Origin: a virus
DNA length: 64,000 nt
Virus record (IMG/VR): IMGVR_UViG_3300044953_000352
Location: 15,240 to 79,239 of that record
Direction: 5' to 3' (one strand)
In this document: positions 1-64,000 of the stretch, piece by piece
Numbering within the stretch: position 1 is the first letter of the stretch
How the letters are laid out: each line of letters starts with the position of its first letter
Translations under genes and position numbers: made by a program
Notes under the pieces: model-generated
What the model saw: only the letters and a program-made list of their open reading frames with translations
What the model was told of the DNA's origin: nothing
Database searches by the model: none

Positions 1-215
1 TTATTTTTAACAGGGGTAATGTATCTATTCTCCCATTCTTCTATAGACTCTTTATAATGAGGAGCATTGTACAAACACGCAGAAAATATTTTATTATTTT
101 CTAATTTATTAATTACATAATCTACTGTAAATAAATCAATTATATTAGGATCGATATTGTCATCATCGTTAACATTAAAAATTGGAAATAGATCTGTTAT
201 TTTAAATTTGTTCAT
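1..215 (-). CDS. Hypothetical protein, 5' part only (runs off the window); probably part of the glycosylation cluster
   Basis: ATG at 215 overlaps the stop of the upstream gene; open frame MNKFKITDLFPIFNVNDDDNID...FSACLYNAPHYKESIEEW to the window edge. Confidence 0.55.
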   Translation of the reverse strand, partial: MNKFKITDLFPIFNVNDDDNIDPNIIDLFTVDYVINKLENNKIFSACLYNAPHYKESIEEWENRYITPVKN

Positions 216-1266
216 ATATTTTTTTTAATAATTGTTTTGCGTGTTCATAATTAGGTTCTGCCCATTGATGGTTGTGCTGATAAAATCCGGTACATTTCAT
301 ACCATCAACTTTTATAAGGTTATAATCAACGAAATATGGATAATCTTTTATAAAATATTCTGATTGCCCACCAAATTTTGTTACAATAACAGGTTTATGG
401 TTTAAATATGCTTCATAACTAGAATATCCTAATCCTTCTCCTCTATGTAACAAAAAATAACAATCTCCTAAAGAATGAATATTATTTAATTCACTTGTAC
501 AATAATTTTCTGGAAACAATACTATGTTCGGAGGGTTCTCATAATTAATTAATACTTTTTGTATTTCATATTTTATATATTCAGTTCTTTCATCACCGTA
601 TTCATAATAATTTGTTTTCATTAAAAATGATACATTATCTTTTTCGGTAAACGTATCACATAAAGTTTTTAATGTGTTTAAGTTATTTTTTCTATCATTC
701 CATGTTGAAATATAATAAAAATTATATGTTTGTGTTATATCTTTATTTCCAAATGCATAATGCTTTGGTATTTCTATATGTTTCTTTTCTTGGTTATTAA
801 TAAAATTATAACTGATATATTTTTTTATCTTTATATCTTTTGTTACTCCACTTTCGATAAACACTTTTTTATTGAACGTTGAAGGCAACCAGATTTCATC
901 ATATTCATTATTATTTAAATATTTAACCCAGTCAGGTGGTAATTTTGAAGTTTCCCAAACAGTTTGAAGTATTTTTTTACAATTAGGATTGTTAATCAGA
1001 TGCTTATAATCATTGAGTCTGTCAATACAATGGTCTGGAATATAGTTGCATATAAAATAATCATATCTATCGTAGTATTTATTTATACATTCATTTACAG
1101 ATTTTGTAATAATATCATAACCATCTGTTCTTGAATTGTCTGAATTTATTGGAATATAAGTTACATTATATCCATTCATTAAATAATTAAATATGAAATA
1201 TTTTGTAGAAATAGCGTAGCCACTTGTTCCTTTGGAACCAACATATAAAATATTTTTTGTAATCAT
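202..1266 (-). CDS. GT-B fold glycosyltransferase (GT4-like)
   Basis: SGYA N-terminal motif, TVWET, RKN, HRGEGLGYSSYEA, VTKFGGQSEY, WAEP. Start moved to ATG 1266 because the ORF-track start overlaps the divergent gene. Confidence 0.85.
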   Translation of the reverse strand: MITKNILYVGSKGTSGYAISTKYFIFNYLMNGYNVTYIPINSDNSRTDGYDIITKSVNECINKYYDRYDYFICNYIPDHCIDRLNDYKHLINNPNCKKILQTVWETSKLPPDWVKYLNNNEYDEIWLPSTFNKKVFIESGVTKDIKIKKYISYNFINNQEKKHIEIPKHYAFGNKDITQTYNFYYISTWNDRKNNLNTLKTLCDTFTEKDNVSFLMKTNYYEYGDERTEYIKYEIQKVLINYENPPNIVLFPENYCTSELNNIHSLGDCYFLLHRGEGLGYSSYEAYLNHKPVIVTKFGGQSEYFIKDYPYFVDYNLIKVDGMKCTGFYQHNHQWAEPNYEHAKQLLKKIYEQI

Positions 1267-1302
1267 ATAACCTTGTATATATATTTTAATAACTTTGAAT
1301 AT

Positions 1303-1920
1303 ATGAAATTTTGTTTGACTACTCTTTATAATGATAATTTTCAATCATTTATGCCATATGTTATAAAAAGTTTTGAAAAATTCTGTGGATATAATAATTG
1401 TAATTTAAAAATATACGATGCACTAATAGATGATAATATACATCCATCATGGAATAAATTATTAGTATTAAAAGAATTAATTAAAAGATATGATATTGTT
1501 TTATGGGCTGATGCAGATAGTTTATTTACAGGTAAATCAGAAAATTTTTTAATTTACAATAATTTTGATTCCGCTTCAAATTTTATGGTATCATCCGATA
1601 CAAATGGAGTATGTCTTGGTTATATATTAATAAATAATTCTAATTATAATTTACAGTTAATTGATACGATGTTATTACTTAAAGATGTTAAAAATGATAA
1701 TTTTTTTGGAGACGGTCCTAAATGGGAACAGAATACATTTAAAGCATTAAATTTACATTTTAACATAAAATATCAAATTTTTAAATCTGATGTATCGGTT
1801 GATGTAGATTGTGTTAAAGATAAAGATTCTACATTTTTTTATCATTACTGTTGCAAAACAAATGAAGAAAGATTAAAATATATTAAAAGAGATTTTGAAA
1901 ATTTATATAAACTAGGATAA
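1303..1920 (+). CDS. Glycosyltransferase, GT34 (GMA12/MNN10)-like
   Basis: SWNKLLVL, VLWADADSLF (DxD), WEQ motifs; ATG at 1303. Confidence 0.7.
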   Translation: MKFCLTTLYNDNFQSFMPYVIKSFEKFCGYNNCNLKIYDALIDDNIHPSWNKLLVLKELIKRYDIVLWADADSLFTGKSENFLIYNNFDSASNFMVSSDTNGVCLGYILINNSNYNLQLIDTMLLLKDVKNDNFFGDGPKWEQNTFKALNLHFNIKYQIFKSDVSVDVDCVKDKDSTFFYHYCCKTNEERLKYIKRDFENLYKLG

Positions 1921-2665
1921 AATTATATTTTGTTTACATTTACTAAACCACCAACTCATTTCTGTATAGGTACTAAAACGTGTGCCGTATAACGTATGAC
2001 ATTTACTTAATAATAACATTTCTATAAAATCATTTTGTATATCTGTCAAATTAGGATTTCTATTATAAGTTATAATGTTATTATATTTATTTAAAAGAGA
2101 CTGTTTTAATTTCAAATCATCCGTTGCAACGAATATTTTATCTTTGGTAGATCTAATAATATTTTCGAAATTTTCTAAATAATATTTATTTGATCTTTCT
2201 AAAATAAAATTTTCCCAATATGGATTAGAAATATGATAAGTTCCCCCACCAAGTTCTTATATGAAATGCAGTTAATATTTCAATATTAAACTCATTCACT
2301 ATATTATTTATTTCAGTTTTAATAGAAAATGAGTCAATAATATTTAATATTTTATTTTTAAACAAATAAGGAATGCGTTCATATTCATGATCAACGTCTC
2401 GAAAACGAATATCTCGTTCTGGAAAATCTCTGGTTTTTGTATTAAAGTTATCTGAAATTTCAATATCTTCATCTTTAACTAAAATTCTCCATGTGCATAA
2501 AGGAATGTATTCTGTATTTAGATCTAATGTAGTAAAATCGTTATCGAATATCTGATTTAATTCTGTATAATTACTTTTACTTAAATGTGATAGTCTTAAT
2601 ACAGATATTAAATTCTTAAGTCTATTACCAAGTCCATTTGTTGTAGTTGCTATATATACATTCAT
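1912..2665 (-). pseudogene. Fucosyltransferase-like GT (NodZ/GT23/GT11 type) split by one frameshift
   Basis: GLGNRL, FHIR, IFVATDD and DFIEMLLLSKC...STY motifs lie in two frames; removing one C from CCCCC at 2243-2247 joins them. May be a sequencing error. Confidence 0.7.
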
Positions 2666-2666
2666 T

Positions 2667-3419
2667 TTAACACTGCCAATGTTTTATCTTAAATTTTAAA
2701 CAACCAAATATTTCAAATCCATTTAAAAATGCCTGTTCAGAAAAACTCACTCCTTCTAATTTACACGGAATGTTATTTCCACATAAATCAACATACTCTT
2801 CTTCAATAAAATTATATCTTAATCCACTTTCAAACACTCTTTTTTTAATAAAGGCTGAACATTCACATCTATTTAATTTGTATATCTCTTTATCTGGAAA
2901 AAGATCTGATAATTCATCCAGTTTGATTATTTTATTATCAACATTTGCATATGATGCACAATCATAAAATTTCCACCACTCTGAATAGTAAAACGGCATC
3001 AACATATCTTTATCAAATGATGATAAATATTCTATAGAATTTATAGGCACTTCTTCTATGTCTGCATCTACCCACCAAAGATAATCATTATCACATAAAT
3101 AATTATTTACTATAAAATTTCTTAACACTACTAAATTTTTTATTCTATTTTTTGAATATTCAAATTTATGTCTATCTTCATGCCTCAACTTAAATCCTAG
3201 ATCTAATTTTAATATTATAACTTTTCTATATTTATCTACATTTAAAATTTGTTTTATTGATTCATTAAGTTTTTTCCACGTATTATCTTCACTATCATTT
3301 TCAACGAAACATAAAGAAATATATTTTTTTGGATATGATAAATTATTAATTTGGTTTAATAAATTGTCAACAAAAATTTCTCCATTTTTGATTGGAGTAC
3401 CAATCAAAATATTTTTCAT
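2667..3419 (-). CDS. Glycosyltransferase, Anp1/Mnn9 (GT62)-like GT-A
   Basis: ILIGTPIKN...LSYPKKYISLCFVENDSEDNT...RH...RN...LWWVDADI follows the Anp1-family pattern. Confidence 0.7.
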   Translation of the reverse strand: MKNILIGTPIKNGEIFVDNLLNQINNLSYPKKYISLCFVENDSEDNTWKKLNESIKQILNVDKYRKVIILKLDLGFKLRHEDRHKFEYSKNRIKNLVVLRNFIVNNYLCDNDYLWWVDADIEEVPINSIEYLSSFDKDMLMPFYYSEWWKFYDCASYANVDNKIIKLDELSDLFPDKEIYKLNRCECSAFIKKRVFESGLRYNFIEEEYVDLCGNNIPCKLEGVSFSEQAFLNGFEIFGCLKFKIKHWQC

Positions 3420-4009
3420 ATTCTAAATACTCCTAAAGTATCTATCGCATTAATAAAATTTAATTTTCTATCGTTTACTTTAGTAGGAAACAACTTGTAT
3501 GTACAATTAAAATCATGAACAACCCATATACAATTATTGTTACTTATCTTTTTCATATATGGTAAGTTCAATTTAATTTCATTAATATCATGCAATGCAT
3601 CACAAAATATTAAATCATATTTAAAACTAAATGTATGAAAATTTTCGGGTATAAGAGTAACATACTTTAACAGATCATATTTTCCCAAATATTCTTTAGC
3701 AACTTCAAATATATTTTTATTTTTAGAAAAACTATATTCTTCAACTAAATCTGGAACAGTAATTCCTCCATGAACTTTTGTATAAAAATCTATGAATTCT
3801 TCTCGATTTTTAAAATTTATGTCACAAGAATCAACCACAGCTGTGGACGATGAATCACGAATCGCTTCACATATGACCGACGTACTTTTACCATACATAC
3901 TTCCTATTTCTAATATAGAACCAGAAAAATTTAAACATAAATTATATAATCCCACTGCTTCTTTATCACTTAACCATCCGGGAATATTTGTATAAAATTT
4001 ATCTTTCAT
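3416..4009 (-). CDS. Class I SAM-dependent methyltransferase (Methyltransf_24-like)
   Basis: IPGWL, ILEIGSMYGKST, DLIFCDALH, VVHD. Confidence 0.8.
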   Translation of the reverse strand: MKDKFYTNIPGWLSDKEAVGLYNLCLNFSGSILEIGSMYGKSTSVICEAIRDSSSTAVVDSCDINFKNREEFIDFYTKVHGGITVPDLVEEYSFSKNKNIFEVAKEYLGKYDLLKYVTLIPENFHTFSFKYDLIFCDALHDINEIKLNLPYMKKISNNNCIWVVHDFNCTYKLFPTKVNDRKLNFINAIDTLGVFRI

Positions 4010-4778
4010 AATTAATCAATCCTTTATATAAATTACTCACGGTGTCATTGTTGTTCACTATATAATTTTTATTATATTTAATTAATCTATTATAGTTTTT
4101 ATGTTCCCATAAATGTATTGAATAACAGTCTGATATATCTGAATTGTCTTCAAACATACATTTTTTTCCGGTTTCTTCCCAAGAATATTTAAAAAAACTA
4201 GATTGTGGCTCAACATGAATGTATGATGGATATTTATAAGATAATTGAAGTGGTTTTTTCACAGAATTATAATTCCAATCTTCTTTGTAATTAACACTAT
4301 AATCATTTAACCAAATATTACTAAATTTACTATCTTTTTGAGACATTAATACCGCATTACATAGTCCAACTAATACATTTGAATTATTTTCTCCGATTGC
4401 TGCACCTTCAACTCCCATTACGAATTCATTATGTAGTAAATTATCAAATGATTTTACACATATTGTATCTATATCAAGGTATATACCGCCAAATTTATTT
4501 ATTATATTTAATCTAATAATATCAGAAAGATGTTCTGTATATGCAATTTTATTAGATGGTATAAATACTTCTAGTGAATCTAATTTAATTAAATTACATA
4601 TATTTTCTAACTCATAAAACCATATATTATTTGGACGGTGATAGTAATATAAATTTATTGTATAATCTTTGTTAATATATTTTGCGCTCAATATATTTAA
4701 ATAATGAAAATATTCAAATGGTTTATTACAAAAAGAATTATCTAAGCCAAATAAAAAATTTATAACTTTTGGTATCAT
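3999..4778 (-). CDS. Glycosyltransferase, GT32 (DxD sugar-binding) family
   Basis: MIPKVI, SDIIRL...GGIYLDIDT, LCNAVL, YSIHLW. Confidence 0.85.
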   Translation of the reverse strand: MIPKVINFLFGLDNSFCNKPFEYFHYLNILSAKYINKDYTINLYYYHRPNNIWFYELENICNLIKLDSLEVFIPSNKIAYTEHLSDIIRLNIINKFGGIYLDIDTICVKSFDNLLHNEFVMGVEGAAIGENNSNVLVGLCNAVLMSQKDSKFSNIWLNDYSVNYKEDWNYNSVKKPLQLSYKYPSYIHVEPQSSFFKYSWEETGKKCMFEDNSDISDCYSIHLWEHKNYNRLIKYNKNYIVNNNDTVSNLYKGLINYER

Positions 4779-5455
4779 ATATATTTAGAGTCTAGTGTCA
4801 ATGATTCAAATGCGGTGTCTATATTTTCATCAGAATTTCTTTGTTTTAATAATGACAATTGATCCGCCAATGGAGGATCAAATATATAATGTTTTAAAAT
4901 AGACAATGACTTTTTTTGAATCTGTATATCTACTGCTGCCCATGCGTGATGGTTCGTATCTAACAATGTTTCTATACTTGATTTCTTAATCATATATGCA
5001 TGTGTACACATAGGAGGAGGATTTGATGTAATAATATTGTTAGATATTCTTGTTTGATATTCAATAGGTGGCAAACAACAATTTCCGACAAATACGTATT
5101 GCCAATCAAGTGGTAATTGATTTTTAAACTCTATAAATTTTTCTTTAAAATTATCACACAATATTACATCATCCTCTAAAATTAAAAATTCATCATATGG
5201 AAGATACGATAAAGTTTTCCATAACATATAATGAGTTAATAAACATCCTATACGTCCTGCCTTAATAAAATAATCAGGACCAGTTGGATCATCTTCTTTA
5301 TATGGAATTGTTGTTACTAATCCAAACTGTCTTCCGTTTATACCTTCAAAAAAATCAAAATCAATTTTTTGATGTAATAAATTATATTTTATATAGTTTT
5401 GTCTTACTGGTGTATCTTTTAATGTTACACAAAATACTTTTGGAAAATTATTCAT
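4775..5455 (-). CDS. Glycosyltransferase family 25
   Basis: FFEGING, IGCLLTHYMLW, LILEDDV, THAYMI. Confidence 0.85.
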   Translation of the reverse strand: MNNFPKVFCVTLKDTPVRQNYIKYNLLHQKIDFDFFEGINGRQFGLVTTIPYKEDDPTGPDYFIKAGRIGCLLTHYMLWKTLSYLPYDEFLILEDDVILCDNFKEKFIEFKNQLPLDWQYVFVGNCCLPPIEYQTRISNNIITSNPPPMCTHAYMIKKSSIETLLDTNHHAWAAVDIQIQKKSLSILKHYIFDPPLADQLSLLKQRNSDENIDTAFESLTLDSKYI

Positions 5456-5457
5456 AA

Positions 5458-6180
5458 TTATAACACATTATCATATTGATGATCATTTATATATGTTGCT
5501 ATTATTTTGTTTTGCATAGATATATTTTTTCGTGTCTGAAAATAACATTGAAATAACATATATACAGGAATCATAATAAAAGGATATTTTTTTGCACATT
5601 GCGTCAATAAAAAGCAACCATTTTTTTGTATAGTTCCATGTGTAATAGGATTTTGATTTTCATCACTTAAATTTGTATTTATATTAAATGATTCTTGCAT
5701 TGTATCTATCATATAAGATAATATATTATTATCTTTCTTAGCCATAAAAACCCGTTTGATAAATGAAATGCTAATGGTAAATTTCCATCAAATTCTACAT
5801 AATTAATAAATTTTCTAATTGTCCATTCGGAATATAAATGTTCAGTGATTGCCATCAACATATCATGTTCACAATTTATTAAATTTGGAATATAATTTTC
5901 CCAACAAAAAAAGTCACAATCTGAATAAATTCCACCATATTTGTTTATAATTTCTATACGGGCAACATCAGACATTCCATGATAATAATTATTTTTTTAT
6001 AATAATCATACAATTTTTTGTTTTTTAGATGTATAGATTCAATATCAGATTCTCTCCAAAGTTTATATGTCCATTTAAATTTTTCACAATAAGGCTGCCA
6101 TGACTTCATCATATTCCAAGTAGCTTTATTGCTATCACCAACCCATATTTGATGAACAATATTTTCAATTATATTCTCAT
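5458..6180 (-). pseudogene. GT32-family glycosyltransferase broken by at least two frameshifts
   Basis: IVHQIWVG...YKLW, SDVARIEIINKYGGIYSDCD and NGF(F)MAKK segments lie in different frames, joined at T7 5992-5998 and A5 5746-5750; no clean in-frame ATG. Confidence 0.65.
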
Positions 6181-6777
6181 ATATAAATTACAAAAGTTAT
6201 TTGGATCATCTGATTGTGCCTTATCGATTAATTTCATCTGGAATTTATTTTCAATTAAATCAATAGCTTGTTTTGATTGTACCCAATTTGCATCATTATA
6301 CCATAGAAATCCTCCGTGTTTTATTTTAGGTACATAATTTAACACGTCTTGACAAGAACTTAATTCCTCATGATTTCCATCAATGTGTAATATATCAATT
6401 TCAAAATCAATATAATTTATACAATCATTTGATTTTCCTTTATAAATATGAATAAATGGTTCTAATTTTAGTTCTTGTACTGTTTTTAAACATTTCGAAT
6501 ATATTTTATCCAAATCTAACGAAGACCACCAATTTATTGCATTTTCTTCTGTTATGTATTCAATACAATCAGCGGTATTCCAAGAATCAATACCATAAAC
6601 TTTTCCACGTCTATTTTTTCTTAAAGACAATGCTTGGCATATTAAAGATTTTCCGTAAAATACTCCTATTTCAACTATATTAGTTGGTTTCGTAGCCAAA
6701 ATAAGACTAGAAATTTTAGTCATTTTATCATGACTACACCATCCTTCAATATTTTTTACAATATCATAATTAATCAT
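6169..6777 (-). CDS. Class I SAM-dependent methyltransferase (Methyltransf_24-like)
   Basis: IEGWCS, VEIGVFYGKS, GIDSW, IDILHIDGNH, GGFLWYND. Confidence 0.85.
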   Translation of the reverse strand: MINYDIVKNIEGWCSHDKMTKISSLILATKPTNIVEIGVFYGKSLICQALSLRKNRRGKVYGIDSWNTADCIEYITEENAINWWSSLDLDKIYSKCLKTVQELKLEPFIHIYKGKSNDCINYIDFEIDILHIDGNHEELSSCQDVLNYVPKIKHGGFLWYNDANWVQSKQAIDLIENKFQMKLIDKAQSDDPNNFCNLYMRI

Positions 6778-8828
6778 ATTTTTATAATTCCAGTTTTTTC
6801 ATCATTAAATCCAAAACTTACATAAAAGTTATTATTGTCTAATATCGCTCCGCATGGAAATACAACTATTGAACTGTTCTTTGGTAAAAATCTAAAATCA
6901 GTCTCATTTCCCCATAAAATAGGTTCATTTGATATCTCTACAATTTTATATGGTGGTTTACTTTCAAATTTATAATATCCCATCATATACTGTCTCTTTG
7001 GATTTTTCCAAGGAATGCTACTATGAAAGAAATTATGATAGTAACCATCTTTTAATATAGGATTGCTTCCCATTCTACATTCACCAAATTTCCATATTTT
7101 ATTTATATTTATGTGAGAAATATATTCACTAACAACATTTCCTTGATAATCAAATTCAAGAACAGTGTGCGGATACATTTTATATACACACATTAATTTT
7201 CCATCTTCTATAAAATACGTCCAATTTTTTTGACTTTTAGTATTAGTCAAACAATCTTTTGAATTGCCGTCATAGATTGGATGTATATTGTCAATATGAT
7301 TAAATTCTTTGTCAAAAACTAATATTTTTTGATGTATATATGAAGAATTATGTAACTGATAATTTGCACAACTTACAAAGATTTTATCTTCTGCAACTAA
7401 TACTCTAGGATCTTCATATTGTTCATCTTCGACTTCATTAATAATATTTAATTGTACAGATTCTAGATTATTATCTAAATTAAATAGTTTTAAAGTATTG
7501 TGTGGAATTAAATCTTCATCAATATTACAATAACGAGTCATTATGTAATTTTGATTATTTAATTTAAATAATGAAGGATTAAAATAAAAATTATTTACAT
7601 CATATGGAAAATTTAAAATTTTTACATCAGAATGTTGATCAGTAATAGAAATAGAAATTTTATCTTTTGTAAAATTAGAAACAAAATATTTTTCTGATTT
7701 CAAACCTTGTTTATAATTGTGTTGACATAATTCTATTGCATGATCTTTATCAGGATTTGCCCATTTGTATTTATTATCTAAATAATAATTTCTAAATATA
7801 TACGAATTAACATCAACTAAATTATATCTAATCAATCCTTCATAATCAAGTCCAAGATATTCAAGATGACCGCCATAACCAGTTGCTATAATTTTATTTT
7901 TATGATTATATGCATCATGTATACTCAAACTAAATCCTTCAGTATGTGTGAGTGTTAAATAACAATCACAATTATAATGCAAGCTTTGAATTTCATCATA
8001 ATTTAACTGATCTTTTATCAATACAATAGGTGCATGATCATATTTTAAAGTCAATTCATTAATATATTTCGCGCACTCTATTTGTTCTTCAATAGAGTAA
8101 TTTGCTCTAAATGTTTTAACAAATAAAATTACTCTGTCTGTAGATTTAAAACTTCTGCAAAAGGTTTCAATGGTATCATCTATATTTTTTCGATGTGTTA
8201 ATTGCTCAATACAATAAAATTTATAATAATCATTTAAATTAATACCCACTAAATCTTTTTTATATATTATAACACTCTTTTTTAACAAATGTTCAATTGT
8301 AAAACGAGTATCTCCAACGTTCGTAAATACATGTGGCTCAACAATGATTGGTTTTGTTACTCCATTTTTTATAAAAATTTGTTTGTTCCATTCTGTAGGA
8401 ACACTTACAGTTGTAACAACACTTTCATTAATTGATTTAATCCAATCAGGATGTACATTTTCAAATTCCCAAACTGTTCTACCTATTATTTTAATGTTAT
8501 TATCAGAGTTAATGCTTGCATTAAAAAATAATTCATTCCAAACAAGAGGTACAGAATGAATTATAACAGTTGAATAAGTTAAAAATATAGTTTTTTTAGA
8601 CTTTGCTATAAATTTATCAAATGTAGTGCTTTCTTCAATGTAATATGTATTTGATTGATTATATTGTATCCAGTGAACATATGCTTTCTTTGCATTCAAT
8701 TGATATAAATATCCTTTGGCAGCAGTTGCGTATCCACTTGTTCCAATAGAACTTATATACAAAATTCGTTCTGGAGCAGGTGTTAAAACCTTTTTAGGTA
8801 ATAAATCAAATTTTGAAATATCGTTCAT
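6774..8828 (-). CDS. Fusion of a GT4-like glycosyltransferase and a C-terminal GH130-like five-bladed beta-propeller
   Basis: N-half SGYA/TVWE/RKN/TEGFSL/GGHLEY; C-half FNPS, YEDPRV, QKNWTYF, VVFPCGA, VSFGFND. Confidence 0.75.
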   Translation of the reverse strand: MNDISKFDLLPKKVLTPAPERILYISSIGTSGYATAAKGYLYQLNAKKAYVHWIQYNQSNTYYIEESTTFDKFIAKSKKTIFLTYSTVIIHSVPLVWNELFFNASINSDNNIKIIGRTVWEFENVHPDWIKSINESVVTTVSVPTEWNKQIFIKNGVTKPIIVEPHVFTNVGDTRFTIEHLLKKSVIIYKKDLVGINLNDYYKFYCIEQLTHRKNIDDTIETFCRSFKSTDRVILFVKTFRANYSIEEQIECAKYINELTLKYDHAPIVLIKDQLNYDEIQSLHYNCDCYLTLTHTEGFSLSIHDAYNHKNKIIATGYGGHLEYLGLDYEGLIRYNLVDVNSYIFRNYYLDNKYKWANPDKDHAIELCQHNYKQGLKSEKYFVSNFTKDKISISITDQHSDVKILNFPYDVNNFYFNPSLFKLNNQNYIMTRYCNIDEDLIPHNTLKLFNLDNNLESVQLNIINEVEDEQYEDPRVLVAEDKIFVSCANYQLHNSSYIHQKILVFDKEFNHIDNIHPIYDGNSKDCLTNTKSQKNWTYFIEDGKLMCVYKMYPHTVLEFDYQGNVVSEYISHININKIWKFGECRMGSNPILKDGYYHNFFHSSIPWKNPKRQYMMGYYKFESKPPYKIVEISNEPILWGNETDFRFLPKNSSIVVFPCGAILDNNNFYVSFGFNDEKTGIIKI

Positions 8829-8878
8829 TATAACTCTTTACAATAAGTATAAAGAATTATACAAATTTATTATTATAA

Positions 8879-9415
8879 TTACCTATATTCTGGCTTAAGT
8901 AGACGCCATCTATCACTATCAATTTCTTTTTCTCCAGAGTTTATTTTTTTTAACATATTAAGTACATCTTCTTTTGAAGAATAAATATAATTGTGTGGAA
9001 TAGTCCAAAATACCCAAAATGGTGTAAGTTTTTTACCTCCTTCTGTTATAAAAAAAATAGGGCGTTTACTTCTATTTGCTAAAAAAAATTCTTCCCATGA
9101 ACCAACTGTAACTATATTTGGTATAAAATGAAAAATAATAAAGTCTGATTTTTCAATTAATGCCAAATCAAAAGAACGTATAGATTTTAAATTGGAAATT
9201 TTATCGTATTGTTCATTTTCTGCCCACTCTTTTAATTTACACGTAACTTGTTCCGATTCATTTAATTTTTGATTATCAAACGGTTTATTATAATGATTAA
9301 AAATTGTTACATTTAATGTAGATAGTTCATTTTTAAAAAAATCTCGTATATTTCTTCCGTTTGCATATTGCATTGGACCAATTACAGTACATTTAGTTTT
9401 ATTTAGTAGATTCAT
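8879..9415 (-). CDS. Nucleoside 2-deoxyribosyltransferase-like (NDT/nucleotide N-glycosidase fold) protein
   Basis: GPM, DLALIEKSDFII, VGSWEE, RPIF pattern typical of the NDT fold. Confidence 0.6.
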   Translation of the reverse strand: MNLLNKTKCTVIGPMQYANGRNIRDFFKNELSTLNVTIFNHYNKPFDNQKLNESEQVTCKLKEWAENEQYDKISNLKSIRSFDLALIEKSDFIIFHFIPNIVTVGSWEEFFLANRSKRPIFFITEGGKKLTPFWVFWTIPHNYIYSSKEDVLNMLKKINSGEKEIDSDRWRLLKPEYR

Positions 9416-10124
9416 ATGTTTTAATTATAAGTTTTGCATAATATACTAACTCGTCTAAAGAGAAATCTTGTTTAATATTGTTAACGTCTTTGTGTACCCA
9501 TTGTACGTTACCTATTATATAACCCTTTGAAGAATCAATTCTATCAATAGATGCCGTTTGTTTATTATTTTTATTTGAGATTAACGATATATCCAACCCA
9601 GACAATGCACATTTTTTATTTTGTTTTAAATATAAGTCCCACAAATATTCTTTTGTTACTAAGTATTCAATTTTACGCTTCATTGCATTATATTTTATAG
9701 AAGATAAATATCTACCTTGTAAATCACCAATACCTTTATAATTAAAAGAATGTGGGTATAAATCTCTCGCTTTTTTTAGATTGTTATAACTTGTTTGTAC
9801 ATGAAGACATCCGCATGATTTTATTTTAGCACTTATCAAATCTGATCCACGGGCTTCTGTCACATTACCACATTCACATAAACATTCCCACATTGTTTTT
9901 TTATTATTATCACAGCGTGTAAACTTTTTTACAATTAATCTACCGTATATGTTTCCTATTAAATTAATTTTTCCTTTTTTTATTAAAATTTGATTTAATT
10001 TTAATATTTTTAATACCGATTTAATATTAATTTTATATTTTTCTGAGATATTTTTACTTGTTAATTGATTAATTGTATACTCTTTGATAATTTGTTTTTG
10101 TAATTGTTTTAGTCTATTTGTCAT
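9399..10124 (-). CDS. Free-standing HNH-type (homing) endonuclease
   Basis: WECLCECG...KSCGC zinc module followed by KCALSG...SIDRIDSSKGYIIGNVQWVHKDVN. Confidence 0.8.
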   Translation of the reverse strand: MTNRLKQLQKQIIKEYTINQLTSKNISEKYKINIKSVLKILKLNQILIKKGKINLIGNIYGRLIVKKFTRCDNNKKTMWECLCECGNVTEARGSDLISAKIKSCGCLHVQTSYNNLKKARDLYPHSFNYKGIGDLQGRYLSSIKYNAMKRKIEYLVTKEYLWDLYLKQNKKCALSGLDISLISNKNNKQTASIDRIDSSKGYIIGNVQWVHKDVNNIKQDFSLDELVYYAKLIIKTYESTK

Positions 10125-10170
10125 ATAATATAAATATGTACAATTTCTTCAATAAACATACATTTCTTCA

Positions 10171-10358
10171 TTAGCCTCCTATAGTACGTATATGCAATCT
10201 AACTTTATTTAGTTTTTCATATTCAAAAACATAACGGTCGTCCATATAAGGATATTTATGTGTATAAATTATATATTCATTCTTATATGAGGTAGCATCA
10301 ACTCGTTCAAACCAACTGTAACGTTTAAAATATTCAGTAATAATTTTAAGTTTTTCAT
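10171..10358 (-). pseudogene. Small hypothetical gene (about 62 aa) with an apparent 1-nt deletion just after the start
   Basis: ATGA overlaps the clamp-loader stop; one extra A in the A5 run (T 10351-10355) gives MKKLKIITEYFKRYSWFERV...HIRTIGG*. Confidence 0.4.
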
Positions 10359-11305
10359 AGTTCAGATAATAGTTTAGAAATACATGCCATAAACATTATT
10401 TCTTTGTTTACAACCATACTACTTTGATAAAGATATTCTGCCACAATAAGAATAGCAACGCTTTGATTATTCGATGCATATTCGTTTACCTTTTCAAACA
10501 ACAATTCATACAATTCTTCAAAATGACGAATTCCACTATCTGCAACTAACTGACGAATAGTTAAGAATTTAGTATTCTTATCTCCAGTCGATTTTAACAC
10601 CTCTAGAATTTTACTTTTCGCAGTTGCAGCGGATGATTGTAATTCAGTTATTTTGATAATACCATCAATCGTTGACTGTTGTGAAAAATTGATAACTTTA
10701 CGAATATCTGGATAATATGTGTTTACAATATATCCAATATCTTCCATAGTATGACTGACCTTTTCTTTGATCAATATATTCTTAAGATGAATGGCTACAT
10801 CTTTCTTTGTCATCGGTGTAATCTCATAACATTGACAACGAGAAAACAAAGGCTCGCTAATCTTTTCAAAATAGTTACAAGTTAGTATAAATCGAGTAGA
10901 ACGTGAATATGATTCGATCATATTACGCAATGCTGCCTGTGAACTATGTGTTAGAAAATCCGCTTCGTCTAAGATAACAATCTTTAAAGCAGATAATCCT
11001 GCATTTGCAGAAAAGTCTTTGATTTTTGTTCTTACATTATCTACATTATTCTGATCAGATGCATTGATATATAATGCATCACACTTGAGAGTAGATGCAA
11101 TTAGTTTAGCCAAAGTTGTCTTTCCTGTTCCAGCTTTTCCAAAAAATAACAAATGCGGAATATCATTTGTTTTAATGTAACGGGAAACGGTTTCTTTCAA
11201 AGAAGAATTGCCTACATAATCAGTCAATGCATTCGGACGATATTTTTCTGCCCAAATAGTATGTTCTACAACTTCAGTTTTATTCTTTGTTTCAAATAGA
11301 TCCAT
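10355..11305 (-). CDS. Clamp loader AAA+ subunit (T4 gp44/RFC small subunit-like)
   Basis: WAEKYRP, GKAGTGKTT (Walker A), INASD, ILDEAD (Walker B), SRC. Confidence 0.95.
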   Translation of the reverse strand: MDLFETKNKTEVVEHTIWAEKYRPNALTDYVGNSSLKETVSRYIKTNDIPHLLFFGKAGTGKTTLAKLIASTLKCDALYINASDQNNVDNVRTKIKDFSANAGLSALKIVILDEADFLTHSSQAALRNMIESYSRSTRFILTCNYFEKISEPLFSRCQCYEITPMTKKDVAIHLKNILIKEKVSHTMEDIGYIVNTYYPDIRKVINFSQQSTIDGIIKITELQSSAATAKSKILEVLKSTGDKNTKFLTIRQLVADSGIRHFEELYELLFEKVNEYASNNQSVAILIVAEYLYQSSMVVNKEIMFMACISKLLSEL

Positions 11306-11317
11306 ATATAAATATTT

Positions 11318-12073
11318 TTAGAATTCTGAAATACCAACCAAGTAATAAGTTGAACAAATATTATCCTTTGTAAATATAATCTGACCCAATCCGTTTTTAT
11401 GATTGCTAATATTAAAAGTAGTCTTATCTACATCTTTGTTTGCAGACAGAATTTCTTTGAATAAATCTGCATTAAAATGTACCATCTTAGATAAAGAATT
11501 CTTTCCTTCAATTGTTTCTACTTGAAACTTTACATTTGTAGAATTCAATCCTTTAATATTGTGTCCAAATACCATTTCGATTTGATCGTCGTTATTCCAA
11601 AATGTAACCGCAGTGGCATCATGTAATGCAGATTTAGCAGACGAAAACTTACTGATAAATTCTTTATCTACGATAATCTCTGCTTCAAATTCAGGAATAG
11701 CTCCTTTTTTAAGGGTAGCAGGTTCAGGAATCACTGTCAAATCGGCAGTAACATACTTGATTTTGGTAGATTTATCACCAAGATTTATTCCAGTAATACG
11801 TTCTTCACCATCAATAGTGTTCTTTTCAAATGATGTATTGACATCTTCTTGCAAGATATTAATCAACTTTAAAAACTTAGAAGTATCATGAATACCAAAC
11901 TCAACTTCTTTAAAGTCTGAAAACTCTGAATAGGTTACATTAAGGTGCAACAACTTGTTGTCAGTAGACACATCTACAGATAGTTTATTATCTGTTGCCT
12001 TCCATTTAACTGCTTCATTTGTACCGGAAAGATAATAGTTTTTAATAAAAGTTTCTAGATTACTTTTCTTCAT
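11318..12073 (-). CDS. Probable sliding clamp (gp45-like)
   Basis: About 250 aa between the polymerase and the clamp loader; FGIHDTSKFL resembles the gp45 F(G/A)IYDL motif; ATG 12073 lies downstream of a sigma70-type promoter. Confidence 0.7.
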   Translation of the reverse strand: MKKSNLETFIKNYYLSGTNEAVKWKATDNKLSVDVSTDNKLLHLNVTYSEFSDFKEVEFGIHDTSKFLKLINILQEDVNTSFEKNTIDGEERITGINLGDKSTKIKYVTADLTVIPEPATLKKGAIPEFEAEIIVDKEFISKFSSAKSALHDATAVTFWNNDDQIEMVFGHNIKGLNSTNVKFQVETIEGKNSLSKMVHFNADLFKEILSANKDVDKTTFNISNHKNGLGQIIFTKDNICSTYYLVGISEF

Positions 12074-12098
12074 ATAATAACTGTATTTTACTGTGTAT

Positions 12099-12127
12099 AG
12101 TATAGTTGAAAACAATAGGAGTGTCGA
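12099..12127 (-). promoter_or_regulatory. Sigma70-type promoter for the sliding clamp
   Basis: TCGACA-17nt-TATACT on the minus strand. Confidence 0.65.
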
Positions 12128-12136
12128 TTTTTTATA

Positions 12137-14662
12137 TCAGAAATCAAAGAAGTCTGATGCATTATTTGAATTTGCATCAGGATAATGCCAATTCAATACT
12201 TTGTAAAAATCTTCTAATTTAGATTTTAACTCTTGTTCGTACATTGAATTTCTATCAATATATTTTTCAATGAAATTTAAAATTTGATCTGGATCAGTAT
12301 CATCCGCTTTCATGGCAATTGCTTCTATGCCAAATGAATTCTCAGACAAGTATACCCACTTGATTTTTTGCCCATGAACAATTCTTGGATGTTTTTTATG
12401 TAAATTCCAATGTTCCAATAGATCATTATATGCTAATCCAGCTTTTACTTGCGCCGGTGTACCAAGTACAAATGTAAAAGGAGAACGAGTTTGTGGATTG
12501 TAATTTTTACTTTTATCCTGACTCATAAATTTTACACTAGTATTTTTTGCAATATCTATGATAGATACCGTGTCAATATTCTTTTTAAAGTCAAGAATTT
12601 TTTCATCGATAATTGATTTATCTACCTTTTTAAGAAGATCAATCAAGAATTGATTCATGAATGTACGAAACTTTAAAGGAAAACTTGTGCGTACAACATC
12701 GATTCCTTTAATTTCTAGTTCATCACATTCAATACCACCTTTATTTATGATGAATTGAGTATAACGTTTTTTAGCCAACCAAAATCCAGTCTTTGCAATC
12801 ACTTCTTGTTTTGCATCAAAACGATGTGTTTTCAAATGAAACATTTTCTGTGACATCACATCAAACATTTTATTTACAAACTTTTGAACTTCTGAACACA
12901 CCGACAAAATAGCAGTGGTCATTTGTTTTTCATCATTTACATCTATTTCAGGCATTTTATGCTTGATAATAGGCAATGCACTTGCAAAACAACTGTCTGT
13001 ATCGGAATAAATAACATAATCCTCCTCTTTATTTAGTTCTTTTTTGTAATACAGATTTACTGCTTTTCCAACAGTCTGAATAATAGTAACACCAGTTTTA
13101 GTTACAGCTTCAGCATTATCCTTATCATAAAAACGAAATATAGGAAGTCCGAGAACTCCATAAGCACTATTCAACATGATTTTTTGCACCAACTGACGTT
13201 GATGATAAAATTCATACAATTCTTTGTTGTTTTCTTTACCATATTTCTTTTCCAACTTACGCATTTCAACACGTTCATTGAACCATTTAATCAATATGTC
13301 AGGAATAACACCAACTTTATCACGTTTATATAGACATCCATTACTTGCAACACTGAGATTCTGCTGATCAAGCAATTGCTTAAATTCATCAACAGTATAT
13401 GGATTTCCAGAAATAAAAATCTTCTCTAATTCTCCGTTTATAAATTTCTCAACATCCCAGTTGTCTACTTTACCAACTTTGGTTTCTGGACTGATATTAA
13501 GACTAATGATAATATTAGGATACATACTTGTAAGGTCCAAGTCGTAAATCCATTCATAACGACCCGGAATAGGATCTTTTACGTATGCACCTTCAAATCC
13601 TTCTTCGTTGTCTTCAATACGTTGTTCATACTCTTCTCGTCCTTCTATTGGTTTATTTGGAGCAATTCTACCTCCGTTTCTACGAAGATATGTCAATATA
13701 GCTCCTTCAAGATAACGAGAACTCATTGAAAAACTTTCATACGGAACGTGTCCTGCATGACAGATCTTTCTTGCCAATTCGATATATTTTTTAAGTTTAT
13801 CTAATACAACAACAATCTTTACGTCATTTAAATTGTATTCAAGATACTTATTCAGATCGTTTTTATACAAATCATTCAAACTACCTTTATATTGTATTTT
13901 ATCAATATTGACAAACTTTTTACCAATGTAACCGAGTGCATACGATGGTTCCTTTTTGTCAGCGTACTTCTTGAAAAGTTCAAGATAATCCAAACAGGAA
14001 ATTCCAGCAACAACCAAACGTTTGCTCCAATCGTTGATATAACAAATTTGAATAGGACTCAATCGTTTGGCGTGATCGTTGCCCATGACATTCTTAATTC
14101 GATTATACATATATGGCATATCGAATCCATCAATGTTCCATCCAGTAACAATTGTAAATGCAAGTTCTTCCCACTTATTGAGAAATCCGTTTAACAAATT
14201 ATATTCATTGTCATAACAGATAACTTCAACACCATTGATTACTTGTTGATTTACACGATTATCTTTATCCAACAAAAATGCAATATACTTGTCAGATGGT
14301 TGGTCATAAATCGATATTGCTGTGATTTCCTTATCACCCTTTTCGACATTAGGAAACCCACCCTCAGAATCAGTTTCAATATCAATAAAACCGATGCGGT
14401 GTCCTGTAGAAACATCATCACTATCTTCGTACAAATCAATTAAAACTTTAGTGTCTAGAGGAACATCCGCTTCAAACAAAGAAGGATCTCTTGGATTAAA
14501 ATGAGTTACACGTTCTAATTCATCTCCATAAATGCTGCGATAACGTCCACCAGCACGTTTACGATAGGCATAATTTCTAAAAGGAACGTTTTGATAGCCA
14601 CCTTTATCATCCCAAAGATGTACTGTACTAGATTTCTTATCAATAAATATATTTTTATACAC
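12137..14662 (-). CDS. polB: Family B DNA polymerase (gp43-like) with 3'-5' exonuclease
   Basis: DIET, GWNIDGFD, YNLND exonuclease motifs; DLTSMYP, KIMLNSAYG, YSDTDS, KKRY. Confidence 0.97.
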   Translation of the reverse strand: MYKNIFIDKKSSTVHLWDDKGGYQNVPFRNYAYRKRAGGRYRSIYGDELERVTHFNPRDPSLFEADVPLDTKVLIDLYEDSDDVSTGHRIGFIDIETDSEGGFPNVEKGDKEITAISIYDQPSDKYIAFLLDKDNRVNQQVINGVEVICYDNEYNLLNGFLNKWEELAFTIVTGWNIDGFDMPYMYNRIKNVMGNDHAKRLSPIQICYINDWSKRLVVAGISCLDYLELFKKYADKKEPSYALGYIGKKFVNIDKIQYKGSLNDLYKNDLNKYLEYNLNDVKIVVVLDKLKKYIELARKICHAGHVPYESFSMSSRYLEGAILTYLRRNGGRIAPNKPIEGREEYEQRIEDNEEGFEGAYVKDPIPGRYEWIYDLDLTSMYPNIIISLNISPETKVGKVDNWDVEKFINGELEKIFISGNPYTVDEFKQLLDQQNLSVASNGCLYKRDKVGVIPDILIKWFNERVEMRKLEKKYGKENNKELYEFYHQRQLVQKIMLNSAYGVLGLPIFRFYDKDNAEAVTKTGVTIIQTVGKAVNLYYKKELNKEEDYVIYSDTDSCFASALPIIKHKMPEIDVNDEKQMTTAILSVCSEVQKFVNKMFDVMSQKMFHLKTHRFDAKQEVIAKTGFWLAKKRYTQFIINKGGIECDELEIKGIDVVRTSFPLKFRTFMNQFLIDLLKKVDKSIIDEKILDFKKNIDTVSIIDIAKNTSVKFMSQDKSKNYNPQTRSPFTFVLGTPAQVKAGLAYNDLLEHWNLHKKHPRIVHGQKIKWVYLSENSFGIEAIAMKADDTDPDQILNFIEKYIDRNSMYEQELKSKLEDFYKVLNWHYPDANSNNASDFFDF

Positions 14663-14668
14663 AGAGTT

Positions 14669-14896
14669 TTATGAAGATAATTTATTTTTCAAAGAAACAA
14701 ATATGTGTTTGTGTTCTTCTTTAATGAACTTTTCACACAAGTCTATTCTTTGAATCAATTTATCATGACGAATAGAAGTAAATAGCATAAGTTCCATTTC
14801 AATGCCAGCCAAAACTTGAGGACTGACTTTGTTTACCATAAACCATAACATTGCTACTTCATCTTCATTCAATGATTTTAATTGTTCAATCTTCAT
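14669..14896 (-). CDS. Hypothetical protein
   Basis: 75-aa ORF filling the gap, with its own promoter. Confidence 0.65.
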   Translation of the reverse strand: MKIEQLKSLNEDEVAMLWFMVNKVSPQVLAGIEMELMLFTSIRHDKLIQRIDLCEKFIKEEHKHIFVSLKNKLSS

Positions 14897-14902
14897 CCAT
14901 CT

Positions 14903-14930
14903 ATGATACCACCATCAACCTAAAAGTCAA
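14903..14930 (-). promoter_or_regulatory. Sigma70-type promoter, probably leaderless, for the 75-aa gene and polB
   Basis: TTGACT-16nt-TATCAT with an extended TG; ATG 6 nt after the -10 box. Confidence 0.6.
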
Positions 14931-15676
14931 CGTATTTCAACACCAAAAATTTCTTTATTAATTACAATAAATTTAATATTATCTTCAATCACAGTCATAG
15001 TATTTATGTCATTTAATATATCTTTTAGATCGGCATCTTCTAAACTTTTTATTGTAAATACATTTCCCTTTTTAATCATTTGTTCTGCTGCTCTTCCTTG
15101 AAATTTCGGGGAAGGTACAACAACGACCATATTTTTTTCTTTGATAATTTGTTCACGTTTGCTTGCACCGTCAAATACAACTGTTTCTCCTTCTAAAACA
15201 ATCACCATTAAACTTTTCTCTTCACTTCTAATAAAAAATTTTCCTTTTTTTGGAGCAACGGTTCCCATTTCAGTTGCAATTAAAATCGGTGATGTATTTT
15301 CATTATACAAATAAATTGTACCATTTAAAGAAGTATTTATGTTTTCAGTAGTATATTGTATAACATCAGGTAAACTCTCTATATTTAGTATTTTTTGATC
15401 GAACGTATCTATAGAAAAACGAGAATTTTCATTAACTTTTATAATAATATCAGAACTTAATGTTAATGTTACATCACTATTTGTAGATGTTAAAACTGTA
15501 TAATTATTTTTACAATCATACGTTTGTTTAGAAATTGGACTATTTGTTATAACACTAGTGCCGTTAATATTTTCTAAAATTACATTATTTGTAAAAGTAG
15601 AAATGTAAAATTTACCATCTGCAATCACTTTGAGTGGCAAAATTGACATTAAAATAAAAAAAAGAATACGTTTCAT
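14927..15676 (-). CDS. FecR-domain-like exported protein
   Basis: N-terminal signal-like MKRILFFILMSILP; VLTSTNSDVTLTLSSDIIIKVNENSRFSI and VIVLEGETVV resemble the FecR domain. Confidence 0.55.
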   Translation of the reverse strand: MKRILFFILMSILPLKVIADGKFYISTFTNNVILENINGTSVITNSPISKQTYDCKNNYTVLTSTNSDVTLTLSSDIIIKVNENSRFSIDTFDQKILNIESLPDVIQYTTENINTSLNGTIYLYNENTSPILIATEMGTVAPKKGKFFIRSEEKSLMVIVLEGETVVFDGASKREQIIKEKNMVVVVPSPKFQGRAAEQMIKKGNVFTIKSLEDADLKDILNDINTMTVIEDNIKFIVINKEIFGVEIR

Positions 15677-15682
15677 AATAAA

Positions 15683-15711
15683 TCGACATCGTAAAGAGTT
15701 TACTCTATGTT
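15683..15711 (+). promoter_or_regulatory. Sigma70-type promoter, probably leaderless, for the nuclease
   Basis: TCGACA-17nt-TATGTT; ATG 7 nt downstream. Confidence 0.55.
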
Positions 15712-15718
15712 AATACAT

Positions 15719-16810
15719 ATGTCTGACAACACCAAAGAAATCAAAGAAATCAAAGACACCAAAGAAATCAAAGAAATCAAAGACACCAAAGAAATCAAAG
15801 AAATCAAAGAAATCAAAGACACCAAAGAAATCAAAGAAATCAAAGAAATCAAAGAAATCAAAGAAATCAAAGAAATCAAAGAAATCAAAGAAATCACAGA
15901 AATCACAGAAAATCAAGAACCAAAGAAAAAGAAAGTAAGTTTTAGCCAATATAGTATGTGGATGAAATGTCCCCATAGTTGGTATCTAAATTACGCAAAA
16001 GGATTGCGTAAAACAGATTTAAATTTAAACATTTTCTTCGGAACCGCTATGCATGTAGCTATCCAAACATATCTAGAAACCTTATATTCCAAAGGAATGG
16101 TTGAAGCAGATAGTTTAGATATGTATAATCTTTTTAAAACTAAATTTCACGAAGAAGTTGAAAAAGAAAAAGATAATTTTACTTACACAAATGAAGAATT
16201 TGCTGGCTTCGTAAAAGATGGTCACGATATTTTAGATACATTTTTGAGTGCGTCTGCAAGACTAAAATACTTTCCAAATAATAAATACGAGTTTATTGGT
16301 GTTGAAACTCCATTAAACATGGAGATTCTAAATAGTGTAGATTTCGTAGCATTTGTTGATTTAATATTAAAAGACAAAACCACAGGAAAAGTAAAAATAT
16401 ACGACTTTAAAACATCTTCTGCTGGATGGAATAGCTACATGAAAGAAGATGAAAGTAAATATAGCCAAATATTGCTGTATAAAGCATTTTACAGTAAAAA
16501 ATTCAATGTTCCTCTCAACATGATTGATGTCGAATTCTTTATCTTAAAGAGAAAACTATATGAAAATGCCAACTTTCCTCAAAGTAGAATTCAAACATTT
16601 GAACCTACAAACAACAATAAAGCTATTGTAGGGGCTTTAAAAGGGTTCACTGACTTCGTTAAAGAATGTTTTACGCCACAAGGAGAGTATAATTTAGAAG
16701 TAAAATATCTAAAAATACCGGGAAAAAACAAGAAAAATTGCAAATATTGCGCCCATCACAAAAAACTATGTGACGGTAAAGCAGATAAAATAGAACAAGA
16801 AATTTTGTGA
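15719..16810 (+). CDS. PD-(D/E)XK nuclease (RecB/Cas4-like) with an N-terminal (KEI)n repeat
   Basis: SFSQ...CP, FGTAMH, E...FVDL...IYDFKTS, QILLY, C-terminal CKYC-x5-C. Confidence 0.85.
   Translation: MSDNTKEIKEIKDTKEIKEIKDTKEIKEIKEIKDTKEIKEIKEIKEIKEIKEIKEIKEITEITENQEPKKKKVSFSQYSMWMKCPHSWYLNYAKGLRKTDLNLNIFFGTAMHVAIQTYLETLYSKGMVEADSLDMYNLFKTKFHEEVEKEKDNFTYTNEEFAGFVKDGHDILDTFLSASARLKYFPNNKYEFIGVETPLNMEILNSVDFVAFVDLILKDKTTGKVKIYDFKTSSAGWNSYMKEDESKYSQILLYKAFYSKKFNVPLNMIDVEFFILKRKLYENANFPQSRIQTFEPTNNNKAIVGALKGFTDFVKECFTPQGEYNLEVKYLKIPGKNKKNCKYCAHHKKLCDGKADKIEQEIL
15734..15913 (+). repeat. In-frame 9-bp tandem repeat AAAGAAATC (variants AAAGACACC, ACAGAAATC), about 20 units
   Basis: Directly visible; encodes KEI/KDT/TEI. 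Confidence 0.97.
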
Positions 16811-16868
16811 AATAAAAAAAATACTTCATAAATACGTATATATGTATATGCATATATACGGCTATATT

Positions 16869-17105
16869 ATGAAGAACAATAGTATTACAACAGTAAAGGT
16901 AGATAAAAGTCTTTACGAGTTATTTAAGATCAATAATATAAAAAATAAGTTTTATTTACAAGATCTCGTCAATCGATGCATGTATTTGTATATGAATGAC
17001 GAGACTTTTCGTAACAAGATTTATAATTTTAATATTCCAATATTAAGCGAAGAATCACAATTAACGATTCTTAATTTCACAGGATCATCAATACCAACGG
17101 AATAA
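16869..17105 (+). CDS. Small protein, possible ribbon-helix-helix DNA-binding protein
   Basis: TTVKVDKSLYELFK...LQDLVNRCMYLY strand-helix-helix pattern. Confidence 0.5.
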   Translation: MKNNSITTVKVDKSLYELFKINNIKNKFYLQDLVNRCMYLYMNDETFRNKIYNFNIPILSEESQLTILNFTGSSIPTE

Positions 17106-17106
17106 T

Positions 17107-17652
17107 ATGAATAAAAAGAAAAAGATATTACTTTTGAGCGATGATTTACGTATGCATAGTGGTATAGCTACTATGAGTAGAGAATTGGTGTTAGGTACTG
17201 CACATCATTATGATTGGGTTCAGATTGCCGGTGCTATAAAACATCCAGAAGCAGGTAAAATAGTTGACTTGTCTGAGGCGTCTCGTCAATTAGGAATTAA
17301 AGATCCTTATATCAGACTATATCCAACAGATGGTTATGGAAATGATCAGTTGTTATTTGCTGTAATGGAACAAGAGAAACCCGATGCATTAATGCATTTT
17401 ACTGATCCTCGTTATTGGGGATGGTTATATGCAATTGAAAACCAAATTCACAAAAAGATTCCATTGACATATTTGGACATATGGGATGATTTGCCGTATC
17501 CAATGTGGAATAGACCGTTTTATGAAAGCTGTGATGCTCTATTCGCTATTAGTAAACAAACCGACAATATTAATAAATGGGTGTTGCGTCCAGAAAATTG
17601 TATTGCCGTTGACGGATATTATGACAAAGAAGGAAATTTAATTAAGTACTGA
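17107..17652 (+). CDS. GT4-like glycosyltransferase, N-terminal part of a split gene
   Basis: ILLLSDD...SGIAT, FTDPRYW, IWDDLPYP, ISKQT; ends at TGA in frame with the next ORF. Confidence 0.8.
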   Translation: MNKKKKILLLSDDLRMHSGIATMSRELVLGTAHHYDWVQIAGAIKHPEAGKIVDLSEASRQLGIKDPYIRLYPTDGYGNDQLLFAVMEQEKPDALMHFTDPRYWGWLYAIENQIHKKIPLTYLDIWDDLPYPMWNRPFYESCDALFAISKQTDNINKWVLRPENCIAVDGYYDKEGNLIKY

Positions 17653-17664
17653 GGAATTATTGTT

Positions 17665-18687
17665 ATGCCATTTAAAATTAATAATGAAATAGTTAATAAA
17701 CATTTGTTGCATTATGTGCCACATGGAATCAACCATGAAGTTTTCAAGCCATTGGATAAATATGACAAAACTCTAAAGGCTAGAAAAAAGAAACTATTTG
17801 GTGATACTGTGTATGATTTTGTAATATTCTATAATAGTAGAAACGTTCAAAGAAAAAAGACTGCCAATACTATTTTAGCATTTAGAGCATTCTGTGACAA
17901 TTTAACTCCAGAAGAAGCTTCAAAATGTGTATTAGTATTGCATACAGAAGCTATACAAGATGCAGGTACAGATTTACCAGCAACAATTGAAGCTTTGTGT
18001 ACAAATTATAAAGTAATCATTGATGAAGAAAAGCAAACACCCGAGGATATGTGTGCGAATTATAGTATCGCAGATGTAACTGTGCTTATTAGTAGCAATG
18101 AAGGATTTGGATTGAGTGTTGCAGAAAGTATTATTTGTGGAACTCCTGTGGTTGTTAATGTTACTGGAGGTTTACAAGATCAAATAGGTCAAGTAGATAA
18201 CGATGGAAACCCAGTTACATTTAATTCAAAGTTTGGAACAAATAATTCTGGTAAATATAGAAAACACGGAGTGTGGGCTAAACCTGTTTGGCCAGTAGCA
18301 CGAGGATTACAAGGAAGTCCTCCGACACCATATATTTTTGATGATTGGTGTACTTGGGAAGAAGTTGCTGAAGCATTCATGTATTGGTATTTAATGAAAC
18401 CTGAAGACAGAGAAAAATGTGGATTAGAAGGTCGTCGTTGGGCAATGAACGAAGGAGGACTAAACAGTAAAAATATGTGTGCTCAATTTATTAAAGCAAT
18501 GGATTATACATTAGAACACTTTGTTCCTTCAACTTCATTCGGACTTTATAAACCGGAAAGTTTTTATGGTCAAACACAACCATTTAATAATATTGGAGTA
18601 GAAATTCCTGTTATTGATAAAAATAAACTAGGAATTGATATTAGTCACACATTAAAACAACTTGAAACAATATCAATAAAAAATTGA
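17665..18687 (+). CDS. GT4-like glycosyltransferase, C-terminal part of a split gene
   Basis: YVPHG, NSRNVQRK, SSNEGFGLSVAES, TGGLQDQ. Confidence 0.85.
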   Translation: MPFKINNEIVNKHLLHYVPHGINHEVFKPLDKYDKTLKARKKKLFGDTVYDFVIFYNSRNVQRKKTANTILAFRAFCDNLTPEEASKCVLVLHTEAIQDAGTDLPATIEALCTNYKVIIDEEKQTPEDMCANYSIADVTVLISSNEGFGLSVAESIICGTPVVVNVTGGLQDQIGQVDNDGNPVTFNSKFGTNNSGKYRKHGVWAKPVWPVARGLQGSPPTPYIFDDWCTWEEVAEAFMYWYLMKPEDREKCGLEGRRWAMNEGGLNSKNMCAQFIKAMDYTLEHFVPSTSFGLYKPESFYGQTQPFNNIGVEIPVIDKNKLGIDISHTLKQLETISIKN

Positions 18688-18711
18688 CTTTGATTTATAT
18701 TTTAGTATCAT
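18684..18711 (+). promoter_or_regulatory. Sigma70-type promoter, probably leaderless, heading the dUTPase-glycan operon
   Basis: TTGACT-16nt-TATCAT; ATG 7 nt downstream; the -35 box overlaps the upstream TGA stop. Confidence 0.6.
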
Positions 18712-18718
18712 TTATACC

Positions 18719-19375
18719 ATGACAATACAAATAGAAAAAAACGAAACATATACAGATATTAATGTGTTGCCAAAAAAAGCAACAGAAAGATCTACTGGAT
18801 GTGATATTGTAACCATAAGCGATCCAGAAATTGTTGGAGAAAAAACTGACACTGGATATAAAAGAATCGATTATATTCAATATAAAACTAATCTTAAATT
18901 AGCTGTTCAAAAAGAATCGACAGGATGGAATGGAACTTCACATGTTGAACTCATTGATTATGATATTCTAGCATTTCCTCGCAGTAGTGTTAGTAAATAT
19001 AATTTAATATTAGCAAACTGTATTGGTCTAATTGACGCAGATTATCGTGGAGAAGTTTTACTTCGTTTTAAATATATCTGGCAACCAGAAGACTTTGATT
19101 TTTCAGAAAAATCTGTAATTGTAGGTACTCCAAATATTGACAAGGTTTATAAAAAAGGAGATAAAATTTGTCAATTGAAAGCTACAAAAGTCGAAAATAT
19201 AAATTTTGTATTAGTAGATAAATTGGATACCACTTCAAGAGGTGAAGGTGGATTTGGAAGCACAAATAAACCAAATGTATCTGATTCAGTAATTGAATCT
19301 TGGAAGAAAAATCCGTTTGTTGCTCCTGAAAGAAAATATAGTGATTTAATAAAAGAAAAAGAAAAAAGTATATGA
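18719..19375 (+). CDS. dut: Trimeric dUTPase
   Basis: STGCD, PRSS, GLIDADYRGE, KICQL, RGEGGFGST. Confidence 0.95.
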   Translation: MTIQIEKNETYTDINVLPKKATERSTGCDIVTISDPEIVGEKTDTGYKRIDYIQYKTNLKLAVQKESTGWNGTSHVELIDYDILAFPRSSVSKYNLILANCIGLIDADYRGEVLLRFKYIWQPEDFDFSEKSVIVGTPNIDKVYKKGDKICQLKATKVENINFVLVDKLDTTSRGEGGFGSTNKPNVSDSVIESWKKNPFVAPERKYSDLIKEKEKSI

Positions 19376-20682
19376 GTAAACCTTTATGTGTATTACAAAG
19401 CCCACTTTTCACCCGTAGTGGATATGGCGACTGGGCAATGGCAATTGGAAAAAGTTTGTTGCGATACAACAAATATGATTTGTTAATTGCACCTACCCCT
19501 TGGGGAAATACTCCAAGAAAAATGTCTCTTGATGAATTTGATAAGAGCGACTCTGAAGCTATTGAATTAGCAAATAGAGTTTTAAAGTCTCCGTTGAATA
19601 AACAACCAGACGTGTTTATACAAATTACTATTCCAAATGAATATCAACCAATAGGAAAATATAATATTGGCATGACTGCCGGTATTGAAACTACAATTCC
19701 TCCCGGCGATTGGATTGAAGGAATGAATCGTATGAATCTTAATTTGCTTTTGAGCAATTTTGCAAAGGATGGATTTGTTAAAGCAAATTATATGAAACAA
19801 TTCCAAGACGGTAGACAAGAAAAATTGTCAGTGGAAAAGCCAATGGAAGTTTGTTTATGGGGTGCGGATACTTCAATATATAAGAAAACAGATGAAAAAG
19901 TCGAAAGTGTTGATTCTATTTTAAGTACAATTCCAGAAAAATTTGCTTATTTGTTTGTAGGACAATGGACTCATACCAATGGACTTTACAGTGATCGAAA
20001 GGACATCGGAAATCTTATCAAAGTATTTTGTTCTGCATTTAAAGACAGGAAAGGTTCACGTCCATGTTTATTATTAAAAACAAATGGAGTTAACTTTTCA
20101 AAAATTGATAAAGATGATGTTTTAAAGAAAATTAAAACTATACGAGACGAAGTTGGTGGTGATTTGCCAAACGTTTATGTTTTACATGGCGAATTGAGTG
20201 ATGTAGAAATGAACGCATTGTTTAATCACGATAAGGTCAAAGCGCATGTGAGTTTTACTCATGGTGAAGGATATGGGCATCCATTATTACTTGCTTCATT
20301 AAGCGGAAAACCTATTTTTGCTCCAAATTGGAGTGGACATTTAGACTTTTTAAATTCTAATTACTGTGTATTATTAAATGGTTCAGTTAAACCAATAGAT
20401 CCCGCTTCCGTTAATCAATGGTTAATAAAAGAAAGTAGTTGGTTTTATGTTGTATATGGATTGGCAGAAGATAAACTTAAAAACTTTTATTATTCACCAA
20501 GTAGTCTTTTAAAAGAAAACGCAGAAAAATTAAGATTAGAGAATGCGGAAAAATTTAGTTTGCAAGCTATGGACAAAGTATTTCATGGTTTATTAGATAG
20601 ATACGTTCCAGAATTTGCGGTAGAAAAGAAAATCATATTGCCTAAATTAAAGAAAATTGAATTGCCAAAAATAACTGTATAA
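19372..20682 (+). CDS. GT4-like glycosyltransferase
   Basis: TRSGYG, TAGIET, DRKD, THGEGYGHPLL, WSGHLDF. Confidence 0.85.
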   Translation: MSKPLCVLQSPLFTRSGYGDWAMAIGKSLLRYNKYDLLIAPTPWGNTPRKMSLDEFDKSDSEAIELANRVLKSPLNKQPDVFIQITIPNEYQPIGKYNIGMTAGIETTIPPGDWIEGMNRMNLNLLLSNFAKDGFVKANYMKQFQDGRQEKLSVEKPMEVCLWGADTSIYKKTDEKVESVDSILSTIPEKFAYLFVGQWTHTNGLYSDRKDIGNLIKVFCSAFKDRKGSRPCLLLKTNGVNFSKIDKDDVLKKIKTIRDEVGGDLPNVYVLHGELSDVEMNALFNHDKVKAHVSFTHGEGYGHPLLLASLSGKPIFAPNWSGHLDFLNSNYCVLLNGSVKPIDPASVNQWLIKESSWFYVVYGLAEDKLKNFYYSPSSLLKENAEKLRLENAEKFSLQAMDKVFHGLLDRYVPEFAVEKKIILPKLKKIELPKITV

Positions 20683-20683
20683 T

Positions 20684-21358
20684 ATGAACGATATATTTTT
20701 ATCATTTCTTGTTACATGTAAAAACGAAACTGAAACGTTGTTTCAACTATTACGGTTTCTATCTAAATATACAGAAAATAATGAATGTATTATTCTTGAT
20801 GATTACAGTGATAATCCACAAACACTTGCTATTATTAATAGTGCATACGATTCTAATCCATTATTTTTTAAGGTACATCAACATAAATTAAATAATAATT
20901 ATGGTGAACATAAAAATTATGGTAAGTCTTTATGTAAAGGAAAGTATATATTCCAAATTGACGGAGATGAATTGCCTTCTTCATTTTTGATGGATTCAAT
21001 TAAAGATATTATTAATTTAAATACTGACGTAGAATTATTTTGGGTTCCTAGAATTAATGATTTCAACGGAGTTAAACCAGAACATGCAAATCAATGGGGA
21101 TGGAGATTAACTTCTTACGAAAATAGATCAATTGTTAATTGGCCAGATCCTCAGAGTCGTATATTTAAAAATCTTTCTCATATTTCATGGAAAAGAAAAT
21201 TGCATGAAAAGGTAGAAGGTGCTAAAGTGTTCTCAATGCTTCCAGAAAGTTTTGAATTTGCATTGCATCATAATAAAACTATTGAAAAGCAAATAGAAAC
21301 TAATACGAGATATAATACTCAATTTACTGAAGAAGATAATAGAGGATTTAAATATTAA
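20684..21358 (+). CDS. Glycosyltransferase family 2
   Basis: TCKNE, ILDDYS, KN...YIFQIDGDE, WPDPQSRI, LHEKV. Confidence 0.85.
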   Translation: MNDIFLSFLVTCKNETETLFQLLRFLSKYTENNECIILDDYSDNPQTLAIINSAYDSNPLFFKVHQHKLNNNYGEHKNYGKSLCKGKYIFQIDGDELPSSFLMDSIKDIINLNTDVELFWVPRINDFNGVKPEHANQWGWRLTSYENRSIVNWPDPQSRIFKNLSHISWKRKLHEKVEGAKVFSMLPESFEFALHHNKTIEKQIETNTRYNTQFTEEDNRGFKY

Positions 21359-21362
21359 TACT

Positions 21363-22682
21363 ATGATAGAAAATATTTTGTCAAATATTAAATCATTGAT
21401 AAATGAAAAAAATAAAAACAAAAAATGGACTCCAAATGTTGATTGGGTGCAATATGCTGGTCCATTTTTTGATGAAAATGAATATATTGCCGCAATAAAT
21501 TCTTTATTAGAAGGATGGTTAGTTTTAGGAAAAGATGCTATAAAATTTGAAACTACATTTCCATCTCAATTCAATAAAAAATACGGAATATTAACAAATA
21601 GTGGAAGTAGCTCTAATCTTATAATGATGTCTGTATTAACATCAAAAAGATTATATAATTTAAAAAAAGGAACCAAAGTTATTACTCCAATAGCTGGATT
21701 TCCTACAACTATAAATCCTATTTTTCAAGTTGGATTTACACCAGTATTTGTTGATATTGATTTAGATACCCTCAATCTTAATTTGGATCAAGTAGAGGAT
21801 GCTGCTAAAAAAGGAGCAAAAATTATTACATTTGCACATGTATTAGGAAATCCTCCTAATATGGATCGTTTAATGGAAATCATTAAACAATATAATTTGA
21901 TTCTTTTAGAAGATTGTTGTGACGCTCTTGGATCTACTTATAAAGAAAAACCTCTTGGTAGTTTTGGAGAATTAACAAGTTGTAGTTTTTATCCTGCACA
22001 TCATATGACTATGGGTGAAGGAGGATTTGTTGCATGCAATACAGAAATACAAGAAATCATTGCTCGTAGTTTTCGTGAATGGGGACGTGGATGTTATTGT
22101 GTAGGTAAAAAGGCAAATTTATTAAAAAACGGATCTTGTGGAAAAAGATTTTCAAATTGGTTGCCAGAGTTACCAGATGAAATATTTGATCATAAATACG
22201 TATATGATGAAATTGGATATAATCTCAAACCGATTGAATTACAAGCATCTATTGGACTTGAACAGATGAAGAAACTTCCTTTGATTCATCAAAAGAGAAA
22301 AGAAAATCATAAAAGATTAACTGATATATTTTATAAATATCAAGACTATTTTCATCTTCCAAAAGCAACGTTATATTCTGATCCAAGTTGGTTTGCATTT
22401 GCTTTAACTATAAAAGACAATGCGCCATTCAAGAGAAAAGATATAGTTGAATTTCTAGAATCAAATAAAATACAAACTCGTCCATATTTTGCTGGTAATA
22501 TTATGTTACAACCAGCATATACGGGATTGATTAATAAAAATGAAGTAATAACTAAATATCCAAATTCAAGAAAGGTAACAACCGACACGTTCTTTTTAGG
22601 AACAAGTCCTGTTATTACTATGGAACAATTGGATTATATACAAGAAAAAGTAGATGGGTTTTTTAAAAATAAAATTATATGA
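21363..22682 (+). CDS. rfbH: CDP-4-keto-6-deoxy-D-glucose 3-dehydrase (E1, RfbH/DdhC)
   Basis: NSGSSSNL, AHVLGNP, EDCCDA, SFYPAHHMTMGEGG (His in place of Lys), WGRGCYC...C Fe-S cysteines, DHKY...GYNLK. Confidence 0.92.
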   Translation: MIENILSNIKSLINEKNKNKKWTPNVDWVQYAGPFFDENEYIAAINSLLEGWLVLGKDAIKFETTFPSQFNKKYGILTNSGSSSNLIMMSVLTSKRLYNLKKGTKVITPIAGFPTTINPIFQVGFTPVFVDIDLDTLNLNLDQVEDAAKKGAKIITFAHVLGNPPNMDRLMEIIKQYNLILLEDCCDALGSTYKEKPLGSFGELTSCSFYPAHHMTMGEGGFVACNTEIQEIIARSFREWGRGCYCVGKKANLLKNGSCGKRFSNWLPELPDEIFDHKYVYDEIGYNLKPIELQASIGLEQMKKLPLIHQKRKENHKRLTDIFYKYQDYFHLPKATLYSDPSWFAFALTIKDNAPFKRKDIVEFLESNKIQTRPYFAGNIMLQPAYTGLINKNEVITKYPNSRKVTTDTFFLGTSPVITMEQLDYIQEKVDGFFKNKII

Positions 22683-23635
22683 AATTATTATATATTACAG
22701 GATGCTTGGGTTTTATCGGATCTCATTTGACTCGTGCGTGTCTTAAAAAAGGATGGTATGTAAGAGGAGTAGATAAGGCAACATATGCTGCGGATTTAAA
22801 TTTATTAAACGAATTTAATCAATATCCTACATTTAGTTTTAAGAGGGGAGATATTTGTAAATTAGATCGTTTAGTAGATTGTGATTATTTTATTAATGTT
22901 GCCGCCGAAACTCATGTTGATAATTCTATTAGAAAAAGTGATGACTTTGTTTATTCTAATATTAATGGCGTTTATAATATCCTAGAATTATTGAAAAATT
23001 ATAATAAACAAGGATATGTAAAGCCAGTTTTATTACATTTTAGTACAGATGAAGTGTATGGAGATATAGAAGATGGTCAGCATTTTGAAACGGATATATT
23101 GAAACCAAGTAATCCTTATTCAGCAACAAAAGCATCAGCGGATCAATTAATTCTTGCATGGGCACGAACATATGGTATACAATACGTTATTGTTAGACCA
23201 ACTAATAATTATGGAATAGGACAATATGTTGAAAAATTAATTCCAAAGACTTGTAAATATATAAGTTTAAACAGAAAAGTGCCTCTTCACAATAATGGAA
23301 CTCCAATACGTAATTGGCTTCATGTAGAAGATACTGCTAGAGGAATTATAACAATAATTGAATCGGGTGTTAAAAACGAAATATTTAACATAGCAGGTGG
23401 ATTTGAACAATCAAATATAGTAACTCTTCAGAAAATAGTAAAAGAATATTTTGGTAATTTACCTGATGATTACGAAAACAAATATATTGATTTTTCTTTA
23501 ACAAGAGTTGGTCAAGACATTCGATATGCATTAAATGATGACAAATTGAGAAGTCTAGGATGGAAGCCTCAATGTGATTTTGATGTCGAATTAAAAAAGA
23601 TAGTGAAGTATTATAAGGATAATTTTATATGGTAA
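22679..23635 (+). CDS. rfbB: dTDP-glucose 4,6-dehydratase
   Basis: TGCLGFIGS, AAETHVDNSI, STDEVYG, PYSATKA, NNYG, RNWLHVED. Confidence 0.9.
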   Translation: MKLLYITGCLGFIGSHLTRACLKKGWYVRGVDKATYAADLNLLNEFNQYPTFSFKRGDICKLDRLVDCDYFINVAAETHVDNSIRKSDDFVYSNINGVYNILELLKNYNKQGYVKPVLLHFSTDEVYGDIEDGQHFETDILKPSNPYSATKASADQLILAWARTYGIQYVIVRPTNNYGIGQYVEKLIPKTCKYISLNRKVPLHNNGTPIRNWLHVEDTARGIITIIESGVKNEIFNIAGGFEQSNIVTLQKIVKEYFGNLPDDYENKYIDFSLTRVGQDIRYALNDDKLRSLGWKPQCDFDVELKKIVKYYKDNFIW

Positions 23636-25422
23636 AATATGATAATTCAAATTATTTGGCAGCAGACTTGATAGCAGATTTTCTCGAAGAGAAAGAAATT
23701 GATATAGCATTTGGTATTATAGGATCTGCCAACTCATATATTTTTGATTCTATATCTAGAAAAGGATATACTAAATTAATATGCATGCATCATGAACAAG
23801 CAGTTGTAATGGCAGCAGGTGCATATTATAGAACTACTGGAAAATTATGTGCTGCTATTGTAACCGCTGGAGCAGGTGCTTCTAATGCAATAACAGGAGT
23901 ATTATGCAATTGGGCAGATTCTATACCTTGTATTGTAATATCAGGACAAGAATCAACTAAATATGTCAATGAGCATTCTAACCTTAGAATGTTAGGTACG
24001 CAAGGATTTGATGTATCAAAAATGGTATCTGATATTGTAAAATTTAGTACAATTATTAAGAATAAATCTGATATTTTACAATCATTAGAACAAGCATATT
24101 ATATAGCATTAGAAGGAAGACCGGGACCAGTATGGATTGATATTCCAATGGATATGCAATCTGCAATACTTAATAAAGAAGATTTAAATAAATTTACCGT
24201 TCCAAATCAAGTTGTATCTGAATATGATTTACATGAGATAATAAAGTTAATCGAACAATCAGATAGACCATTAATTTTAGGAGGACACGGAGTACGTCTT
24301 TCTAAATGTCAGGATAAATTTAAGAGCTTAATAGAAAAATTAAAAATTCCCACTGTTTTATCGTGGTCTGGAATTGATAATTTATCATTTGATAATCCAT
24401 ACAACTTTGGTTGTCCGGGTTTATATGGACAACGATGTGCTAATTTTATAATTCAAAATTGTGATTTATTAATTGTATTAGGAAGCAGACTTGCGTTACC
24501 ACAAACTGGTTATAATATAAATAATTTTGCACCAAATGCAAAAATAATAATGGTAAATAACGATGAAAATGAATTAAAAAAGCACAATAGATATGATATA
24601 AAAATCAAAGATGATTGTAAGAATTTTATAAATAAATTATTAGCTTACGACATAAATTCATATAAATCCAAGTGGTATGATCGTTGTTTGCAGTACAAAA
24701 ATGAGTTTCCTTTAGTTGAAAAATCTCATTGGGTAGACAATAAAAATCATGATAATTCTTATGTATTTATCAATGAACTATCAAAACTTCTAAAAGAAGA
24801 TCATATTATTGTTATAGGACAAGGTACACCATTACCATGTTCACATCAAAGTCTTGAACTCAAATCAAAACAAATAGCATTTGCATCAAATGGTTTAGGA
24901 GAAATGGGAAATGGATTACCATCTGCTATCGGAGCAGCATTTGGTCGTAATAATAGAGAGGTTATCTTAATGGATGGTGACGGTAGTATGATGATGAACT
25001 TGCAAGAGTTACAAACTATTGTAAGTTATAATCTTCCTGTAAAAATAATAATCTTTAATAATGAAGGTTATTTGTTTATAAAACACACACAAAAAATGTT
25101 ATTTAATGGTCGATATACTGCGGTCAATAAAGAAACCGGCATGAGTTTACCTGAATTTAAAAAAATAGCATACGCATTTGATATACCTTATTTTAATACA
25201 AAACATAATACTGTGGAAGAATTTTTAAGTCATGATGGATATGCTATATTTGAATGTTATATGAATCCAGAACAAGAATTCGCTCCAAAAGTAAAAGGTA
25301 TTTTAACAAAGAATGGTATTTTACCACCACCAATTGAGGATATGTCGCCTTTATTACCGATAGAAATTTTAGAAAAAAATATGTTGAAAGTAAATGAAAC
25401 GTCATATAAAATCAGACAATGA
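23629..25422 (+). CDS. ThDP-dependent acetolactate-synthase-like enzyme (YerE-like carboligase in a sugar cluster)
   Basis: HHEQA, GRPGPVWIDIP, GDGSMMMNLQEL...NNEGY; adjacent to rfbH and rfbB. Confidence 0.85.
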   Translation: MVKYDNSNYLAADLIADFLEEKEIDIAFGIIGSANSYIFDSISRKGYTKLICMHHEQAVVMAAGAYYRTTGKLCAAIVTAGAGASNAITGVLCNWADSIPCIVISGQESTKYVNEHSNLRMLGTQGFDVSKMVSDIVKFSTIIKNKSDILQSLEQAYYIALEGRPGPVWIDIPMDMQSAILNKEDLNKFTVPNQVVSEYDLHEIIKLIEQSDRPLILGGHGVRLSKCQDKFKSLIEKLKIPTVLSWSGIDNLSFDNPYNFGCPGLYGQRCANFIIQNCDLLIVLGSRLALPQTGYNINNFAPNAKIIMVNNDENELKKHNRYDIKIKDDCKNFINKLLAYDINSYKSKWYDRCLQYKNEFPLVEKSHWVDNKNHDNSYVFINELSKLLKEDHIIVIGQGTPLPCSHQSLELKSKQIAFASNGLGEMGNGLPSAIGAAFGRNNREVILMDGDGSMMMNLQELQTIVSYNLPVKIIIFNNEGYLFIKHTQKMLFNGRYTAVNKETGMSLPEFKKIAYAFDIPYFNTKHNTVEEFLSHDGYAIFECYMNPEQEFAPKVKGILTKNGILPPPIEDMSPLLPIEILEKNMLKVNETSYKIRQ

Positions 25423-26132
25423 ATTTAACTTTACAAACAATATCATCAACAATAATTTCCGAACTACTCGCAAATTCTCCATTAGATGGGGTGGTTTTGG
25501 ACATGGAACATGGTAATTTTAATAATGAATCTTTATACGCTTGTATTCAAGTTATTACTTTATATAAAAAACAATGTTTTGTTAGAGTCACCGATTTAAA
25601 TAAAACCTTAGTTCGAATGTGTTTAGACGCAGGAGCAACAGGAATAATATTTTCAACAATCGAATCATATTCACAAGGTAAAGAAATAGTAGAGTTTTGT
25701 ACATATCCTTTATTTAAAGGAAAAAGAGGATGTGGGCTTGTTAGAGAAAATCAATGGGGTGAATACAGTTTAGGTACAAATAAACCCCTAATAATAGGAC
25801 AAATTGAAACACAAACAGCAGTGGATAATTTAGATTCTATTTGCACATGTGGATTTGATATGTTTATTATCGGACCATATGATTTATCTAATAGTCTAAA
25901 TTGTGTAGGAGACTGGCAAAATTTACTTTATAAAATGTATATAAGTAAAATATATAACACAATTGATAATAAAAAAATTGGAATGTTTCTTCCTTCCAAA
26001 AGTAATATTACTGAATTTCTATCAAATAAAAAAAATAATATGTTCAGTCCGGCGTTAATTATATGGGGAATGGACACTGAGTTAATCAAGTCCGGTATAA
26101 ATTCCATAGCATATGATATACAAACTAACTGA
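25419..26132 (+). CDS. HpcH/HpaI-family class II pyruvate aldolase
   Basis: LDMEHG, VRV, LDAGATG, GKRG, QIET, IGPYDLS. Confidence 0.88.
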   Translation: MNLTLQTISSTIISELLANSPLDGVVLDMEHGNFNNESLYACIQVITLYKKQCFVRVTDLNKTLVRMCLDAGATGIIFSTIESYSQGKEIVEFCTYPLFKGKRGCGLVRENQWGEYSLGTNKPLIIGQIETQTAVDNLDSICTCGFDMFIIGPYDLSNSLNCVGDWQNLLYKMYISKIYNTIDNKKIGMFLPSKSNITEFLSNKKNNMFSPALIIWGMDTELIKSGINSIAYDIQTN

Positions 26133-26865
26133 AAAATTAAAGGTTTTAGCAAATAACTATGGTGTTATAGGTATAAAACAGTCATTTGAAGATGAAGGAA
26201 TCGAAATAAATGATTTAATCTTAGTAAGAAGATTAACCGATATTTGTAATATTGAATGTTTTGTAAAAATTGGTGGATGTGAAGCAAAGTCTGATATAAA
26301 TAATTGTATAAAATATGGAGTTAATAACATCATTGCTCCTATGATAGAATCGTCGTTTGCCGTATCAAAAGTTACTGATATCACATCTAAATACAATAAA
26401 CTCATAAATTCTTACATTGTTGTTGAAACCAAAACATCCTTTAATAATTTAGATAGCATTTTAGAAAAAGGATACAATACATTAAAAGGAATTGTTGTTG
26501 GTCGATCAGACTTTTCAAAATCATATTCAATCGATAAAACACAAGTTGATTCTGATTTTATATTTGATAAAGTAAAAACAATTTTACTCAAATCAAAAGA
26601 ATATAATTATCAAACGACATTAGGTGGAAATATATCTAAACAAAGTGTTGATTTTATTAAAAAAATGTATTTTCAAAATTTACTTGATAAAATCGAGACT
26701 AGAAACATTGTTATTGATTTATCAAAAATTGATATTGAAAATTTAGAAAATGTAATTAAATTAGCTATCGAATTTGAAATCGAATTAATAAAATATAAAT
26801 CTACTTCTTTAACATTGACATTAAAAGAATCAAATGATAGAATAGAAGCATTAGTAAATAGATAA
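26113..26865 (+). CDS. Aldolase/citrate-lyase-beta (HpcH-like TIM barrel) family protein
   Basis: KQSFEDEG, VKIGGCEAKSD, APMIES, VET, VGRSD. Confidence 0.7.
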   Translation: MIYKLTEKLKVLANNYGVIGIKQSFEDEGIEINDLILVRRLTDICNIECFVKIGGCEAKSDINNCIKYGVNNIIAPMIESSFAVSKVTDITSKYNKLINSYIVVETKTSFNNLDSILEKGYNTLKGIVVGRSDFSKSYSIDKTQVDSDFIFDKVKTILLKSKEYNYQTTLGGNISKQSVDFIKKMYFQNLLDKIETRNIVIDLSKIDIENLENVIKLAIEFEIELIKYKSTSLTLTLKESNDRIEALVNR

Positions 26866-26870
26866 ATAAA

Positions 26871-28031
26871 ATGAACAAGAGATTTGAACAGTTACAAAAC
26901 ATTGTACACCGAGAAGAATGTTTTAAAACAATATGTGGTGCCGGAAATGAAGATAAAGCACATGTTAAAAAATTATCTTTTGTCTATACATTAGCAGGAA
27001 CAAAAATATTAGACGTATCAGCTAATGTTGACGTTGTTAAAGCAGCAATGGAAGGTATTGATTTAGCGTATGAGTATACCCATAAATTAAATGTTAAGAT
27101 AGAAGATAGACCTTATATTATGGTCAGTGTAGGAATGCCGGGAGATCCTCACGTTAGAAAATCTTTTATAAATGCAGATAAGTGCATTGGATGTACATTA
27201 TGTATTCCTATTTGCCCAACTGATGCTATTCCTAAAGACTTTGTACAAAATCTAAATGTATTTAAAAATTTAGGAGGAGTTTTTGATATCGAAGATCAAT
27301 CAAAAGAAATTGTTATCAAAGATCTGTGTATAGGATGTGGCAAATGTAGTAGTATTTGCCCAAAGAATGATATTATCTCATATAGACACAATGCAAGAGA
27401 AATACATAAACTTTTACCGAAGTGTATGGAAGCCGGTGCAGAATTATTTGAACTTCATGCTGCGGTTGGAGAAGATGATATTACTCTTACAGAATGGTCA
27501 ATAATCAATGAGATTAATTCCAATAATTATAATTCAATGTGTTTGGATAGATTAAATCTAGGAAACTTAAGATTTGAACATAGAATTAATGAGGCTAGAA
27601 AAATTGCTGGTAATCGTTTAATGATTCAAGCAGATGGATATCCAATGAGTGGTGGAGAAGATGATTATAACACTACTTTACAAGCAGTTGCATGTGCTGA
27701 TGTTGTCAATAAAAAGTTTAATATGCGAATTGACAAGAAACGTACAACCGACAAATTAGGAAAGCCAAAAATATCTTCCAAAAAAGTATATAAAAACATT
27801 AATGATGTAGATAATATTCCTATATTAATTTCAGGAGGTACAAATTCTTATAGTAAAGAATTGGCAGAAAAGGCAGAAGTAAGAATTAATGGGGTATCTA
27901 TAGGAACATTTGCGAGAGATTTAATTGAAAAATTTATAGTGCAACCAGATTTCTATGAAAACGATGAACTTATTAAATTGGCATATGAAAATGCAAAAAA
28001 TTTAATACAAATTAGTAATAAAAAAATATGA
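26871..28031 (+). CDS. ldpA: LdpA-like 2x[4Fe-4S] protein
   Basis: FKTICGA, DPHVRK, CIGCTLCIPICP, CIGCGKCSSICP, ELH, QADGYPMSG, SGGTN match the LdpA layout. Confidence 0.75.
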   Translation: MNKRFEQLQNIVHREECFKTICGAGNEDKAHVKKLSFVYTLAGTKILDVSANVDVVKAAMEGIDLAYEYTHKLNVKIEDRPYIMVSVGMPGDPHVRKSFINADKCIGCTLCIPICPTDAIPKDFVQNLNVFKNLGGVFDIEDQSKEIVIKDLCIGCGKCSSICPKNDIISYRHNAREIHKLLPKCMEAGAELFELHAAVGEDDITLTEWSIINEINSNNYNSMCLDRLNLGNLRFEHRINEARKIAGNRLMIQADGYPMSGGEDDYNTTLQAVACADVVNKKFNMRIDKKRTTDKLGKPKISSKKVYKNINDVDNIPILISGGTNSYSKELAEKAEVRINGVSIGTFARDLIEKFIVQPDFYENDELIKLAYENAKNLIQISNKKI

Positions 28032-28408
28032 AACAACTTGTTATAGCAGTCGATTTTGATGGTACGTTGTGTGAATACGCATTTCCTAAAATAGGAAATC
28101 AAACAGAACAACAAAAAAACTTGTTAGATTTATTGATCGCACTAAAACAAAAAGGTCATTATCTAATATTATGGACAAACAGAGGGGACACAGATGAACT
28201 AAAATGTTTATCTGAAGCAATTGAATGGTGTAAAAACCAAGGATTAGAATTTGATCAAGTTAATAACAATAATCCCGAACGTGAAGCTAATAAAAAATCA
28301 GGATACAGTAGGAAAATATTAGCAGACTATTATATTGATGATAAATGCTTAGAATTTGGAAATGTATTGGCTAGAACAAAGACTTTAGAGTTTTTATCCA
28401 ATTTATGA
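28028..28408 (+). CDS. HAD-superfamily hydrolase/phosphatase
   Basis: IAVDFDGT, LILWTNR, RKILADYYIDDK. Confidence 0.85.
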   Translation: MKQLVIAVDFDGTLCEYAFPKIGNQTEQQKNLLDLLIALKQKGHYLILWTNRGDTDELKCLSEAIEWCKNQGLEFDQVNNNNPEREANKKSGYSRKILADYYIDDKCLEFGNVLARTKTLEFLSNL

Positions 28409-29310
28409 ATATATTAGTAACAGGAGGAAATGGATTCTTAGGTTCAAATACAATTAAGAAATTAATAGAAAAGAATCATAATATATTAATAACATCTAAA
28501 AATAAAACCAACTTAACTTATTTAAAAGATGATACAAAAATAATACCCTGTTATATAAACAATATATGTTATCATATTGATGAAATTAAAAATTTTTCTC
28601 CTGATGTAATAATATTTTTTGGTTGGCACGGAGGAAATAATTATAAAGATACAAATATACTTGATCAGTTTCATCAAAACGTTCCGCCACATATAACTTT
28701 TTTAGAACAAATAAGTACATTTTCTAAGAAACCTAAAATTATAGGTGTTGGAAGTTTTTCAGAATATGGAGATTACAATATTCCTATCAACGAAACTTGT
28801 ATTGAAAATCCAACAAGTTTATATGGATTATCAAAGTTGACGTTCAAAAAATACAGTGAAATGTTTTGTAAACAACACCAAATGCAATGGACGTGGATAC
28901 GACCATGTTTCATATATGGACCAAATGATATTCAAACAAGAGTAATTCCATCAGTAATTAAAAAAGCATTAAATAATGAAAAAATTCATTTAAATGAATG
29001 TAATACAATATTAGATTATCTATACGTTGAAGATTTTGTTAATTTTTTATATAAATTAATTGACTTAAACTGTGAAGGCGTATATAATATTTGCTCAGGA
29101 AAACAATATCAACTACAATCTATAATTAATCAAATTTGTGCATTATCTAATAGTAATTCTGAAATTATTTTTGATAAATCATTAAATAGAAAAGGACTAA
29201 ATAATTTTATTTGTGGTGATAACACTAAGATTCAAAATACAACAGGTTATTTTGAATTACATAATATACACGATGGTTTGCTAAAGACTATAAATTATTA
29301 TAACCAATGA
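28405..29310 (+). CDS. NAD-dependent epimerase/reductase (extended SDR; possible NDP-4-keto sugar reductase)
   Basis: TGGNGFLG, GSFSEYG, YGLSK, YGP, DYLYVED. Confidence 0.88.
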   Translation: MNILVTGGNGFLGSNTIKKLIEKNHNILITSKNKTNLTYLKDDTKIIPCYINNICYHIDEIKNFSPDVIIFFGWHGGNNYKDTNILDQFHQNVPPHITFLEQISTFSKKPKIIGVGSFSEYGDYNIPINETCIENPTSLYGLSKLTFKKYSEMFCKQHQMQWTWIRPCFIYGPNDIQTRVIPSVIKKALNNEKIHLNECNTILDYLYVEDFVNFLYKLIDLNCEGVYNICSGKQYQLQSIINQICALSNSNSEIIFDKSLNRKGLNNFICGDNTKIQNTTGYFELHNIHDGLLKTINYYNQ

Positions 29311-30227
29311 ATTATAAAATAACATGTCATTTAATGCCGTGGGAATTAGATTTTGCTTTGTTGTCGTTTACACAATTAAAAAAATCAAAATATCATCTAA
29401 ATTCAAATGATACAGTTTATATTGATGTTACTTTAAATCTTTCAAATTATATATTCGATTGGAGTTCTAGTAAACTACCAAAAGAATTCTTTATAGATAA
29501 GTTTACATCATTACAGCCATTATTAAATGATTATAAATGTAGATTTAACATTTATACTGGAGATGAAATCTACGGCGGATTAAATACAATGCTATATGCT
29601 ACAGAACCACATATAGATCATTATATGGATTTGAATCCAGATATGTATTTTACAGAGCATTTATTATGCATGCTTATAGAATCTTCAAAAGTTATAAAAA
29701 ATAGATTTTTCATAGTAACCCCACAAATTCCAAAATTATGGGATAACACATGGGACATCATATCAAACTATCATTATAATAATATATCATATCAAGATCA
29801 TAATAAAATTGAGGTTTATGATGTTAGAAATTATATGAAAACAAATGATCTTGAAGTAAAATTATCATCAATCAATACGTTTAAATTTGCTGGATGGATG
29901 GATTTATACAATAAAGAAACATGGGAAAATTTTATTGTACAAGACGGATGGCAAGGATACGGAGGATGTGATTACTACGCAATGTTATTATGTAATACAG
30001 CCAAGGTTAACGGAGTAGATGTTCAACAATACGTATTAGAAAATCAAATCACGACTGAATATAATTATGGTCATATGAATTCTACCGGATATACCAAGTA
30101 TTATAAAAAATTTTTGGCACTAAAAGATATACCAAATCAACGCGAATATTTTAACTCTAAATTAAATGAATATCTAAACTATGGAGTTAGAAATTTAATA
30201 AATAAAAATATTATAAAATTGTTATGA
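29307..30227 (+). CDS. Hypothetical protein, possibly a divergent GT-A glycosyltransferase
   Basis: Operon context; LNPD, KLWD, GYGGCD; only weak similarity recognised. Confidence 0.5.
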   Translation: MNYKITCHLMPWELDFALLSFTQLKKSKYHLNSNDTVYIDVTLNLSNYIFDWSSSKLPKEFFIDKFTSLQPLLNDYKCRFNIYTGDEIYGGLNTMLYATEPHIDHYMDLNPDMYFTEHLLCMLIESSKVIKNRFFIVTPQIPKLWDNTWDIISNYHYNNISYQDHNKIEVYDVRNYMKTNDLEVKLSSINTFKFAGWMDLYNKETWENFIVQDGWQGYGGCDYYAMLLCNTAKVNGVDVQQYVLENQITTEYNYGHMNSTGYTKYYKKFLALKDIPNQREYFNSKLNEYLNYGVRNLINKNIIKLL

Positions 30228-31099
30228 AGTTATTTTCAAATTTTAGACCAGAAAGTTGTCATACATATGACAAAGTAAAAAAGGTATGTGAAAACAAACC
30301 TGTTACTATATTTTATGACTATATACCAAAAAGCATAAATGAACTAAATATAAATCCATATAATTTTATAATTTTGGTTGAACCAGATGAATTTTTCGGA
30401 ATGCAATCATGGGTAAGACAAAATCATCATCTATTTACTGGAATTTTAACATGGAATGAAAAGCTATTCAAAGATTGTCCAAATGCAATCTTTTTTCATT
30501 ATATTGGTGATGGTGGCGCAGGAAATGTTAAACATAATTATTTAGAAGATTTTAATACACAATATCCAAATAAAGAGTTTGAAATTAGTTTTTTATGTGG
30601 AGCAAAATCACTAGTTCAAGGACATAAATTTAGGCAAGAAATATATAAAATTGGAGATAAAATAACAATCCCAAAAAAATGGTTTTATACATTACCTGAT
30701 TTTGATGCAGAAAACTTTAAAAAAGGTGGAGTAGGAAGACCAGATGATATATGGATACAAAAACAAATTTGTTATCAAAAGGCAATGTTTCATATAGGAG
30801 TGGAAAATGTTTATTATAATAACTGGTGTAACGAAAAGATTTGTGATGCATTTGCAACAAAAACAGTTCCTGTATATTGGGGATGTCCTAATTTAGGAGA
30901 TTTAGGTTATGATGAAAGAGGAATAATTAGATTTAATTCAACCGATGAATTAATTGAAAAAGTAAATAAATTAACTCCAGAGGATTATACTAATAGATTA
31001 CCTTATGTAGAATATAATTATCAATTGATTAAACATTATCGATTTGAAGATGTAATTGCGAGAATTTTTAAAGACTTTATAGAACAAAATAATATATGA
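30224..31099 (+). CDS. GT10 (alpha-1,3-fucosyltransferase)-like glycosyltransferase
   Basis: FHIGVEN...NEKICDAF...VPVYWG motif. Confidence 0.75.
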   Translation: MKLFSNFRPESCHTYDKVKKVCENKPVTIFYDYIPKSINELNINPYNFIILVEPDEFFGMQSWVRQNHHLFTGILTWNEKLFKDCPNAIFFHYIGDGGAGNVKHNYLEDFNTQYPNKEFEISFLCGAKSLVQGHKFRQEIYKIGDKITIPKKWFYTLPDFDAENFKKGGVGRPDDIWIQKQICYQKAMFHIGVENVYYNNWCNEKICDAFATKTVPVYWGCPNLGDLGYDERGIIRFNSTDELIEKVNKLTPEDYTNRLPYVEYNYQLIKHYRFEDVIARIFKDFIEQNNI

Positions 31100-31638
31100 A
31101 ACCTACTATAGTAAATAATATAAGCAATATAAAAGATTTGACTGTATTAAAAATAGATTCTTTCTATGATTATAGAGGAGAAAACATACAATCTTATGAC
31201 TCTACAGAATATAAAGAGTTAATAAACAATATTGAATTTACTACTGATTCGTTTTCGTTTTCTACAAAAAATGTTCTTAGAGGATTTCATGGTGATACAC
31301 AATCTTGGAAATTAATTCAATGCATTAGAGGAACAGTTTATTTTGCTGTAATTGATTTGAGACCCAATTCTCCAACATACGAGAATGTATTTACATGTAC
31401 ATTAAGTGATAAAAACCGCTGGCAAGTATTAGTTCCAAATGGTTGTGTTAATGCACATCTATGCATGTCTGATGATTGTATTTTTTCTTATAAACTATCA
31501 CATGGATATATTTCAATTGATAAACAGTTACATGTATTTTGGGATGATAGTAAATTTTTTCTTAAAATTAAATGGCCAATACAATTATCTCCAATTGTAT
31601 CTCACCGAGACAACTCATTTCAGTTCAGTGTAATATAA
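31096..31638 (+). CDS. rmlC: dTDP-4-dehydrorhamnose 3,5-epimerase family
   Basis: DYRG, NVLRGFH, KLIQCIRG, DLRPNSPTY, VPNGCVNAH. Confidence 0.88.
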   Translation: MKPTIVNNISNIKDLTVLKIDSFYDYRGENIQSYDSTEYKELINNIEFTTDSFSFSTKNVLRGFHGDTQSWKLIQCIRGTVYFAVIDLRPNSPTYENVFTCTLSDKNRWQVLVPNGCVNAHLCMSDDCIFSYKLSHGYISIDKQLHVFWDDSKFFLKIKWPIQLSPIVSHRDNSFQFSVI

Positions 31639-32142
31639 ATGAAACTCATAGTCACAGTATTAGAGCAAGAATTTCCATTTAGTAATAAATTTAATATCTT
31701 ATATACAGGTGTTGGAAAAATTAATGCAAGTATAATTTATTAGAATATTTAAACAGTCATAATAACGTAGATACTATTATAAATGTTGGAACTGCCGCTG
31801 GTATAAATTGTAAAAGAAATACAGTATTATCATGTGGTAAGTTTATTGAAGGAGATTTGGATTATCCAAGTTATACTCTTGATCCTATTATAGTTGATCC
31901 TAATTTAAAACAATTAGCCACGTCTGATTCATTTCAAACATCTTTACCAAATAGAATGTGTAATTGTATTGATATGGAGGGCATGCATTTGCAAAAATTT
32001 GTAAAATAAAGAAAATAAATTTTTTTGTTTTAAATATATATCAGATATAATAAGAGAACAAAATCAAGAAGATTCTTGGTTAGAAAACTACAAAAATGGT
32101 CGATTTCTTCTTAAAGAACATGTTATAAAAGTATATGAATAA
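31639..32142 (+). pseudogene. MTA/SAH nucleosidase (nucleoside phosphorylase fold) with about four frameshifts
   Basis: TGVGKINA, INVGTAAG, TSDSF, DMEG and KYISD fragments read in successive frames between ATG 31639 and TAA 32142. Confidence 0.7.
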
Positions 32143-33079
32143 AGTTTTAATTACTGGCGGGGCAGGATATTTAGGCTCTGTTTTAACAGAAACACTATTA
32201 AATGAAGGATATATAGTTACTATACTTGATAGTTTATTATATAAACAATTATCATTGAGTGGTTTTTGTAATAATAAAAATTTTAATTTTATACTAGGTG
32301 ATGTTAGAGATAATGTATTATTAGAAAAGCTAGTTAATGAAAATAATATTATTATACCACTTGCCGCTATTGTTGGAATGCCAGCATGCAAAGCAAATCC
32401 TCAAGCAACAATTGATATTAATTTAAATCAAATTAAAAATATTATTAAGTTTGCTAAAAACGATCCCACGAAAGAAATCATCTTGCCAAATACAAACAGT
32501 CAATATGGATCGTCAACCGAAATTATAACAGAAGAAAGTCCATTTAAACCTTTGTCTTTGTATGCTGAAACGAAATGCGATGCTGAAAAGGCATTATTAG
32601 ATTCTCACAACGGTATTGCTTTAAGACTCGCAACTGTTTTTGGAATGTCTTATAGAATGAGAATGGATTTGTTAGTAAATGATCTTGTTTATAAATCTAT
32701 AACAGATGGTTATTTAGTGCTATTCGAATCGCACTTCATTCGTAACTACATACACGTTCGTGATGTGGCCAATACATTTTTATTCATGATCAATAGATAC
32801 AATCAATGTAATAACTCAGCATATAATGTTGGATTGACAAGTGCTAACTGTAATAAACTAGAATTGGCAGAAACTATCAAAAAGTTTGTTCCGGAATTAG
32901 TTATCGTTCAAAATGAATTCAAAAAAGACCTTGATCAACGTAATTACAAAGTATCAAATGCAAAATTAGAATCTTTAGGGTGGTCCGCAAAAAATTCTCT
33001 TGAAGACGGTATCCAAGAATTGCTAAAAGGATATCAAATGATTGTAAAATTTAAAAATAAAGATTTTACTAATTTGTAA
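32135..33079 (+). CDS. NAD-dependent epimerase/dehydratase
   Basis: TGGAGYLG, LAAIVG, YAETK, LRLATVFG, RNYIHVRD. Confidence 0.9.
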   Translation: MNKVLITGGAGYLGSVLTETLLNEGYIVTILDSLLYKQLSLSGFCNNKNFNFILGDVRDNVLLEKLVNENNIIIPLAAIVGMPACKANPQATIDINLNQIKNIIKFAKNDPTKEIILPNTNSQYGSSTEIITEESPFKPLSLYAETKCDAEKALLDSHNGIALRLATVFGMSYRMRMDLLVNDLVYKSITDGYLVLFESHFIRNYIHVRDVANTFLFMINRYNQCNNSAYNVGLTSANCNKLELAETIKKFVPELVIVQNEFKKDLDQRNYKVSNAKLESLGWSAKNSLEDGIQELLKGYQMIVKFKNKDFTNL

Positions 33080-33080
33080 T

Positions 33081-34043
33081 ATGGATAAAAAACTTTTGGT
33101 TATTTATAATATTTGCGGAATTAAACGCAATAACATTGAAATGTGGGTCAATCATTTAACCGACATTCTAAATCAAAATTATAGCAATTTTATTGTAGCA
33201 GTTTCAGGCTGTATTGTAGCTGAAGAAGCTAAATCACAACTTATAGAATTAAAAAATAAATATAAAAATTTAGTGTTTAATTTTACCGAAGAAAAGTTGC
33301 CTGTTAACATTACTTTTAATCATACTGCTCAAGTTTGTACAAATAAATTTGGAATATTTGATGGTTATATGTATGTTGCGTCTGATGTTAAATTTGGTAA
33401 CGATCAAGAAGTTTTGAAAAAAATGTCTACACTACATTTTAATTCAAACAGCGGAATGACATATGCAATGGTAGATAATGATCATGGATTAGATGGATGG
33501 TATAAAGAATGTTGGGAAGAACTAAATACCCTATTAGAAACAGATCATTTTTGTATTAATATTGGAAAAACTGCAAACATGCATGTTATTTTATTTGATA
33601 AAGACATTTATATCAAATACGCAAATAAAATTGTTCCTAATATTTTTGCATCTCATTGTACTGAAACTACTTATACCTATTTGACTGCTGCAATAAATAA
33701 AAAAGTTACAGTACATAATAAAACTGTTATGTTAAAACATATTGGATTTGCAGATAGTCATAGTGTTGGATTTATGGATGAAATTGGATGGAATCATAAA
33801 GTTGCATGGAAACATTTATTCAAATCTAAAATACCAGTTGAAGATAGATTATTATCAAATGAAGCAAAAAATGTAGGGTTTGGTTATGTAGATTTTTATG
33901 GCGGATTTTCTCATTCTTCAGAGTTATATGATGATAATGAAAATCACAAAAATCCAGAAAATCTTTTTAAATTCTTAAAAGACGCATTATATCTTTCAGA
34001 AGACGAATTTAACTACAATCAAATTTCTTACAATCTTATTTAA
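33081..34043 (+). CDS. Hypothetical protein, possibly GT-A-like
   Basis: ILNQNY, TFN, YVASDV; operon context. Confidence 0.5.
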   Translation: MDKKLLVIYNICGIKRNNIEMWVNHLTDILNQNYSNFIVAVSGCIVAEEAKSQLIELKNKYKNLVFNFTEEKLPVNITFNHTAQVCTNKFGIFDGYMYVASDVKFGNDQEVLKKMSTLHFNSNSGMTYAMVDNDHGLDGWYKECWEELNTLLETDHFCINIGKTANMHVILFDKDIYIKYANKIVPNIFASHCTETTYTYLTAAINKKVTVHNKTVMLKHIGFADSHSVGFMDEIGWNHKVAWKHLFKSKIPVEDRLLSNEAKNVGFGYVDFYGGFSHSSELYDDNENHKNPENLFKFLKDALYLSEDEFNYNQISYNLI

Positions 34044-34053
34044 ATAAACTTAT

Positions 34054-35592
34054 ATGGATGTATTATTTATAAATCCCGGAAACGCACGAGTAATTTATCA
34101 AAACTTAGAAAAAGATTATTCTGCTATTGAACCTCCTACTTGGGCACTTTTATTAGCCGAATCTTGTCGATCCATAGGAAAAACTGTTAGTATTTTAGAT
34201 ATAAACGCTGAAAGACTCTCTGTCGAACAATCATATGAAAGAATTGTAAATATAAATCCTAAATTAATATGTTTTGTTGTATATGGACAAAATGTTAATG
34301 CTGGTACTACAAATATGAGTGGTGCAGTTGAGTTATCCAAGTATATAAAATTGCATAATAAAAATATACCAATCGCGTTTATAGGATCATATGTACAAGC
34401 TCTTCCTAAGAAGACATTGTTTGATGAAAAATCAATAGATATTGTATTTACTAACGAAGGTGTTTATGCATTAAGAAATTTACTTTCTCAAGACAAAATT
34501 GACTTAAATAACTTAGACCATATTAAAGGTATTGGATGGAGAAAAAATGGGTTTCCTACTTTAAATCCTCCAGAATTTGTAGTGCCGCAAGATAGATTAG
34601 ACACCGATTTACCGGGATATGCATGGGACTTATTACCATATAAAGAAACACCATTGGATTTATATCGTTCTCCAATGTGGCATGCTGAATATGATCCTAA
34701 AAAACGTACTCCATATGCTGCTATACAGACTTCATTAGGATGTAAATTCGGCTGTGATTTTTGTATGATAAACATACTAAATAGAAATGATAATGAAGAA
34801 ATCGGAGTAGCATCAAATTACAGTTTAATGAGATATTGGTCTCCTGAATTCATTATAAGAGAATTTGATAAATTAGTAAAAATGGAAGTTGAAACTATTC
34901 GTATTATCGATGAATTGTTTTTACTTAACAAAAAACATTATGTTCCATTGTGTGAAATGCTAAAAGAAAGAGGTTATGGTAAATTCTTAAGAATGTGGGC
35001 ATATTCACGTATTGATACTGTATGTAATCCAGAACTTCTTAAGTTAGTAAGAGAAGCGGGTATTAAATGGTTGTGTTTAGGAATAGAAAGTGGAGACAGA
35101 AACATACGTTTAGAAGTCTCAAAAGGCAAGTTTCAAGATGTTGATATTAAAAAGATAGTAGAGCAAATTCATGCGAATGATATTGAGATAATGGGAAATT
35201 ATATATTTGGGTTGCCGGGAGATAGTATTGATAGTATGCAAACAACTCTAAATCTATCAAAAGAATTATGTACATCTGGATGGAATGCATATACAGCAAT
35301 GGCATTGCCGGGAAGCAAATTGTATAAAGATGCTATAGACAAAGGACTCAATATTCCCAAAAAATATGAAGAGTTTTCATTTCATTCATATGAAACACTT
35401 CCATTGCCTACAGAACATTTAACTCCTGCTGAAATTGTAAAATTTAGAGATAATGCATTTGATGAATATCATTCAAATTCTTTATTTCTGGAAAGAATAG
35501 AAAAAAGATTTGGAGAAGTAGCGGTAAACTCTATAAGAAAAATGTTAAAATTTAAATTAAAACGCAAGATTGTTGAGGAATCAAATAAATAA
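34054..35592 (+). CDS. Cobalamin-binding radical SAM enzyme (class B methyltransferase-like)
   Basis: N-terminal B12-binding domain (EPPTW...LA), CKFGCDFC (CxxxCxxC), GIESG, FGLPGD, LPGS. Confidence 0.92.
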   Translation: MDVLFINPGNARVIYQNLEKDYSAIEPPTWALLLAESCRSIGKTVSILDINAERLSVEQSYERIVNINPKLICFVVYGQNVNAGTTNMSGAVELSKYIKLHNKNIPIAFIGSYVQALPKKTLFDEKSIDIVFTNEGVYALRNLLSQDKIDLNNLDHIKGIGWRKNGFPTLNPPEFVVPQDRLDTDLPGYAWDLLPYKETPLDLYRSPMWHAEYDPKKRTPYAAIQTSLGCKFGCDFCMINILNRNDNEEIGVASNYSLMRYWSPEFIIREFDKLVKMEVETIRIIDELFLLNKKHYVPLCEMLKERGYGKFLRMWAYSRIDTVCNPELLKLVREAGIKWLCLGIESGDRNIRLEVSKGKFQDVDIKKIVEQIHANDIEIMGNYIFGLPGDSIDSMQTTLNLSKELCTSGWNAYTAMALPGSKLYKDAIDKGLNIPKKYEEFSFHSYETLPLPTEHLTPAEIVKFRDNAFDEYHSNSLFLERIEKRFGEVAVNSIRKMLKFKLKRKIVEESNK

Positions 35593-35598
35593 TTTTCT

Positions 35599-36204
35599 AT
35601 GAAAGAATATACATCAGAAGAATTAATCGCATTTGAAGAAGATATTGCGAATGAATTCAATTCATCAAAAATAAAAGCACCTATTCATTTATATAATGGA
35701 AATGAACAACAAATGATAAATGTGTTTAAAAATATTCAAGATAATAATTGGATATTTTGTACATGGAGATCACATTATCAATGTTTATTAAAAGGTGTTC
35801 CTAAAGAACTTGTAAAACAAGATATATTAAATGGTAAATCTATTACTTTATGTTATCCTGAATACAACATCTATTCGTCTGCGATTGTAGCAGGTAGTAT
35901 TCCTATTGCAACAGGTATGGCATTAGATATAAAACGTAAAAATTTATCAAATAGAGTTTGGTGTTTTGTGGGTGATATGGCATCAGAAACTGGTACATTC
36001 TTTGAAAATTGGAAATATTCAGTAAATCATGATCTTCCTATAACATACGTTATAGAAAACAATGGTAAGTCAGTGTGTACTGATACACTAAAAACGTGGA
36101 ACTGTAATAATTTATATTTTGCAAATGAAACACGTAATATAATATATTACGAATATCAAACTAAGTATCCACATGCGGGAGCAGGAAAAAGAATTCAATT
36201 TTAA
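35599..36204 (+). CDS. ThDP-dependent dehydrogenase E1 alpha-like subunit
   Basis: PIHL, WRSHY, GDMASETG...ENN. Confidence 0.85.
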   Translation: MKEYTSEELIAFEEDIANEFNSSKIKAPIHLYNGNEQQMINVFKNIQDNNWIFCTWRSHYQCLLKGVPKELVKQDILNGKSITLCYPEYNIYSSAIVAGSIPIATGMALDIKRKNLSNRVWCFVGDMASETGTFFENWKYSVNHDLPITYVIENNGKSVCTDTLKTWNCNNLYFANETRNIIYYEYQTKYPHAGAGKRIQF

Positions 36205-36206
36205 TT

Positions 36207-36743
36207 ATGAAATACTTTGACGAACTTAAAAAATCGATGGATTGGTTGGCAGGAAAAGACGATACCTTATTTTTAGGTCAAGCAGTAGAATATGCAGGAA
36301 CTGCTATGACAAATACATTAAAAGATGTAGATAAAAAGAAGTTGTTAGAAATGCCAGTTAATGAAGACATGCAAATGGGAATTTCTATTGGAATGGCTCT
36401 AAACAAAAGTGTTCCGATTTCTATTTTTCCAAGATGGAACTTTTTACTTCTTGCCGCAAATCAAATTGTAAATCATTTGGACAAAGCGAAAATAATGTCA
36501 TCTGGAGGATATAAACCAACGGTTATCATTAGAACATCTATAGGTTCACAACGCCCACTACATCCACAACATCAACATATATCAGATTTTACATCTGCTT
36601 TCAGAGCAATGTGTGATACAGTTGATATAATTCGTCTTGATGAACCACATCAAATTTTTGAATCATTTCAATATGCATATGAAAGAAATGATGGAAGATC
36701 AACCATTTTAGTTGAATGGGGAGATTATTATAGTGAAAAATAA
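36207..36743 (+). CDS. E1 beta/transketolase pyrimidine-binding subunit (short, no C-terminal domain)
   Basis: FLGQ, EMPVNE...GMAL, NQIVN, QH. Confidence 0.85.
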   Translation: MKYFDELKKSMDWLAGKDDTLFLGQAVEYAGTAMTNTLKDVDKKKLLEMPVNEDMQMGISIGMALNKSVPISIFPRWNFLLLAANQIVNHLDKAKIMSSGGYKPTVIIRTSIGSQRPLHPQHQHISDFTSAFRAMCDTVDIIRLDEPHQIFESFQYAYERNDGRSTILVEWGDYYSEK

Positions 36744-36745
36744 GT

Positions 36746-37708
36746 ATGACAATTGTAAAATCACCATTTCGAATATCCTTGTTTGGAGGAAGTACTGATT
36801 ATAAAAAATTTTATCAGCAACATGGTTCTTTTTTAATAGGTACGACTATTAATAAATATTGTTATTTATCTATGAGATATCGTCCGTCGATACTCTCAAA
36901 ACAATATTTGTGTACATATTCAAAGTATGAGTTGGTAAACAATGTCAACGAAATTCAAAATCCACTAATAAGAGAAACTTTTAATTATTTTAATATAAAT
37001 AAACCAGTTGAGTTTTTTTCTTTTTCTGATATACCGGCTCGTACTGGTTTAGGAGGATCTTCTTCATATTGTATAGGAATGGCATATTTGATTTGTAAAT
37101 TAAATAATCTATCTTTATCAAACAAAGAAATTATTAAAACAGCTATTCACATTGAACGAAATATATTAAAAGAAAGTGGAGGTATACAAGATCAAATTTG
37201 GCCATTTGCAAAAGGTCTAAATAGCATTGAAATTCAAAAAGATGGTGAATTTTATACAAAACCTTTACCTGTTACAGAAGAATTTACAAATGAATTTGAA
37301 AAATCATTCACTTTAATATACACAGACGAACAAAGAACAACGGACAATATTGCTAAGTCACATGAAAGTGATATTGAAAATAAATTACAGATTTTAAAAT
37401 TTGCAAAAGATGCATATAATTTATTTTTAAAAGAAGATATAAAGGGTATAGGAAATTTAGTTTATGAAAGTTGGTTATATAAAGATAGAATATCTCCTTT
37501 GATATCTAATTCAAAAATTAATAATATAATTAATGATGTAATGCAAATGGGTGCATATGGTACAAAGTTATTAGGAAGTGGAGGATGTGGATTTGTATTG
37601 GTAATATCTGATCCTATAATAAAAAATAAAATAGAACAGAAATATAACGGATATGTATTGAACGTTAATTTTGAAAAAACAGGTACGTCTGACATATTTA
37701 AAAGCTAA
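36746..37708 (+). CDS. hddA: GHMP sugar kinase, D-glycero-D-manno-heptose-7-phosphate kinase-like
   Basis: PFRISLFGGSTD, DIPARTGLGGSSS, GIQDQ, KLLGSGGCGF. Confidence 0.85.
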   Translation: MTIVKSPFRISLFGGSTDYKKFYQQHGSFLIGTTINKYCYLSMRYRPSILSKQYLCTYSKYELVNNVNEIQNPLIRETFNYFNINKPVEFFSFSDIPARTGLGGSSSYCIGMAYLICKLNNLSLSNKEIIKTAIHIERNILKESGGIQDQIWPFAKGLNSIEIQKDGEFYTKPLPVTEEFTNEFEKSFTLIYTDEQRTTDNIAKSHESDIENKLQILKFAKDAYNLFLKEDIKGIGNLVYESWLYKDRISPLISNSKINNIINDVMQMGAYGTKLLGSGGCGFVLVISDPIIKNKIEQKYNGYVLNVNFEKTGTSDIFKS

Positions 37709-37710
37709 GT

Positions 37711-38133
37711 ATGAAAATTGGAATTGTATCAGGTTATTTTAATCCACTACATGCAGGTCACGTTGAATACATCAACGCTGCAAAAAAAGAATGTGATAAA
37801 TTGATCGTTATTATCAATAGCGACTATCAAAGAAAATTAAAAGGAAGTAAAGAATTTATGGACGAATCTCATAGATCTTTTATTGTAAATAATTTAAAAT
37901 CTGTTGATGAAACTTTTATATCTATAGATCAAGATAAAACACAATGTAGTACATTAAGATATTTTAGAGATTTGTATCCAAATGAAGAATTAAAGTTCAT
38001 GAATAGTGGAGATAGAAAAGGTGAAAATTTAGTCACCGCTGAAAGTAATGTTTGCAAAGAATTAAAAATACTTGAAATTATTCTAGATTTGCCTAAAATA
38101 TACTCATCGAGTAAATTATTGAAAAAACTATAA
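37711..38133 (+). CDS. Cytidylyltransferase-like nucleotidyltransferase (HxGH)
   Basis: SGYFNPLHAGH, GDR, SSS. Confidence 0.88.
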   Translation: MKIGIVSGYFNPLHAGHVEYINAAKKECDKLIVIINSDYQRKLKGSKEFMDESHRSFIVNNLKSVDETFISIDQDKTQCSTLRYFRDLYPNEELKFMNSGDRKGENLVTAESNVCKELKILEIILDLPKIYSSSKLLKKL

Positions 38134-38138
38134 ATAAT

Positions 38139-39314
38139 ATGAATCACTTTTATTTACCTCTAATGGAGGACAACATCGATAAAGAAGACATTAAAAATTT
38201 AATAAATTTTCTTTCAAGTCCAAATATACCAAAATTAACAAATGGTCCTAAAGTTGTTGAATTTGAAAATGCATGGGGCAATTGGTTAGGAACAAAATAT
38301 AACTTGATGGTCAATAGCGGAGCGTCTGCTAATGAATTAACTATTCTTGCATTAAATGAAATGTATGAAGATGGAGATATTATAATACCTCCGTTGACAT
38401 GGATTTCAGATGTATCTTCTGTTATTTTTAGTAAATTTAATCCAGTATTTTGTGATATAAATTTAAAAAATTTATCGTTTGATTTGAACCGTCTTAAAAA
38501 ATTAATCACACCAAAAACACGAGCAATTTTTCTAACCCATGTATTAGGTATTAATGGATTGACAGATGAACTACTTGATCTTTGTAAACGAAATAACATT
38601 CACTTGATAGAAGATGTATGTGAATCACACGGAACAACTTTCAAAGGTAAAAAGGTAGGATCATATGGATTTGTAAGTAATTTTAGTTTTTATTTTGCCC
38701 ACCATATGTCTACAATTGAAGGTGGTATGATTTGTACTGATGATGAAAGATTTTATCAAATTTGTAGAGCATTGAGATCGCATGGAATGATTAGAGAAAT
38801 GACTAATGAATCCATGAAAAATGAAATCATTAATCAACATCCTGATCTTAATAAAGATTTTATATTTTTGCGTCCGTCTCATAATTTTAGAAGTACAGAA
38901 ATCAATGCAGTGATTGGTCTTTCTCAATTACCAAAATTAGATAGTAATAATAAAAAGAGAATTGATAATTACAATTACTTCATGAGTAAATTAGATTCTT
39001 CAAAGTATATTACAGATCTAAATTTAGAGGGACAGTGCAATTATGCGTTTACCGTTATTTTGAAAGAACCTTCGATGGTTACTAGACTAAATATAGAATT
39101 ACGCTTAAAAGAAGCAAAAATTGAATTTAGAAGAGGAATGTCAGGTGGTGGAAACCAACTTCGTCAACCATATATCAAAAAATACTTTAAGATTGATTAT
39201 AATGAATTTCCAAACGTAGAACATGTACACGATTTTAGTTGGTATATAGGAAATTATCCTAGCTTACAATTTGAGAAAATTGATACTCTAATTAACGTAT
39301 TAAATAAAATATAA
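38139..39314 (+). CDS. DegT/DnrJ-family PLP enzyme with active-site His (ColD-like 3-dehydratase)
   Basis: NSGASAN, EDVCESHG, SFYFAHHMSTIEGG; lacks the RfbH Fe-S cysteine insert. Confidence 0.8.
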   Translation: MNHFYLPLMEDNIDKEDIKNLINFLSSPNIPKLTNGPKVVEFENAWGNWLGTKYNLMVNSGASANELTILALNEMYEDGDIIIPPLTWISDVSSVIFSKFNPVFCDINLKNLSFDLNRLKKLITPKTRAIFLTHVLGINGLTDELLDLCKRNNIHLIEDVCESHGTTFKGKKVGSYGFVSNFSFYFAHHMSTIEGGMICTDDERFYQICRALRSHGMIREMTNESMKNEIINQHPDLNKDFIFLRPSHNFRSTEINAVIGLSQLPKLDSNNKKRIDNYNYFMSKLDSSKYITDLNLEGQCNYAFTVILKEPSMVTRLNIELRLKEAKIEFRRGMSGGGNQLRQPYIKKYFKIDYNEFPNVEHVHDFSWYIGNYPSLQFEKIDTLINVLNKI

Positions 39315-39316
39315 TT

Positions 39317-40984
39317 ATGGCTAAAAAAATAGTACCTTCTTTAGGAGAAGTAGAATTAACACAAGATTTCTCAAGTGATGCATTTGAATTTCTTCATCAG
39401 AACTTTAAAAAACTAATACCAAAAAATACTGTGGTATTAGATATTGGAGCGCATATAGGAATATTTTCTGTTATTTTTGGTTCTTGTGCAAGTAAAGTTA
39501 TATCATTTGAACCGAATCCTAATATTTTCAATAAATTATCAGAGAACGCATCAAAAAATAAACAATTAAATATTATTCCATATCCATATGCATGTACGTC
39601 TGAAAATAAAAAATACACATTTAATTACAGTGATTATAATGTATACAAAGATGGTACAAATGGTGGATTTTTAAGTAATTTACAAAGAACAGACTTTTTA
39701 CAAATACATCCTTCTCAAGTAGAAGTTGATGGTGTTAATTTAGTTGATTTTTTAACTAATAATCATAAATCAGACATCGATAATATTAAATTTATAAAAA
39801 TTGATACTGAAGGATATGATAAAGAAGTGATAAAAACTCTTTATCCTATTATTAATAAAAATAGACCTCTTTTAATGACAGAAGCCTTTAAATATTTAAC
39901 CGAAGCTGAATTAGAAGACTATTATAATACTATTAATAATTTAAATTATTCTATATATGATATTTCTCCATTAGACAATATTAATGATTGTGCTGGACCA
40001 TTAGATACAAATGAATTTAAATATTTTACTGTAAAAATATGTGATAATGGAAATTTTTTGTGCGTTCCAAATGAAAAAGTTAAACAATATAACTTGCCCG
40101 AAATAGTTCGTAATAAAACTGCGGTTGTAGTATTTGGAAGAAACGATGGATATAAAGAACCTGAACGTTTCTATGTTCATATAAAAACAATGTTAGATAC
40201 ATTCGATGAAGTTATTTACGTTGATTGGAATTCAGACAAACAAAGTTTCTTATATGAAATAAAAGACAAACTTCCAAAAACTAATAGACTAAAACATATT
40301 GTTATTCCTCCCACCGCAGCTAATCAATTAGTCAATTTTGATTCTAAAGCTCAGGTATGTAATTCAGTGTTGTCATTTAATATTGGTATTCGTAGAATTG
40401 ACGCAGAATACATAGTACTAGCAACAACTGATATTATACCTCCTTCAAAAGAAACTCTACAACAGTTCATAAACAAAACTAATAAATACTCATTTTATAC
40501 ACTTAGTAGAAGAGATATAGAATATAAAGACGTTATTGACAATATTAATAACTTAGAAGCGTATAGAAAACATTTGGATTTAACTGTTCCTCCACGTTAT
40601 TTTCCGGCTAAAGTAACTCCTAATGATAATTATAGTCTATTTAATTGTTGCGGAGATTTTCAATTTGCAACAAAAAATATATGGCTAAAAATTAGAGGAT
40701 ATGAAGAAGAAATGTTATATGCATGTTTTTGTGATACAAATGTACAAAAAAAGGCAGTTCTATATGGATTTCAATTAGTACCTGTTTATGATGTTCCTTT
40801 ATATCACATGAGTCATACAGGCATGGCTAACGATGGAACATCTCCTAGTAAACAGTACTATAATGATGCTATGAAGTGGGTTGAATATTTTGATAAATAT
40901 CAATTACACGGTCATATTATGTATTCTAGAAATAATGAAACTTGGGGATTTTCAGACATAGAAATTGAGCATGAAATTATATGA
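39317..40984 (+). CDS. FkbM-family methyltransferase fused to a GT-A-like domain
   Basis: LDIGAHIG, FEPNP, IKIDTEG; C-half GRNDGY, VDWNS, NIGIRR, GDFQ, GYEE. Confidence 0.8.
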   Translation: MAKKIVPSLGEVELTQDFSSDAFEFLHQNFKKLIPKNTVVLDIGAHIGIFSVIFGSCASKVISFEPNPNIFNKLSENASKNKQLNIIPYPYACTSENKKYTFNYSDYNVYKDGTNGGFLSNLQRTDFLQIHPSQVEVDGVNLVDFLTNNHKSDIDNIKFIKIDTEGYDKEVIKTLYPIINKNRPLLMTEAFKYLTEAELEDYYNTINNLNYSIYDISPLDNINDCAGPLDTNEFKYFTVKICDNGNFLCVPNEKVKQYNLPEIVRNKTAVVVFGRNDGYKEPERFYVHIKTMLDTFDEVIYVDWNSDKQSFLYEIKDKLPKTNRLKHIVIPPTAANQLVNFDSKAQVCNSVLSFNIGIRRIDAEYIVLATTDIIPPSKETLQQFINKTNKYSFYTLSRRDIEYKDVIDNINNLEAYRKHLDLTVPPRYFPAKVTPNDNYSLFNCCGDFQFATKNIWLKIRGYEEEMLYACFCDTNVQKKAVLYGFQLVPVYDVPLYHMSHTGMANDGTSPSKQYYNDAMKWVEYFDKYQLHGHIMYSRNNETWGFSDIEIEHEII

Positions 40985-42180
40985 AAAATGTTATTATTGT
41001 TGGTGGAGGAATAGTAGGATTAGCTACTGCATATAAACTATCATGTAAATATAATGATATACAAATTATTGTACTTGAAAAAGAAAATGAGGTAGGTTTG
41101 CACCAAACTACTCATAACAGTGGTGTATTACACTGTGGTTTATATTATAAACCCGGTTCACTAAAAGCAAAATTAGCTGTTGACGGTATTAAGCAAATGA
41201 CATCGTTTTGCAAACAATATAATATTCCACATGAAATATGCGGAAAATTAGTTGTAGCAACAAATGAAATAGAACATTCAAGACTTAAAGATTTGTATAA
41301 AAGAGGCATTGAAAATGGTTTAGAAGGATTAAAATATTTAGATAATAAAGAAGAAATACAAAAAATAGAACCATATGTAACAAATGCAATTGCCGCTATA
41401 CATGTTCCACAAGAAGGAATAGTAGACTATAAAGCAGTAATAAATAAATTAAAATTATTAATTTTAAAAAAAGGACATTTAATTCTTTGTAATAGTAAAG
41501 TTAATTATATATGCAATAAAACCAATACCGTTTCTGTTAAATCTCCACTACAAGAAGAAACTTATGCATATGATTATTTGATAAATTGCACAGGGTTATA
41601 TAGTGATGTCATTTCCAAATTAACAACTACAGTTTCATCAAAAATAGTTCCTTTTCGAGGAGAATATTATAAACTTAAAAAAGAATCTGAACACCTCGTT
41701 AATAATTTAATATATCCTGTTCCAGATCCATCTTTTCCATTTTTAGGTGTTCATTTTACAAGATTAATACATGGAGGAATAGAAGCAGGGCCAAATGCTG
41801 TATTAGCGTTTTCTAGAGAAGGATATAAACTTTATAATATAAACTTACTTGAAATGCTTGATTATTTGTGTTTTCGAGGATTTTGGAAATTTATATGGAA
41901 ACATAAATCTATGTGTTGGAAAGAATTCTGGCAATCTTTAAGCAAAAAACGTCTTTGTAAATCGTTACAAAAATTGATACCTTCAATAACAGAAAATGAT
42001 TTGATGCCGGGAGGATCTGGAGTCAGAGCACAAGCTATGAGTATAGATGGTAATTTAATTCAAGATTTTGAAATTCATATTGTAAATAACAATATATGTA
42101 ACGTTTTAAACGCTCCTAGTCCCGCTGCAACTGCATCACTATCTATCGCAGATATTATATTAAATAAGATAAATTTATGA
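40981..42180 (+). CDS. lhgO: L-2-hydroxyglutarate oxidase
   Basis: GGGIVGLA, HQTTHNSGVLH, YYKPGSLKA, PFRGEYY, FPFLGVHFT, GVRAQA, NAPSPAAT. Confidence 0.93.
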   Translation: MKNVIIVGGGIVGLATAYKLSCKYNDIQIIVLEKENEVGLHQTTHNSGVLHCGLYYKPGSLKAKLAVDGIKQMTSFCKQYNIPHEICGKLVVATNEIEHSRLKDLYKRGIENGLEGLKYLDNKEEIQKIEPYVTNAIAAIHVPQEGIVDYKAVINKLKLLILKKGHLILCNSKVNYICNKTNTVSVKSPLQEETYAYDYLINCTGLYSDVISKLTTTVSSKIVPFRGEYYKLKKESEHLVNNLIYPVPDPSFPFLGVHFTRLIHGGIEAGPNAVLAFSREGYKLYNINLLEMLDYLCFRGFWKFIWKHKSMCWKEFWQSLSKKRLCKSLQKLIPSITENDLMPGGSGVRAQAMSIDGNLIQDFEIHIVNNNICNVLNAPSPAATASLSIADIILNKINL

Positions 42181-42506
42181 TCAATTTAATTTTCTTAATA
42201 ACTTCAATATTAATAGTTTGGTTTAATACAGAAGCATTTATTGAATATATGCAACTATTTAAACTTAATTTTTTTAAGATAAAAGAATATAATATTGAAA
42301 AAGAAAAAGATTGTACAATTGATTATCATTTATATTTAAAATTGCATCATAATAATTTTTTTACTAGATTGATTACATGTCCAATTTGTACATCTTTTTG
42401 GCTATCTCTAGTTGGAAGTATTTTATTTTCAATCAATTTATTAAATTTTGGAATTATATTTATATGCAGTCTATTACTATATTTTGCGTTTAATAAATTA
42501 TTATGA
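42177..42506 (+). CDS. Small membrane protein with a CxxC motif (DUF1360-like)
   Basis: Hydrophobic ends; LITCPICTSFW. Confidence 0.55.
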   Translation: MINLIFLITSILIVWFNTEAFIEYMQLFKLNFFKIKEYNIEKEKDCTIDYHLYLKLHHNNFFTRLITCPICTSFWLSLVGSILFSINLLNFGIIFICSLLLYFAFNKLL

Positions 42507-42793
42507 GAATAAATAGCTTTGGAGAATTTAATTTTTATGTAAGAACAAAACATTTAGAAAGATTACATCCTTCTATAGCTAATTTTTGTCAGTGTGTAAG
42601 TCGTTATCAACTACTATGTAACTGTCAAAGAAATGAAAAACAAAAAAAAGGAGTTGAATGTAACGCGCAATATATTGAAATTGTAAATTCAATTCTACCC
42701 GCTGTTAAAAGTCAACTCTTTTCAGATATACAAGAACATTCCATTGAATTTTATAACAATGGAACACATCTTATTAATGTATTAACAAGATAA
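42503..42793 (+). CDS. Hypothetical Cys-rich protein
   Basis: 96-aa ORF coupled by an ATGA overlap. Confidence 0.6.
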   Translation: MRINSFGEFNFYVRTKHLERLHPSIANFCQCVSRYQLLCNCQRNEKQKKGVECNAQYIEIVNSILPAVKSQLFSDIQEHSIEFYNNGTHLINVLTR

Positions 42794-43480
42794 TACTTTT
42801 TTAAGTTTATCACTTTCTATACAATTACTTACTACACTATTAAAATATTCATTCTTTAATAGCTCTTCATATTGAATTGATTTACCATCACTTACATCTT
42901 CCCATTGTATCAAATAGTCTGCTTTTTTTCTTAACTTTGGATCGTTTAACATTTCATGTGAGTTGGCTGGATCAGTAAATATTTTTATACCATTATTTCC
43001 TTTTACTTTGATAATACGACCATTAGATGGAAATCCATAAGTAAATTTACCTACATGTATTAGTATACCATTCTTTTCTCTTTGAATCCAATTTACTTCA
43101 TCATTCGGATAAAAATCATATCGAATATCGCTAACAATAGCCACATCAATAGGTGGAGTACCCCATGCAAATTCCTTTTCTATAGTTAGATTAAGTTTAT
43201 TGATCCAATATCTTCCTTCAGATTGTTTTCGTTTTGCATCTCCATACCAAACTAACATATCTCTAAATATAGATTTTTCTTCCGTTTTATCGGTAAAAAC
43301 ATCCAAATTAAATTTATCACGAATAAATTGTCTACAATCTTCTTTGAGTTCAGTTGCTAGTGCAAAATGTTTTGCATGTAAATTATATTTTGATTTCAAT
43401 TGTTTGACAAGAAGATCACAAAATAAATTTTTACCAGATCTAGCAACACCCGCAACTCCAATGTATATTTCTTTATTCAT
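42782..43480 (-). CDS. Deoxynucleoside monophosphate kinase-like P-loop protein
   Basis: GVAGVARSGK, FALATELK, YW, VSDIRY...NE. Confidence 0.75.
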   Translation of the reverse strand: MNKEIYIGVAGVARSGKNLFCDLLVKQLKSKYNLHAKHFALATELKEDCRQFIRDKFNLDVFTDKTEEKSIFRDMLVWYGDAKRKQSEGRYWINKLNLTIEKEFAWGTPPIDVAIVSDIRYDFYPNDEVNWIQREKNGILIHVGKFTYGFPSNGRIIKVKGNNGIKIFTDPANSHEMLNDPKLRKKADYLIQWEDVSDGKSIQYEELLKNEYFNSVVSNCIESDKLKKVLSC

Positions 43481-43997
43481 ATTTATCACTTAATAACTTT
43501 TCCACTTCCTTTTCTGAGTATCCATATTTTTCACATAAAATAGCTAACTGTTGTAAATTAGCCTCGTTATGAAAATAAATTGTACAATACTCGTACGCTT
43601 CATCTTTACTAATCTTGTAGTGATTTGTAACAATTTCTATTAACTGTTTATTATACTTCGCCGCACTAGATTTAATCCATTTACTGAATTTCTTTCCTAA
43701 TGGAGTCAAATCACAACACACTTTGTAAAAGGCTTCATTTGAAAGTATATCAAAATATTTAGATAAATATGCCAAGTTTGGTAATGCGGTTACATCCATA
43801 CTGAGTCCCATCAGAATTACATATTTATTGAATGTTTTTTTATCTTGTTCAGAAAGATTGCGATAATAATTTGGATCTTTTACTTCTCTGATGTGAGAAA
43901 TATGATCAAAAAGAGTTTTTGTTTTAATCGCTGATGTTATCTTCTCCTTCATCAAATTTTTTGAATCTGATTTTTGGATCTTTGTGTTTTTTGGCAT
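43473..43997 (-). CDS. Probable clamp loader small subunit (gp62-like)
   Basis: LFDHI...FNKYVILMGLSM...KKFSKWIK...ISKDEAYEY resembles gp62 of T4-like phages. Confidence 0.6.
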   Translation of the reverse strand: MPKNTKIQKSDSKNLMKEKITSAIKTKTLFDHISHIREVKDPNYYRNLSEQDKKTFNKYVILMGLSMDVTALPNLAYLSKYFDILSNEAFYKVCCDLTPLGKKFSKWIKSSAAKYNKQLIEIVTNHYKISKDEAYEYCTIYFHNEANLQQLAILCEKYGYSEKEVEKLLSDKYE

Positions 43998-44271
43998 AAA
44001 AATTATTTACTCTTACTCGCAACGCATTTATCAACGATATTAGCAGACGTTGATTGTCTGCTAAAGTTTTTATATCAACTGTCATTTTTTTATTCTTGTC
44101 CTCTGTTTGCTTTTGTAAAGAATCTATTTTTGTATTTAAATCTTTTATATTATTAAATATATTTATGGTTAAATATATTAATACTGCACATAGCAGAGGC
44201 ACCGCATATTTCGCAAAGAAAAAAGCTATAGCAAATACTATAGCTCCAAACAAATAACTTTTAATATTCAT
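43924..44271 (-). CDS. Hypothetical membrane protein with a coiled coil
   Basis: Hydrophobic N-terminal ~35 aa followed by a heptad-like region. Confidence 0.6.
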   Translation of the reverse strand: MNIKSYLFGAIVFAIAFFFAKYAVPLLCAVLIYLTINIFNNIKDLNTKIDSLQKQTEDKNKKMTVDIKTLADNQRLLISLINALRVRVNNFYAKKHKDPKIRFKKFDEGEDNISD

Positions 44272-44398
44272 TATCTATTTCTTCTACAGTAATAATCTTC
44301 TTTTCTCTTTTCTTCTGATGTTTCAACTTCTTCGGAACATCTTTTGTTTTCTTAGAATTAAATTTAAAATCAGAATTACGACGATACGTTTTTCCCAT
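44261..44398 (-). CDS. Small basic protein (45 aa), below the ORF-track cutoff
   Basis: MGKTYRRNSDFKFNSKKTKDVPKKLKHQKKREKKIITVEEIDNEY fills the gap exactly. Confidence 0.6.
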   Translation of the reverse strand: MGKTYRRNSDFKFNSKKTKDVPKKLKHQKKREKKIITVEEIDNEY

Positions 44399-44402
44399 AT
44401 AA

Positions 44403-44618
44403 TTATCCAGTGATCACTTTTGACTTTTCAAGAACATTCTTGATTACATTAATTTGACGACCAGTCAACTTAAGTTTTCCATTCGCAGTTTCAATAGTCA
44501 TATACTTGGCTTTTTTTGCATGAGGCAATGCCGCACTAAGTGTGACTTGAATATTCTTGTTATTATTTTTAATAAGATAAGTTCTATTATTTGCTTTTGT
44601 ATTTTTTATTGTTTTCAT
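44403..44618 (-). CDS. Hypothetical protein
   Basis: 71-aa basic ORF with its own promoter. Confidence 0.65.
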   Translation of the reverse strand: MKTIKNTKANNRTYLIKNNNKNIQVTLSAALPHAKKAKYMTIETANGKLKLTGRQINVIKNVLEKSKVITG

Positions 44619-44643
44619 ATGTTTATTATTTAAGTTTCAATAT

Positions 44644-44672
44644 ATGATATACTATCAATCGTTAGATTGCAA
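44644..44672 (-). promoter_or_regulatory. Sigma70-type promoter
   Basis: TTGCAA-17nt-TATCAT with an upstream A-tract. Confidence 0.6.
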
Positions 44673-44678
44673 GTTTTT

Positions 44679-45605
44679 TTAATTGTACTTAAATTTTTCT
44701 TGAAAGTGTTTAATAGCCAAATCTTTAGCCTTGAATTCCATCTCCAAATCAATTCGGTCACTATTATTATATTCTTCAGGAAATTCAGTAACACAATCTG
44801 CATGAGCACGAGGATTTGTTCCATTTGGAATACTATCACTGAAATGAAACAATGGAACAATATCTTTTGGCCATGTACTCTTTGCCAATTCATATGCTTC
44901 ATATTTAGTAAGATTACCTGAGTTGCACTTATTGTGCAAGTTATCATATGTTATAGGAATTCCAGTTTTTTGATAAACATAATCATATAGTTGCTGAACA
45001 TTCCAACTATTTGGCTTGTCCTCGTTTTCAAGAACGAGCCTAGACTTAACATTATGTGGAAGAGAATTATATACGTCAATGAATCGTGAAGAAATATCTC
45101 GCAAATCTCCTCCCTTAAAACAATTCATATGAATATTAATAGGACTATTGTAGTCTTGACTGAGACCAAACATATCCATCATTTTGCCGTGCATAATAAG
45201 TTCCACTACACTTTTTTTGGCTACTTCAACATTTATACTTGCAGGAACAACAAATTGATCTGGATGGGTACTACAACGAATATTATATTGCTTAATAATA
45301 GCTGCTGCTTTATCAAATGCTTCTTTGATTCCTTTATAATTATATGCCGATTCAATAGACAAATTTGCTTTTGGCAAAGTTTCGAGTGGCATCATTCCAC
45401 TACTAATACGATAGTTCCATCCATTTTTACCACACTGTTCCAACGTTTTTTGAACAACATAGATGTTATTTAGAGTTCTGTCAGCAACCAAAGTTTCTGC
45501 ATACTTACGTTCAAGTTGCAGAAATCTCGTTTTTGTCATCGTAGAAGATTTAATGCCGTAATCTTGAAGAGACAAACTGATACAACAAAGTCCTAGTTTT
45601 TTCAT
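44679..45605 (-). CDS. uvsE: UV damage endonuclease (UVDE)
   Basis: LGLCC, YRISS, HPDQF, INIH, RLVLENED, YDNLH, PLFHFS, RAHAD, EFKAKD; start at ATG 45605. Confidence 0.93.
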   Translation of the reverse strand: MKKLGLCCISLSLQDYGIKSSTMTKTRFLQLERKYAETLVADRTLNNIYVVQKTLEQCGKNGWNYRISSGMMPLETLPKANLSIESAYNYKGIKEAFDKAAAIIKQYNIRCSTHPDQFVVPASINVEVAKKSVVELIMHGKMMDMFGLSQDYNSPINIHMNCFKGGDLRDISSRFIDVYNSLPHNVKSRLVLENEDKPNSWNVQQLYDYVYQKTGIPITYDNLHNKCNSGNLTKYEAYELAKSTWPKDIVPLFHFSDSIPNGTNPRAHADCVTEFPEEYNNSDRIDLEMEFKAKDLAIKHFQEKFKYN

Positions 45606-45614
45606 TGGACAATT

Positions 45615-45643
45615 ACTGTACACCAGATGTTTTTATACGTCAA
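45615..45643 (-). promoter_or_regulatory. Sigma70-type promoter for uvsE
   Basis: TTGACG-17nt-TACAGT; ATG 9 nt downstream. Confidence 0.6.
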
Positions 45644-46008
45644 GCGGAATAGTAACATGCAGGACATGCAACATCAAAAGGACAAATATATCCTAAAAAC
45701 TTCCAAGTCTTTTGTTTCGAAGTTGAATTTTTAATCCAAGTAACTCGTTGATTGGTGCCCTGTGTTAATAACACTTTACGCGGTTCAACTATATATGGAA
45801 ATAATGAAGATAAATTTATAAACTCACTATCATCATTGTTTCTGTATAAAATATCACTTCCATTTTTTACCAAGACAATTCCTCTATCACCATCAAACAA
45901 ATCATTTGGACTCAAATCTATATATTCATCGCTCGTTTGATTGCGAGATATCGTCGCTAATCTATCCAAAAAAGTGGCGAATCTATTGTCTTTTATAAAA
46001 TTTATCAT
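45640..46008 (-). CDS. Hypothetical protein
   Basis: 122-aa ORF preceded by TATTTATA. Confidence 0.6.
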   Translation of the reverse strand: MINFIKDNRFATFLDRLATISRNQTSDEYIDLSPNDLFDGDRGIVLVKNGSDILYRNNDDSEFINLSSLFPYIVEPRKVLLTQGTNQRVTWIKNSTSKQKTWKFLGYICPFDVACPACYYSA

Positions 46009-46011
46009 GAC

Positions 46012-46037
46012 ATAATATAAATATATATTTATATTAT
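46012..46037. promoter_or_regulatory. Perfect 26-bp palindrome containing back-to-back TATTTATA motifs between divergent genes
   Basis: ATAATATAAATATATATTTATATTAT. Confidence 0.55.
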
Positions 46038-46058
46038 AAAATTTCTATTTATTTGTAT

Positions 46059-46319
46059 ATGCAATATACATCTAAAATTGTTAATAAAACGTTTTATCTC
46101 TTGATTTTTCCCAGCAAAGTGTACATGTTATTTGATCAAGATATGAAAAAATTACCTTTGTTTATTGGAATTAATCGTCAAGGACTCATAAACGAATTGC
46201 GAAAAATAAGAGACGTTGCTACCAAAGAAACTAAACTAAAAGTATATACAATTGATAATGATAATTTTAAATTAAATACACAACCTAATGAATTTAATTT
46301 GATAATACCAGCAAAATAA
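46059..46319 (+). CDS. Hypothetical protein
   Basis: 86-aa ORF from ATG 46059, preceded by TATTTATT. Confidence 0.55.
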   Translation: MQYTSKIVNKTFYLLIFPSKVYMLFDQDMKKLPLFIGINRQGLINELRKIRDVATKETKLKVYTIDNDNFKLNTQPNEFNLIIPAK

Positions 46320-46442
46320 TTATATTTTAACTAATAATTTTATTATTTTATAAATTTCTACATCATACATTTGAATATCAAATTCAAATGTCACTTCATT
46401 TATATCCAAATGAACCATTATTAATTCTTTGGTTTTAATATT

Positions 46443-46483
46443 AAAAATGCCGTAGATGGTATTTAGTTTACCATCATACGGCA
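46443..46483 (-). terminator. Rho-independent terminator after the wHTH gene
   Basis: TGCCGTA-GATGGTA...TACCATC-A-TACGGCA hairpin followed by a T-tract on the minus strand. Confidence 0.7.
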
Positions 46484-46510
46484 CTTCCACACTTTTTTTT
46501 GGTGTTCTTT

Positions 46511-46897
46511 TTAGGCATTAACTATTGCTTGAGTTTGTTCAGTGATATTAGACTTAGATTCAACCGTCGAATCATTGTCTGCTACGGACACGCTGATAAC
46601 AGCAACTGTATTGTACTGCTCATGAAGGTTGATTCCTGCGTTTCGAGCATTTTCAATCACATTGGAAGAGACGGGCGTTAACGCATATGCCTTCTTGGGA
46701 CGGCCCTTACCATTATGGATAGTACCGAGTTCAGCAATTACACCATTAGTTTCTGCATCCTTTACGTGAGTGCGCAAACTAATCACTGCGGTGTATTGAG
46801 GATTCTTACTGTGAATGGTTTCAATGGTAAAATGACCATTAATACCTGACCAATCAATGTTTAAATTGGTGTTGTTCTTACGATTCGTTTTTTTCAT
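46511..46897 (-). CDS. Putative winged-helix DNA-binding protein
   Basis: Helix SLRTHVKDA followed by the wing motif GKGRPKKAYALT. Confidence 0.55.
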   Translation of the reverse strand: MKKTNRKNNTNLNIDWSGINGHFTIETIHSKNPQYTAVISLRTHVKDAETNGVIAELGTIHNGKGRPKKAYALTPVSSNVIENARNAGINLHEQYNTVAVISVSVADNDSTVESKSNITEQTQAIVNA

Positions 46898-46953
46898 ATT
46901 AATTATGTTAATTTTTAATTGTTAAGTTTCTGACTCTAGTCAGATTAGTACAT

Positions 46954-46982
46954 AGTCTATAACAACATAGACTGTCTGTCAA
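46954..46982 (-). promoter_or_regulatory. Near-consensus sigma70-type promoter with overlapping inverted repeats
   Basis: TTGACA-17nt-TAGACT. Confidence 0.7.
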
Positions 46983-46983
46983 T

Positions 46984-47013
46984 AAAAAAAGCATACCTTT
47001 TAAAGTATGCTTT
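46984..47013 (-). terminator. Rho-independent terminator
   Basis: AAAGCATAC-loop-GTATGCTTT plus a T-tract on the minus strand. Confidence 0.7.
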
Positions 47014-47037
47014 CTATACATATGTTAAATTTTAATG

Positions 47038-47694
47038 TTACTTTTTACCATTCTTTTTCCCCTTTAACTTGATTAAATGAGCCTTATCTTTTTTATCTTG
47101 TTTAGGATATTTATAATCTACTTTATTACCTTTAATATTATGATCTATTTGTTTGGTTATTTTTTCTACTTTTTTAAAAGGAGCGTTTGGTAAATCTTCT
47201 TCTTTTTTAACTGCATCTTCAACTTTTTCTTTTGTTTTTTGTGGACCTTCTTCTTTTCCTTCTACAGGTTTACTATTTTCAGCAGCTTTATTGTATTGTT
47301 GTTTTACGTAATTTAAATCTTTTGATTTTAATTTTTCAATAATATATTTCTTTGCATCTTCAAAAGACATTCCTAACTTATTTTCACGATCTGTGCTGTC
47401 TTTAATATAAGTTACATTAAATTTATCTTCGTACATATGTTTTAATTTAAACATATGAGGAGGACAATTACATACATTGTAAATTTTCGCATCATCTTGT
47501 GTTACTGTATAATCTTTATCAATTGACTTAACAGCAGAATCCAATTCACTCATTAATTCATTGCATCCTTTTTTTGGGTCGCCTTCAGATTTTAGTTCTT
47601 GAATCGCTTCAATAACTAAAGAACGTAGCATCTTTTTTAATTTATATTCTTGAATTCCTTCAGAAATTAATTGTTTTAATCGATCTTTATTCAT
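47038..47694 (-). CDS. Hypothetical Lys/Glu-rich protein, possibly virion-internal
   Basis: ATG 47694 after TATTTATA; N-terminal LKQLISE/LVIE repeats. Confidence 0.6.
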   Translation of the reverse strand: MNKDRLKQLISEGIQEYKLKKMLRSLVIEAIQELKSEGDPKKGCNELMSELDSAVKSIDKDYTVTQDDAKIYNVCNCPPHMFKLKHMYEDKFNVTYIKDSTDRENKLGMSFEDAKKYIIEKLKSKDLNYVKQQYNKAAENSKPVEGKEEGPQKTKEKVEDAVKKEEDLPNAPFKKVEKITKQIDHNIKGNKVDYKYPKQDKKDKAHLIKLKGKKNGKK

Positions 47695-47756
47695 ATGTAC
47701 TCTATATAAATATATACAAAGTTCCACTTATTTCATTAAATTTAGTGATTTTAATA

Positions 47757-47787
47757 AATAAAAAATCCCGGCGTAAATGCCGGGATT
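47757..47787 (-). terminator. Rho-independent terminator after nrdJ
   Basis: AATCCCGGC-6nt-GCCGGGATT plus a T-tract on the minus strand. Confidence 0.85.
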
Positions 47788-47807
47788 CTCATTTAATTTA
47801 GCTCTTT

Positions 47808-49787
47808 TTAGCGCATAGGACAATATCCATTCGCACATTCAAATCCTTGGATAACGTCTCCAGACTCAATTTGAACACTCATTAATGATTTGACCTTTTG
47901 TTTTGCTTTTAGATAAGTATCTTTATTAATTTCTTGATATGGAGCTTGCTTGAATCCATGTTTTTGTCTCAACAAAAAGCTAACGCTTTTCACATTGTCT
48001 TTATAGTTTTTCTTCAACCAATCCTTCAAACTATCTAATTCAGTTGGTTCATAATATGCTGTTACACTAACTGCATTATCACTCCATACTGATTGAAGCT
48101 TTTTAACCATGTCAAGTTGTTTAATAACATCCATTTCGTCTGCCAAAATTGCACCTTCTGGAGTTTCACATGGAAAATAAACCACAACAGTATCATGATT
48201 TTCAGTTCCATCAAAATTCAATAGAAACTCTGTATGATATCCCATATCTTTACACGTTTGAACCAACTTATCACTGCTGCTCATACGAACAGTTCTCATA
48301 TAATACTTGTTATATGCTGGATGAACACCCGGAGTAGCACCACCAAGTAAACTTAATGTTCCACTTGGTTTTACCGTTGTCAACTTGACGCTTTCTGGCC
48401 AATTATTTTCTTTGCTCCATTGCTTATCAAACTTACGAAGAGCAACATAGCAATCATCAAGCCAATCCAACTTATCAAGAGACTGACAAACGCCAGTAAC
48501 CCCAAGGCCGAGGCGCATGTTTTTGTGTACAATTTTATTTGTTTCATCGTGTATAAACGGTAATGCAGCAATTGCTTTTTGAGTCTTATAAAGAAGTTTT
48601 GCACAATCAACTAATTCTTCTTTAGAAGAAATATTATTTAAATATAGTTCACATAAATTGCAACATTCATAATTGCTCAAACTAATTTCTCCACACGGAT
48701 TTGTGCCGACAACATTATCAGTGTCAGTAGGATAAAGATTTGAATCTTTCATAAGACCATCTTTTGTTCTACCATACTTTTGACTCAATGGTAAATTAAA
48801 TAATCCATATGGTTCTCCATTAGCAAATCCAGTATCTTTATTGATTTCATATCCATTTGACCAGAATTCATTCATCAAATGAGTATAATCATCAACATAA
48901 AGAGTATTGTTACTCATAGCTCTCCAATTTGGAACATTACCACTGCTCCAATTTTTTGCTCGCAAATAAAGAACGTCATCAGGATCTCCTAATGCAATTT
49001 CAGCACTTCTACGAACATTACCTGCAACAACTATACTTCCAATAATATTGCATATATCAAGAACATCTAATGAACGAAGTTTCTTTCCTTCTCTACTTTG
49101 GAAAATCTTCACGATCTTCTCAATTCCTTCAACGAGAATTGCAGGACCACTTGCCTTTCCACCAAATCCACTAATTTTTTCACCAGCACCTCTGATCAAA
49201 ATTGTGCTATATGTAAAACTCTTTCCTGTGCCATAAAATGCATTTAATACATTTTCTAAAAGTTTTACCCAACCTTCACGACTATCAGGAACAATAAAAT
49301 CCGCATCCTTAGTAGCGAGATGTGAAATAGTTACATCCTTTTTAATTTTAGGAAGTTCCATTACATCTTCACGACGAATGCTATATCCTACACCACCGCC
49401 AAGCATTAAATTTTCAAATAGAAAAAGAAATGCTTTTGGTTCGTTCATGCTTGTAAACCAACAATTGAGCAAACTATTTGCACCAAAACGATCTACAGTG
49501 CTCGTTCCCAATTGCCACAACATTCTTCCCGCAAAATTACACTTTAAATTAAAAATATAATTATATAAACGTTCTGCTTCTGCTTGAGTATATTGCGCTC
49601 CAATTTTTTGCGCTCCATTAATACAACGTTGAATAGTTTCGTACCATTCTTCAGTTTCGCCATTATCCTTAACACGAGCATATGTTCTCTTATAAACAAT
49701 ATACCCTAATCCGTTGAATCCCCAATTTGGTTGTTTTCCTTTATATGAAGATGCAAATGCATCTGAAATAATATTTGATGTACTCAT
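47808..49787 (-). CDS. nrdJ: Class II (adenosylcobalamin-dependent) ribonucleotide reductase, monomeric RTPR-like
   Basis: RTYAR, GRMLW, LNC, PDSREGW, GNVRRSAEI, TNPCGEI, KPSGT, C-terminal CANGYCP; no NrdB seen. Confidence 0.93.
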   Translation of the reverse strand: MSTSNIISDAFASSYKGKQPNWGFNGLGYIVYKRTYARVKDNGETEEWYETIQRCINGAQKIGAQYTQAEAERLYNYIFNLKCNFAGRMLWQLGTSTVDRFGANSLLNCWFTSMNEPKAFLFLFENLMLGGGVGYSIRREDVMELPKIKKDVTISHLATKDADFIVPDSREGWVKLLENVLNAFYGTGKSFTYSTILIRGAGEKISGFGGKASGPAILVEGIEKIVKIFQSREGKKLRSLDVLDICNIIGSIVVAGNVRRSAEIALGDPDDVLYLRAKNWSSGNVPNWRAMSNNTLYVDDYTHLMNEFWSNGYEINKDTGFANGEPYGLFNLPLSQKYGRTKDGLMKDSNLYPTDTDNVVGTNPCGEISLSNYECCNLCELYLNNISSKEELVDCAKLLYKTQKAIAALPFIHDETNKIVHKNMRLGLGVTGVCQSLDKLDWLDDCYVALRKFDKQWSKENNWPESVKLTTVKPSGTLSLLGGATPGVHPAYNKYYMRTVRMSSSDKLVQTCKDMGYHTEFLLNFDGTENHDTVVVYFPCETPEGAILADEMDVIKQLDMVKKLQSVWSDNAVSVTAYYEPTELDSLKDWLKKNYKDNVKSVSFLLRQKHGFKQAPYQEINKDTYLKAKQKVKSLMSVQIESGDVIQGFECANGYCPMR

Positions 49788-49919
49788 AATTTTGTAAAAG
49801 ATTTTTAAACTTTATATAACGTGTAAAAAATAAGTATTCTATAATTCACAGAAGATGAATTATATTTTTTTCATTTTAAAACTTTTTTTTGTATTTTTAT
49901 TTTTTATTTTACTATAGAT

Positions 49920-51293
49920 TTAGCCATCATCTTCATACATGTATTGCTTCCATTTATTTACCATTTGCTTTTTCATAACATTTTCACTGTTATTCATTTC
50001 TCCCATTAATGCAGAACCTTCTCTACTTTGTTCAGAGAACAACTGAATGTCTCCGCATCCAGCATTCATTCTTGCAGGAAACGTTAGTCCATCTGGCCCG
50101 AAACGATTTTTAATAACATGAAAACGTGCAGTGTTATTAACTTTATCTTGAGTCTTGCGAGATAATGACAATACGAAATCCGCAGTCATAATTTTACGAT
50201 ATGAGTCACTGATATTCACGGCAGTAAGAATATCTTCTTCCATACCAGCACGATTGCTTTGTGATGCGCTCCAAATTGGGACTTGCAATTCACCTGCAAC
50301 GCTTCTCAACTCTTCATAAATACCACCTGCCTCACTATAGCTGTTTGCATTTTTATCAGATTGAAATGGACGCAAAATATCTGCATAGTCCACAATAATC
50401 ATATTAATCTTAGTTCCTAATGTTTGAATTCTTTCAACGTGGTTTTTCAAATAATGTGCGCTAACAGTCTTAATTGGAAAGTACTTAATGAACAACTTAC
50501 CATTAACCTTTGCAATCTTCTCTTTAACCATACCGACGTTGTTTCTGATATTTTGGAAATCAATTCCAGTAAAACAACTGTCGTAACGAAGACCTACATA
50601 ATTTTCATTTAACTCTAAAGTAAAATGAACAACATTCTTACCAGATCGCATTGCTTCAGCACCTAACTTACTTAGTACCCAACTCTTACCGCTACCAGCA
50701 CATGCTGTAATAATACCAAGTTCACCCGCAGCAAGACCGCCGTCCATAATAGTGTCAATCTCTTGCCAGTTAGTCTTTACGGTGCTACGTGCCATAACAC
50801 TCATACGCTTTTCAACATCAATCATATAATCATGACCAATGTTGCGCTCCATACCAGCTTTCATGGCATGATCAATTACACTCTTGATCTTCTCATACTC
50901 TCCACTATTTAATAGATCAGCACTACGAAGAATTGCATTCTTTAATTGTTGATTCTTACAAAATAGCAAGAATTCTTCTTTGATAAATTTAATATCTGTG
51001 TCAGTAATTTTCTGAAAGACAATTCTTAATTGACTAGTAATTGCTTTTTTTACAGATTCCGTTTCAATATTTTGAACCTTTACATCAAAGGTTGTAAGAG
51101 TTGGTAACTCTTTAAATTCCATGAAATATTTAAGGCACTCTTTGACGAGCCACTTATGTTCATCCTTTTCAAAACTACTAGGATCAACAATATCACTAAT
51201 TCTCTCCATGAATGGTTTGTCACTAATCAATGCACTAATACACTTAGTTTGAAAGTCCAAACCGAATTTCTTTAATGTTTCTACTTGTTCCAT
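49920..51293 (-). CDS. dnaB: DnaB-like replicative helicase (gp41-like)
   Basis: AGSGKS (Walker A), TLEL, IVDYAD, ASQSNR, KNRFG. Confidence 0.93.
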   Translation of the reverse strand: MEQVETLKKFGLDFQTKCISALISDKPFMERISDIVDPSSFEKDEHKWLVKECLKYFMEFKELPTLTTFDVKVQNIETESVKKAITSQLRIVFQKITDTDIKFIKEEFLLFCKNQQLKNAILRSADLLNSGEYEKIKSVIDHAMKAGMERNIGHDYMIDVEKRMSVMARSTVKTNWQEIDTIMDGGLAAGELGIITACAGSGKSWVLSKLGAEAMRSGKNVVHFTLELNENYVGLRYDSCFTGIDFQNIRNNVGMVKEKIAKVNGKLFIKYFPIKTVSAHYLKNHVERIQTLGTKINMIIVDYADILRPFQSDKNANSYSEAGGIYEELRSVAGELQVPIWSASQSNRAGMEEDILTAVNISDSYRKIMTADFVLSLSRKTQDKVNNTARFHVIKNRFGPDGLTFPARMNAGCGDIQLFSEQSREGSALMGEMNNSENVMKKQMVNKWKQYMYEDDG

Positions 51294-51333
51294 ATTATAA
51301 TTAATACTGACGTTTATTTAGTTTACGAGATAG

Positions 51334-51362
51334 ACTCTATAGTATAAAAAGTACACCCGCAA
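51334..51362 (-). promoter_or_regulatory. Possible sigma70-type promoter for the helicase
   Basis: TTGCGG-17nt-TAGAGT. Confidence 0.4.
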
Positions 51363-51383
51363 TCTTTTTCTTAGTTTTATTTT

Positions 51384-52448
51384 TTATACAATATACGAAT
51401 TAACACGTCCAAATGTTTCTGTTAACCAAGTATTATGGTTTTGAATATTACTCCACATTCTATCTTCTGCAATTAGTAAGCTAAATTTAATTCTATTTAA
51501 TTTAGGAATTTCTTTTTTTAGAATTTCATTAACTCTCAATTGACTAAAAGACTGTATTTGAGATTCTTTTAATTGCATTAATGCACGATTTCTTTCCATT
51601 ATATTTTTATTTTCAAGAATTGTATTGTATAGTTTATACTTCTTTTTATTTGATTCACAATAACTGTATATATCTTCCAATTTATATTCAGTATGATCTT
51701 TAAATTGAGGAAAACACTTCAATACAGTTTTTAATCCACTTCCTTGTATACCATCAATATTATCACTTACATCTCCAGTCAAAATTCTATAATTTAGAAA
51801 ATTTTCACAACTTATTCCATATTCCATTAAAATTTCTGCACTTCCATAAAGTTTTCGCTTTGTAGGACTCCATACATTTATTTTATCGTTAACAATCTGT
51901 AAAAAGTCCTTATCTGTGCTCATTATGTAGACTTTATCTGCATTTTTAAAATAGTCTTGTGCTACATAAGATATAGTATCATCCGCTTCAACATGATCCA
52001 AACTCATGACTGTTATTGGCATAGTATCCAAATAACTTACTACACGAAATAATTGAACTTGTATGTTTCGATCTTCTAATTCTTCCGAAGTCAATTCTTC
52101 ATAACTTCTATTATAGCGTAACTTAGTAGATCTTTTATTTTTATATTCTGGATATAGTTTTCGACGTTTCATACTTCCTCCATTTCCATCGAAAACAACA
52201 ATTACTCTAGTGGGATTGAGTAATTTGGTGGCATAGCCGATACTTTGTAAAAAGCCAGTTATGCCACCAATATGTAACCCATTTTCATTGAGACTGGGTA
52301 CTGCCATGAATGATCTAAAAAATGTATTTAATCCATCAACTAAAAGAATGTCACTATCTATAGTTTTCTTAACAGGTTTATTATCAACTTCCACGTTATG
52401 AAACATAGAAAATAACTTTTTACGATCTCCAGATGATAGATTATCCAC
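51384..52448 (-). CDS. 5'-3' exonuclease/flap endonuclease (T4 RNase H, PolI N-terminal type)
   Basis: LVDG.N, VFDG, YPEYK.KR, EADD, STDKDFLQ, GDVSDNIDG. Confidence 0.93.
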   Translation of the reverse strand: MDNLSSGDRKKLFSMFHNVEVDNKPVKKTIDSDILLVDGLNTFFRSFMAVPSLNENGLHIGGITGFLQSIGYATKLLNPTRVIVVFDGNGGSMKRRKLYPEYKNKRSTKLRYNRSYEELTSEELEDRNIQVQLFRVVSYLDTMPITVMSLDHVEADDTISYVAQDYFKNADKVYIMSTDKDFLQIVNDKINVWSPTKRKLYGSAEILMEYGISCENFLNYRILTGDVSDNIDGIQGSGLKTVLKCFPQFKDHTEYKLEDIYSYCESNKKKYKLYNTILENKNIMERNRALMQLKESQIQSFSQLRVNEILKKEIPKLNRIKFSLLIAEDRMWSNIQNHNTWLTETFGRVNSYIV

Positions 52449-52456
52449 AATTTATA

Positions 52457-53722
52457 TTATTCACTTTCTTCTACAATACCAACATCTTCGTCTGTACTAA
52501 CCACAGTTTCACTAATTGCACTATTAGGATTTTTATATTGCATAATTATTGCATTACAAATTCTAGTGTACATTTCAGTTTTCAATTTTGGTCTTTCGTT
52601 TAGAATATTGATGAATCCTTCTGTCTTAAACACAATTTCTTCACCACTTTCAGTAACGTATTTTACACCGGCACTTCCAGCAGGTTTTACATAATTATGA
52701 TCTTTCAAAACAGTTAACCAGCTTGTATAGTCAGCAATACCGCTATCATAATAGATATTAAAATATGCTTGGCGTTGCGGTGGTCCTATACGATTCTTAA
52801 TAACGACTGCTTTACATTCATTGCCAACAACAGTATCTCCAACTTTTAATTTACCAGCATTGTTCAAACGAACACGTACACTGCAATGGAAAGGCAATCC
52901 TTTGCCACCACTTACTGTATACTTATCGGGAGAATTTGGTTGAGCCGCAAGATTAATACGCAATTGATTGGTAAACACAATTAAAACCTTTTGACGACCA
53001 ATCATGTTTGTAATTTTACGCATAGCCTTACTGATAATAATTGCTTTACCAGTTGCATAACCGTCTTTTCCATGATCACTTTCTAACTCTGCTTTTGTAC
53101 TTGCAGCAGCAACACTATCAACAATAATTGTTAATAGTAAATCAGGTGCATCTTTTCGAATATATGTAATCGCCTTTTCAATACGATCAAATATTTCTTC
53201 GACAGTTTCTGCTTGAGTATACATTAATTTATCTTTGGACAAGTCTACACCCAAACTTCTCCAAAAGTCAGGAGCAGCAGCATTTTCAGTATCAATATAA
53301 ATTGCTTTTCCTCCCTTCTTTTGTGTATTTGCCACAATATGGGCACTAACCAAACTTTTTCCAGTGCCTTCCATACCGTTGAATTCAACCATCCTACCAA
53401 CAGGCAATCCACCATTTGGTCGATTGCTAATTGCAAGATCCAAAATACTGGATCCGGTACTTACCCAATCACTAATAGAAGATGGATCTTCTTGTTCATC
53501 CAAGAAATATGCAACCTTTCCTCCATCTTTATTAGATTTATTGAGTTCTTCTGCCAATTTTTCCAAAAGATTATCTTTTGAAGACTCTTTTGAAGACTCT
53601 TTTGAAGACTCTTTTGAAGACTCTTTTGAAGACTCTTTTGAAGACTCTTTTGAAGACTCTTTTGAAGACTCTTTTGAAGACTCTTTTTCATTTGTAACGT
53701 GTGTACTTGATTTCTTTTTCAT
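52457..53722 (-). CDS. recA: RecA/UvsX recombinase with an N-terminal (KESS)9 repeat
   Basis: STGS..LD, GGLPVGR, GMEGTGKS, IDTE, VDSVAA, NQLR, GGK, KNR; start at ATG 53722 because the ORF-track start lies inside a terminator. Confidence 0.93.
   Translation of the reverse strand: MKKKSSTHVTNEKESSKESSKESSKESSKESSKESSKESSKESSKESSKDNLLEKLAEELNKSNKDGGKVAYFLDEQEDPSSISDWVSTGSSILDLAISNRPNGGLPVGRMVEFNGMEGTGKSLVSAHIVANTQKKGGKAIYIDTENAAAPDFWRSLGVDLSKDKLMYTQAETVEEIFDRIEKAITYIRKDAPDLLLTIIVDSVAAASTKAELESDHGKDGYATGKAIIISKAMRKITNMIGRQKVLIVFTNQLRINLAAQPNSPDKYTVSGGKGLPFHCSVRVRLNNAGKLKVGDTVVGNECKAVVIKNRIGPPQRQAYFNIYYDSGIADYTSWLTVLKDHNYVKPAGSAGVKYVTESGEEIVFKTEGFINILNERPKLKTEMYTRICNAIIMQYKNPNSAISETVVSTDEDVGIVEESE
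53579..53686 (-). repeat. Perfect in-frame 12-bp tandem repeat (TGAAGACTCTTT)x9
   Basis: Directly visible; encodes KESS x9. Confidence 0.97.
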
Positions 53723-53746
53723 AACATTATTAATATAGAATAAACC

Positions 53747-53782
53747 AAAAAAGGATGGTGACATTGTATATCACCATCCTTT
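53747..53782 (-). terminator. Rho-independent terminator after the SSB gene
   Basis: AAAGGATGGTGA-9nt-TCACCATCCTTT plus a T-tract on the minus strand. Confidence 0.85.
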
Positions 53783-53797
53783 CATTTGCAATTTAAT

Positions 53798-54589
53798 TTA
53801 TTTCTTTCCGAACAATTGATCAAACTGATCTTCAGCTTCAGAAGAATTAGCTTTGGATGCAGCAGCACTTGGAGAAATAGGAGTCACAGACTCTTCATCA
53901 ACAACGCTACCGGAATTAACGGTACCATCAGCTTCCGCTTCTTGTGCGCTAATCCAATTTTCCATAATCTCCTTCAATTCATCATACGTATATTCAGGGA
54001 ATAACTCAAGAATATCAGTTTGCTGATCTAGAATGCTCTTGCGAGCTTCATCAATAGCAGGAGATGTTCTGGGCTTAACACGAATCAACGTTTCTGGAAA
54101 ATTCTTTCCAGTTTCAGTTGCTTCCTTAAAATCTACATCAATATCACGACCAGTATCAATATCAGTAATATTACCCCATTCAGGGTCTGCAATTACACGA
54201 AGCAACTCTTCGTACACAGTTTTTCCAAATCCCCAGAAGCGAACTCCCAAATTTTCCTCACCACGAACCAAAATTGGTGCATAAGTGCGGAGCTTAGGTT
54301 CAATCTTCTTACCGAGCTTCCAGTCATCTCCACCATTTCTCTTGAGACGATTACTCCACTCGACGATAGGATCAGGACGATTAAAAGAATCTGGACTCAA
54401 ATAAGCCTTCTTACCGACATTGTAATGGAACTTCAATTCAATGAATGGATATCCATCTTCACGAAACTTGTATGGAAGAATACGAACAACTTGCTTGCCC
54501 TTTGGCTTCCAAATGAGATCAGACTTTTTGTTTGTGTTTGAGAGAGAACTCAAACGAGACCTTGCGATTTTTGAAATATCAAACGCCAT
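53798..54589 (-). CDS. Single-stranded DNA-binding protein (gp32-like)
   Basis: WKP...VRILPY, PDPI, FWGFGKTVY, DIDTGRD; acidic tail EDQFDQLF. Confidence 0.88.
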   Translation of the reverse strand: MAFDISKIARSRLSSLSNTNKKSDLIWKPKGKQVVRILPYKFREDGYPFIELKFHYNVGKKAYLSPDSFNRPDPIVEWSNRLKRNGGDDWKLGKKIEPKLRTYAPILVRGEENLGVRFWGFGKTVYEELLRVIADPEWGNITDIDTGRDIDVDFKEATETGKNFPETLIRVKPRTSPAIDEARKSILDQQTDILELFPEYTYDELKEIMENWISAQEAEADGTVNSGSVVDEESVTPISPSAAASKANSSEAEDQFDQLFGKK

Positions 54590-54708
54590 AATTAGTCAAT
54601 TAGTTAATTGTTAATTGTTAAATAATTAAAAGTTAAGTTTTTAACTGTTAATTGAGTAATAATCTTACGTACATCATCCGATGTTACTTATCAATCATTA
54701 CACGTATA

Positions 54709-54736
54709 AGTATAGACCAAAAAAAGGAAACTGCAA
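54709..54736 (-). promoter_or_regulatory. Tandem promoter for SSB: sigma70-type overlapping a TACTTATA motif
   Basis: TTGCAG-16nt-TATACT; TACTTATA at 54712-54705. Confidence 0.5.
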
Positions 54737-54763
54737 GGAAAAAATTATATAAAAAATCAACGC

Positions 54764-55159
54764 TTACATGACTATTTCAGTCAACTTTAAAGATACAATT
54801 TTCGGACCAATGTCAGTAGTTAAAATTAAACAATTTCTGTATAATTCCCAATTTAACTGAAAAGTTTTATCAAAAGTTCCATTGTTTTCTTCAACAATCA
54901 ACTTATTCATACCATTCAAAGTATATAGCGTGTTATAATTTTTTTTTCTATGTATCGAAATAGTATTTGGAAATTTTTTATTTTCTATATTTAGAGAAGA
55001 AATATTATAAATAATAAAATATTCTTTGTTGTTTTTTAAGTTAATAAACACAAAAAATTTATTTTCAACAACTGTATAAAATTGTTTGATTTTTTCAATC
55101 AATTCTTTATAGTCGTTTCCATAAAATGTACAGAGTAATTGTTTTTCTTTGTTTAGCAT
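54764..55159 (-). CDS. Hypothetical phage protein
   Basis: QLLCTF...TISIHRKK..NTLYTLN; 131 aa, operon context. Confidence 0.7.
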   Translation of the reverse strand: MLNKEKQLLCTFYGNDYKELIEKIKQFYTVVENKFFVFINLKNNKEYFIIYNISSLNIENKKFPNTISIHRKKNYNTLYTLNGMNKLIVEENNGTFDKTFQLNWELYRNCLILTTDIGPKIVSLKLTEIVM

Positions 55160-55833
55160 GGTAATATCATTTTTTTACCTAAGTTTTCAATATACCATTC
55201 ACGACCAACTACATTACCTTCTGTATTATACCACACTCCCTTTTTTGAATAAAATCCAAATTGTTTACATTCTTCTAAAGTATACTCTGTCTTTAACATT
55301 TTTTCTACTGCATTCGCATCCTGTTCCTTTTCTTCGGGTGTACGAACATCAGCAGCTTGTACAGTGGGTTGATCAATAGGTTGTGTTTGTTGAGGAACGG
55401 CTTGAGGTGCTTGAGGTGCTTGAGGTGCTTGAGGTGCTTGAGGTGCTTGAGGTACTTGTTGAGGAACTACTTGAGTTTGTTGAACTTGCTGAGATTGTGC
55501 AGGTTGTGCAGGAGTTCCTTGAAATATATTAACTTGTGATTTTTTTGGATTTTCTTCGAAATGGGTTCCTCTGGCCAATGCTCTTTGTTTATATTCTGGA
55601 GTTGGAAATGTAACCAATATGCCATTTGAATTATATGCTTGTCTATCTGGAAAACGTCCTGCTTCTGCTAATTTATTACTCGCAAAAATACTTTGTTCTT
55701 CGGACAATCCTTCTTTTGTTAGATACTCTCTAAATAGTGAAAGATGATCATTGTTTAATACGTCAAATATGCCTGATTCCAATCTAGGATCAAGAGCAAC
55801 TGCATCCAAAACTTTATTATATATTTCTTTCAT
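55153..55833 (-). CDS. Hypothetical protein with a Q/P/A-rich linker
   Basis: 226-aa ORF preceded by TATTTATA. Confidence 0.7.
   Translation of the reverse strand: MKEIYNKVLDAVALDPRLESGIFDVLNNDHLSLFREYLTKEGLSEEQSIFASNKLAEAGRFPDRQAYNSNGILVTFPTPEYKQRALARGTHFEENPKKSQVNIFQGTPAQPAQSQQVQQTQVVPQQVPQAPQAPQAPQAPQAPQAVPQQTQPIDQPTVQAADVRTPEEKEQDANAVEKMLKTEYTLEECKQFGFYSKKGVWYNTEGNVVGREWYIENLGKKMILPC
55400..55453 (-). repeat. Perfect in-frame 9-bp tandem repeat (GCTTGAGGT)x6
   Basis: Directly visible; encodes (PQA)n. Confidence 0.92.
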
Positions 55834-55863
55834 CCTATATAAATATAATAGGATTTTTGATTA

Positions 55864-57213
55864 TTATATACTTATTACATTCATTTCATTATAATTTTTT
55901 CCAGTATAACACTTCACCGGAAACTTATTATTCATCATGATTTTCTTTAATTCTTTCATGGTGTTTTCACCATCACTTGAATGTAAATCAAACAATACAG
56001 CATCATATGTATACAAAATTGCCTTGGTTTTTTTGTCTTTTAAATAAGAATTTACGTATGACATAATATTCATATTATACTCTGTCTCTGATGCTTGTAG
56101 AATATAATTAAACAACTTATTTGGATTCGGTTCATGAATATTATTTGTTGAAATTCTACGTTTAAATATTGGTGTTTCAACGTATCCGAATGTAACGAAA
56201 TAATCCCATCTGTGATCAATATACTCGATAATTTTCTTGAAATATGGAATATGCTTGTATTTATCAGGAATATTACCATACATCAATTGAAAAGTAATAT
56301 TTTTTGCCTCTTTGATTTTTTCCTCGGACAAACTATCTTGATTAAAGTAATATTTTCCTAAATAATTATATGTGTCAATAGGAAGATCATAACGAATCAA
56401 TTCTGCGATCAAATGAGGATGATACGCAGAATAATCAATCATAAATAACATTCCATCTTGATATCTACTAACAAAAGAAGATCTACATCCATCGTCTTTT
56501 TTCAACGCAGCATAATTGACTCCACCATAACGATTGCTAGGTCTTCCGGTTGAAGTAAAAATATTATACTCAGTATATACAAATCCATCTTTTACTTTTA
56601 CATTTTTTTCTGAAAAGAATTTATTGAAAATTTCTATATCAACTTTTAATCCGTTATGCTCAATAACAGAAAGATTCTCAATCACATGAGTATTTAAATT
56701 AAAATATGAAGATTCAATATTATCTTTTTTTAGATACTTAATAATATTGTCTGTATATTTATCGAATTTCTCAATGAACGATGACAACGGTATTACACAA
56801 TTAATATCCGCATACTTTGCGTATTTTCTTTTGTAGAAATTGAATACAGGAGATTCATACATTTCATAATCAATAATCTCACCATGTTCCAAAAAATACA
56901 CTAAATCTACGTCTAAAAGATTTTCTAAATTAAAATAATGCAAAAATTTCTTTTTATTGATCACCCATTTTTTACCACGCATTTTCTGCATATCACTACA
57001 AAAAATTTGTAGATCCACGTAAAAACAAGAATCTGGATGTTCAAACGAAATAACATAGTATTTATAATTGGTAATATTTTTTACAATTACAAAACAGGGA
57101 CGGTCTGCAACAGAATGATATCTATCATCACATCCCACACATTCAAATATTAAATCACTATTAATATTTGAATTGATGAAATTTTCGTAGTCTTTTTTGG
57201 AATCGACAATCAT
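55864..57213 (-). CDS. Short family A DNA polymerase-like protein
   Basis: IEHNGLKVD, TSTGRPSN, motif A DYSAYHP, motif B KNITFQLMYG, NYILQ, motif C YTYDAVLFD. Confidence 0.85.
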   Translation of the reverse strand: MIVDSKKDYENFINSNINSDLIFECVGCDDRYHSVADRPCFVIVKNITNYKYYVISFEHPDSCFYVDLQIFCSDMQKMRGKKWVINKKKFLHYFNLENLLDVDLVYFLEHGEIIDYEMYESPVFNFYKRKYAKYADINCVIPLSSFIEKFDKYTDNIIKYLKKDNIESSYFNLNTHVIENLSVIEHNGLKVDIEIFNKFFSEKNVKVKDGFVYTEYNIFTSTGRPSNRYGGVNYAALKKDDGCRSSFVSRYQDGMLFMIDYSAYHPHLIAELIRYDLPIDTYNYLGKYYFNQDSLSEEKIKEAKNITFQLMYGNIPDKYKHIPYFKKIIEYIDHRWDYFVTFGYVETPIFKRRISTNNIHEPNPNKLFNYILQASETEYNMNIMSYVNSYLKDKKTKAILYTYDAVLFDLHSSDGENTMKELKKIMMNNKFPVKCYTGKNYNEMNVISI

Positions 57214-57219
57214 TGAACT

Positions 57220-57248
57220 ACACTACAACAGTTCAATGCAAACATCAA
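57220..57248 (-). promoter_or_regulatory. Sigma70-type promoter, probably leaderless, for the polA-like gene; -10 box enclosed by an inverted repeat
   Basis: TTGATG-17nt-TAGTGT; ATG 6 nt downstream. Confidence 0.55.
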
Positions 57249-57637
57249 CTTTTTATAAATCTACCATATTGTGTATAATCAGAAATTATGCCATTAATAT
57301 TTGGTATTACTTTTTTAGCTTCAAAAACAGCATTTTTATTGATTTCATATAATCCAAATTCATACAATTTACCGTTTTTAATAACGTTTTTTTCTGGACC
57401 TACTAATGACCACGTTAAAAAAATTTTTTTGAAAATTAATTCTGAAATTTCATTATAATTAGTTTCATTTACTTCAATTACAATTGTTGAATTAATTTTT
57501 TGTACAAAAAATCTGTCTTTGTATCCTAATGTATAATCATCTTCCGTCACCGAAAATATATAATTTTTAGGATATACCAATGATACAACTTCTGGCAATC
57601 TTCCAATAGAATTGTATGTTTGAATATTAACGGCCAT
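57245..57637 (-). CDS. Hypothetical protein (tail-module associated)
   Basis: ATG 57637 overlaps the upstream gene end; TEDDY..G..DRFFVQKIN...W..VGP. Confidence 0.65.
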   Translation of the reverse strand: MAVNIQTYNSIGRLPEVVSLVYPKNYIFSVTEDDYTLGYKDRFFVQKINSTIVIEVNETNYNEISELIFKKIFLTWSLVGPEKNVIKNGKLYEFGLYEINKNAVFEAKKVIPNINGIISDYTQYGRFIKS

Positions 57638-60311
57638 AGAATTCTTCCTTTCCATCAGAAAATATAATATTTCTTCCACGTATAGGACGTATTCCTGCTT
57701 TGATTGTAGTAACCCAATCTCCATTTTGAATACTGTGAGAAATATCTACAATTTGGAATATAATTTCAGTTTCACTATAAGGTTTTGGTAAATTTTTAAT
57801 ACTAAAACATTGAAATGTTCGCAATACAGATATTCCCTGCAATGTAATTTCGCATGTAAAATTTGGTTGCTGTCCACCGTAAATATTTAAATTATTTTCA
57901 AAATCATCATCATTTAATATAGTGAGTAATAATGGTACACTCGGTAATACTAAATTATATACTTGATAAAATTGTTTCGCATTTGGATTTGCTCTATTGG
58001 CTTCATCACTACGAAGACTAATTAAAAACGCATCAGATTTTTTACCATATTTTTGAAGTTGTTTAATAACATCAGAAGATTCATTTAATACAGATTTAAC
58101 TACATCTGGTTTTAATTGATTTGCTCCTAAACGATCACCAAAGTAAAAATCAGGTAATTCATTCGCAGTAGCAAGTCCAGTACTTGAGTTTTTGTTATTA
58201 CTAGATCCTGCTATTACTTGGTTTGCTTGTGCCGAAGTAGGAGTACCACTGAAACTGATACTCTTTATGAAACTATCAGAATCAATGTCAAATTGAAATA
58301 CGTTTTCAAATAATTTAGTTGATATTAATTTCTTATCAATCACTCTTAAGTTTTTATCGTCTTCAATAACAGAAAAATCCCAAAATCCTCCAACAGCACC
58401 AGTAATATCGTTTAGTAATTTATTTAAAAATTCTTCAGATGTTGTTGTGTCTTTTGACGCATTAATAACAGTATTTATATTAATGTATAAATCTTTTAAA
58501 TATCCCCATTTTCCAGATTTATATCCTTTTGGATTGTCTTTATATTGTGGAAATGAATATTTTCCATTTCCATTTATACTGTTATATCTAAATCTGTTTA
58601 TATATTGATCTAAATTGTCTCTAAATATTCCATTTGAAATTGGTTCGTTTGAAGTATTCTCAACTTGTGCCAATGGCCCTTGTCCAAATGTATATCTTAA
58701 TCTATTTATTATTCCAGTATCTATTGGCTCTTTAGAAATTTTTGATTTATTATACCCTGTTTTAAACGTTTTAAATAAAATAATATCATCAAGACTTGTT
58801 TTTTTAGGGTTTGTCAATGTTTTTGAAGATGCACTTGGTCCCGTTTGCAAACTATAAGTTTGTGACTGAAATTTATTATTTCCTACATCACCTTCATAAT
58901 CTCCTACCCAATAATATGTACCTAAATTAAATTTAGGTGCTTGAGCATTTGGTATTAATAAAATATTTCCATTTGTACTTATTAAATTTCTATGTCCTCC
59001 AATAATTGTATCTCCTATATCAATTGTAAATAATTTAGATGTTTCTTCTTGATTATTTACTTGTTGTCCTTCTTTTAATGTTATTTCTTGTGTTGCAAAT
59101 AAATTATATAATTCTATTACAAATTCCATCGTTACCCAAGTATCATCAGGAGTTTCACGATCCCAATCATGTTCTTCTGGAGAATATTTATTAAAAGGAT
59201 CTGAATCTATCTTTTTTCTTGCCAAACAAATTCTATCTTCAGGATTTCCTTTATAAAATTTTTTGATTAATTCTGTATTATTAAACGATCCTTTCTTTTG
59301 TTTTTCTTCTTCAGATGGATCAAGTGCTTCGAAAAAATTCTTTTTGTCGCTGAGACATTTACTTACTTTATTTAATCGTTGTGAACAAAATTCAGAAAAA
59401 CTAGGTCTTGTTAATACTTCATTTTTTACTTTCGTTGTTTTTGGTGCTGCATTCAAAAACGCACCAGTATGATTTCTGTGCTTAGAATATATTTCAGTTT
59501 GACAATCATACGTAACTCCATCTTGAGAACTAAATTCAAAATTTGCTATAATACCAAACGTAACATCATACATTCCGTTTGAATTTAACATTCTTGTATA
59601 TAAAGGAGATCCGTCAATAAATAAACTTGTTAATTCTTGTGTATCTGTCAAATCTAATAATGATGATAAATTAAAATGATTCCATCCTACTTCAACTATA
59701 AGACTTATACCCGGAGTTAAAAAATAAGGAGTCAAATATTCTAATTGAGCAAAACTGTAACATTTCCATTTTATTGTTGCTTTACGAATACGTTCTTTTT
59801 GTATACTTGTTTCTATAGATACAATCCCCGGTGGAGGAGTTAAAATAGGAATAGTTTTTTCACTTCTTGCAGTTACGGTGTATTGAGAATTAGATGTTAA
59901 ATTTAATTTATGTGGATTTCCATTAACATCATATCCTATGGTATTAGGAGTATAAATATCAGATCCTTGTTTACTGAAATCTAAAACTCCATAAGAGGAA
60001 TCGAATCCTTGTCCTCCATATAATATAAAACCATCGTGTTTTTGTCTTTCAATTTCCTCTTGAGATAATTTATTTTGTTGAACAACATTTTTTGTTATTC
60101 CAGTACCATTACTGGTTACACGTACCCATGAAGACAGTGGACCTTTATATTGAGTCCATGTATTTACATTATCATACCAAGCATCCGTTCCACTAACATA
60201 GTTAATTCCTCTATCCAATTTTCTTCTATAAAATTCTTTTCGAATTTCATTTGGAATAGCATGAGGAACCCACGGTCTATTATCCAGACTTTCAATACTT
60301 GTTTTTGCCAT
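57627..60311 (-). CDS. Probable baseplate hub/tail protein
   Basis: 894 aa after a LysM/gp53-like gene; PPGI, ATIKWKCYS..QLE, PGISLIVEVGW; C-terminal ITLQGIS...ISHSIQNGDWVTTI resembles hub C-termini. Confidence 0.6.
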   Translation of the reverse strand: MAKTSIESLDNRPWVPHAIPNEIRKEFYRRKLDRGINYVSGTDAWYDNVNTWTQYKGPLSSWVRVTSNGTGITKNVVQQNKLSQEEIERQKHDGFILYGGQGFDSSYGVLDFSKQGSDIYTPNTIGYDVNGNPHKLNLTSNSQYTVTARSEKTIPILTPPPGIVSIETSIQKERIRKATIKWKCYSFAQLEYLTPYFLTPGISLIVEVGWNHFNLSSLLDLTDTQELTSLFIDGSPLYTRMLNSNGMYDVTFGIIANFEFSSQDGVTYDCQTEIYSKHRNHTGAFLNAAPKTTKVKNEVLTRPSFSEFCSQRLNKVSKCLSDKKNFFEALDPSEEEKQKKGSFNNTELIKKFYKGNPEDRICLARKKIDSDPFNKYSPEEHDWDRETPDDTWVTMEFVIELYNLFATQEITLKEGQQVNNQEETSKLFTIDIGDTIIGGHRNLISTNGNILLIPNAQAPKFNLGTYYWVGDYEGDVGNNKFQSQTYSLQTGPSASSKTLTNPKKTSLDDIILFKTFKTGYNKSKISKEPIDTGIINRLRYTFGQGPLAQVENTSNEPISNGIFRDNLDQYINRFRYNSINGNGKYSFPQYKDNPKGYKSGKWGYLKDLYININTVINASKDTTTSEEFLNKLLNDITGAVGGFWDFSVIEDDKNLRVIDKKLISTKLFENVFQFDIDSDSFIKSISFSGTPTSAQANQVIAGSSNNKNSSTGLATANELPDFYFGDRLGANQLKPDVVKSVLNESSDVIKQLQKYGKKSDAFLISLRSDEANRANPNAKQFYQVYNLVLPSVPLLLTILNDDDFENNLNIYGGQQPNFTCEITLQGISVLRTFQCFSIKNLPKPYSETEIIFQIVDISHSIQNGDWVTTIKAGIRPIRGRNIIFSDGKEEFYGR

Positions 60312-60316
60312 ATAAC

Positions 60317-60613
60317 TTATGAATTAATTAGTTTATAATCGTTTAAAATTTTTATTATATTTCCCGGTATTCTTAATTGAATACCAGCAGGAACACTTAA
60401 ACGACCTTTACCTATTTTATTTGCCAACGCAATAACCCACCATAAACTAACATCCTTATAGTATTTATATGCAATTGTATCCAAATACATAGTATCATTT
60501 GTAACAATATATATATCCGATACATCTTCTGGTATGTTAGGATATATAGTACTTTTATAAACACGTTTGCCATCAAAACGTTTATCAATTTCTATATTAG
60601 AATATCTATTCAT
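60317..60613 (-). CDS. LysM/gp53/tail-X-like baseplate wedge protein
   Basis: LDTIAYKYYKDVSLWWVIALAN...GIQLRIP. Confidence 0.8.
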   Translation of the reverse strand: MNRYSNIEIDKRFDGKRVYKSTIYPNIPEDVSDIYIVTNDTMYLDTIAYKYYKDVSLWWVIALANKIGKGRLSVPAGIQLRIPGNIIKILNDYKLINS

Positions 60614-60618
60614 AGTGT

Positions 60619-62907
60619 TTATTTATTAGTAACTATCAAACCTTTTGAAAAATCTCCAGCAGATACCATATTATTAAAATCAATGTCTCTATAAACATCT
60701 CCAAACTGAGATCCTCCCGTTATAGGCTTTTCTTTCTCAATAATATTTAAGCTGACATTCAACTCTGCTGTTTTTGGAAATTGTGCATACTTTCCTTTGG
60801 ATGACTTCCATACAAATTTCCCAGCTGGGAAATTCCAATCTTGATTATTATTTGTATAATTGTTTCCACCGTCTTCTCCTAACGTTTCCCATATTGCATC
60901 CTCTGGAATGGTTAATCCAATACTCGTGATTACTGCTGGTTGATTTTTATACAAATCACCAATAGTAAACTTTATTACTGGAGGAATTATAAATCTAGAA
61001 AATGTAGGGTAATTTTGATTGCCTGTATAATTTGCAGGCTTTAATAATCCGCAAAAATAATTTATTTTTTTCCAAGTTGGTAATAATTCTTTTATTGAAT
61101 TAACATGAACAGTAAAGTTAAACGATAAAGTTCGTGAAAATCCTTTATAAGTATAAAGTTTATCTGCACGACCTATATAATTTACATCACTCCATTCTCC
61201 GGTTAAACTCTCATTTAACCCTTTTAAAGTTGCTCTAAACGGAATATATTTATCATTCACAATGTCATAAAAGAAAAATGCAATTTGATCATCTCTATAA
61301 CTATCATACGGTCTTTTAGGATTACTATCTGTGATTGTTTGACTATCTAATTTACTTACGTCTAATAAATTTATTTTATCAGCTCGATTCGTTGTTGCCA
61401 TTCCTTTACCATCTGGATGATCCAATAATTGTTTTTTCAAATGGAAGTACCAATTTTGAATATAACTATCATTGTAGTTATTTGCGGTTACTCCTTTATC
61501 CTCACTAAATGGATTTTTTGTCCGAACTGTAATGTTATCAAGACCAATAAAAGATTCATTTGAAAATTGTTGTACCAATTTATCGCTCTTACTTGGTGGT
61601 TTGTATTCATATCCTGCATCTTTTATTTTATCTATTACTTTTTGTAAATTTTCTTGTATCTTTTTTACACTGTCAGTATTCTTATCAGTAAATTTACTGG
61701 CTTGTTTAACTACAGTGTGCTTTTCAATAGTTCCGCCAATAGCGGTATACTTCACATAAATACTCAAAAGATCAGAATATTCATAAGATGCAAGTCCTGC
61801 ATTATTTTTAGTTATAGGAACTATACCAACATTATCACCATACGTTTTATATCCATATTGATTTTTTTGTAATGTATATCCAACTGGAATTCCTTCATAT
61901 TGAAGTGTGGAAGGTATCGTTTGACCAAATATGTTAATTAATTTTTTAGAATCAGTAATTGAAGTCTGTTGTGTTTTCTTGATTGCTTCTGTTGGCCCAT
62001 CGTTATTACTTCCTGCTTCCCATCTTTGATAACTTTCTTTGCCCCAACTAAGTTCTGTTCCTATTGATGTATAGGATTTTAATACATCCTTTGAACCTAA
62101 CATTATTCCATAGGTTCCTTCGTCTGCTCTATATTTTGTATTTTGAGGTTGTGATTGAGGAATTAAACCACCAAAAATTCTGTTAAATCCGTCTTTAAAA
62201 TAATTACCAATGATTCCTCCACTTGGTTTGCCACCTTGCCATCTTTGTGCCAATGCTTTTGATGGTAATGTTGTAGATGCTCCACGCAACAATCCTTTAT
62301 ACGGATTATTTACCTTTTTAGCAACGTCTGATACTGCTTGCTTTCCAACCGTTGTGCTAGGTGCTTGATCAGATGCTCCAAATCCTAGTGAAGATACGAA
62401 TCCACCAATACTACTTACATCAATAAAACGAGTGGGTGTAGGAATAACGCCAAAAGATGCAATGCTGCTAACTGCTAAAACAGGTGTTAATGGATTATAA
62501 ATTTTAGTTTCATTAAATGCATTTTGTCCTTGTAAGAAAAATTGCTTTGCTAGAAATATTATTCCATCACCAGTTATCGACCACTTTGCGATACGCGCAA
62601 CATCTTGTAATGCGCTACCTAATGGTACTGATCTACTCTCATATTTTTTTAATGCATTGATACCTTTATTGGCATCGTTTGGACTTACATAAATAAAAGG
62701 TTGTCTAGGACCAAATCTTAACAATCCTGTGTATCCTGTCTTTGCAGTAAATTTATCGTATATGATGTTGCTATTTGCATCAAATAAATTTGCAAGTTCT
62801 CCCGGTTGACGCAAATCATTAAATCCACTCGGAAGTGTATAGCCATTCGCTATAATTTGTGGATTTGAAGTTACAATATCAGTTCCTATGTTATTTGAAT
62901 TTGCCAT
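60619..62907 (-). CDS. Probable baseplate/tail-tube initiator protein
   Basis: C-terminal FRA...W..VNYIGRADKLYTYKGFSRTLSFNF...PPVIKFTIGDLY...WE; lies between the tape measure and LysM genes. Confidence 0.6.
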   Translation of the reverse strand: MANSNNIGTDIVTSNPQIIANGYTLPSGFNDLRQPGELANLFDANSNIIYDKFTAKTGYTGLLRFGPRQPFIYVSPNDANKGINALKKYESRSVPLGSALQDVARIAKWSITGDGIIFLAKQFFLQGQNAFNETKIYNPLTPVLAVSSIASFGVIPTPTRFIDVSSIGGFVSSLGFGASDQAPSTTVGKQAVSDVAKKVNNPYKGLLRGASTTLPSKALAQRWQGGKPSGGIIGNYFKDGFNRIFGGLIPQSQPQNTKYRADEGTYGIMLGSKDVLKSYTSIGTELSWGKESYQRWEAGSNNDGPTEAIKKTQQTSITDSKKLINIFGQTIPSTLQYEGIPVGYTLQKNQYGYKTYGDNVGIVPITKNNAGLASYEYSDLLSIYVKYTAIGGTIEKHTVVKQASKFTDKNTDSVKKIQENLQKVIDKIKDAGYEYKPPSKSDKLVQQFSNESFIGLDNITVRTKNPFSEDKGVTANNYNDSYIQNWYFHLKKQLLDHPDGKGMATTNRADKINLLDVSKLDSQTITDSNPKRPYDSYRDDQIAFFFYDIVNDKYIPFRATLKGLNESLTGEWSDVNYIGRADKLYTYKGFSRTLSFNFTVHVNSIKELLPTWKKINYFCGLLKPANYTGNQNYPTFSRFIIPPVIKFTIGDLYKNQPAVITSIGLTIPEDAIWETLGEDGGNNYTNNNQDWNFPAGKFVWKSSKGKYAQFPKTAELNVSLNIIEKEKPITGGSQFGDVYRDIDFNNMVSAGDFSKGLIVTNK

Positions 62908-62920
62908 ATATTAATAAATA

Positions 62921-64000
62921 TTAAACTGCTCCAAGTGCGCCACGTTCTTTTTGTCCTCTAGCTAACAAATAATTTGCTCTACTACCATCAATATTTACAG
63001 CAATACCTCCGCTATTCATTAATCCAATTAATTCATCTAATTTTTTAACAACTGCATCACTTGATCCGTTTAAACCACCAGCAACTCCTGCACTCAAATT
63101 TAATGCAGCCAATGCTCCAACTTTCAACAAACTGACATTATTTATTTCTTCATTCAATTCTTTAATTGCTTGAGTTACAGCTTTAATTCCATCTACAGAA
63201 GTATTACTAAATGATTCTACACCTTTACTTATCGCATTTATCGATTCTGCTGCTAGATATAAAGCAGGTGCCATTGTTGCTAAACCTATAAGTTGTAGCA
63301 ACATTCCGCCACCTAAAAATGAAGCAATACCTGCCATTGCCATGCTTGCACCAAAGAACGCCATAGCACCTGAAAGAACATAAAATCCAGCCGCAAGAGT
63401 AAATAAATCTAAACTCATAGCTCTTTCAAATCCTTCCACAAACATTTGAAATGCTTTACCAAATCCAATAGCTGCTAATGCTAATAATGCAATAGAAGCA
63501 GCAAATGCTAACATAATACCAATAGCAGGTACAATAACAGGAGATGCAGTAGTTATCAATGTGCTCAATGCAACCAATGCTACTGTTAATACAGCTAAAC
63601 CAGCAGCAGCAATTGCCATATAATTAAATCCTGCTTGTGCTTCTGGACTACCAAATACCTTTGATGCATGTGCTAATATCAATACTGCTCCAGCAAATGC
63701 TATCATAGCAACACCAATTGCTAATAATTGAGCAGGATTTATTCCTTTTATGCTTTGTGCTAATCCTCCTCCCATTCCTCCACCAGCAGGAGCTACAGGA
63801 GCTTTTGGAGTTTTTGTTTCAATAGATTTTATTTTTGAAGTAGGAGTTTTTCCTTTGATGCTTTGCGCTAATTCTCCTCCCATTCCTCCACCAGCAGGAG
63901 CTACAGGAGCTTTTGGAGTTTTTGTTTCAATAGATTTTATTTTTGAAGTAGGAGTTTTTCCTTTGATGCTTTGCGCTAATTCTCCTCCCATTCCTCCACC
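62921..64000 (-). CDS. Tail tape measure protein, C-terminal part
   Basis: Ala/Gly-rich hydrophobic helices; KLDELI...VNIDG end; position upstream of the baseplate genes; 5' end outside the window. Confidence 0.75.
   Translation of the reverse strand, partial: GGGMGGELAQSIKGKTPTSKIKSIETKTPKAPVAPAGGGMGGELAQSIKGKTPTSKIKSIETKTPKAPVAPAGGGMGGGLAQSIKGINPAQLLAIGVAMIAFAGAVLILAHASKVFGSPEAQAGFNYMAIAAAGLAVLTVALVALSTLITTASPVIVPAIGIMLAFAASIALLALAAIGFGKAFQMFVEGFERAMSLDLFTLAAGFYVLSGAMAFFGASMAMAGIASFLGGGMLLQLIGLATMAPALYLAAESINAISKGVESFSNTSVDGIKAVTQAIKELNEEINNVSLLKVGALAALNLSAGVAGGLNGSSDAVVKKLDELIGLMNSGGIAVNIDGSRANYLLARGQKERGALGAV
63745..64000 (-). repeat. 108-bp (36-aa) tandem repeat in the tape measure gene, at least two identical copies plus a diverged partial copy
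   Basis: CATTCCTCCACC recurs at 63773, 63881 and 63989. Confidence 0.93.

Follow-up and report, generated by a model that had tools for sequence, protein, structure and literature searches.

The window analysed here is a 64,000-nt stretch of DNA from a very large uncultured freshwater phage (jumbo phage), and it carries a 25-kb packed gene block located between the PolB gene and a clamp-loader gene (Table 1). The part under study, positions 21363 to 42180, consists of 20 intact ORFs and one broken gene, all on the plus strand, with intergenic gaps of -20 to +10 nt except for one 496-nt stretch that contains the broken gene. The gaps among the upstream glycosyltransferase genes reach 31 nt, and the gene set of this operon head is syntenic in a complete relative (G001) and about 10 further viral contigs. 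The two closing ORFs are also syntenic in relatives and gave no significant family match, the only hit being DUF1360 below threshold with the 109-aa ORF (E 0.007). Every enzyme named in the preliminary description was located where it had been placed, in the tightly packed plus-strand run reported there. The LdpA-like Fe-S protein, three ORFs resembling glycosyltransferases and the frameshifted nucleosidase gene were absent from its list.

Table 1. Features of the gene block, in window coordinates.
Feature	Coordinates	Strand	Basis
Operon head, five ORFs	17107..21358	+	Pfam and NCBIfam
181-aa ORF of the operon head	within 17107..21358	+	weak GT4 N-terminal domain match
GT4 glycosyltransferase	17665..18687	+	Pfam/NCBIfam
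dUTPase-like ORF	18719..19375	+	Pfam/NCBIfam
436-aa ORF	19372..20682	+	faint GT1 match
GT2	20684..21358	+	Pfam/NCBIfam
RfbH/DdhC-type (E1) PMP- and [2Fe-2S]-dependent NDP-4-keto-6-deoxyhexose 3-dehydratase	21363..22682	+	equivalog and PDB match
RmlB-like NDP-glucose 4,6-dehydratase	22679..23635	+	TIGR01181 and motifs
YerE/ErwE-like ThDP sugar C-branching carboligase, ALS-fold	23629..25422	+	TPP domains, tree, neighbourhood
HpcH1, class II pyruvate aldolase most similar to YfaU and HpaI	25419..26132	+	PDB 2VWS, E 8e-19
HpcH2, divergent HpcH-fold (pyruvate-aldolase-like) protein	26113..26865	+	Pfam 27.2 bits and model
LdpA-like protein, TIM barrel with insert carrying two 4Fe-4S motifs	26871..28031	+	NCBIfam, Fer4, model
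Small HAD phosphatase, BT0820 family	28028..28408	+	NCBIfam NF046079, 95.7 bits (under cut-off 165)
SDR1, candidate side-chain ketoreductase in YerF/ErwF position	28405..29310	+	Pfam Epimerase
Two ORFs between the cassettes, 306 and 291 aa	29307..31099	+	syntenic with cassettes
RmlC-like cupin, NDP-4-keto-sugar 3- and/or 5-epimerase	31096..31638	+	Pfam, 128 bits
MTA/SAH-type nucleosidase gene, broken	31639..32134	+	three-frame reading
SDR2, Cj1427-like NDP-heptose C4-dehydrogenase	32135..33079	+	PDB 6VO6, 318 bits, E 4e-94
Divergent glycosyltransferase, GT-A (GT2-like) fold (lead only)	33081..34043	+	Atlas structural matches to GT2 clusters, TM 0.62-0.67
Class B (B12-binding) radical SAM enzyme, candidate C-methyltransferase	34054..35592	+	Pfam
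Minimal E1 alpha-like (201 aa) and E1 beta-like (178 aa) ThDP pair	35599..36743	+	E1_dh and Transket_pyr domains
HddA-like GHMP sugar kinase and HxGH (cytidylyltransferase-fold) nucleotidyltransferase	36746..38133	+	family models
ColD-type PLP/PMP 3-dehydratase	38139..39314	+	PDB 2GMS, E 7.5e-53
FkbM-family methyltransferase	39317..40984	+	Pfam and TIGR01444
L-2-hydroxyglutarate oxidase LhgO	40981..42180	+	NCBIfam equivalog, 489.8 bits (cut-off 299)
Two closing ORFs, 109 and 96 aa	42177..42793	+	end of operon, syntenic in relatives

The block is truly phage DNA, because T4-like replication genes flank it on either side, it is syntenic in G001 and a contig from another study bridges it. G001, a 295.8-kb contig rated 100% complete by CheckV, shares 31-88% amino-acid identity with the block (60-88% in all genes but three) and keeps the same gene order, with the sole exception that RmlC adjoins ColD there. 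The independent contig of 12.9 kb covers positions 26830 to 39787 at 98.5% identity. The alternative raised in the preliminary description, a chimeric host insert, therefore does not hold.

The first half of the block, cassette A (21363-29310), opens with two dehydratases. The RfbH protein passes its NCBIfam equivalog cut-off (472.8 versus 423 bits) and matches PDB 3BCX at E 5e-100, with a His aligned at E1 His220 and all four [2Fe-2S] Cys ligands kept, together with a 5-residue insertion. The RmlB-like protein scores 304.6 bits with TIGR01181, under the cut-off of 365 and far over the CDP- and GDP-type models, and carries the motifs FSTDEVYG (TDE) and YSATK (YxxxK). The ALS-fold ThDP enzyme that follows contains three TPP domains and the motif GDG..NN. 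In public databases, such enzymes are automatically annotated as acetolactate synthase, and the E1 pair of the second half as pyruvate/2-oxoglutarate dehydrogenase E1, which would make both ThDP enzymes genes of central metabolism, for branched-chain amino acids and as pyruvate dehydrogenase E1. We give this reading almost no credence. The ALS-fold enzyme lies far under every ALS equivalog cut-off (351 versus 738 bits, for example), its tree position is split from genuine IlvB/IlvG at 100 SH-aLRT, and no ALS small-subunit gene was found beside it. Because only the ThDP-binding cores of E1a and E1b are present (GD..NN motif and catalytic Glu retained, the remainder of E1 absent), the pair cannot be a normal PDH E1, a possibility named in the preliminary description and now ruled out. 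Furthermore, both ThDP enzymes lie amid sugar dehydratases in dozens of loci.

In the tree, the phage ALS-fold enzyme falls within a viral clade that is sister to bacterial enzymes, and it groups with RfbH-linked enzymes, so the preliminary description was right not to regard it as IlvB. Since the bacterial rows were the best matches to the viral enzymes and the characterised YerE, ErwE and MMAR_2332 were left out, the tree cannot demonstrate orthology with these three. Among the bacterial relatives, an RfbH gene is found within 10 kb in 54 of 80 and an HpcH-like gene adjoins in 15 of 80, and 39 of 80 loci have an SDR1-like gene in the vicinity of the ThDP gene. The sequences closest to the viral-bacterial group include a Mycobacterium locus arranged ThDP-aldolase-RfbH-RmlB.

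Downstream of the ThDP gene, HpcH1 conserves the catalytic His, Arg, Glu and Asp of YfaU. The HpcH2 model (pLDDT 94.6) has HpaI, GarL and HpcH as top fold matches (E 3e-10). The LdpA-like protein scores 141 bits with the NCBIfam LdpA model (cut-off 450) and contains Fer4 domains; it is modelled as a barrel whose Fe-S insert is disordered, with class II FBP aldolases as top fold matches (E 5e-5). The LdpA-like gene is followed by the HAD gene in all nine viral loci compared, and the run HpcH2-LdpA-HAD is found in eight of them. The order RfbH-RmlB-ThDP-HpcH1-HpcH2-LdpA-HAD-SDR1 occurs, entire or mostly, in seven viral loci, two of which are without RfbH within the DNA covered. Between the cassettes, the 291-aa ORF weakly matches GT10 and the 306-aa ORF falls in virus-only Atlas clusters, one of which is 30% GT2; judged from these matches, both are probably glycosyltransferases.

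The second half, cassette B (31096-42180), begins with the RmlC-like epimerase, whose best PDB matches are the C. jejuni GDP-heptose 3- and 3,5-epimerases (E 4e-25). The nucleosidase gene next to it is disrupted in the window by three 1-nt deletions; sister strains carry an additional A at 31733, T at 31982 and T at 32019, which restores a 167-aa frame, and G001 has an intact 168-aa ORF. SDR2 is 52% identical to Campylobacter Cj1427 (6VO6) and has the NTNSxYG motif in common with it. The 6VO6 sequence is about 98% identical to an ORF between hddA and the 4,6-dehydratase gene in a Campylobacteraceae heptose cluster. The radical SAM enzyme scores 55.7 bits with Pfam Radical_SAM and 31.9 bits with the B12-binding domain, slightly below the cut-off, and has a CxxxCxxC motif at residue 230 (CKFGCDFC). 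The HxGH nucleotidyltransferase scores 56 bits with the RfaE domain II model and lies outside the HddC family. The ColD-type enzyme has a His where ColD has His188 and lacks the Fe-S cysteine cluster, and the FkbM protein has a C-terminal extension of about 340 aa that matches no known family. Among 80 viral loci with the E1 pair (E1a in 79, E1b in 80), SDR2 was found in 68, ColD in 65, the radical SAM gene in 56 and RmlC in 47. The kinase, the nucleotidyltransferase and LhgO each occur in a quarter or fewer of the cassette B loci; the first two occur together in 21-23 of the 80. LhgO lies behind the kinase/ColD cassette in all 8 viral loci (of 12) in which the upstream DNA is covered.

Cassette B is present in many contigs without cassette A, and A was also seen without B. 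In three viral loci (L136, L114 and L115), the run ThDP-HpcH1-HpcH2-LdpA-HAD is exactly swapped, between RmlB and SDR1, for a second mini-E1 pair; SDR1 is retained in these loci, and RfbH is kept in L136. These natural swaps support the assigned cassette roles. We consider it fairly probable that the block is a phage glycan operon with two separable nucleotide-sugar cassettes and its own glycosyltransferases. A single linear pathway using all enzymes on one sugar would suit the co-directional, overlapping operon and its one 4,6-dehydratase. However, it is very improbable, considering that the halves occur independently of each other, that there are two distinct 3-dehydratases and two distinct ThDP branching enzymes, that the mini-E1 pair can stand in for the YerE-like cassette, and that glycosyltransferase-like genes lie between the halves. 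The enzymes of the pathway proposed in the preliminary description stand, whereas its unity does not. Its core reading, that the phage makes branched, 3-deoxy and higher-carbon nucleotide sugars by a route in which several enzymes form C-C bonds, is supported by gene content, family placement and synteny.

Protein families, key residues, synteny and the behaviour of the cassettes were observed directly, and from them we infer substrates, order of steps, products, nucleotide carriers and acceptor. Most likely, the products are two rare deoxy sugars with carbon branches, a six-carbon and a seven-carbon one, which are attached to some acceptor. Cassette A would start from host NDP-glucose, since no RmlA/DdhA-family sugar-1-phosphate nucleotidyltransferase (PF00483) was found in the window's contig or G001. 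RmlB would form the 4-keto-6-deoxy sugar, RfbH would remove the 3-OH, the ALS-fold enzyme would join an acyl-anion unit to C4, and SDR1 would reduce the side-chain ketone. The acyl donor may be built by the adjacent HpcH aldolases, aided by the LdpA-like protein and the HAD phosphatase. Because two aldolases adjoin the ThDP enzyme, an aldolase-made 4-hydroxy-2-oxo acid is the most likely donor rather than pyruvate. Like erwiniose and caryophyllose, the product would be a 3,6-dideoxyhexose with a long branch. RfbH requires an electron donor; no E3-type reductase (PF00175) was found in the window's contig or G001, and the LdpA-like protein could serve as this donor. The roles given to HpcH2, the LdpA-like protein, the HAD phosphatase and the radical SAM enzyme are guesswork based on position and fold.

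In cassette B, the HddA-like kinase, SDR2, RmlC, ColD and LhgO jointly point to a heptose route of the Cj1427 type. Cj1427 itself works by a ping-pong mechanism that converts 2-oxoglutarate to L-2-hydroxyglutarate, and together with a ColD-type dehydratase it yields a 3-deoxy-4-keto-heptose (PMC10680097). By analogy, the starting compound would be an NDP-heptose, whose activation may be the work of the kinase and the HxGH nucleotidyltransferase. SDR2 would oxidise it at C4, with formation of L-2-hydroxyglutarate from 2-oxoglutarate. LhgO would convert the former back and thus probably regenerates the 2-oxoglutarate consumed by Cj1427-type enzymes. The ColD-type enzyme would then remove the 3-OH, and the mini-E1 pair would place a two-carbon branch at C4, which would make a C4 reductase unnecessary. 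Tailoring may include C-methylation (B12 radical SAM), epimerisation (RmlC) and O-methylation (FkbM).

The case for a heptose start depends mostly on SDR2 and the epimerase, because the kinase is far under the HddA cut-off (133 versus 600 bits), the transferase is not HddC, and GmhA was not found in the window's contig or G001. These points also suit an alternative in which cassette B tailors a hexose, such as GDP-4-keto-6-deoxymannose or the RmlB product, into a branched 3,6-dideoxyhexose resembling colitose or yersiniose. E. coli ColD, the closest relative of the 3-dehydratase with a solved structure, is a hexose enzyme, the only 4,6-dehydratase of the block is RmlB, G001 is also without HddC, and about three quarters of the cassette B loci are without the kinase and transferase. 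Nevertheless, we regard a hexose substrate as unlikely: SDR2 resembles the heptose-specific Cj1427 and its second-best solved-structure match reaches just 84 bits, LhgO in the operon suits the Cj1427 by-product, the top epimerase matches are heptose epimerases, and HddA is the kinase's best family, with the next model at 58 bits.

The sugars are probably attached to a phage component or another cytoplasmic target, because no lipid-carrier or export genes are encoded: searches of the window's contig and G001 for Bac_transf (initiating phosphoglycosyltransferase), WecA-type and Wzx flippase families found none. The block is surrounded by genes for about a dozen soluble glycosyltransferases. Both findings argue against the sugars remodelling the host surface (LPS, capsule or EPS), for example in superinfection exclusion. 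The bacterial relatives of both cassettes do sit in surface-polysaccharide loci (PMC9306805, PMC10680097), and we consider this use unlikely but deserving of some weight. Host machinery could still serve such a route. Attachment to phage DNA as a base hypermodification, which the position within the replication module and the dUTPase-like gene among the glycosyltransferases might suggest, is highly improbable, as a thymidylate-synthase-like (dCMP/dUMP hydroxymethylase) gene is absent from the contig and the complete relative and nothing further ties the block to nucleotide modification.

The products and several of the enzymes have never been described, but bacterial precedents are known for the enzyme logic of both halves; since both cassettes match this published logic, the term "undescribed system" used in the preliminary description is too strong. 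Among cultured phages, the T4-like cyanophage S-SM2 (GU071095) has a large nucleotide-sugar ("LPS") cluster. It encodes kinases, nucleotidyltransferases and phosphoheptose isomerases, and also a mini-E1 relative (32% identity) that is fused into a single 402-aa chain. The resemblance is a distant one. A phage-collection search with the YerE-like and RfbH proteins did not list S-SM2 among its matches, and no Cj1427-like or B12 radical SAM gene is annotated in 18.5 kb of its cluster. To our knowledge, no gene of that cluster has a demonstrated function.

Cassette A corresponds to the "unifying scheme" for acyl-branched sugars (PMC9306805), which covers yersiniose (YerE/YerF), erwiniose (ErwE/ErwF/ErwI/ErwJ) and caryophyllose (the HpcH-family aldolase MMAR_2331 and the ThDP enzyme MMAR_2332). 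In that scheme, longer branches arise from an aldolase, a ThDP enzyme and a reductase, and ErwE refuses pyruvate. Both have a 4,6-dehydratase, an RfbH-type 3-dehydratase, an ALS-fold carboligase, an adjacent pyruvate aldolase and an SDR. Cassette A differs in being phage-encoded, in having two HpcH-fold proteins instead of one, in its LdpA-like protein and HAD phosphatase, in lacking an E3/DdhD reductase and a glucose-1-phosphate nucleotidyltransferase, and in an RmlB-like rather than CDP-type dehydratase.

Capsular heptose modification in C. jejuni (PMC10680097, PMC10440746) uses GmhA/HddA/GmhB/HddC, Cj1427, the HS:5 PLP C3-dehydratase, C3/C5 epimerases and C4 reductases. Cassette B shares with it the Cj1427-like SDR2, the ColD-type 3-dehydratase, the heptose-type cupin epimerase and the HddA-like kinase. 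In contrast, an HxGH-fold transferase takes the place of GmhA and HddC, there is no C4 reductase, and the mini-E1 pair and B12 radical SAM enzyme, absent from the Campylobacter pathways, are present, as is a co-encoded LhgO. By context, the mini-E1 pair itself is likened to AviB1/AviB2 of avilamycin and Pau11/Pau12 of paulomycin biosynthesis, E1-like pairs for which attachment of a C4 acetyl branch has been proposed (PMC4753412): in each case, a two-subunit E1-type ThDP enzyme is encoded in a deoxysugar cluster beside a 4-keto-sugar step. Compared with AviB1/AviB2, the phage subunits are reduced to their ThDP-binding cores, and their substrate is probably a heptose.

The parent contig is a linear IMG/VR record of 79.2 kb with about 28% G+C and a CheckV completeness of about 20%, and the window is its 3' 64 kb. 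All genes of the glycan operon lie on the plus strand, with intergenic gaps of -20 to +31 nt and a 496-nt stretch as the single exception. The block is preceded by a family B polymerase (PolB) and an AAA+ clamp-loader subunit and followed by a clamp-loader A subunit, UvdE, ribonucleotide reductase (RNR), a DnaB-like helicase and a 5'-3' exonuclease. The PolB has 45% identity with that of Microcystis phage Mel-JY01 and about 31% with T4-like cyanophage and pelagiphage polymerases; a literature search found nothing on Mel-JY01, the nearest cultured relative by PolB. A 295.8-kb relative (CheckV 100% complete) carries the entire block, which starts there too with the PD-(D/E)XK nuclease, ends with the final small ORF and is flanked by PolB and the clamp loader, with 31-88% amino-acid identity to the window (60-88% except for three genes) and the same gene order, except that RmlC adjoins ColD there. 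Near-identical DNA was found in lake, river and mine-tailings runs of several studies. An independent contig of 12.9 kb from another study (98.5% identity) covers 26830-39787, and further contigs cross the right-hand junction. This synteny and the bridging contig rule out a chimeric host insert, an explanation that the preliminary description had named as fatal to its proposal. The block is a genuine, well-conserved phage glycan operon, which joins two published bacterial pathway logics to several uncharacterised enzymes.

Two features upstream of the operon were also observed. An ORF matching the FecR domain lies between the PolB and PD-(D/E)XK nuclease genes, in a replication module where a phage would not usually have this family. 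An AT-rich, near-perfect palindrome of 26 nt (CGTATATATG...CATATATACG) between the nuclease gene and the operon start may act as a terminator or operator. A promoter and terminator scan of 15000-34999 was uninformative because shuffled sequence gave more promoter-like sites, and no RNA was among the sequencing runs listed for the stretch.

Coordinates of the operon, its cassettes and individual features in the window
Feature	Coordinates	Strand	Remark
Second glycan gene set	202-8828	-	
ORF with FecR-domain match	14927-15676	-	249 aa
AT-rich palindrome	16835-16860		
Glycan operon	17107-42793	+	
181-aa and 340-aa glycosyltransferase-like ORFs	17107-18687	+	12 nt apart
dUTPase-like ORF	18719-19375	+	218 aa
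Cassette A	21363-29310		
LdpA-like Fe-S protein	26871-28031		
Cassette B	31096-42180		
MTA/SAH-type nucleosidase, broken	31639-32134	+	three single-base deletions
FkbM-domain protein	39317-40984	+	555 aa

Pfam, NCBIfam and PDB sequence searches bore out each enzyme that the preliminary description had listed. The LdpA-like Fe-S protein, three glycosyltransferase-looking ORFs and the broken nucleosidase gene were absent from that list. It had also read the run as one pathway. The tight plus-strand run holds, but the single pathway does not: when the window proteins were mapped onto viral loci (28 found via the acetolactate synthase (ALS)-like protein, 80 via the E1 beta-like protein and 9 via the LdpA-like protein), two units were seen to move independently. 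The first, cassette A, consists of RfbH, RmlB, the ThDP enzyme, HpcH1, HpcH2, the LdpA-like protein, HAD and SDR1. The core of the second, cassette B, is made up of E1b (80 of the 80 loci), E1a (79), SDR2 (68), ColD (65), the putative B12 radical SAM enzyme (56) and RmlC (47); the kinase and nucleotidyltransferase, present in 23 and 21 of these loci, are inseparable. LhgO is confined to this jumbo-phage lineage, where it stands behind the kinase and ColD genes in the 8 of 12 loci with upstream DNA; a single-protein scan recovered one such locus only, and an alignment-based search was needed for the rest.

Three related viral loci (L136:5-4141, L114:312-3349 and L115:551-3588) carry a natural cassette swap. 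A second minimal E1 (mini-E1) pair, with about 50% identity to the first, exactly replaces the segment from the ThDP enzyme through HpcH1, HpcH2 and the LdpA-like protein to HAD, while the RmlB and SDR1 flanks are unchanged and L136 keeps RfbH. A mini-E1 pair can thus stand in for the YerE-like cassette, and such swaps in close relatives are ready-made comparisons for assigning function.

In cassette A, TDE and YxxxK motifs are present in the 4,6-dehydratase. RfbH scored 472.8 bits against an equivalog cut-off of 423, and its AHH sequence aligns with His220 of E1, the DegT-fold histidine that replaces the PLP lysine; the H220K variant 3BB8 differs at that very column. The four [2Fe-2S] ligands of E1 all have aligned counterparts (the CC at the position of Cys193, the C-x-C and one further Cys), with a five-residue insertion before the last Cys. 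Neither the contig nor the complete relative matched PF00175, the family searched for the dedicated E3 (DdhD/AscD) flavin/Fe-S reductase partner of RfbH. Because the complete relative encodes no RmlA/DdhA-type transferase, the host must supply NDP-glucose.

The ThDP enzyme of cassette A resembles acetolactate synthase, and the preliminary description would have been undone by its grouping with IlvB. It scored far below the cut-off of every ALS equivalog (351.5 bits against 738 for the best), and its neighbours are RmlB and an aldolase, not an ALS regulatory small subunit. In a tree of 97 sequences, with bacterial members picked as best matches, three genuine synthases (IlvB beside ilvD, IlvG beside ilvM and IlvB beside ilvN) group apart with an SH-aLRT value of 100, and the window enzyme falls inside a 12-member viral clade that is sister to bacterial enzymes. 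The tree left out YerE, ErwE (WP_011093010) and MMAR_2332 themselves; the characterised enzymes were represented instead by a Mycobacterium sp. locus whose genes are arranged alike. The low ALS scores and this split exclude an acetolactate synthase. Among the 80 closest ThDP relatives in bacterial species genomes and one archaeal genome, an rfbH homologue lies within 10 kb of the ThDP gene in 54, an SDR1-like gene is near in 39 and an HpcH-like gene adjoins in 15; the Mycobacterium locus, one of the 80, has the order ThDP-aldolase-RfbH-RmlB. The window and other viral loci likewise show the YerE/ErwE-type context, with the ThDP gene beside a 4,6-dehydratase, a 3-dehydratase, a reductase and the aldolase expected where branches are long.

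In erwiniose, caryophyllose and 'gastriose' clusters, Steitz et al. showed a YerE-like ThDP enzyme to be combined with a pyruvate aldolase and a reductase; ErwE rejects pyruvate and accepts 4-hydroxy-2-oxo acids, and MMAR_2331, the neighbour of the carboligase MMAR_2332, is a member of the aldolase/citrate-lyase (HpcH) family (PMC9306805). In the window, HpcH1 is nearest to YfaU (2-keto-3-deoxy-L-rhamnonate aldolase) and keeps the catalytic His, Arg, Glu and Asp. HpcH2 is divergent: a sequence search of the PDB gave only a chance-level pyruvate kinase match, and a fold search with its model (pLDDT 94.6) matched HpaI, GarL and HpcH at E 3e-10. Because these assignments and the published scheme fit the gene set, the donor of the ThDP enzyme would be an aldolase-made hydroxy-keto acid, and the product of cassette A would be a long-branched 3,6-dideoxyhexose.

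The LdpA-like protein is named only as such because its 141 bits fall below the equivalog cut-off of 450 for LdpA, a cyanobacterial clock protein. Its gene is followed by the HAD gene in nine of nine loci and preceded by HpcH2 in eight of them. The model is a TIM barrel in which a poorly modelled insert bears both 4Fe-4S motifs. One explanation is that this Fe-S protein is the electron donor of RfbH. However, RfbH occurs in many loci that lack the LdpA-like gene and is kept in L136 after the swap, and the best fold matches are class II fructose-bisphosphate and tagatose-bisphosphate aldolases (E 5e-5, TM 0.4-0.6), not reductases, which argues weakly against this explanation. Given the linkage to HpcH2 and HAD, the joint replacement in which RfbH was kept, and the aldolase-like fold, we weakly favour a role in side-chain-donor synthesis: the protein may help to make the donor, perhaps from a phosphorylated precursor that HAD would then dephosphorylate.

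In cassette B, E1a and E1b have 201 and 178 amino acids. Only their PP and Pyr cores align with E1 (E 1e-5 to 1e-8), and apart from the GD..NN motif and the catalytic Glu, they lack all the rest of E1. A pyruvate dehydrogenase E1 has an alpha subunit of about 330-400 aa and a beta subunit of about 325 aa with a C-terminal domain, and acts with E2 and E3, neither of which was matched among the block ORFs scanned. The normal pyruvate dehydrogenase that the preliminary description had allowed for is excluded by subunits cut down to their ThDP cores. A phosphonate pathway was likewise rejected, since PEP mutase is missing and the domains of the pair run PP-then-Pyr. A precedent for an E1 alpha/beta-type pair is provided by AviB1/AviB2 and Pau11/12 (PMC4753412). 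E1a/E1b are proposed to add a C2 unit at C4; this would give a tertiary alcohol, which would explain why cassette B has no C4 reductase.

Class B (cobalamin) radical SAM enzymes have a CxxxCxxC core and, at the N-terminus, a B12-binding domain. The candidate in cassette B scored 55.7 bits for Radical_SAM (cut-off 29.5) and has a CKFGCDFC motif; its putative B12-binding domain, at 31.9 bits, is just under the cut-off of 32.1. In related loci, an SDR takes the place of the radical SAM gene, suggesting that the branch is tailored alternatively by reduction or methylation. A nucleosidase of the 5'-methylthioadenosine/SAH type would clear radical SAM by-products. The gene is broken in the window; in sister strains from other runs, +A at 31733, +T at 31982 and +T at 32019 restore a 167-aa ORF, and the 296-kb relative has an intact copy of 168 aa. 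In the FkbM protein, the methyltransferase domain spans residues 42-211, and the C-terminal part of about 340 aa matches no family.

A PDB search using SDR2 revealed a strong match with 6VO6 (318 bits, E 4e-94), the next solved structure scoring 84 bits. SDR2 relatives with 48-54% identity occur in 19 of 325 Campylobacteraceae genomes; a search of 78 genomes in one split of the genus Campylobacter, the wrong one, found nothing. In one Campylobacteraceae cluster, the order is HddC, GmhA, HddA, SDR2 relative, 4,6-dehydratase, Fcl-like reductase and RmlC-like epimerase, with equivalog scores of 415 for HddC (cut-off 300) and 687 for HddA (cut-off 600). The SDR2 relative beside hddA, which occupies the place of Cj1427, has about 98% identity with 6VO6; from this position, we take 6VO6 to be Cj1427. 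By sequence, SDR2 is a predicted Cj1427-type NDP-heptose C4-dehydrogenase. The tightly bound NADH of Cj1427 is reoxidised by 2-oxoglutarate, giving L-2-hydroxyglutarate, and Cj1427 together with an HS:5 PLP C3-dehydratase yields GDP-D-glycero-4-keto-3-deoxy-heptose (PMC10680097). Such a by-product would give an obvious job to LhgO, which scored 489.8 bits over residues 3-394 (equivalog cut-off 299): at the operon end, it would return L-2-hydroxyglutarate to 2-oxoglutarate. The co-encoded LhgO is circumstantial evidence that SDR2 may work in a ping-pong manner on 2-oxoglutarate with tightly bound NADH.

Alignment with 2GMS and the H188 variants showed that the ColD-type enzyme has a His at the position of ColD His188 and no Fe-S cysteine cluster. 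A dehydratase, a ColD-type dehydratase, a C5 epimerase and a reductase together were shown to make 3,6-dideoxyheptoses (PMC10440746), and the C. jejuni heptose epimerases are slightly better matches to the phage cupin epimerase than RmlC is. The kinase is called HddA-like only, because its 133 bits are below the HddA cut-off of 600; HddA is still its best model, with a full-length alignment. A family search did not find GmhA in the contig or the complete relative, and the nucleotidyltransferase is not of the HddC type. For these reasons, a heptose is only the likely starting sugar of cassette B.

The second glycan gene set encodes a GT4, an Anp1/GT62-like enzyme, a GT32 with a DXD motif, a GT25 and a 684-aa GT4, together with two Methyltransf_24 sugar O-methyltransferase-like proteins. 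With this set, glycan genes occupy about half of the window. At the operon head, the 181-aa ORF has a faint GT4 N-domain match and the 340-aa ORF a GT1 match over its first half only, and the two together may be a split GT-B glycosyltransferase. The dUTPase-like ORF between the glycosyltransferase genes there matches dUTPase at residues 81-183 only and is kept in relatives at 47-59% identity. Glycosylation of DNA was rejected, as no thymidylate-synthase-like gene is present in the complete relative. Our best guess is that the acceptor is cytoplasmic and, most simply, phage protein. Passage of the sugars through host export machinery is a possible alternative; Bac_transf, WecA-type and Wzx families are all missing from the complete relative.

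We propose, with more doubt than confidence, that two chemically undescribed sugars coat the phage's own particle: a 3,6-dideoxyhexose with a long C4 chain, made with the help of an LdpA-related Fe-S TIM barrel, and a C4-acyl 3-deoxy-heptose, whose acyl branch comes from a ThDP enzyme of two minimal subunits and whose C-methyl group is added by a B12 radical SAM enzyme. If the two cassettes do make branched sugars, large phages would devote tens of kilobases to their own synthesis of these rare compounds, with implications for how virions are glycosylated, how hosts are recognised and how defences are evaded. The candidate activities are sugar branching by a minimal ThDP heterodimer, a B12 radical SAM reaction on a sugar, side-chain synthesis with an LdpA-like Fe-S barrel and a 2-oxoglutarate recycling loop of LhgO and a Cj1427-type enzyme. 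The YerE-like protein has more than 120 metagenome clusters at 53% identity or above, all automatically named acetolactate synthase, and the E1 beta-like protein has 7,735. On this reading of the cassettes, genes that are annotated as 'acetolactate synthase' or 'pyruvate dehydrogenase E1' in aquatic metagenomes, across thousands of contigs, would be glycan genes rather than auxiliary genes of central metabolism.

Our literature searches found no paper describing either cassette in a virus and nothing specific on jumbo-phage nucleotide-sugar genes. A search of 50,697 deposited phage records matched the ThDP enzyme only at the ALS level of about 30%, mostly in records resembling host DNA, and mini-E1 relatives (32-37%) occur only in S-SM2, P-TIM68 and two 735-kb phages. 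Neither a cyanobacterial source nor a host assignment finds support in 401 sampled Cyanobacteriota genomes, which gave one weak match to mini-E1. The mini-E1 of cyanophage S-SM2 (GU071095, L252:8302-9510) is a fused 402-aa protein, annotated as a 'transketolase central region-containing protein', and sits in a sugar cluster with kinases, nucleotidyltransferases and phosphoheptose isomerases. If the two sugars do coat the particle, the phage would have a viral glycan system resembling those of giant viruses but of bacterial-type chemistry.
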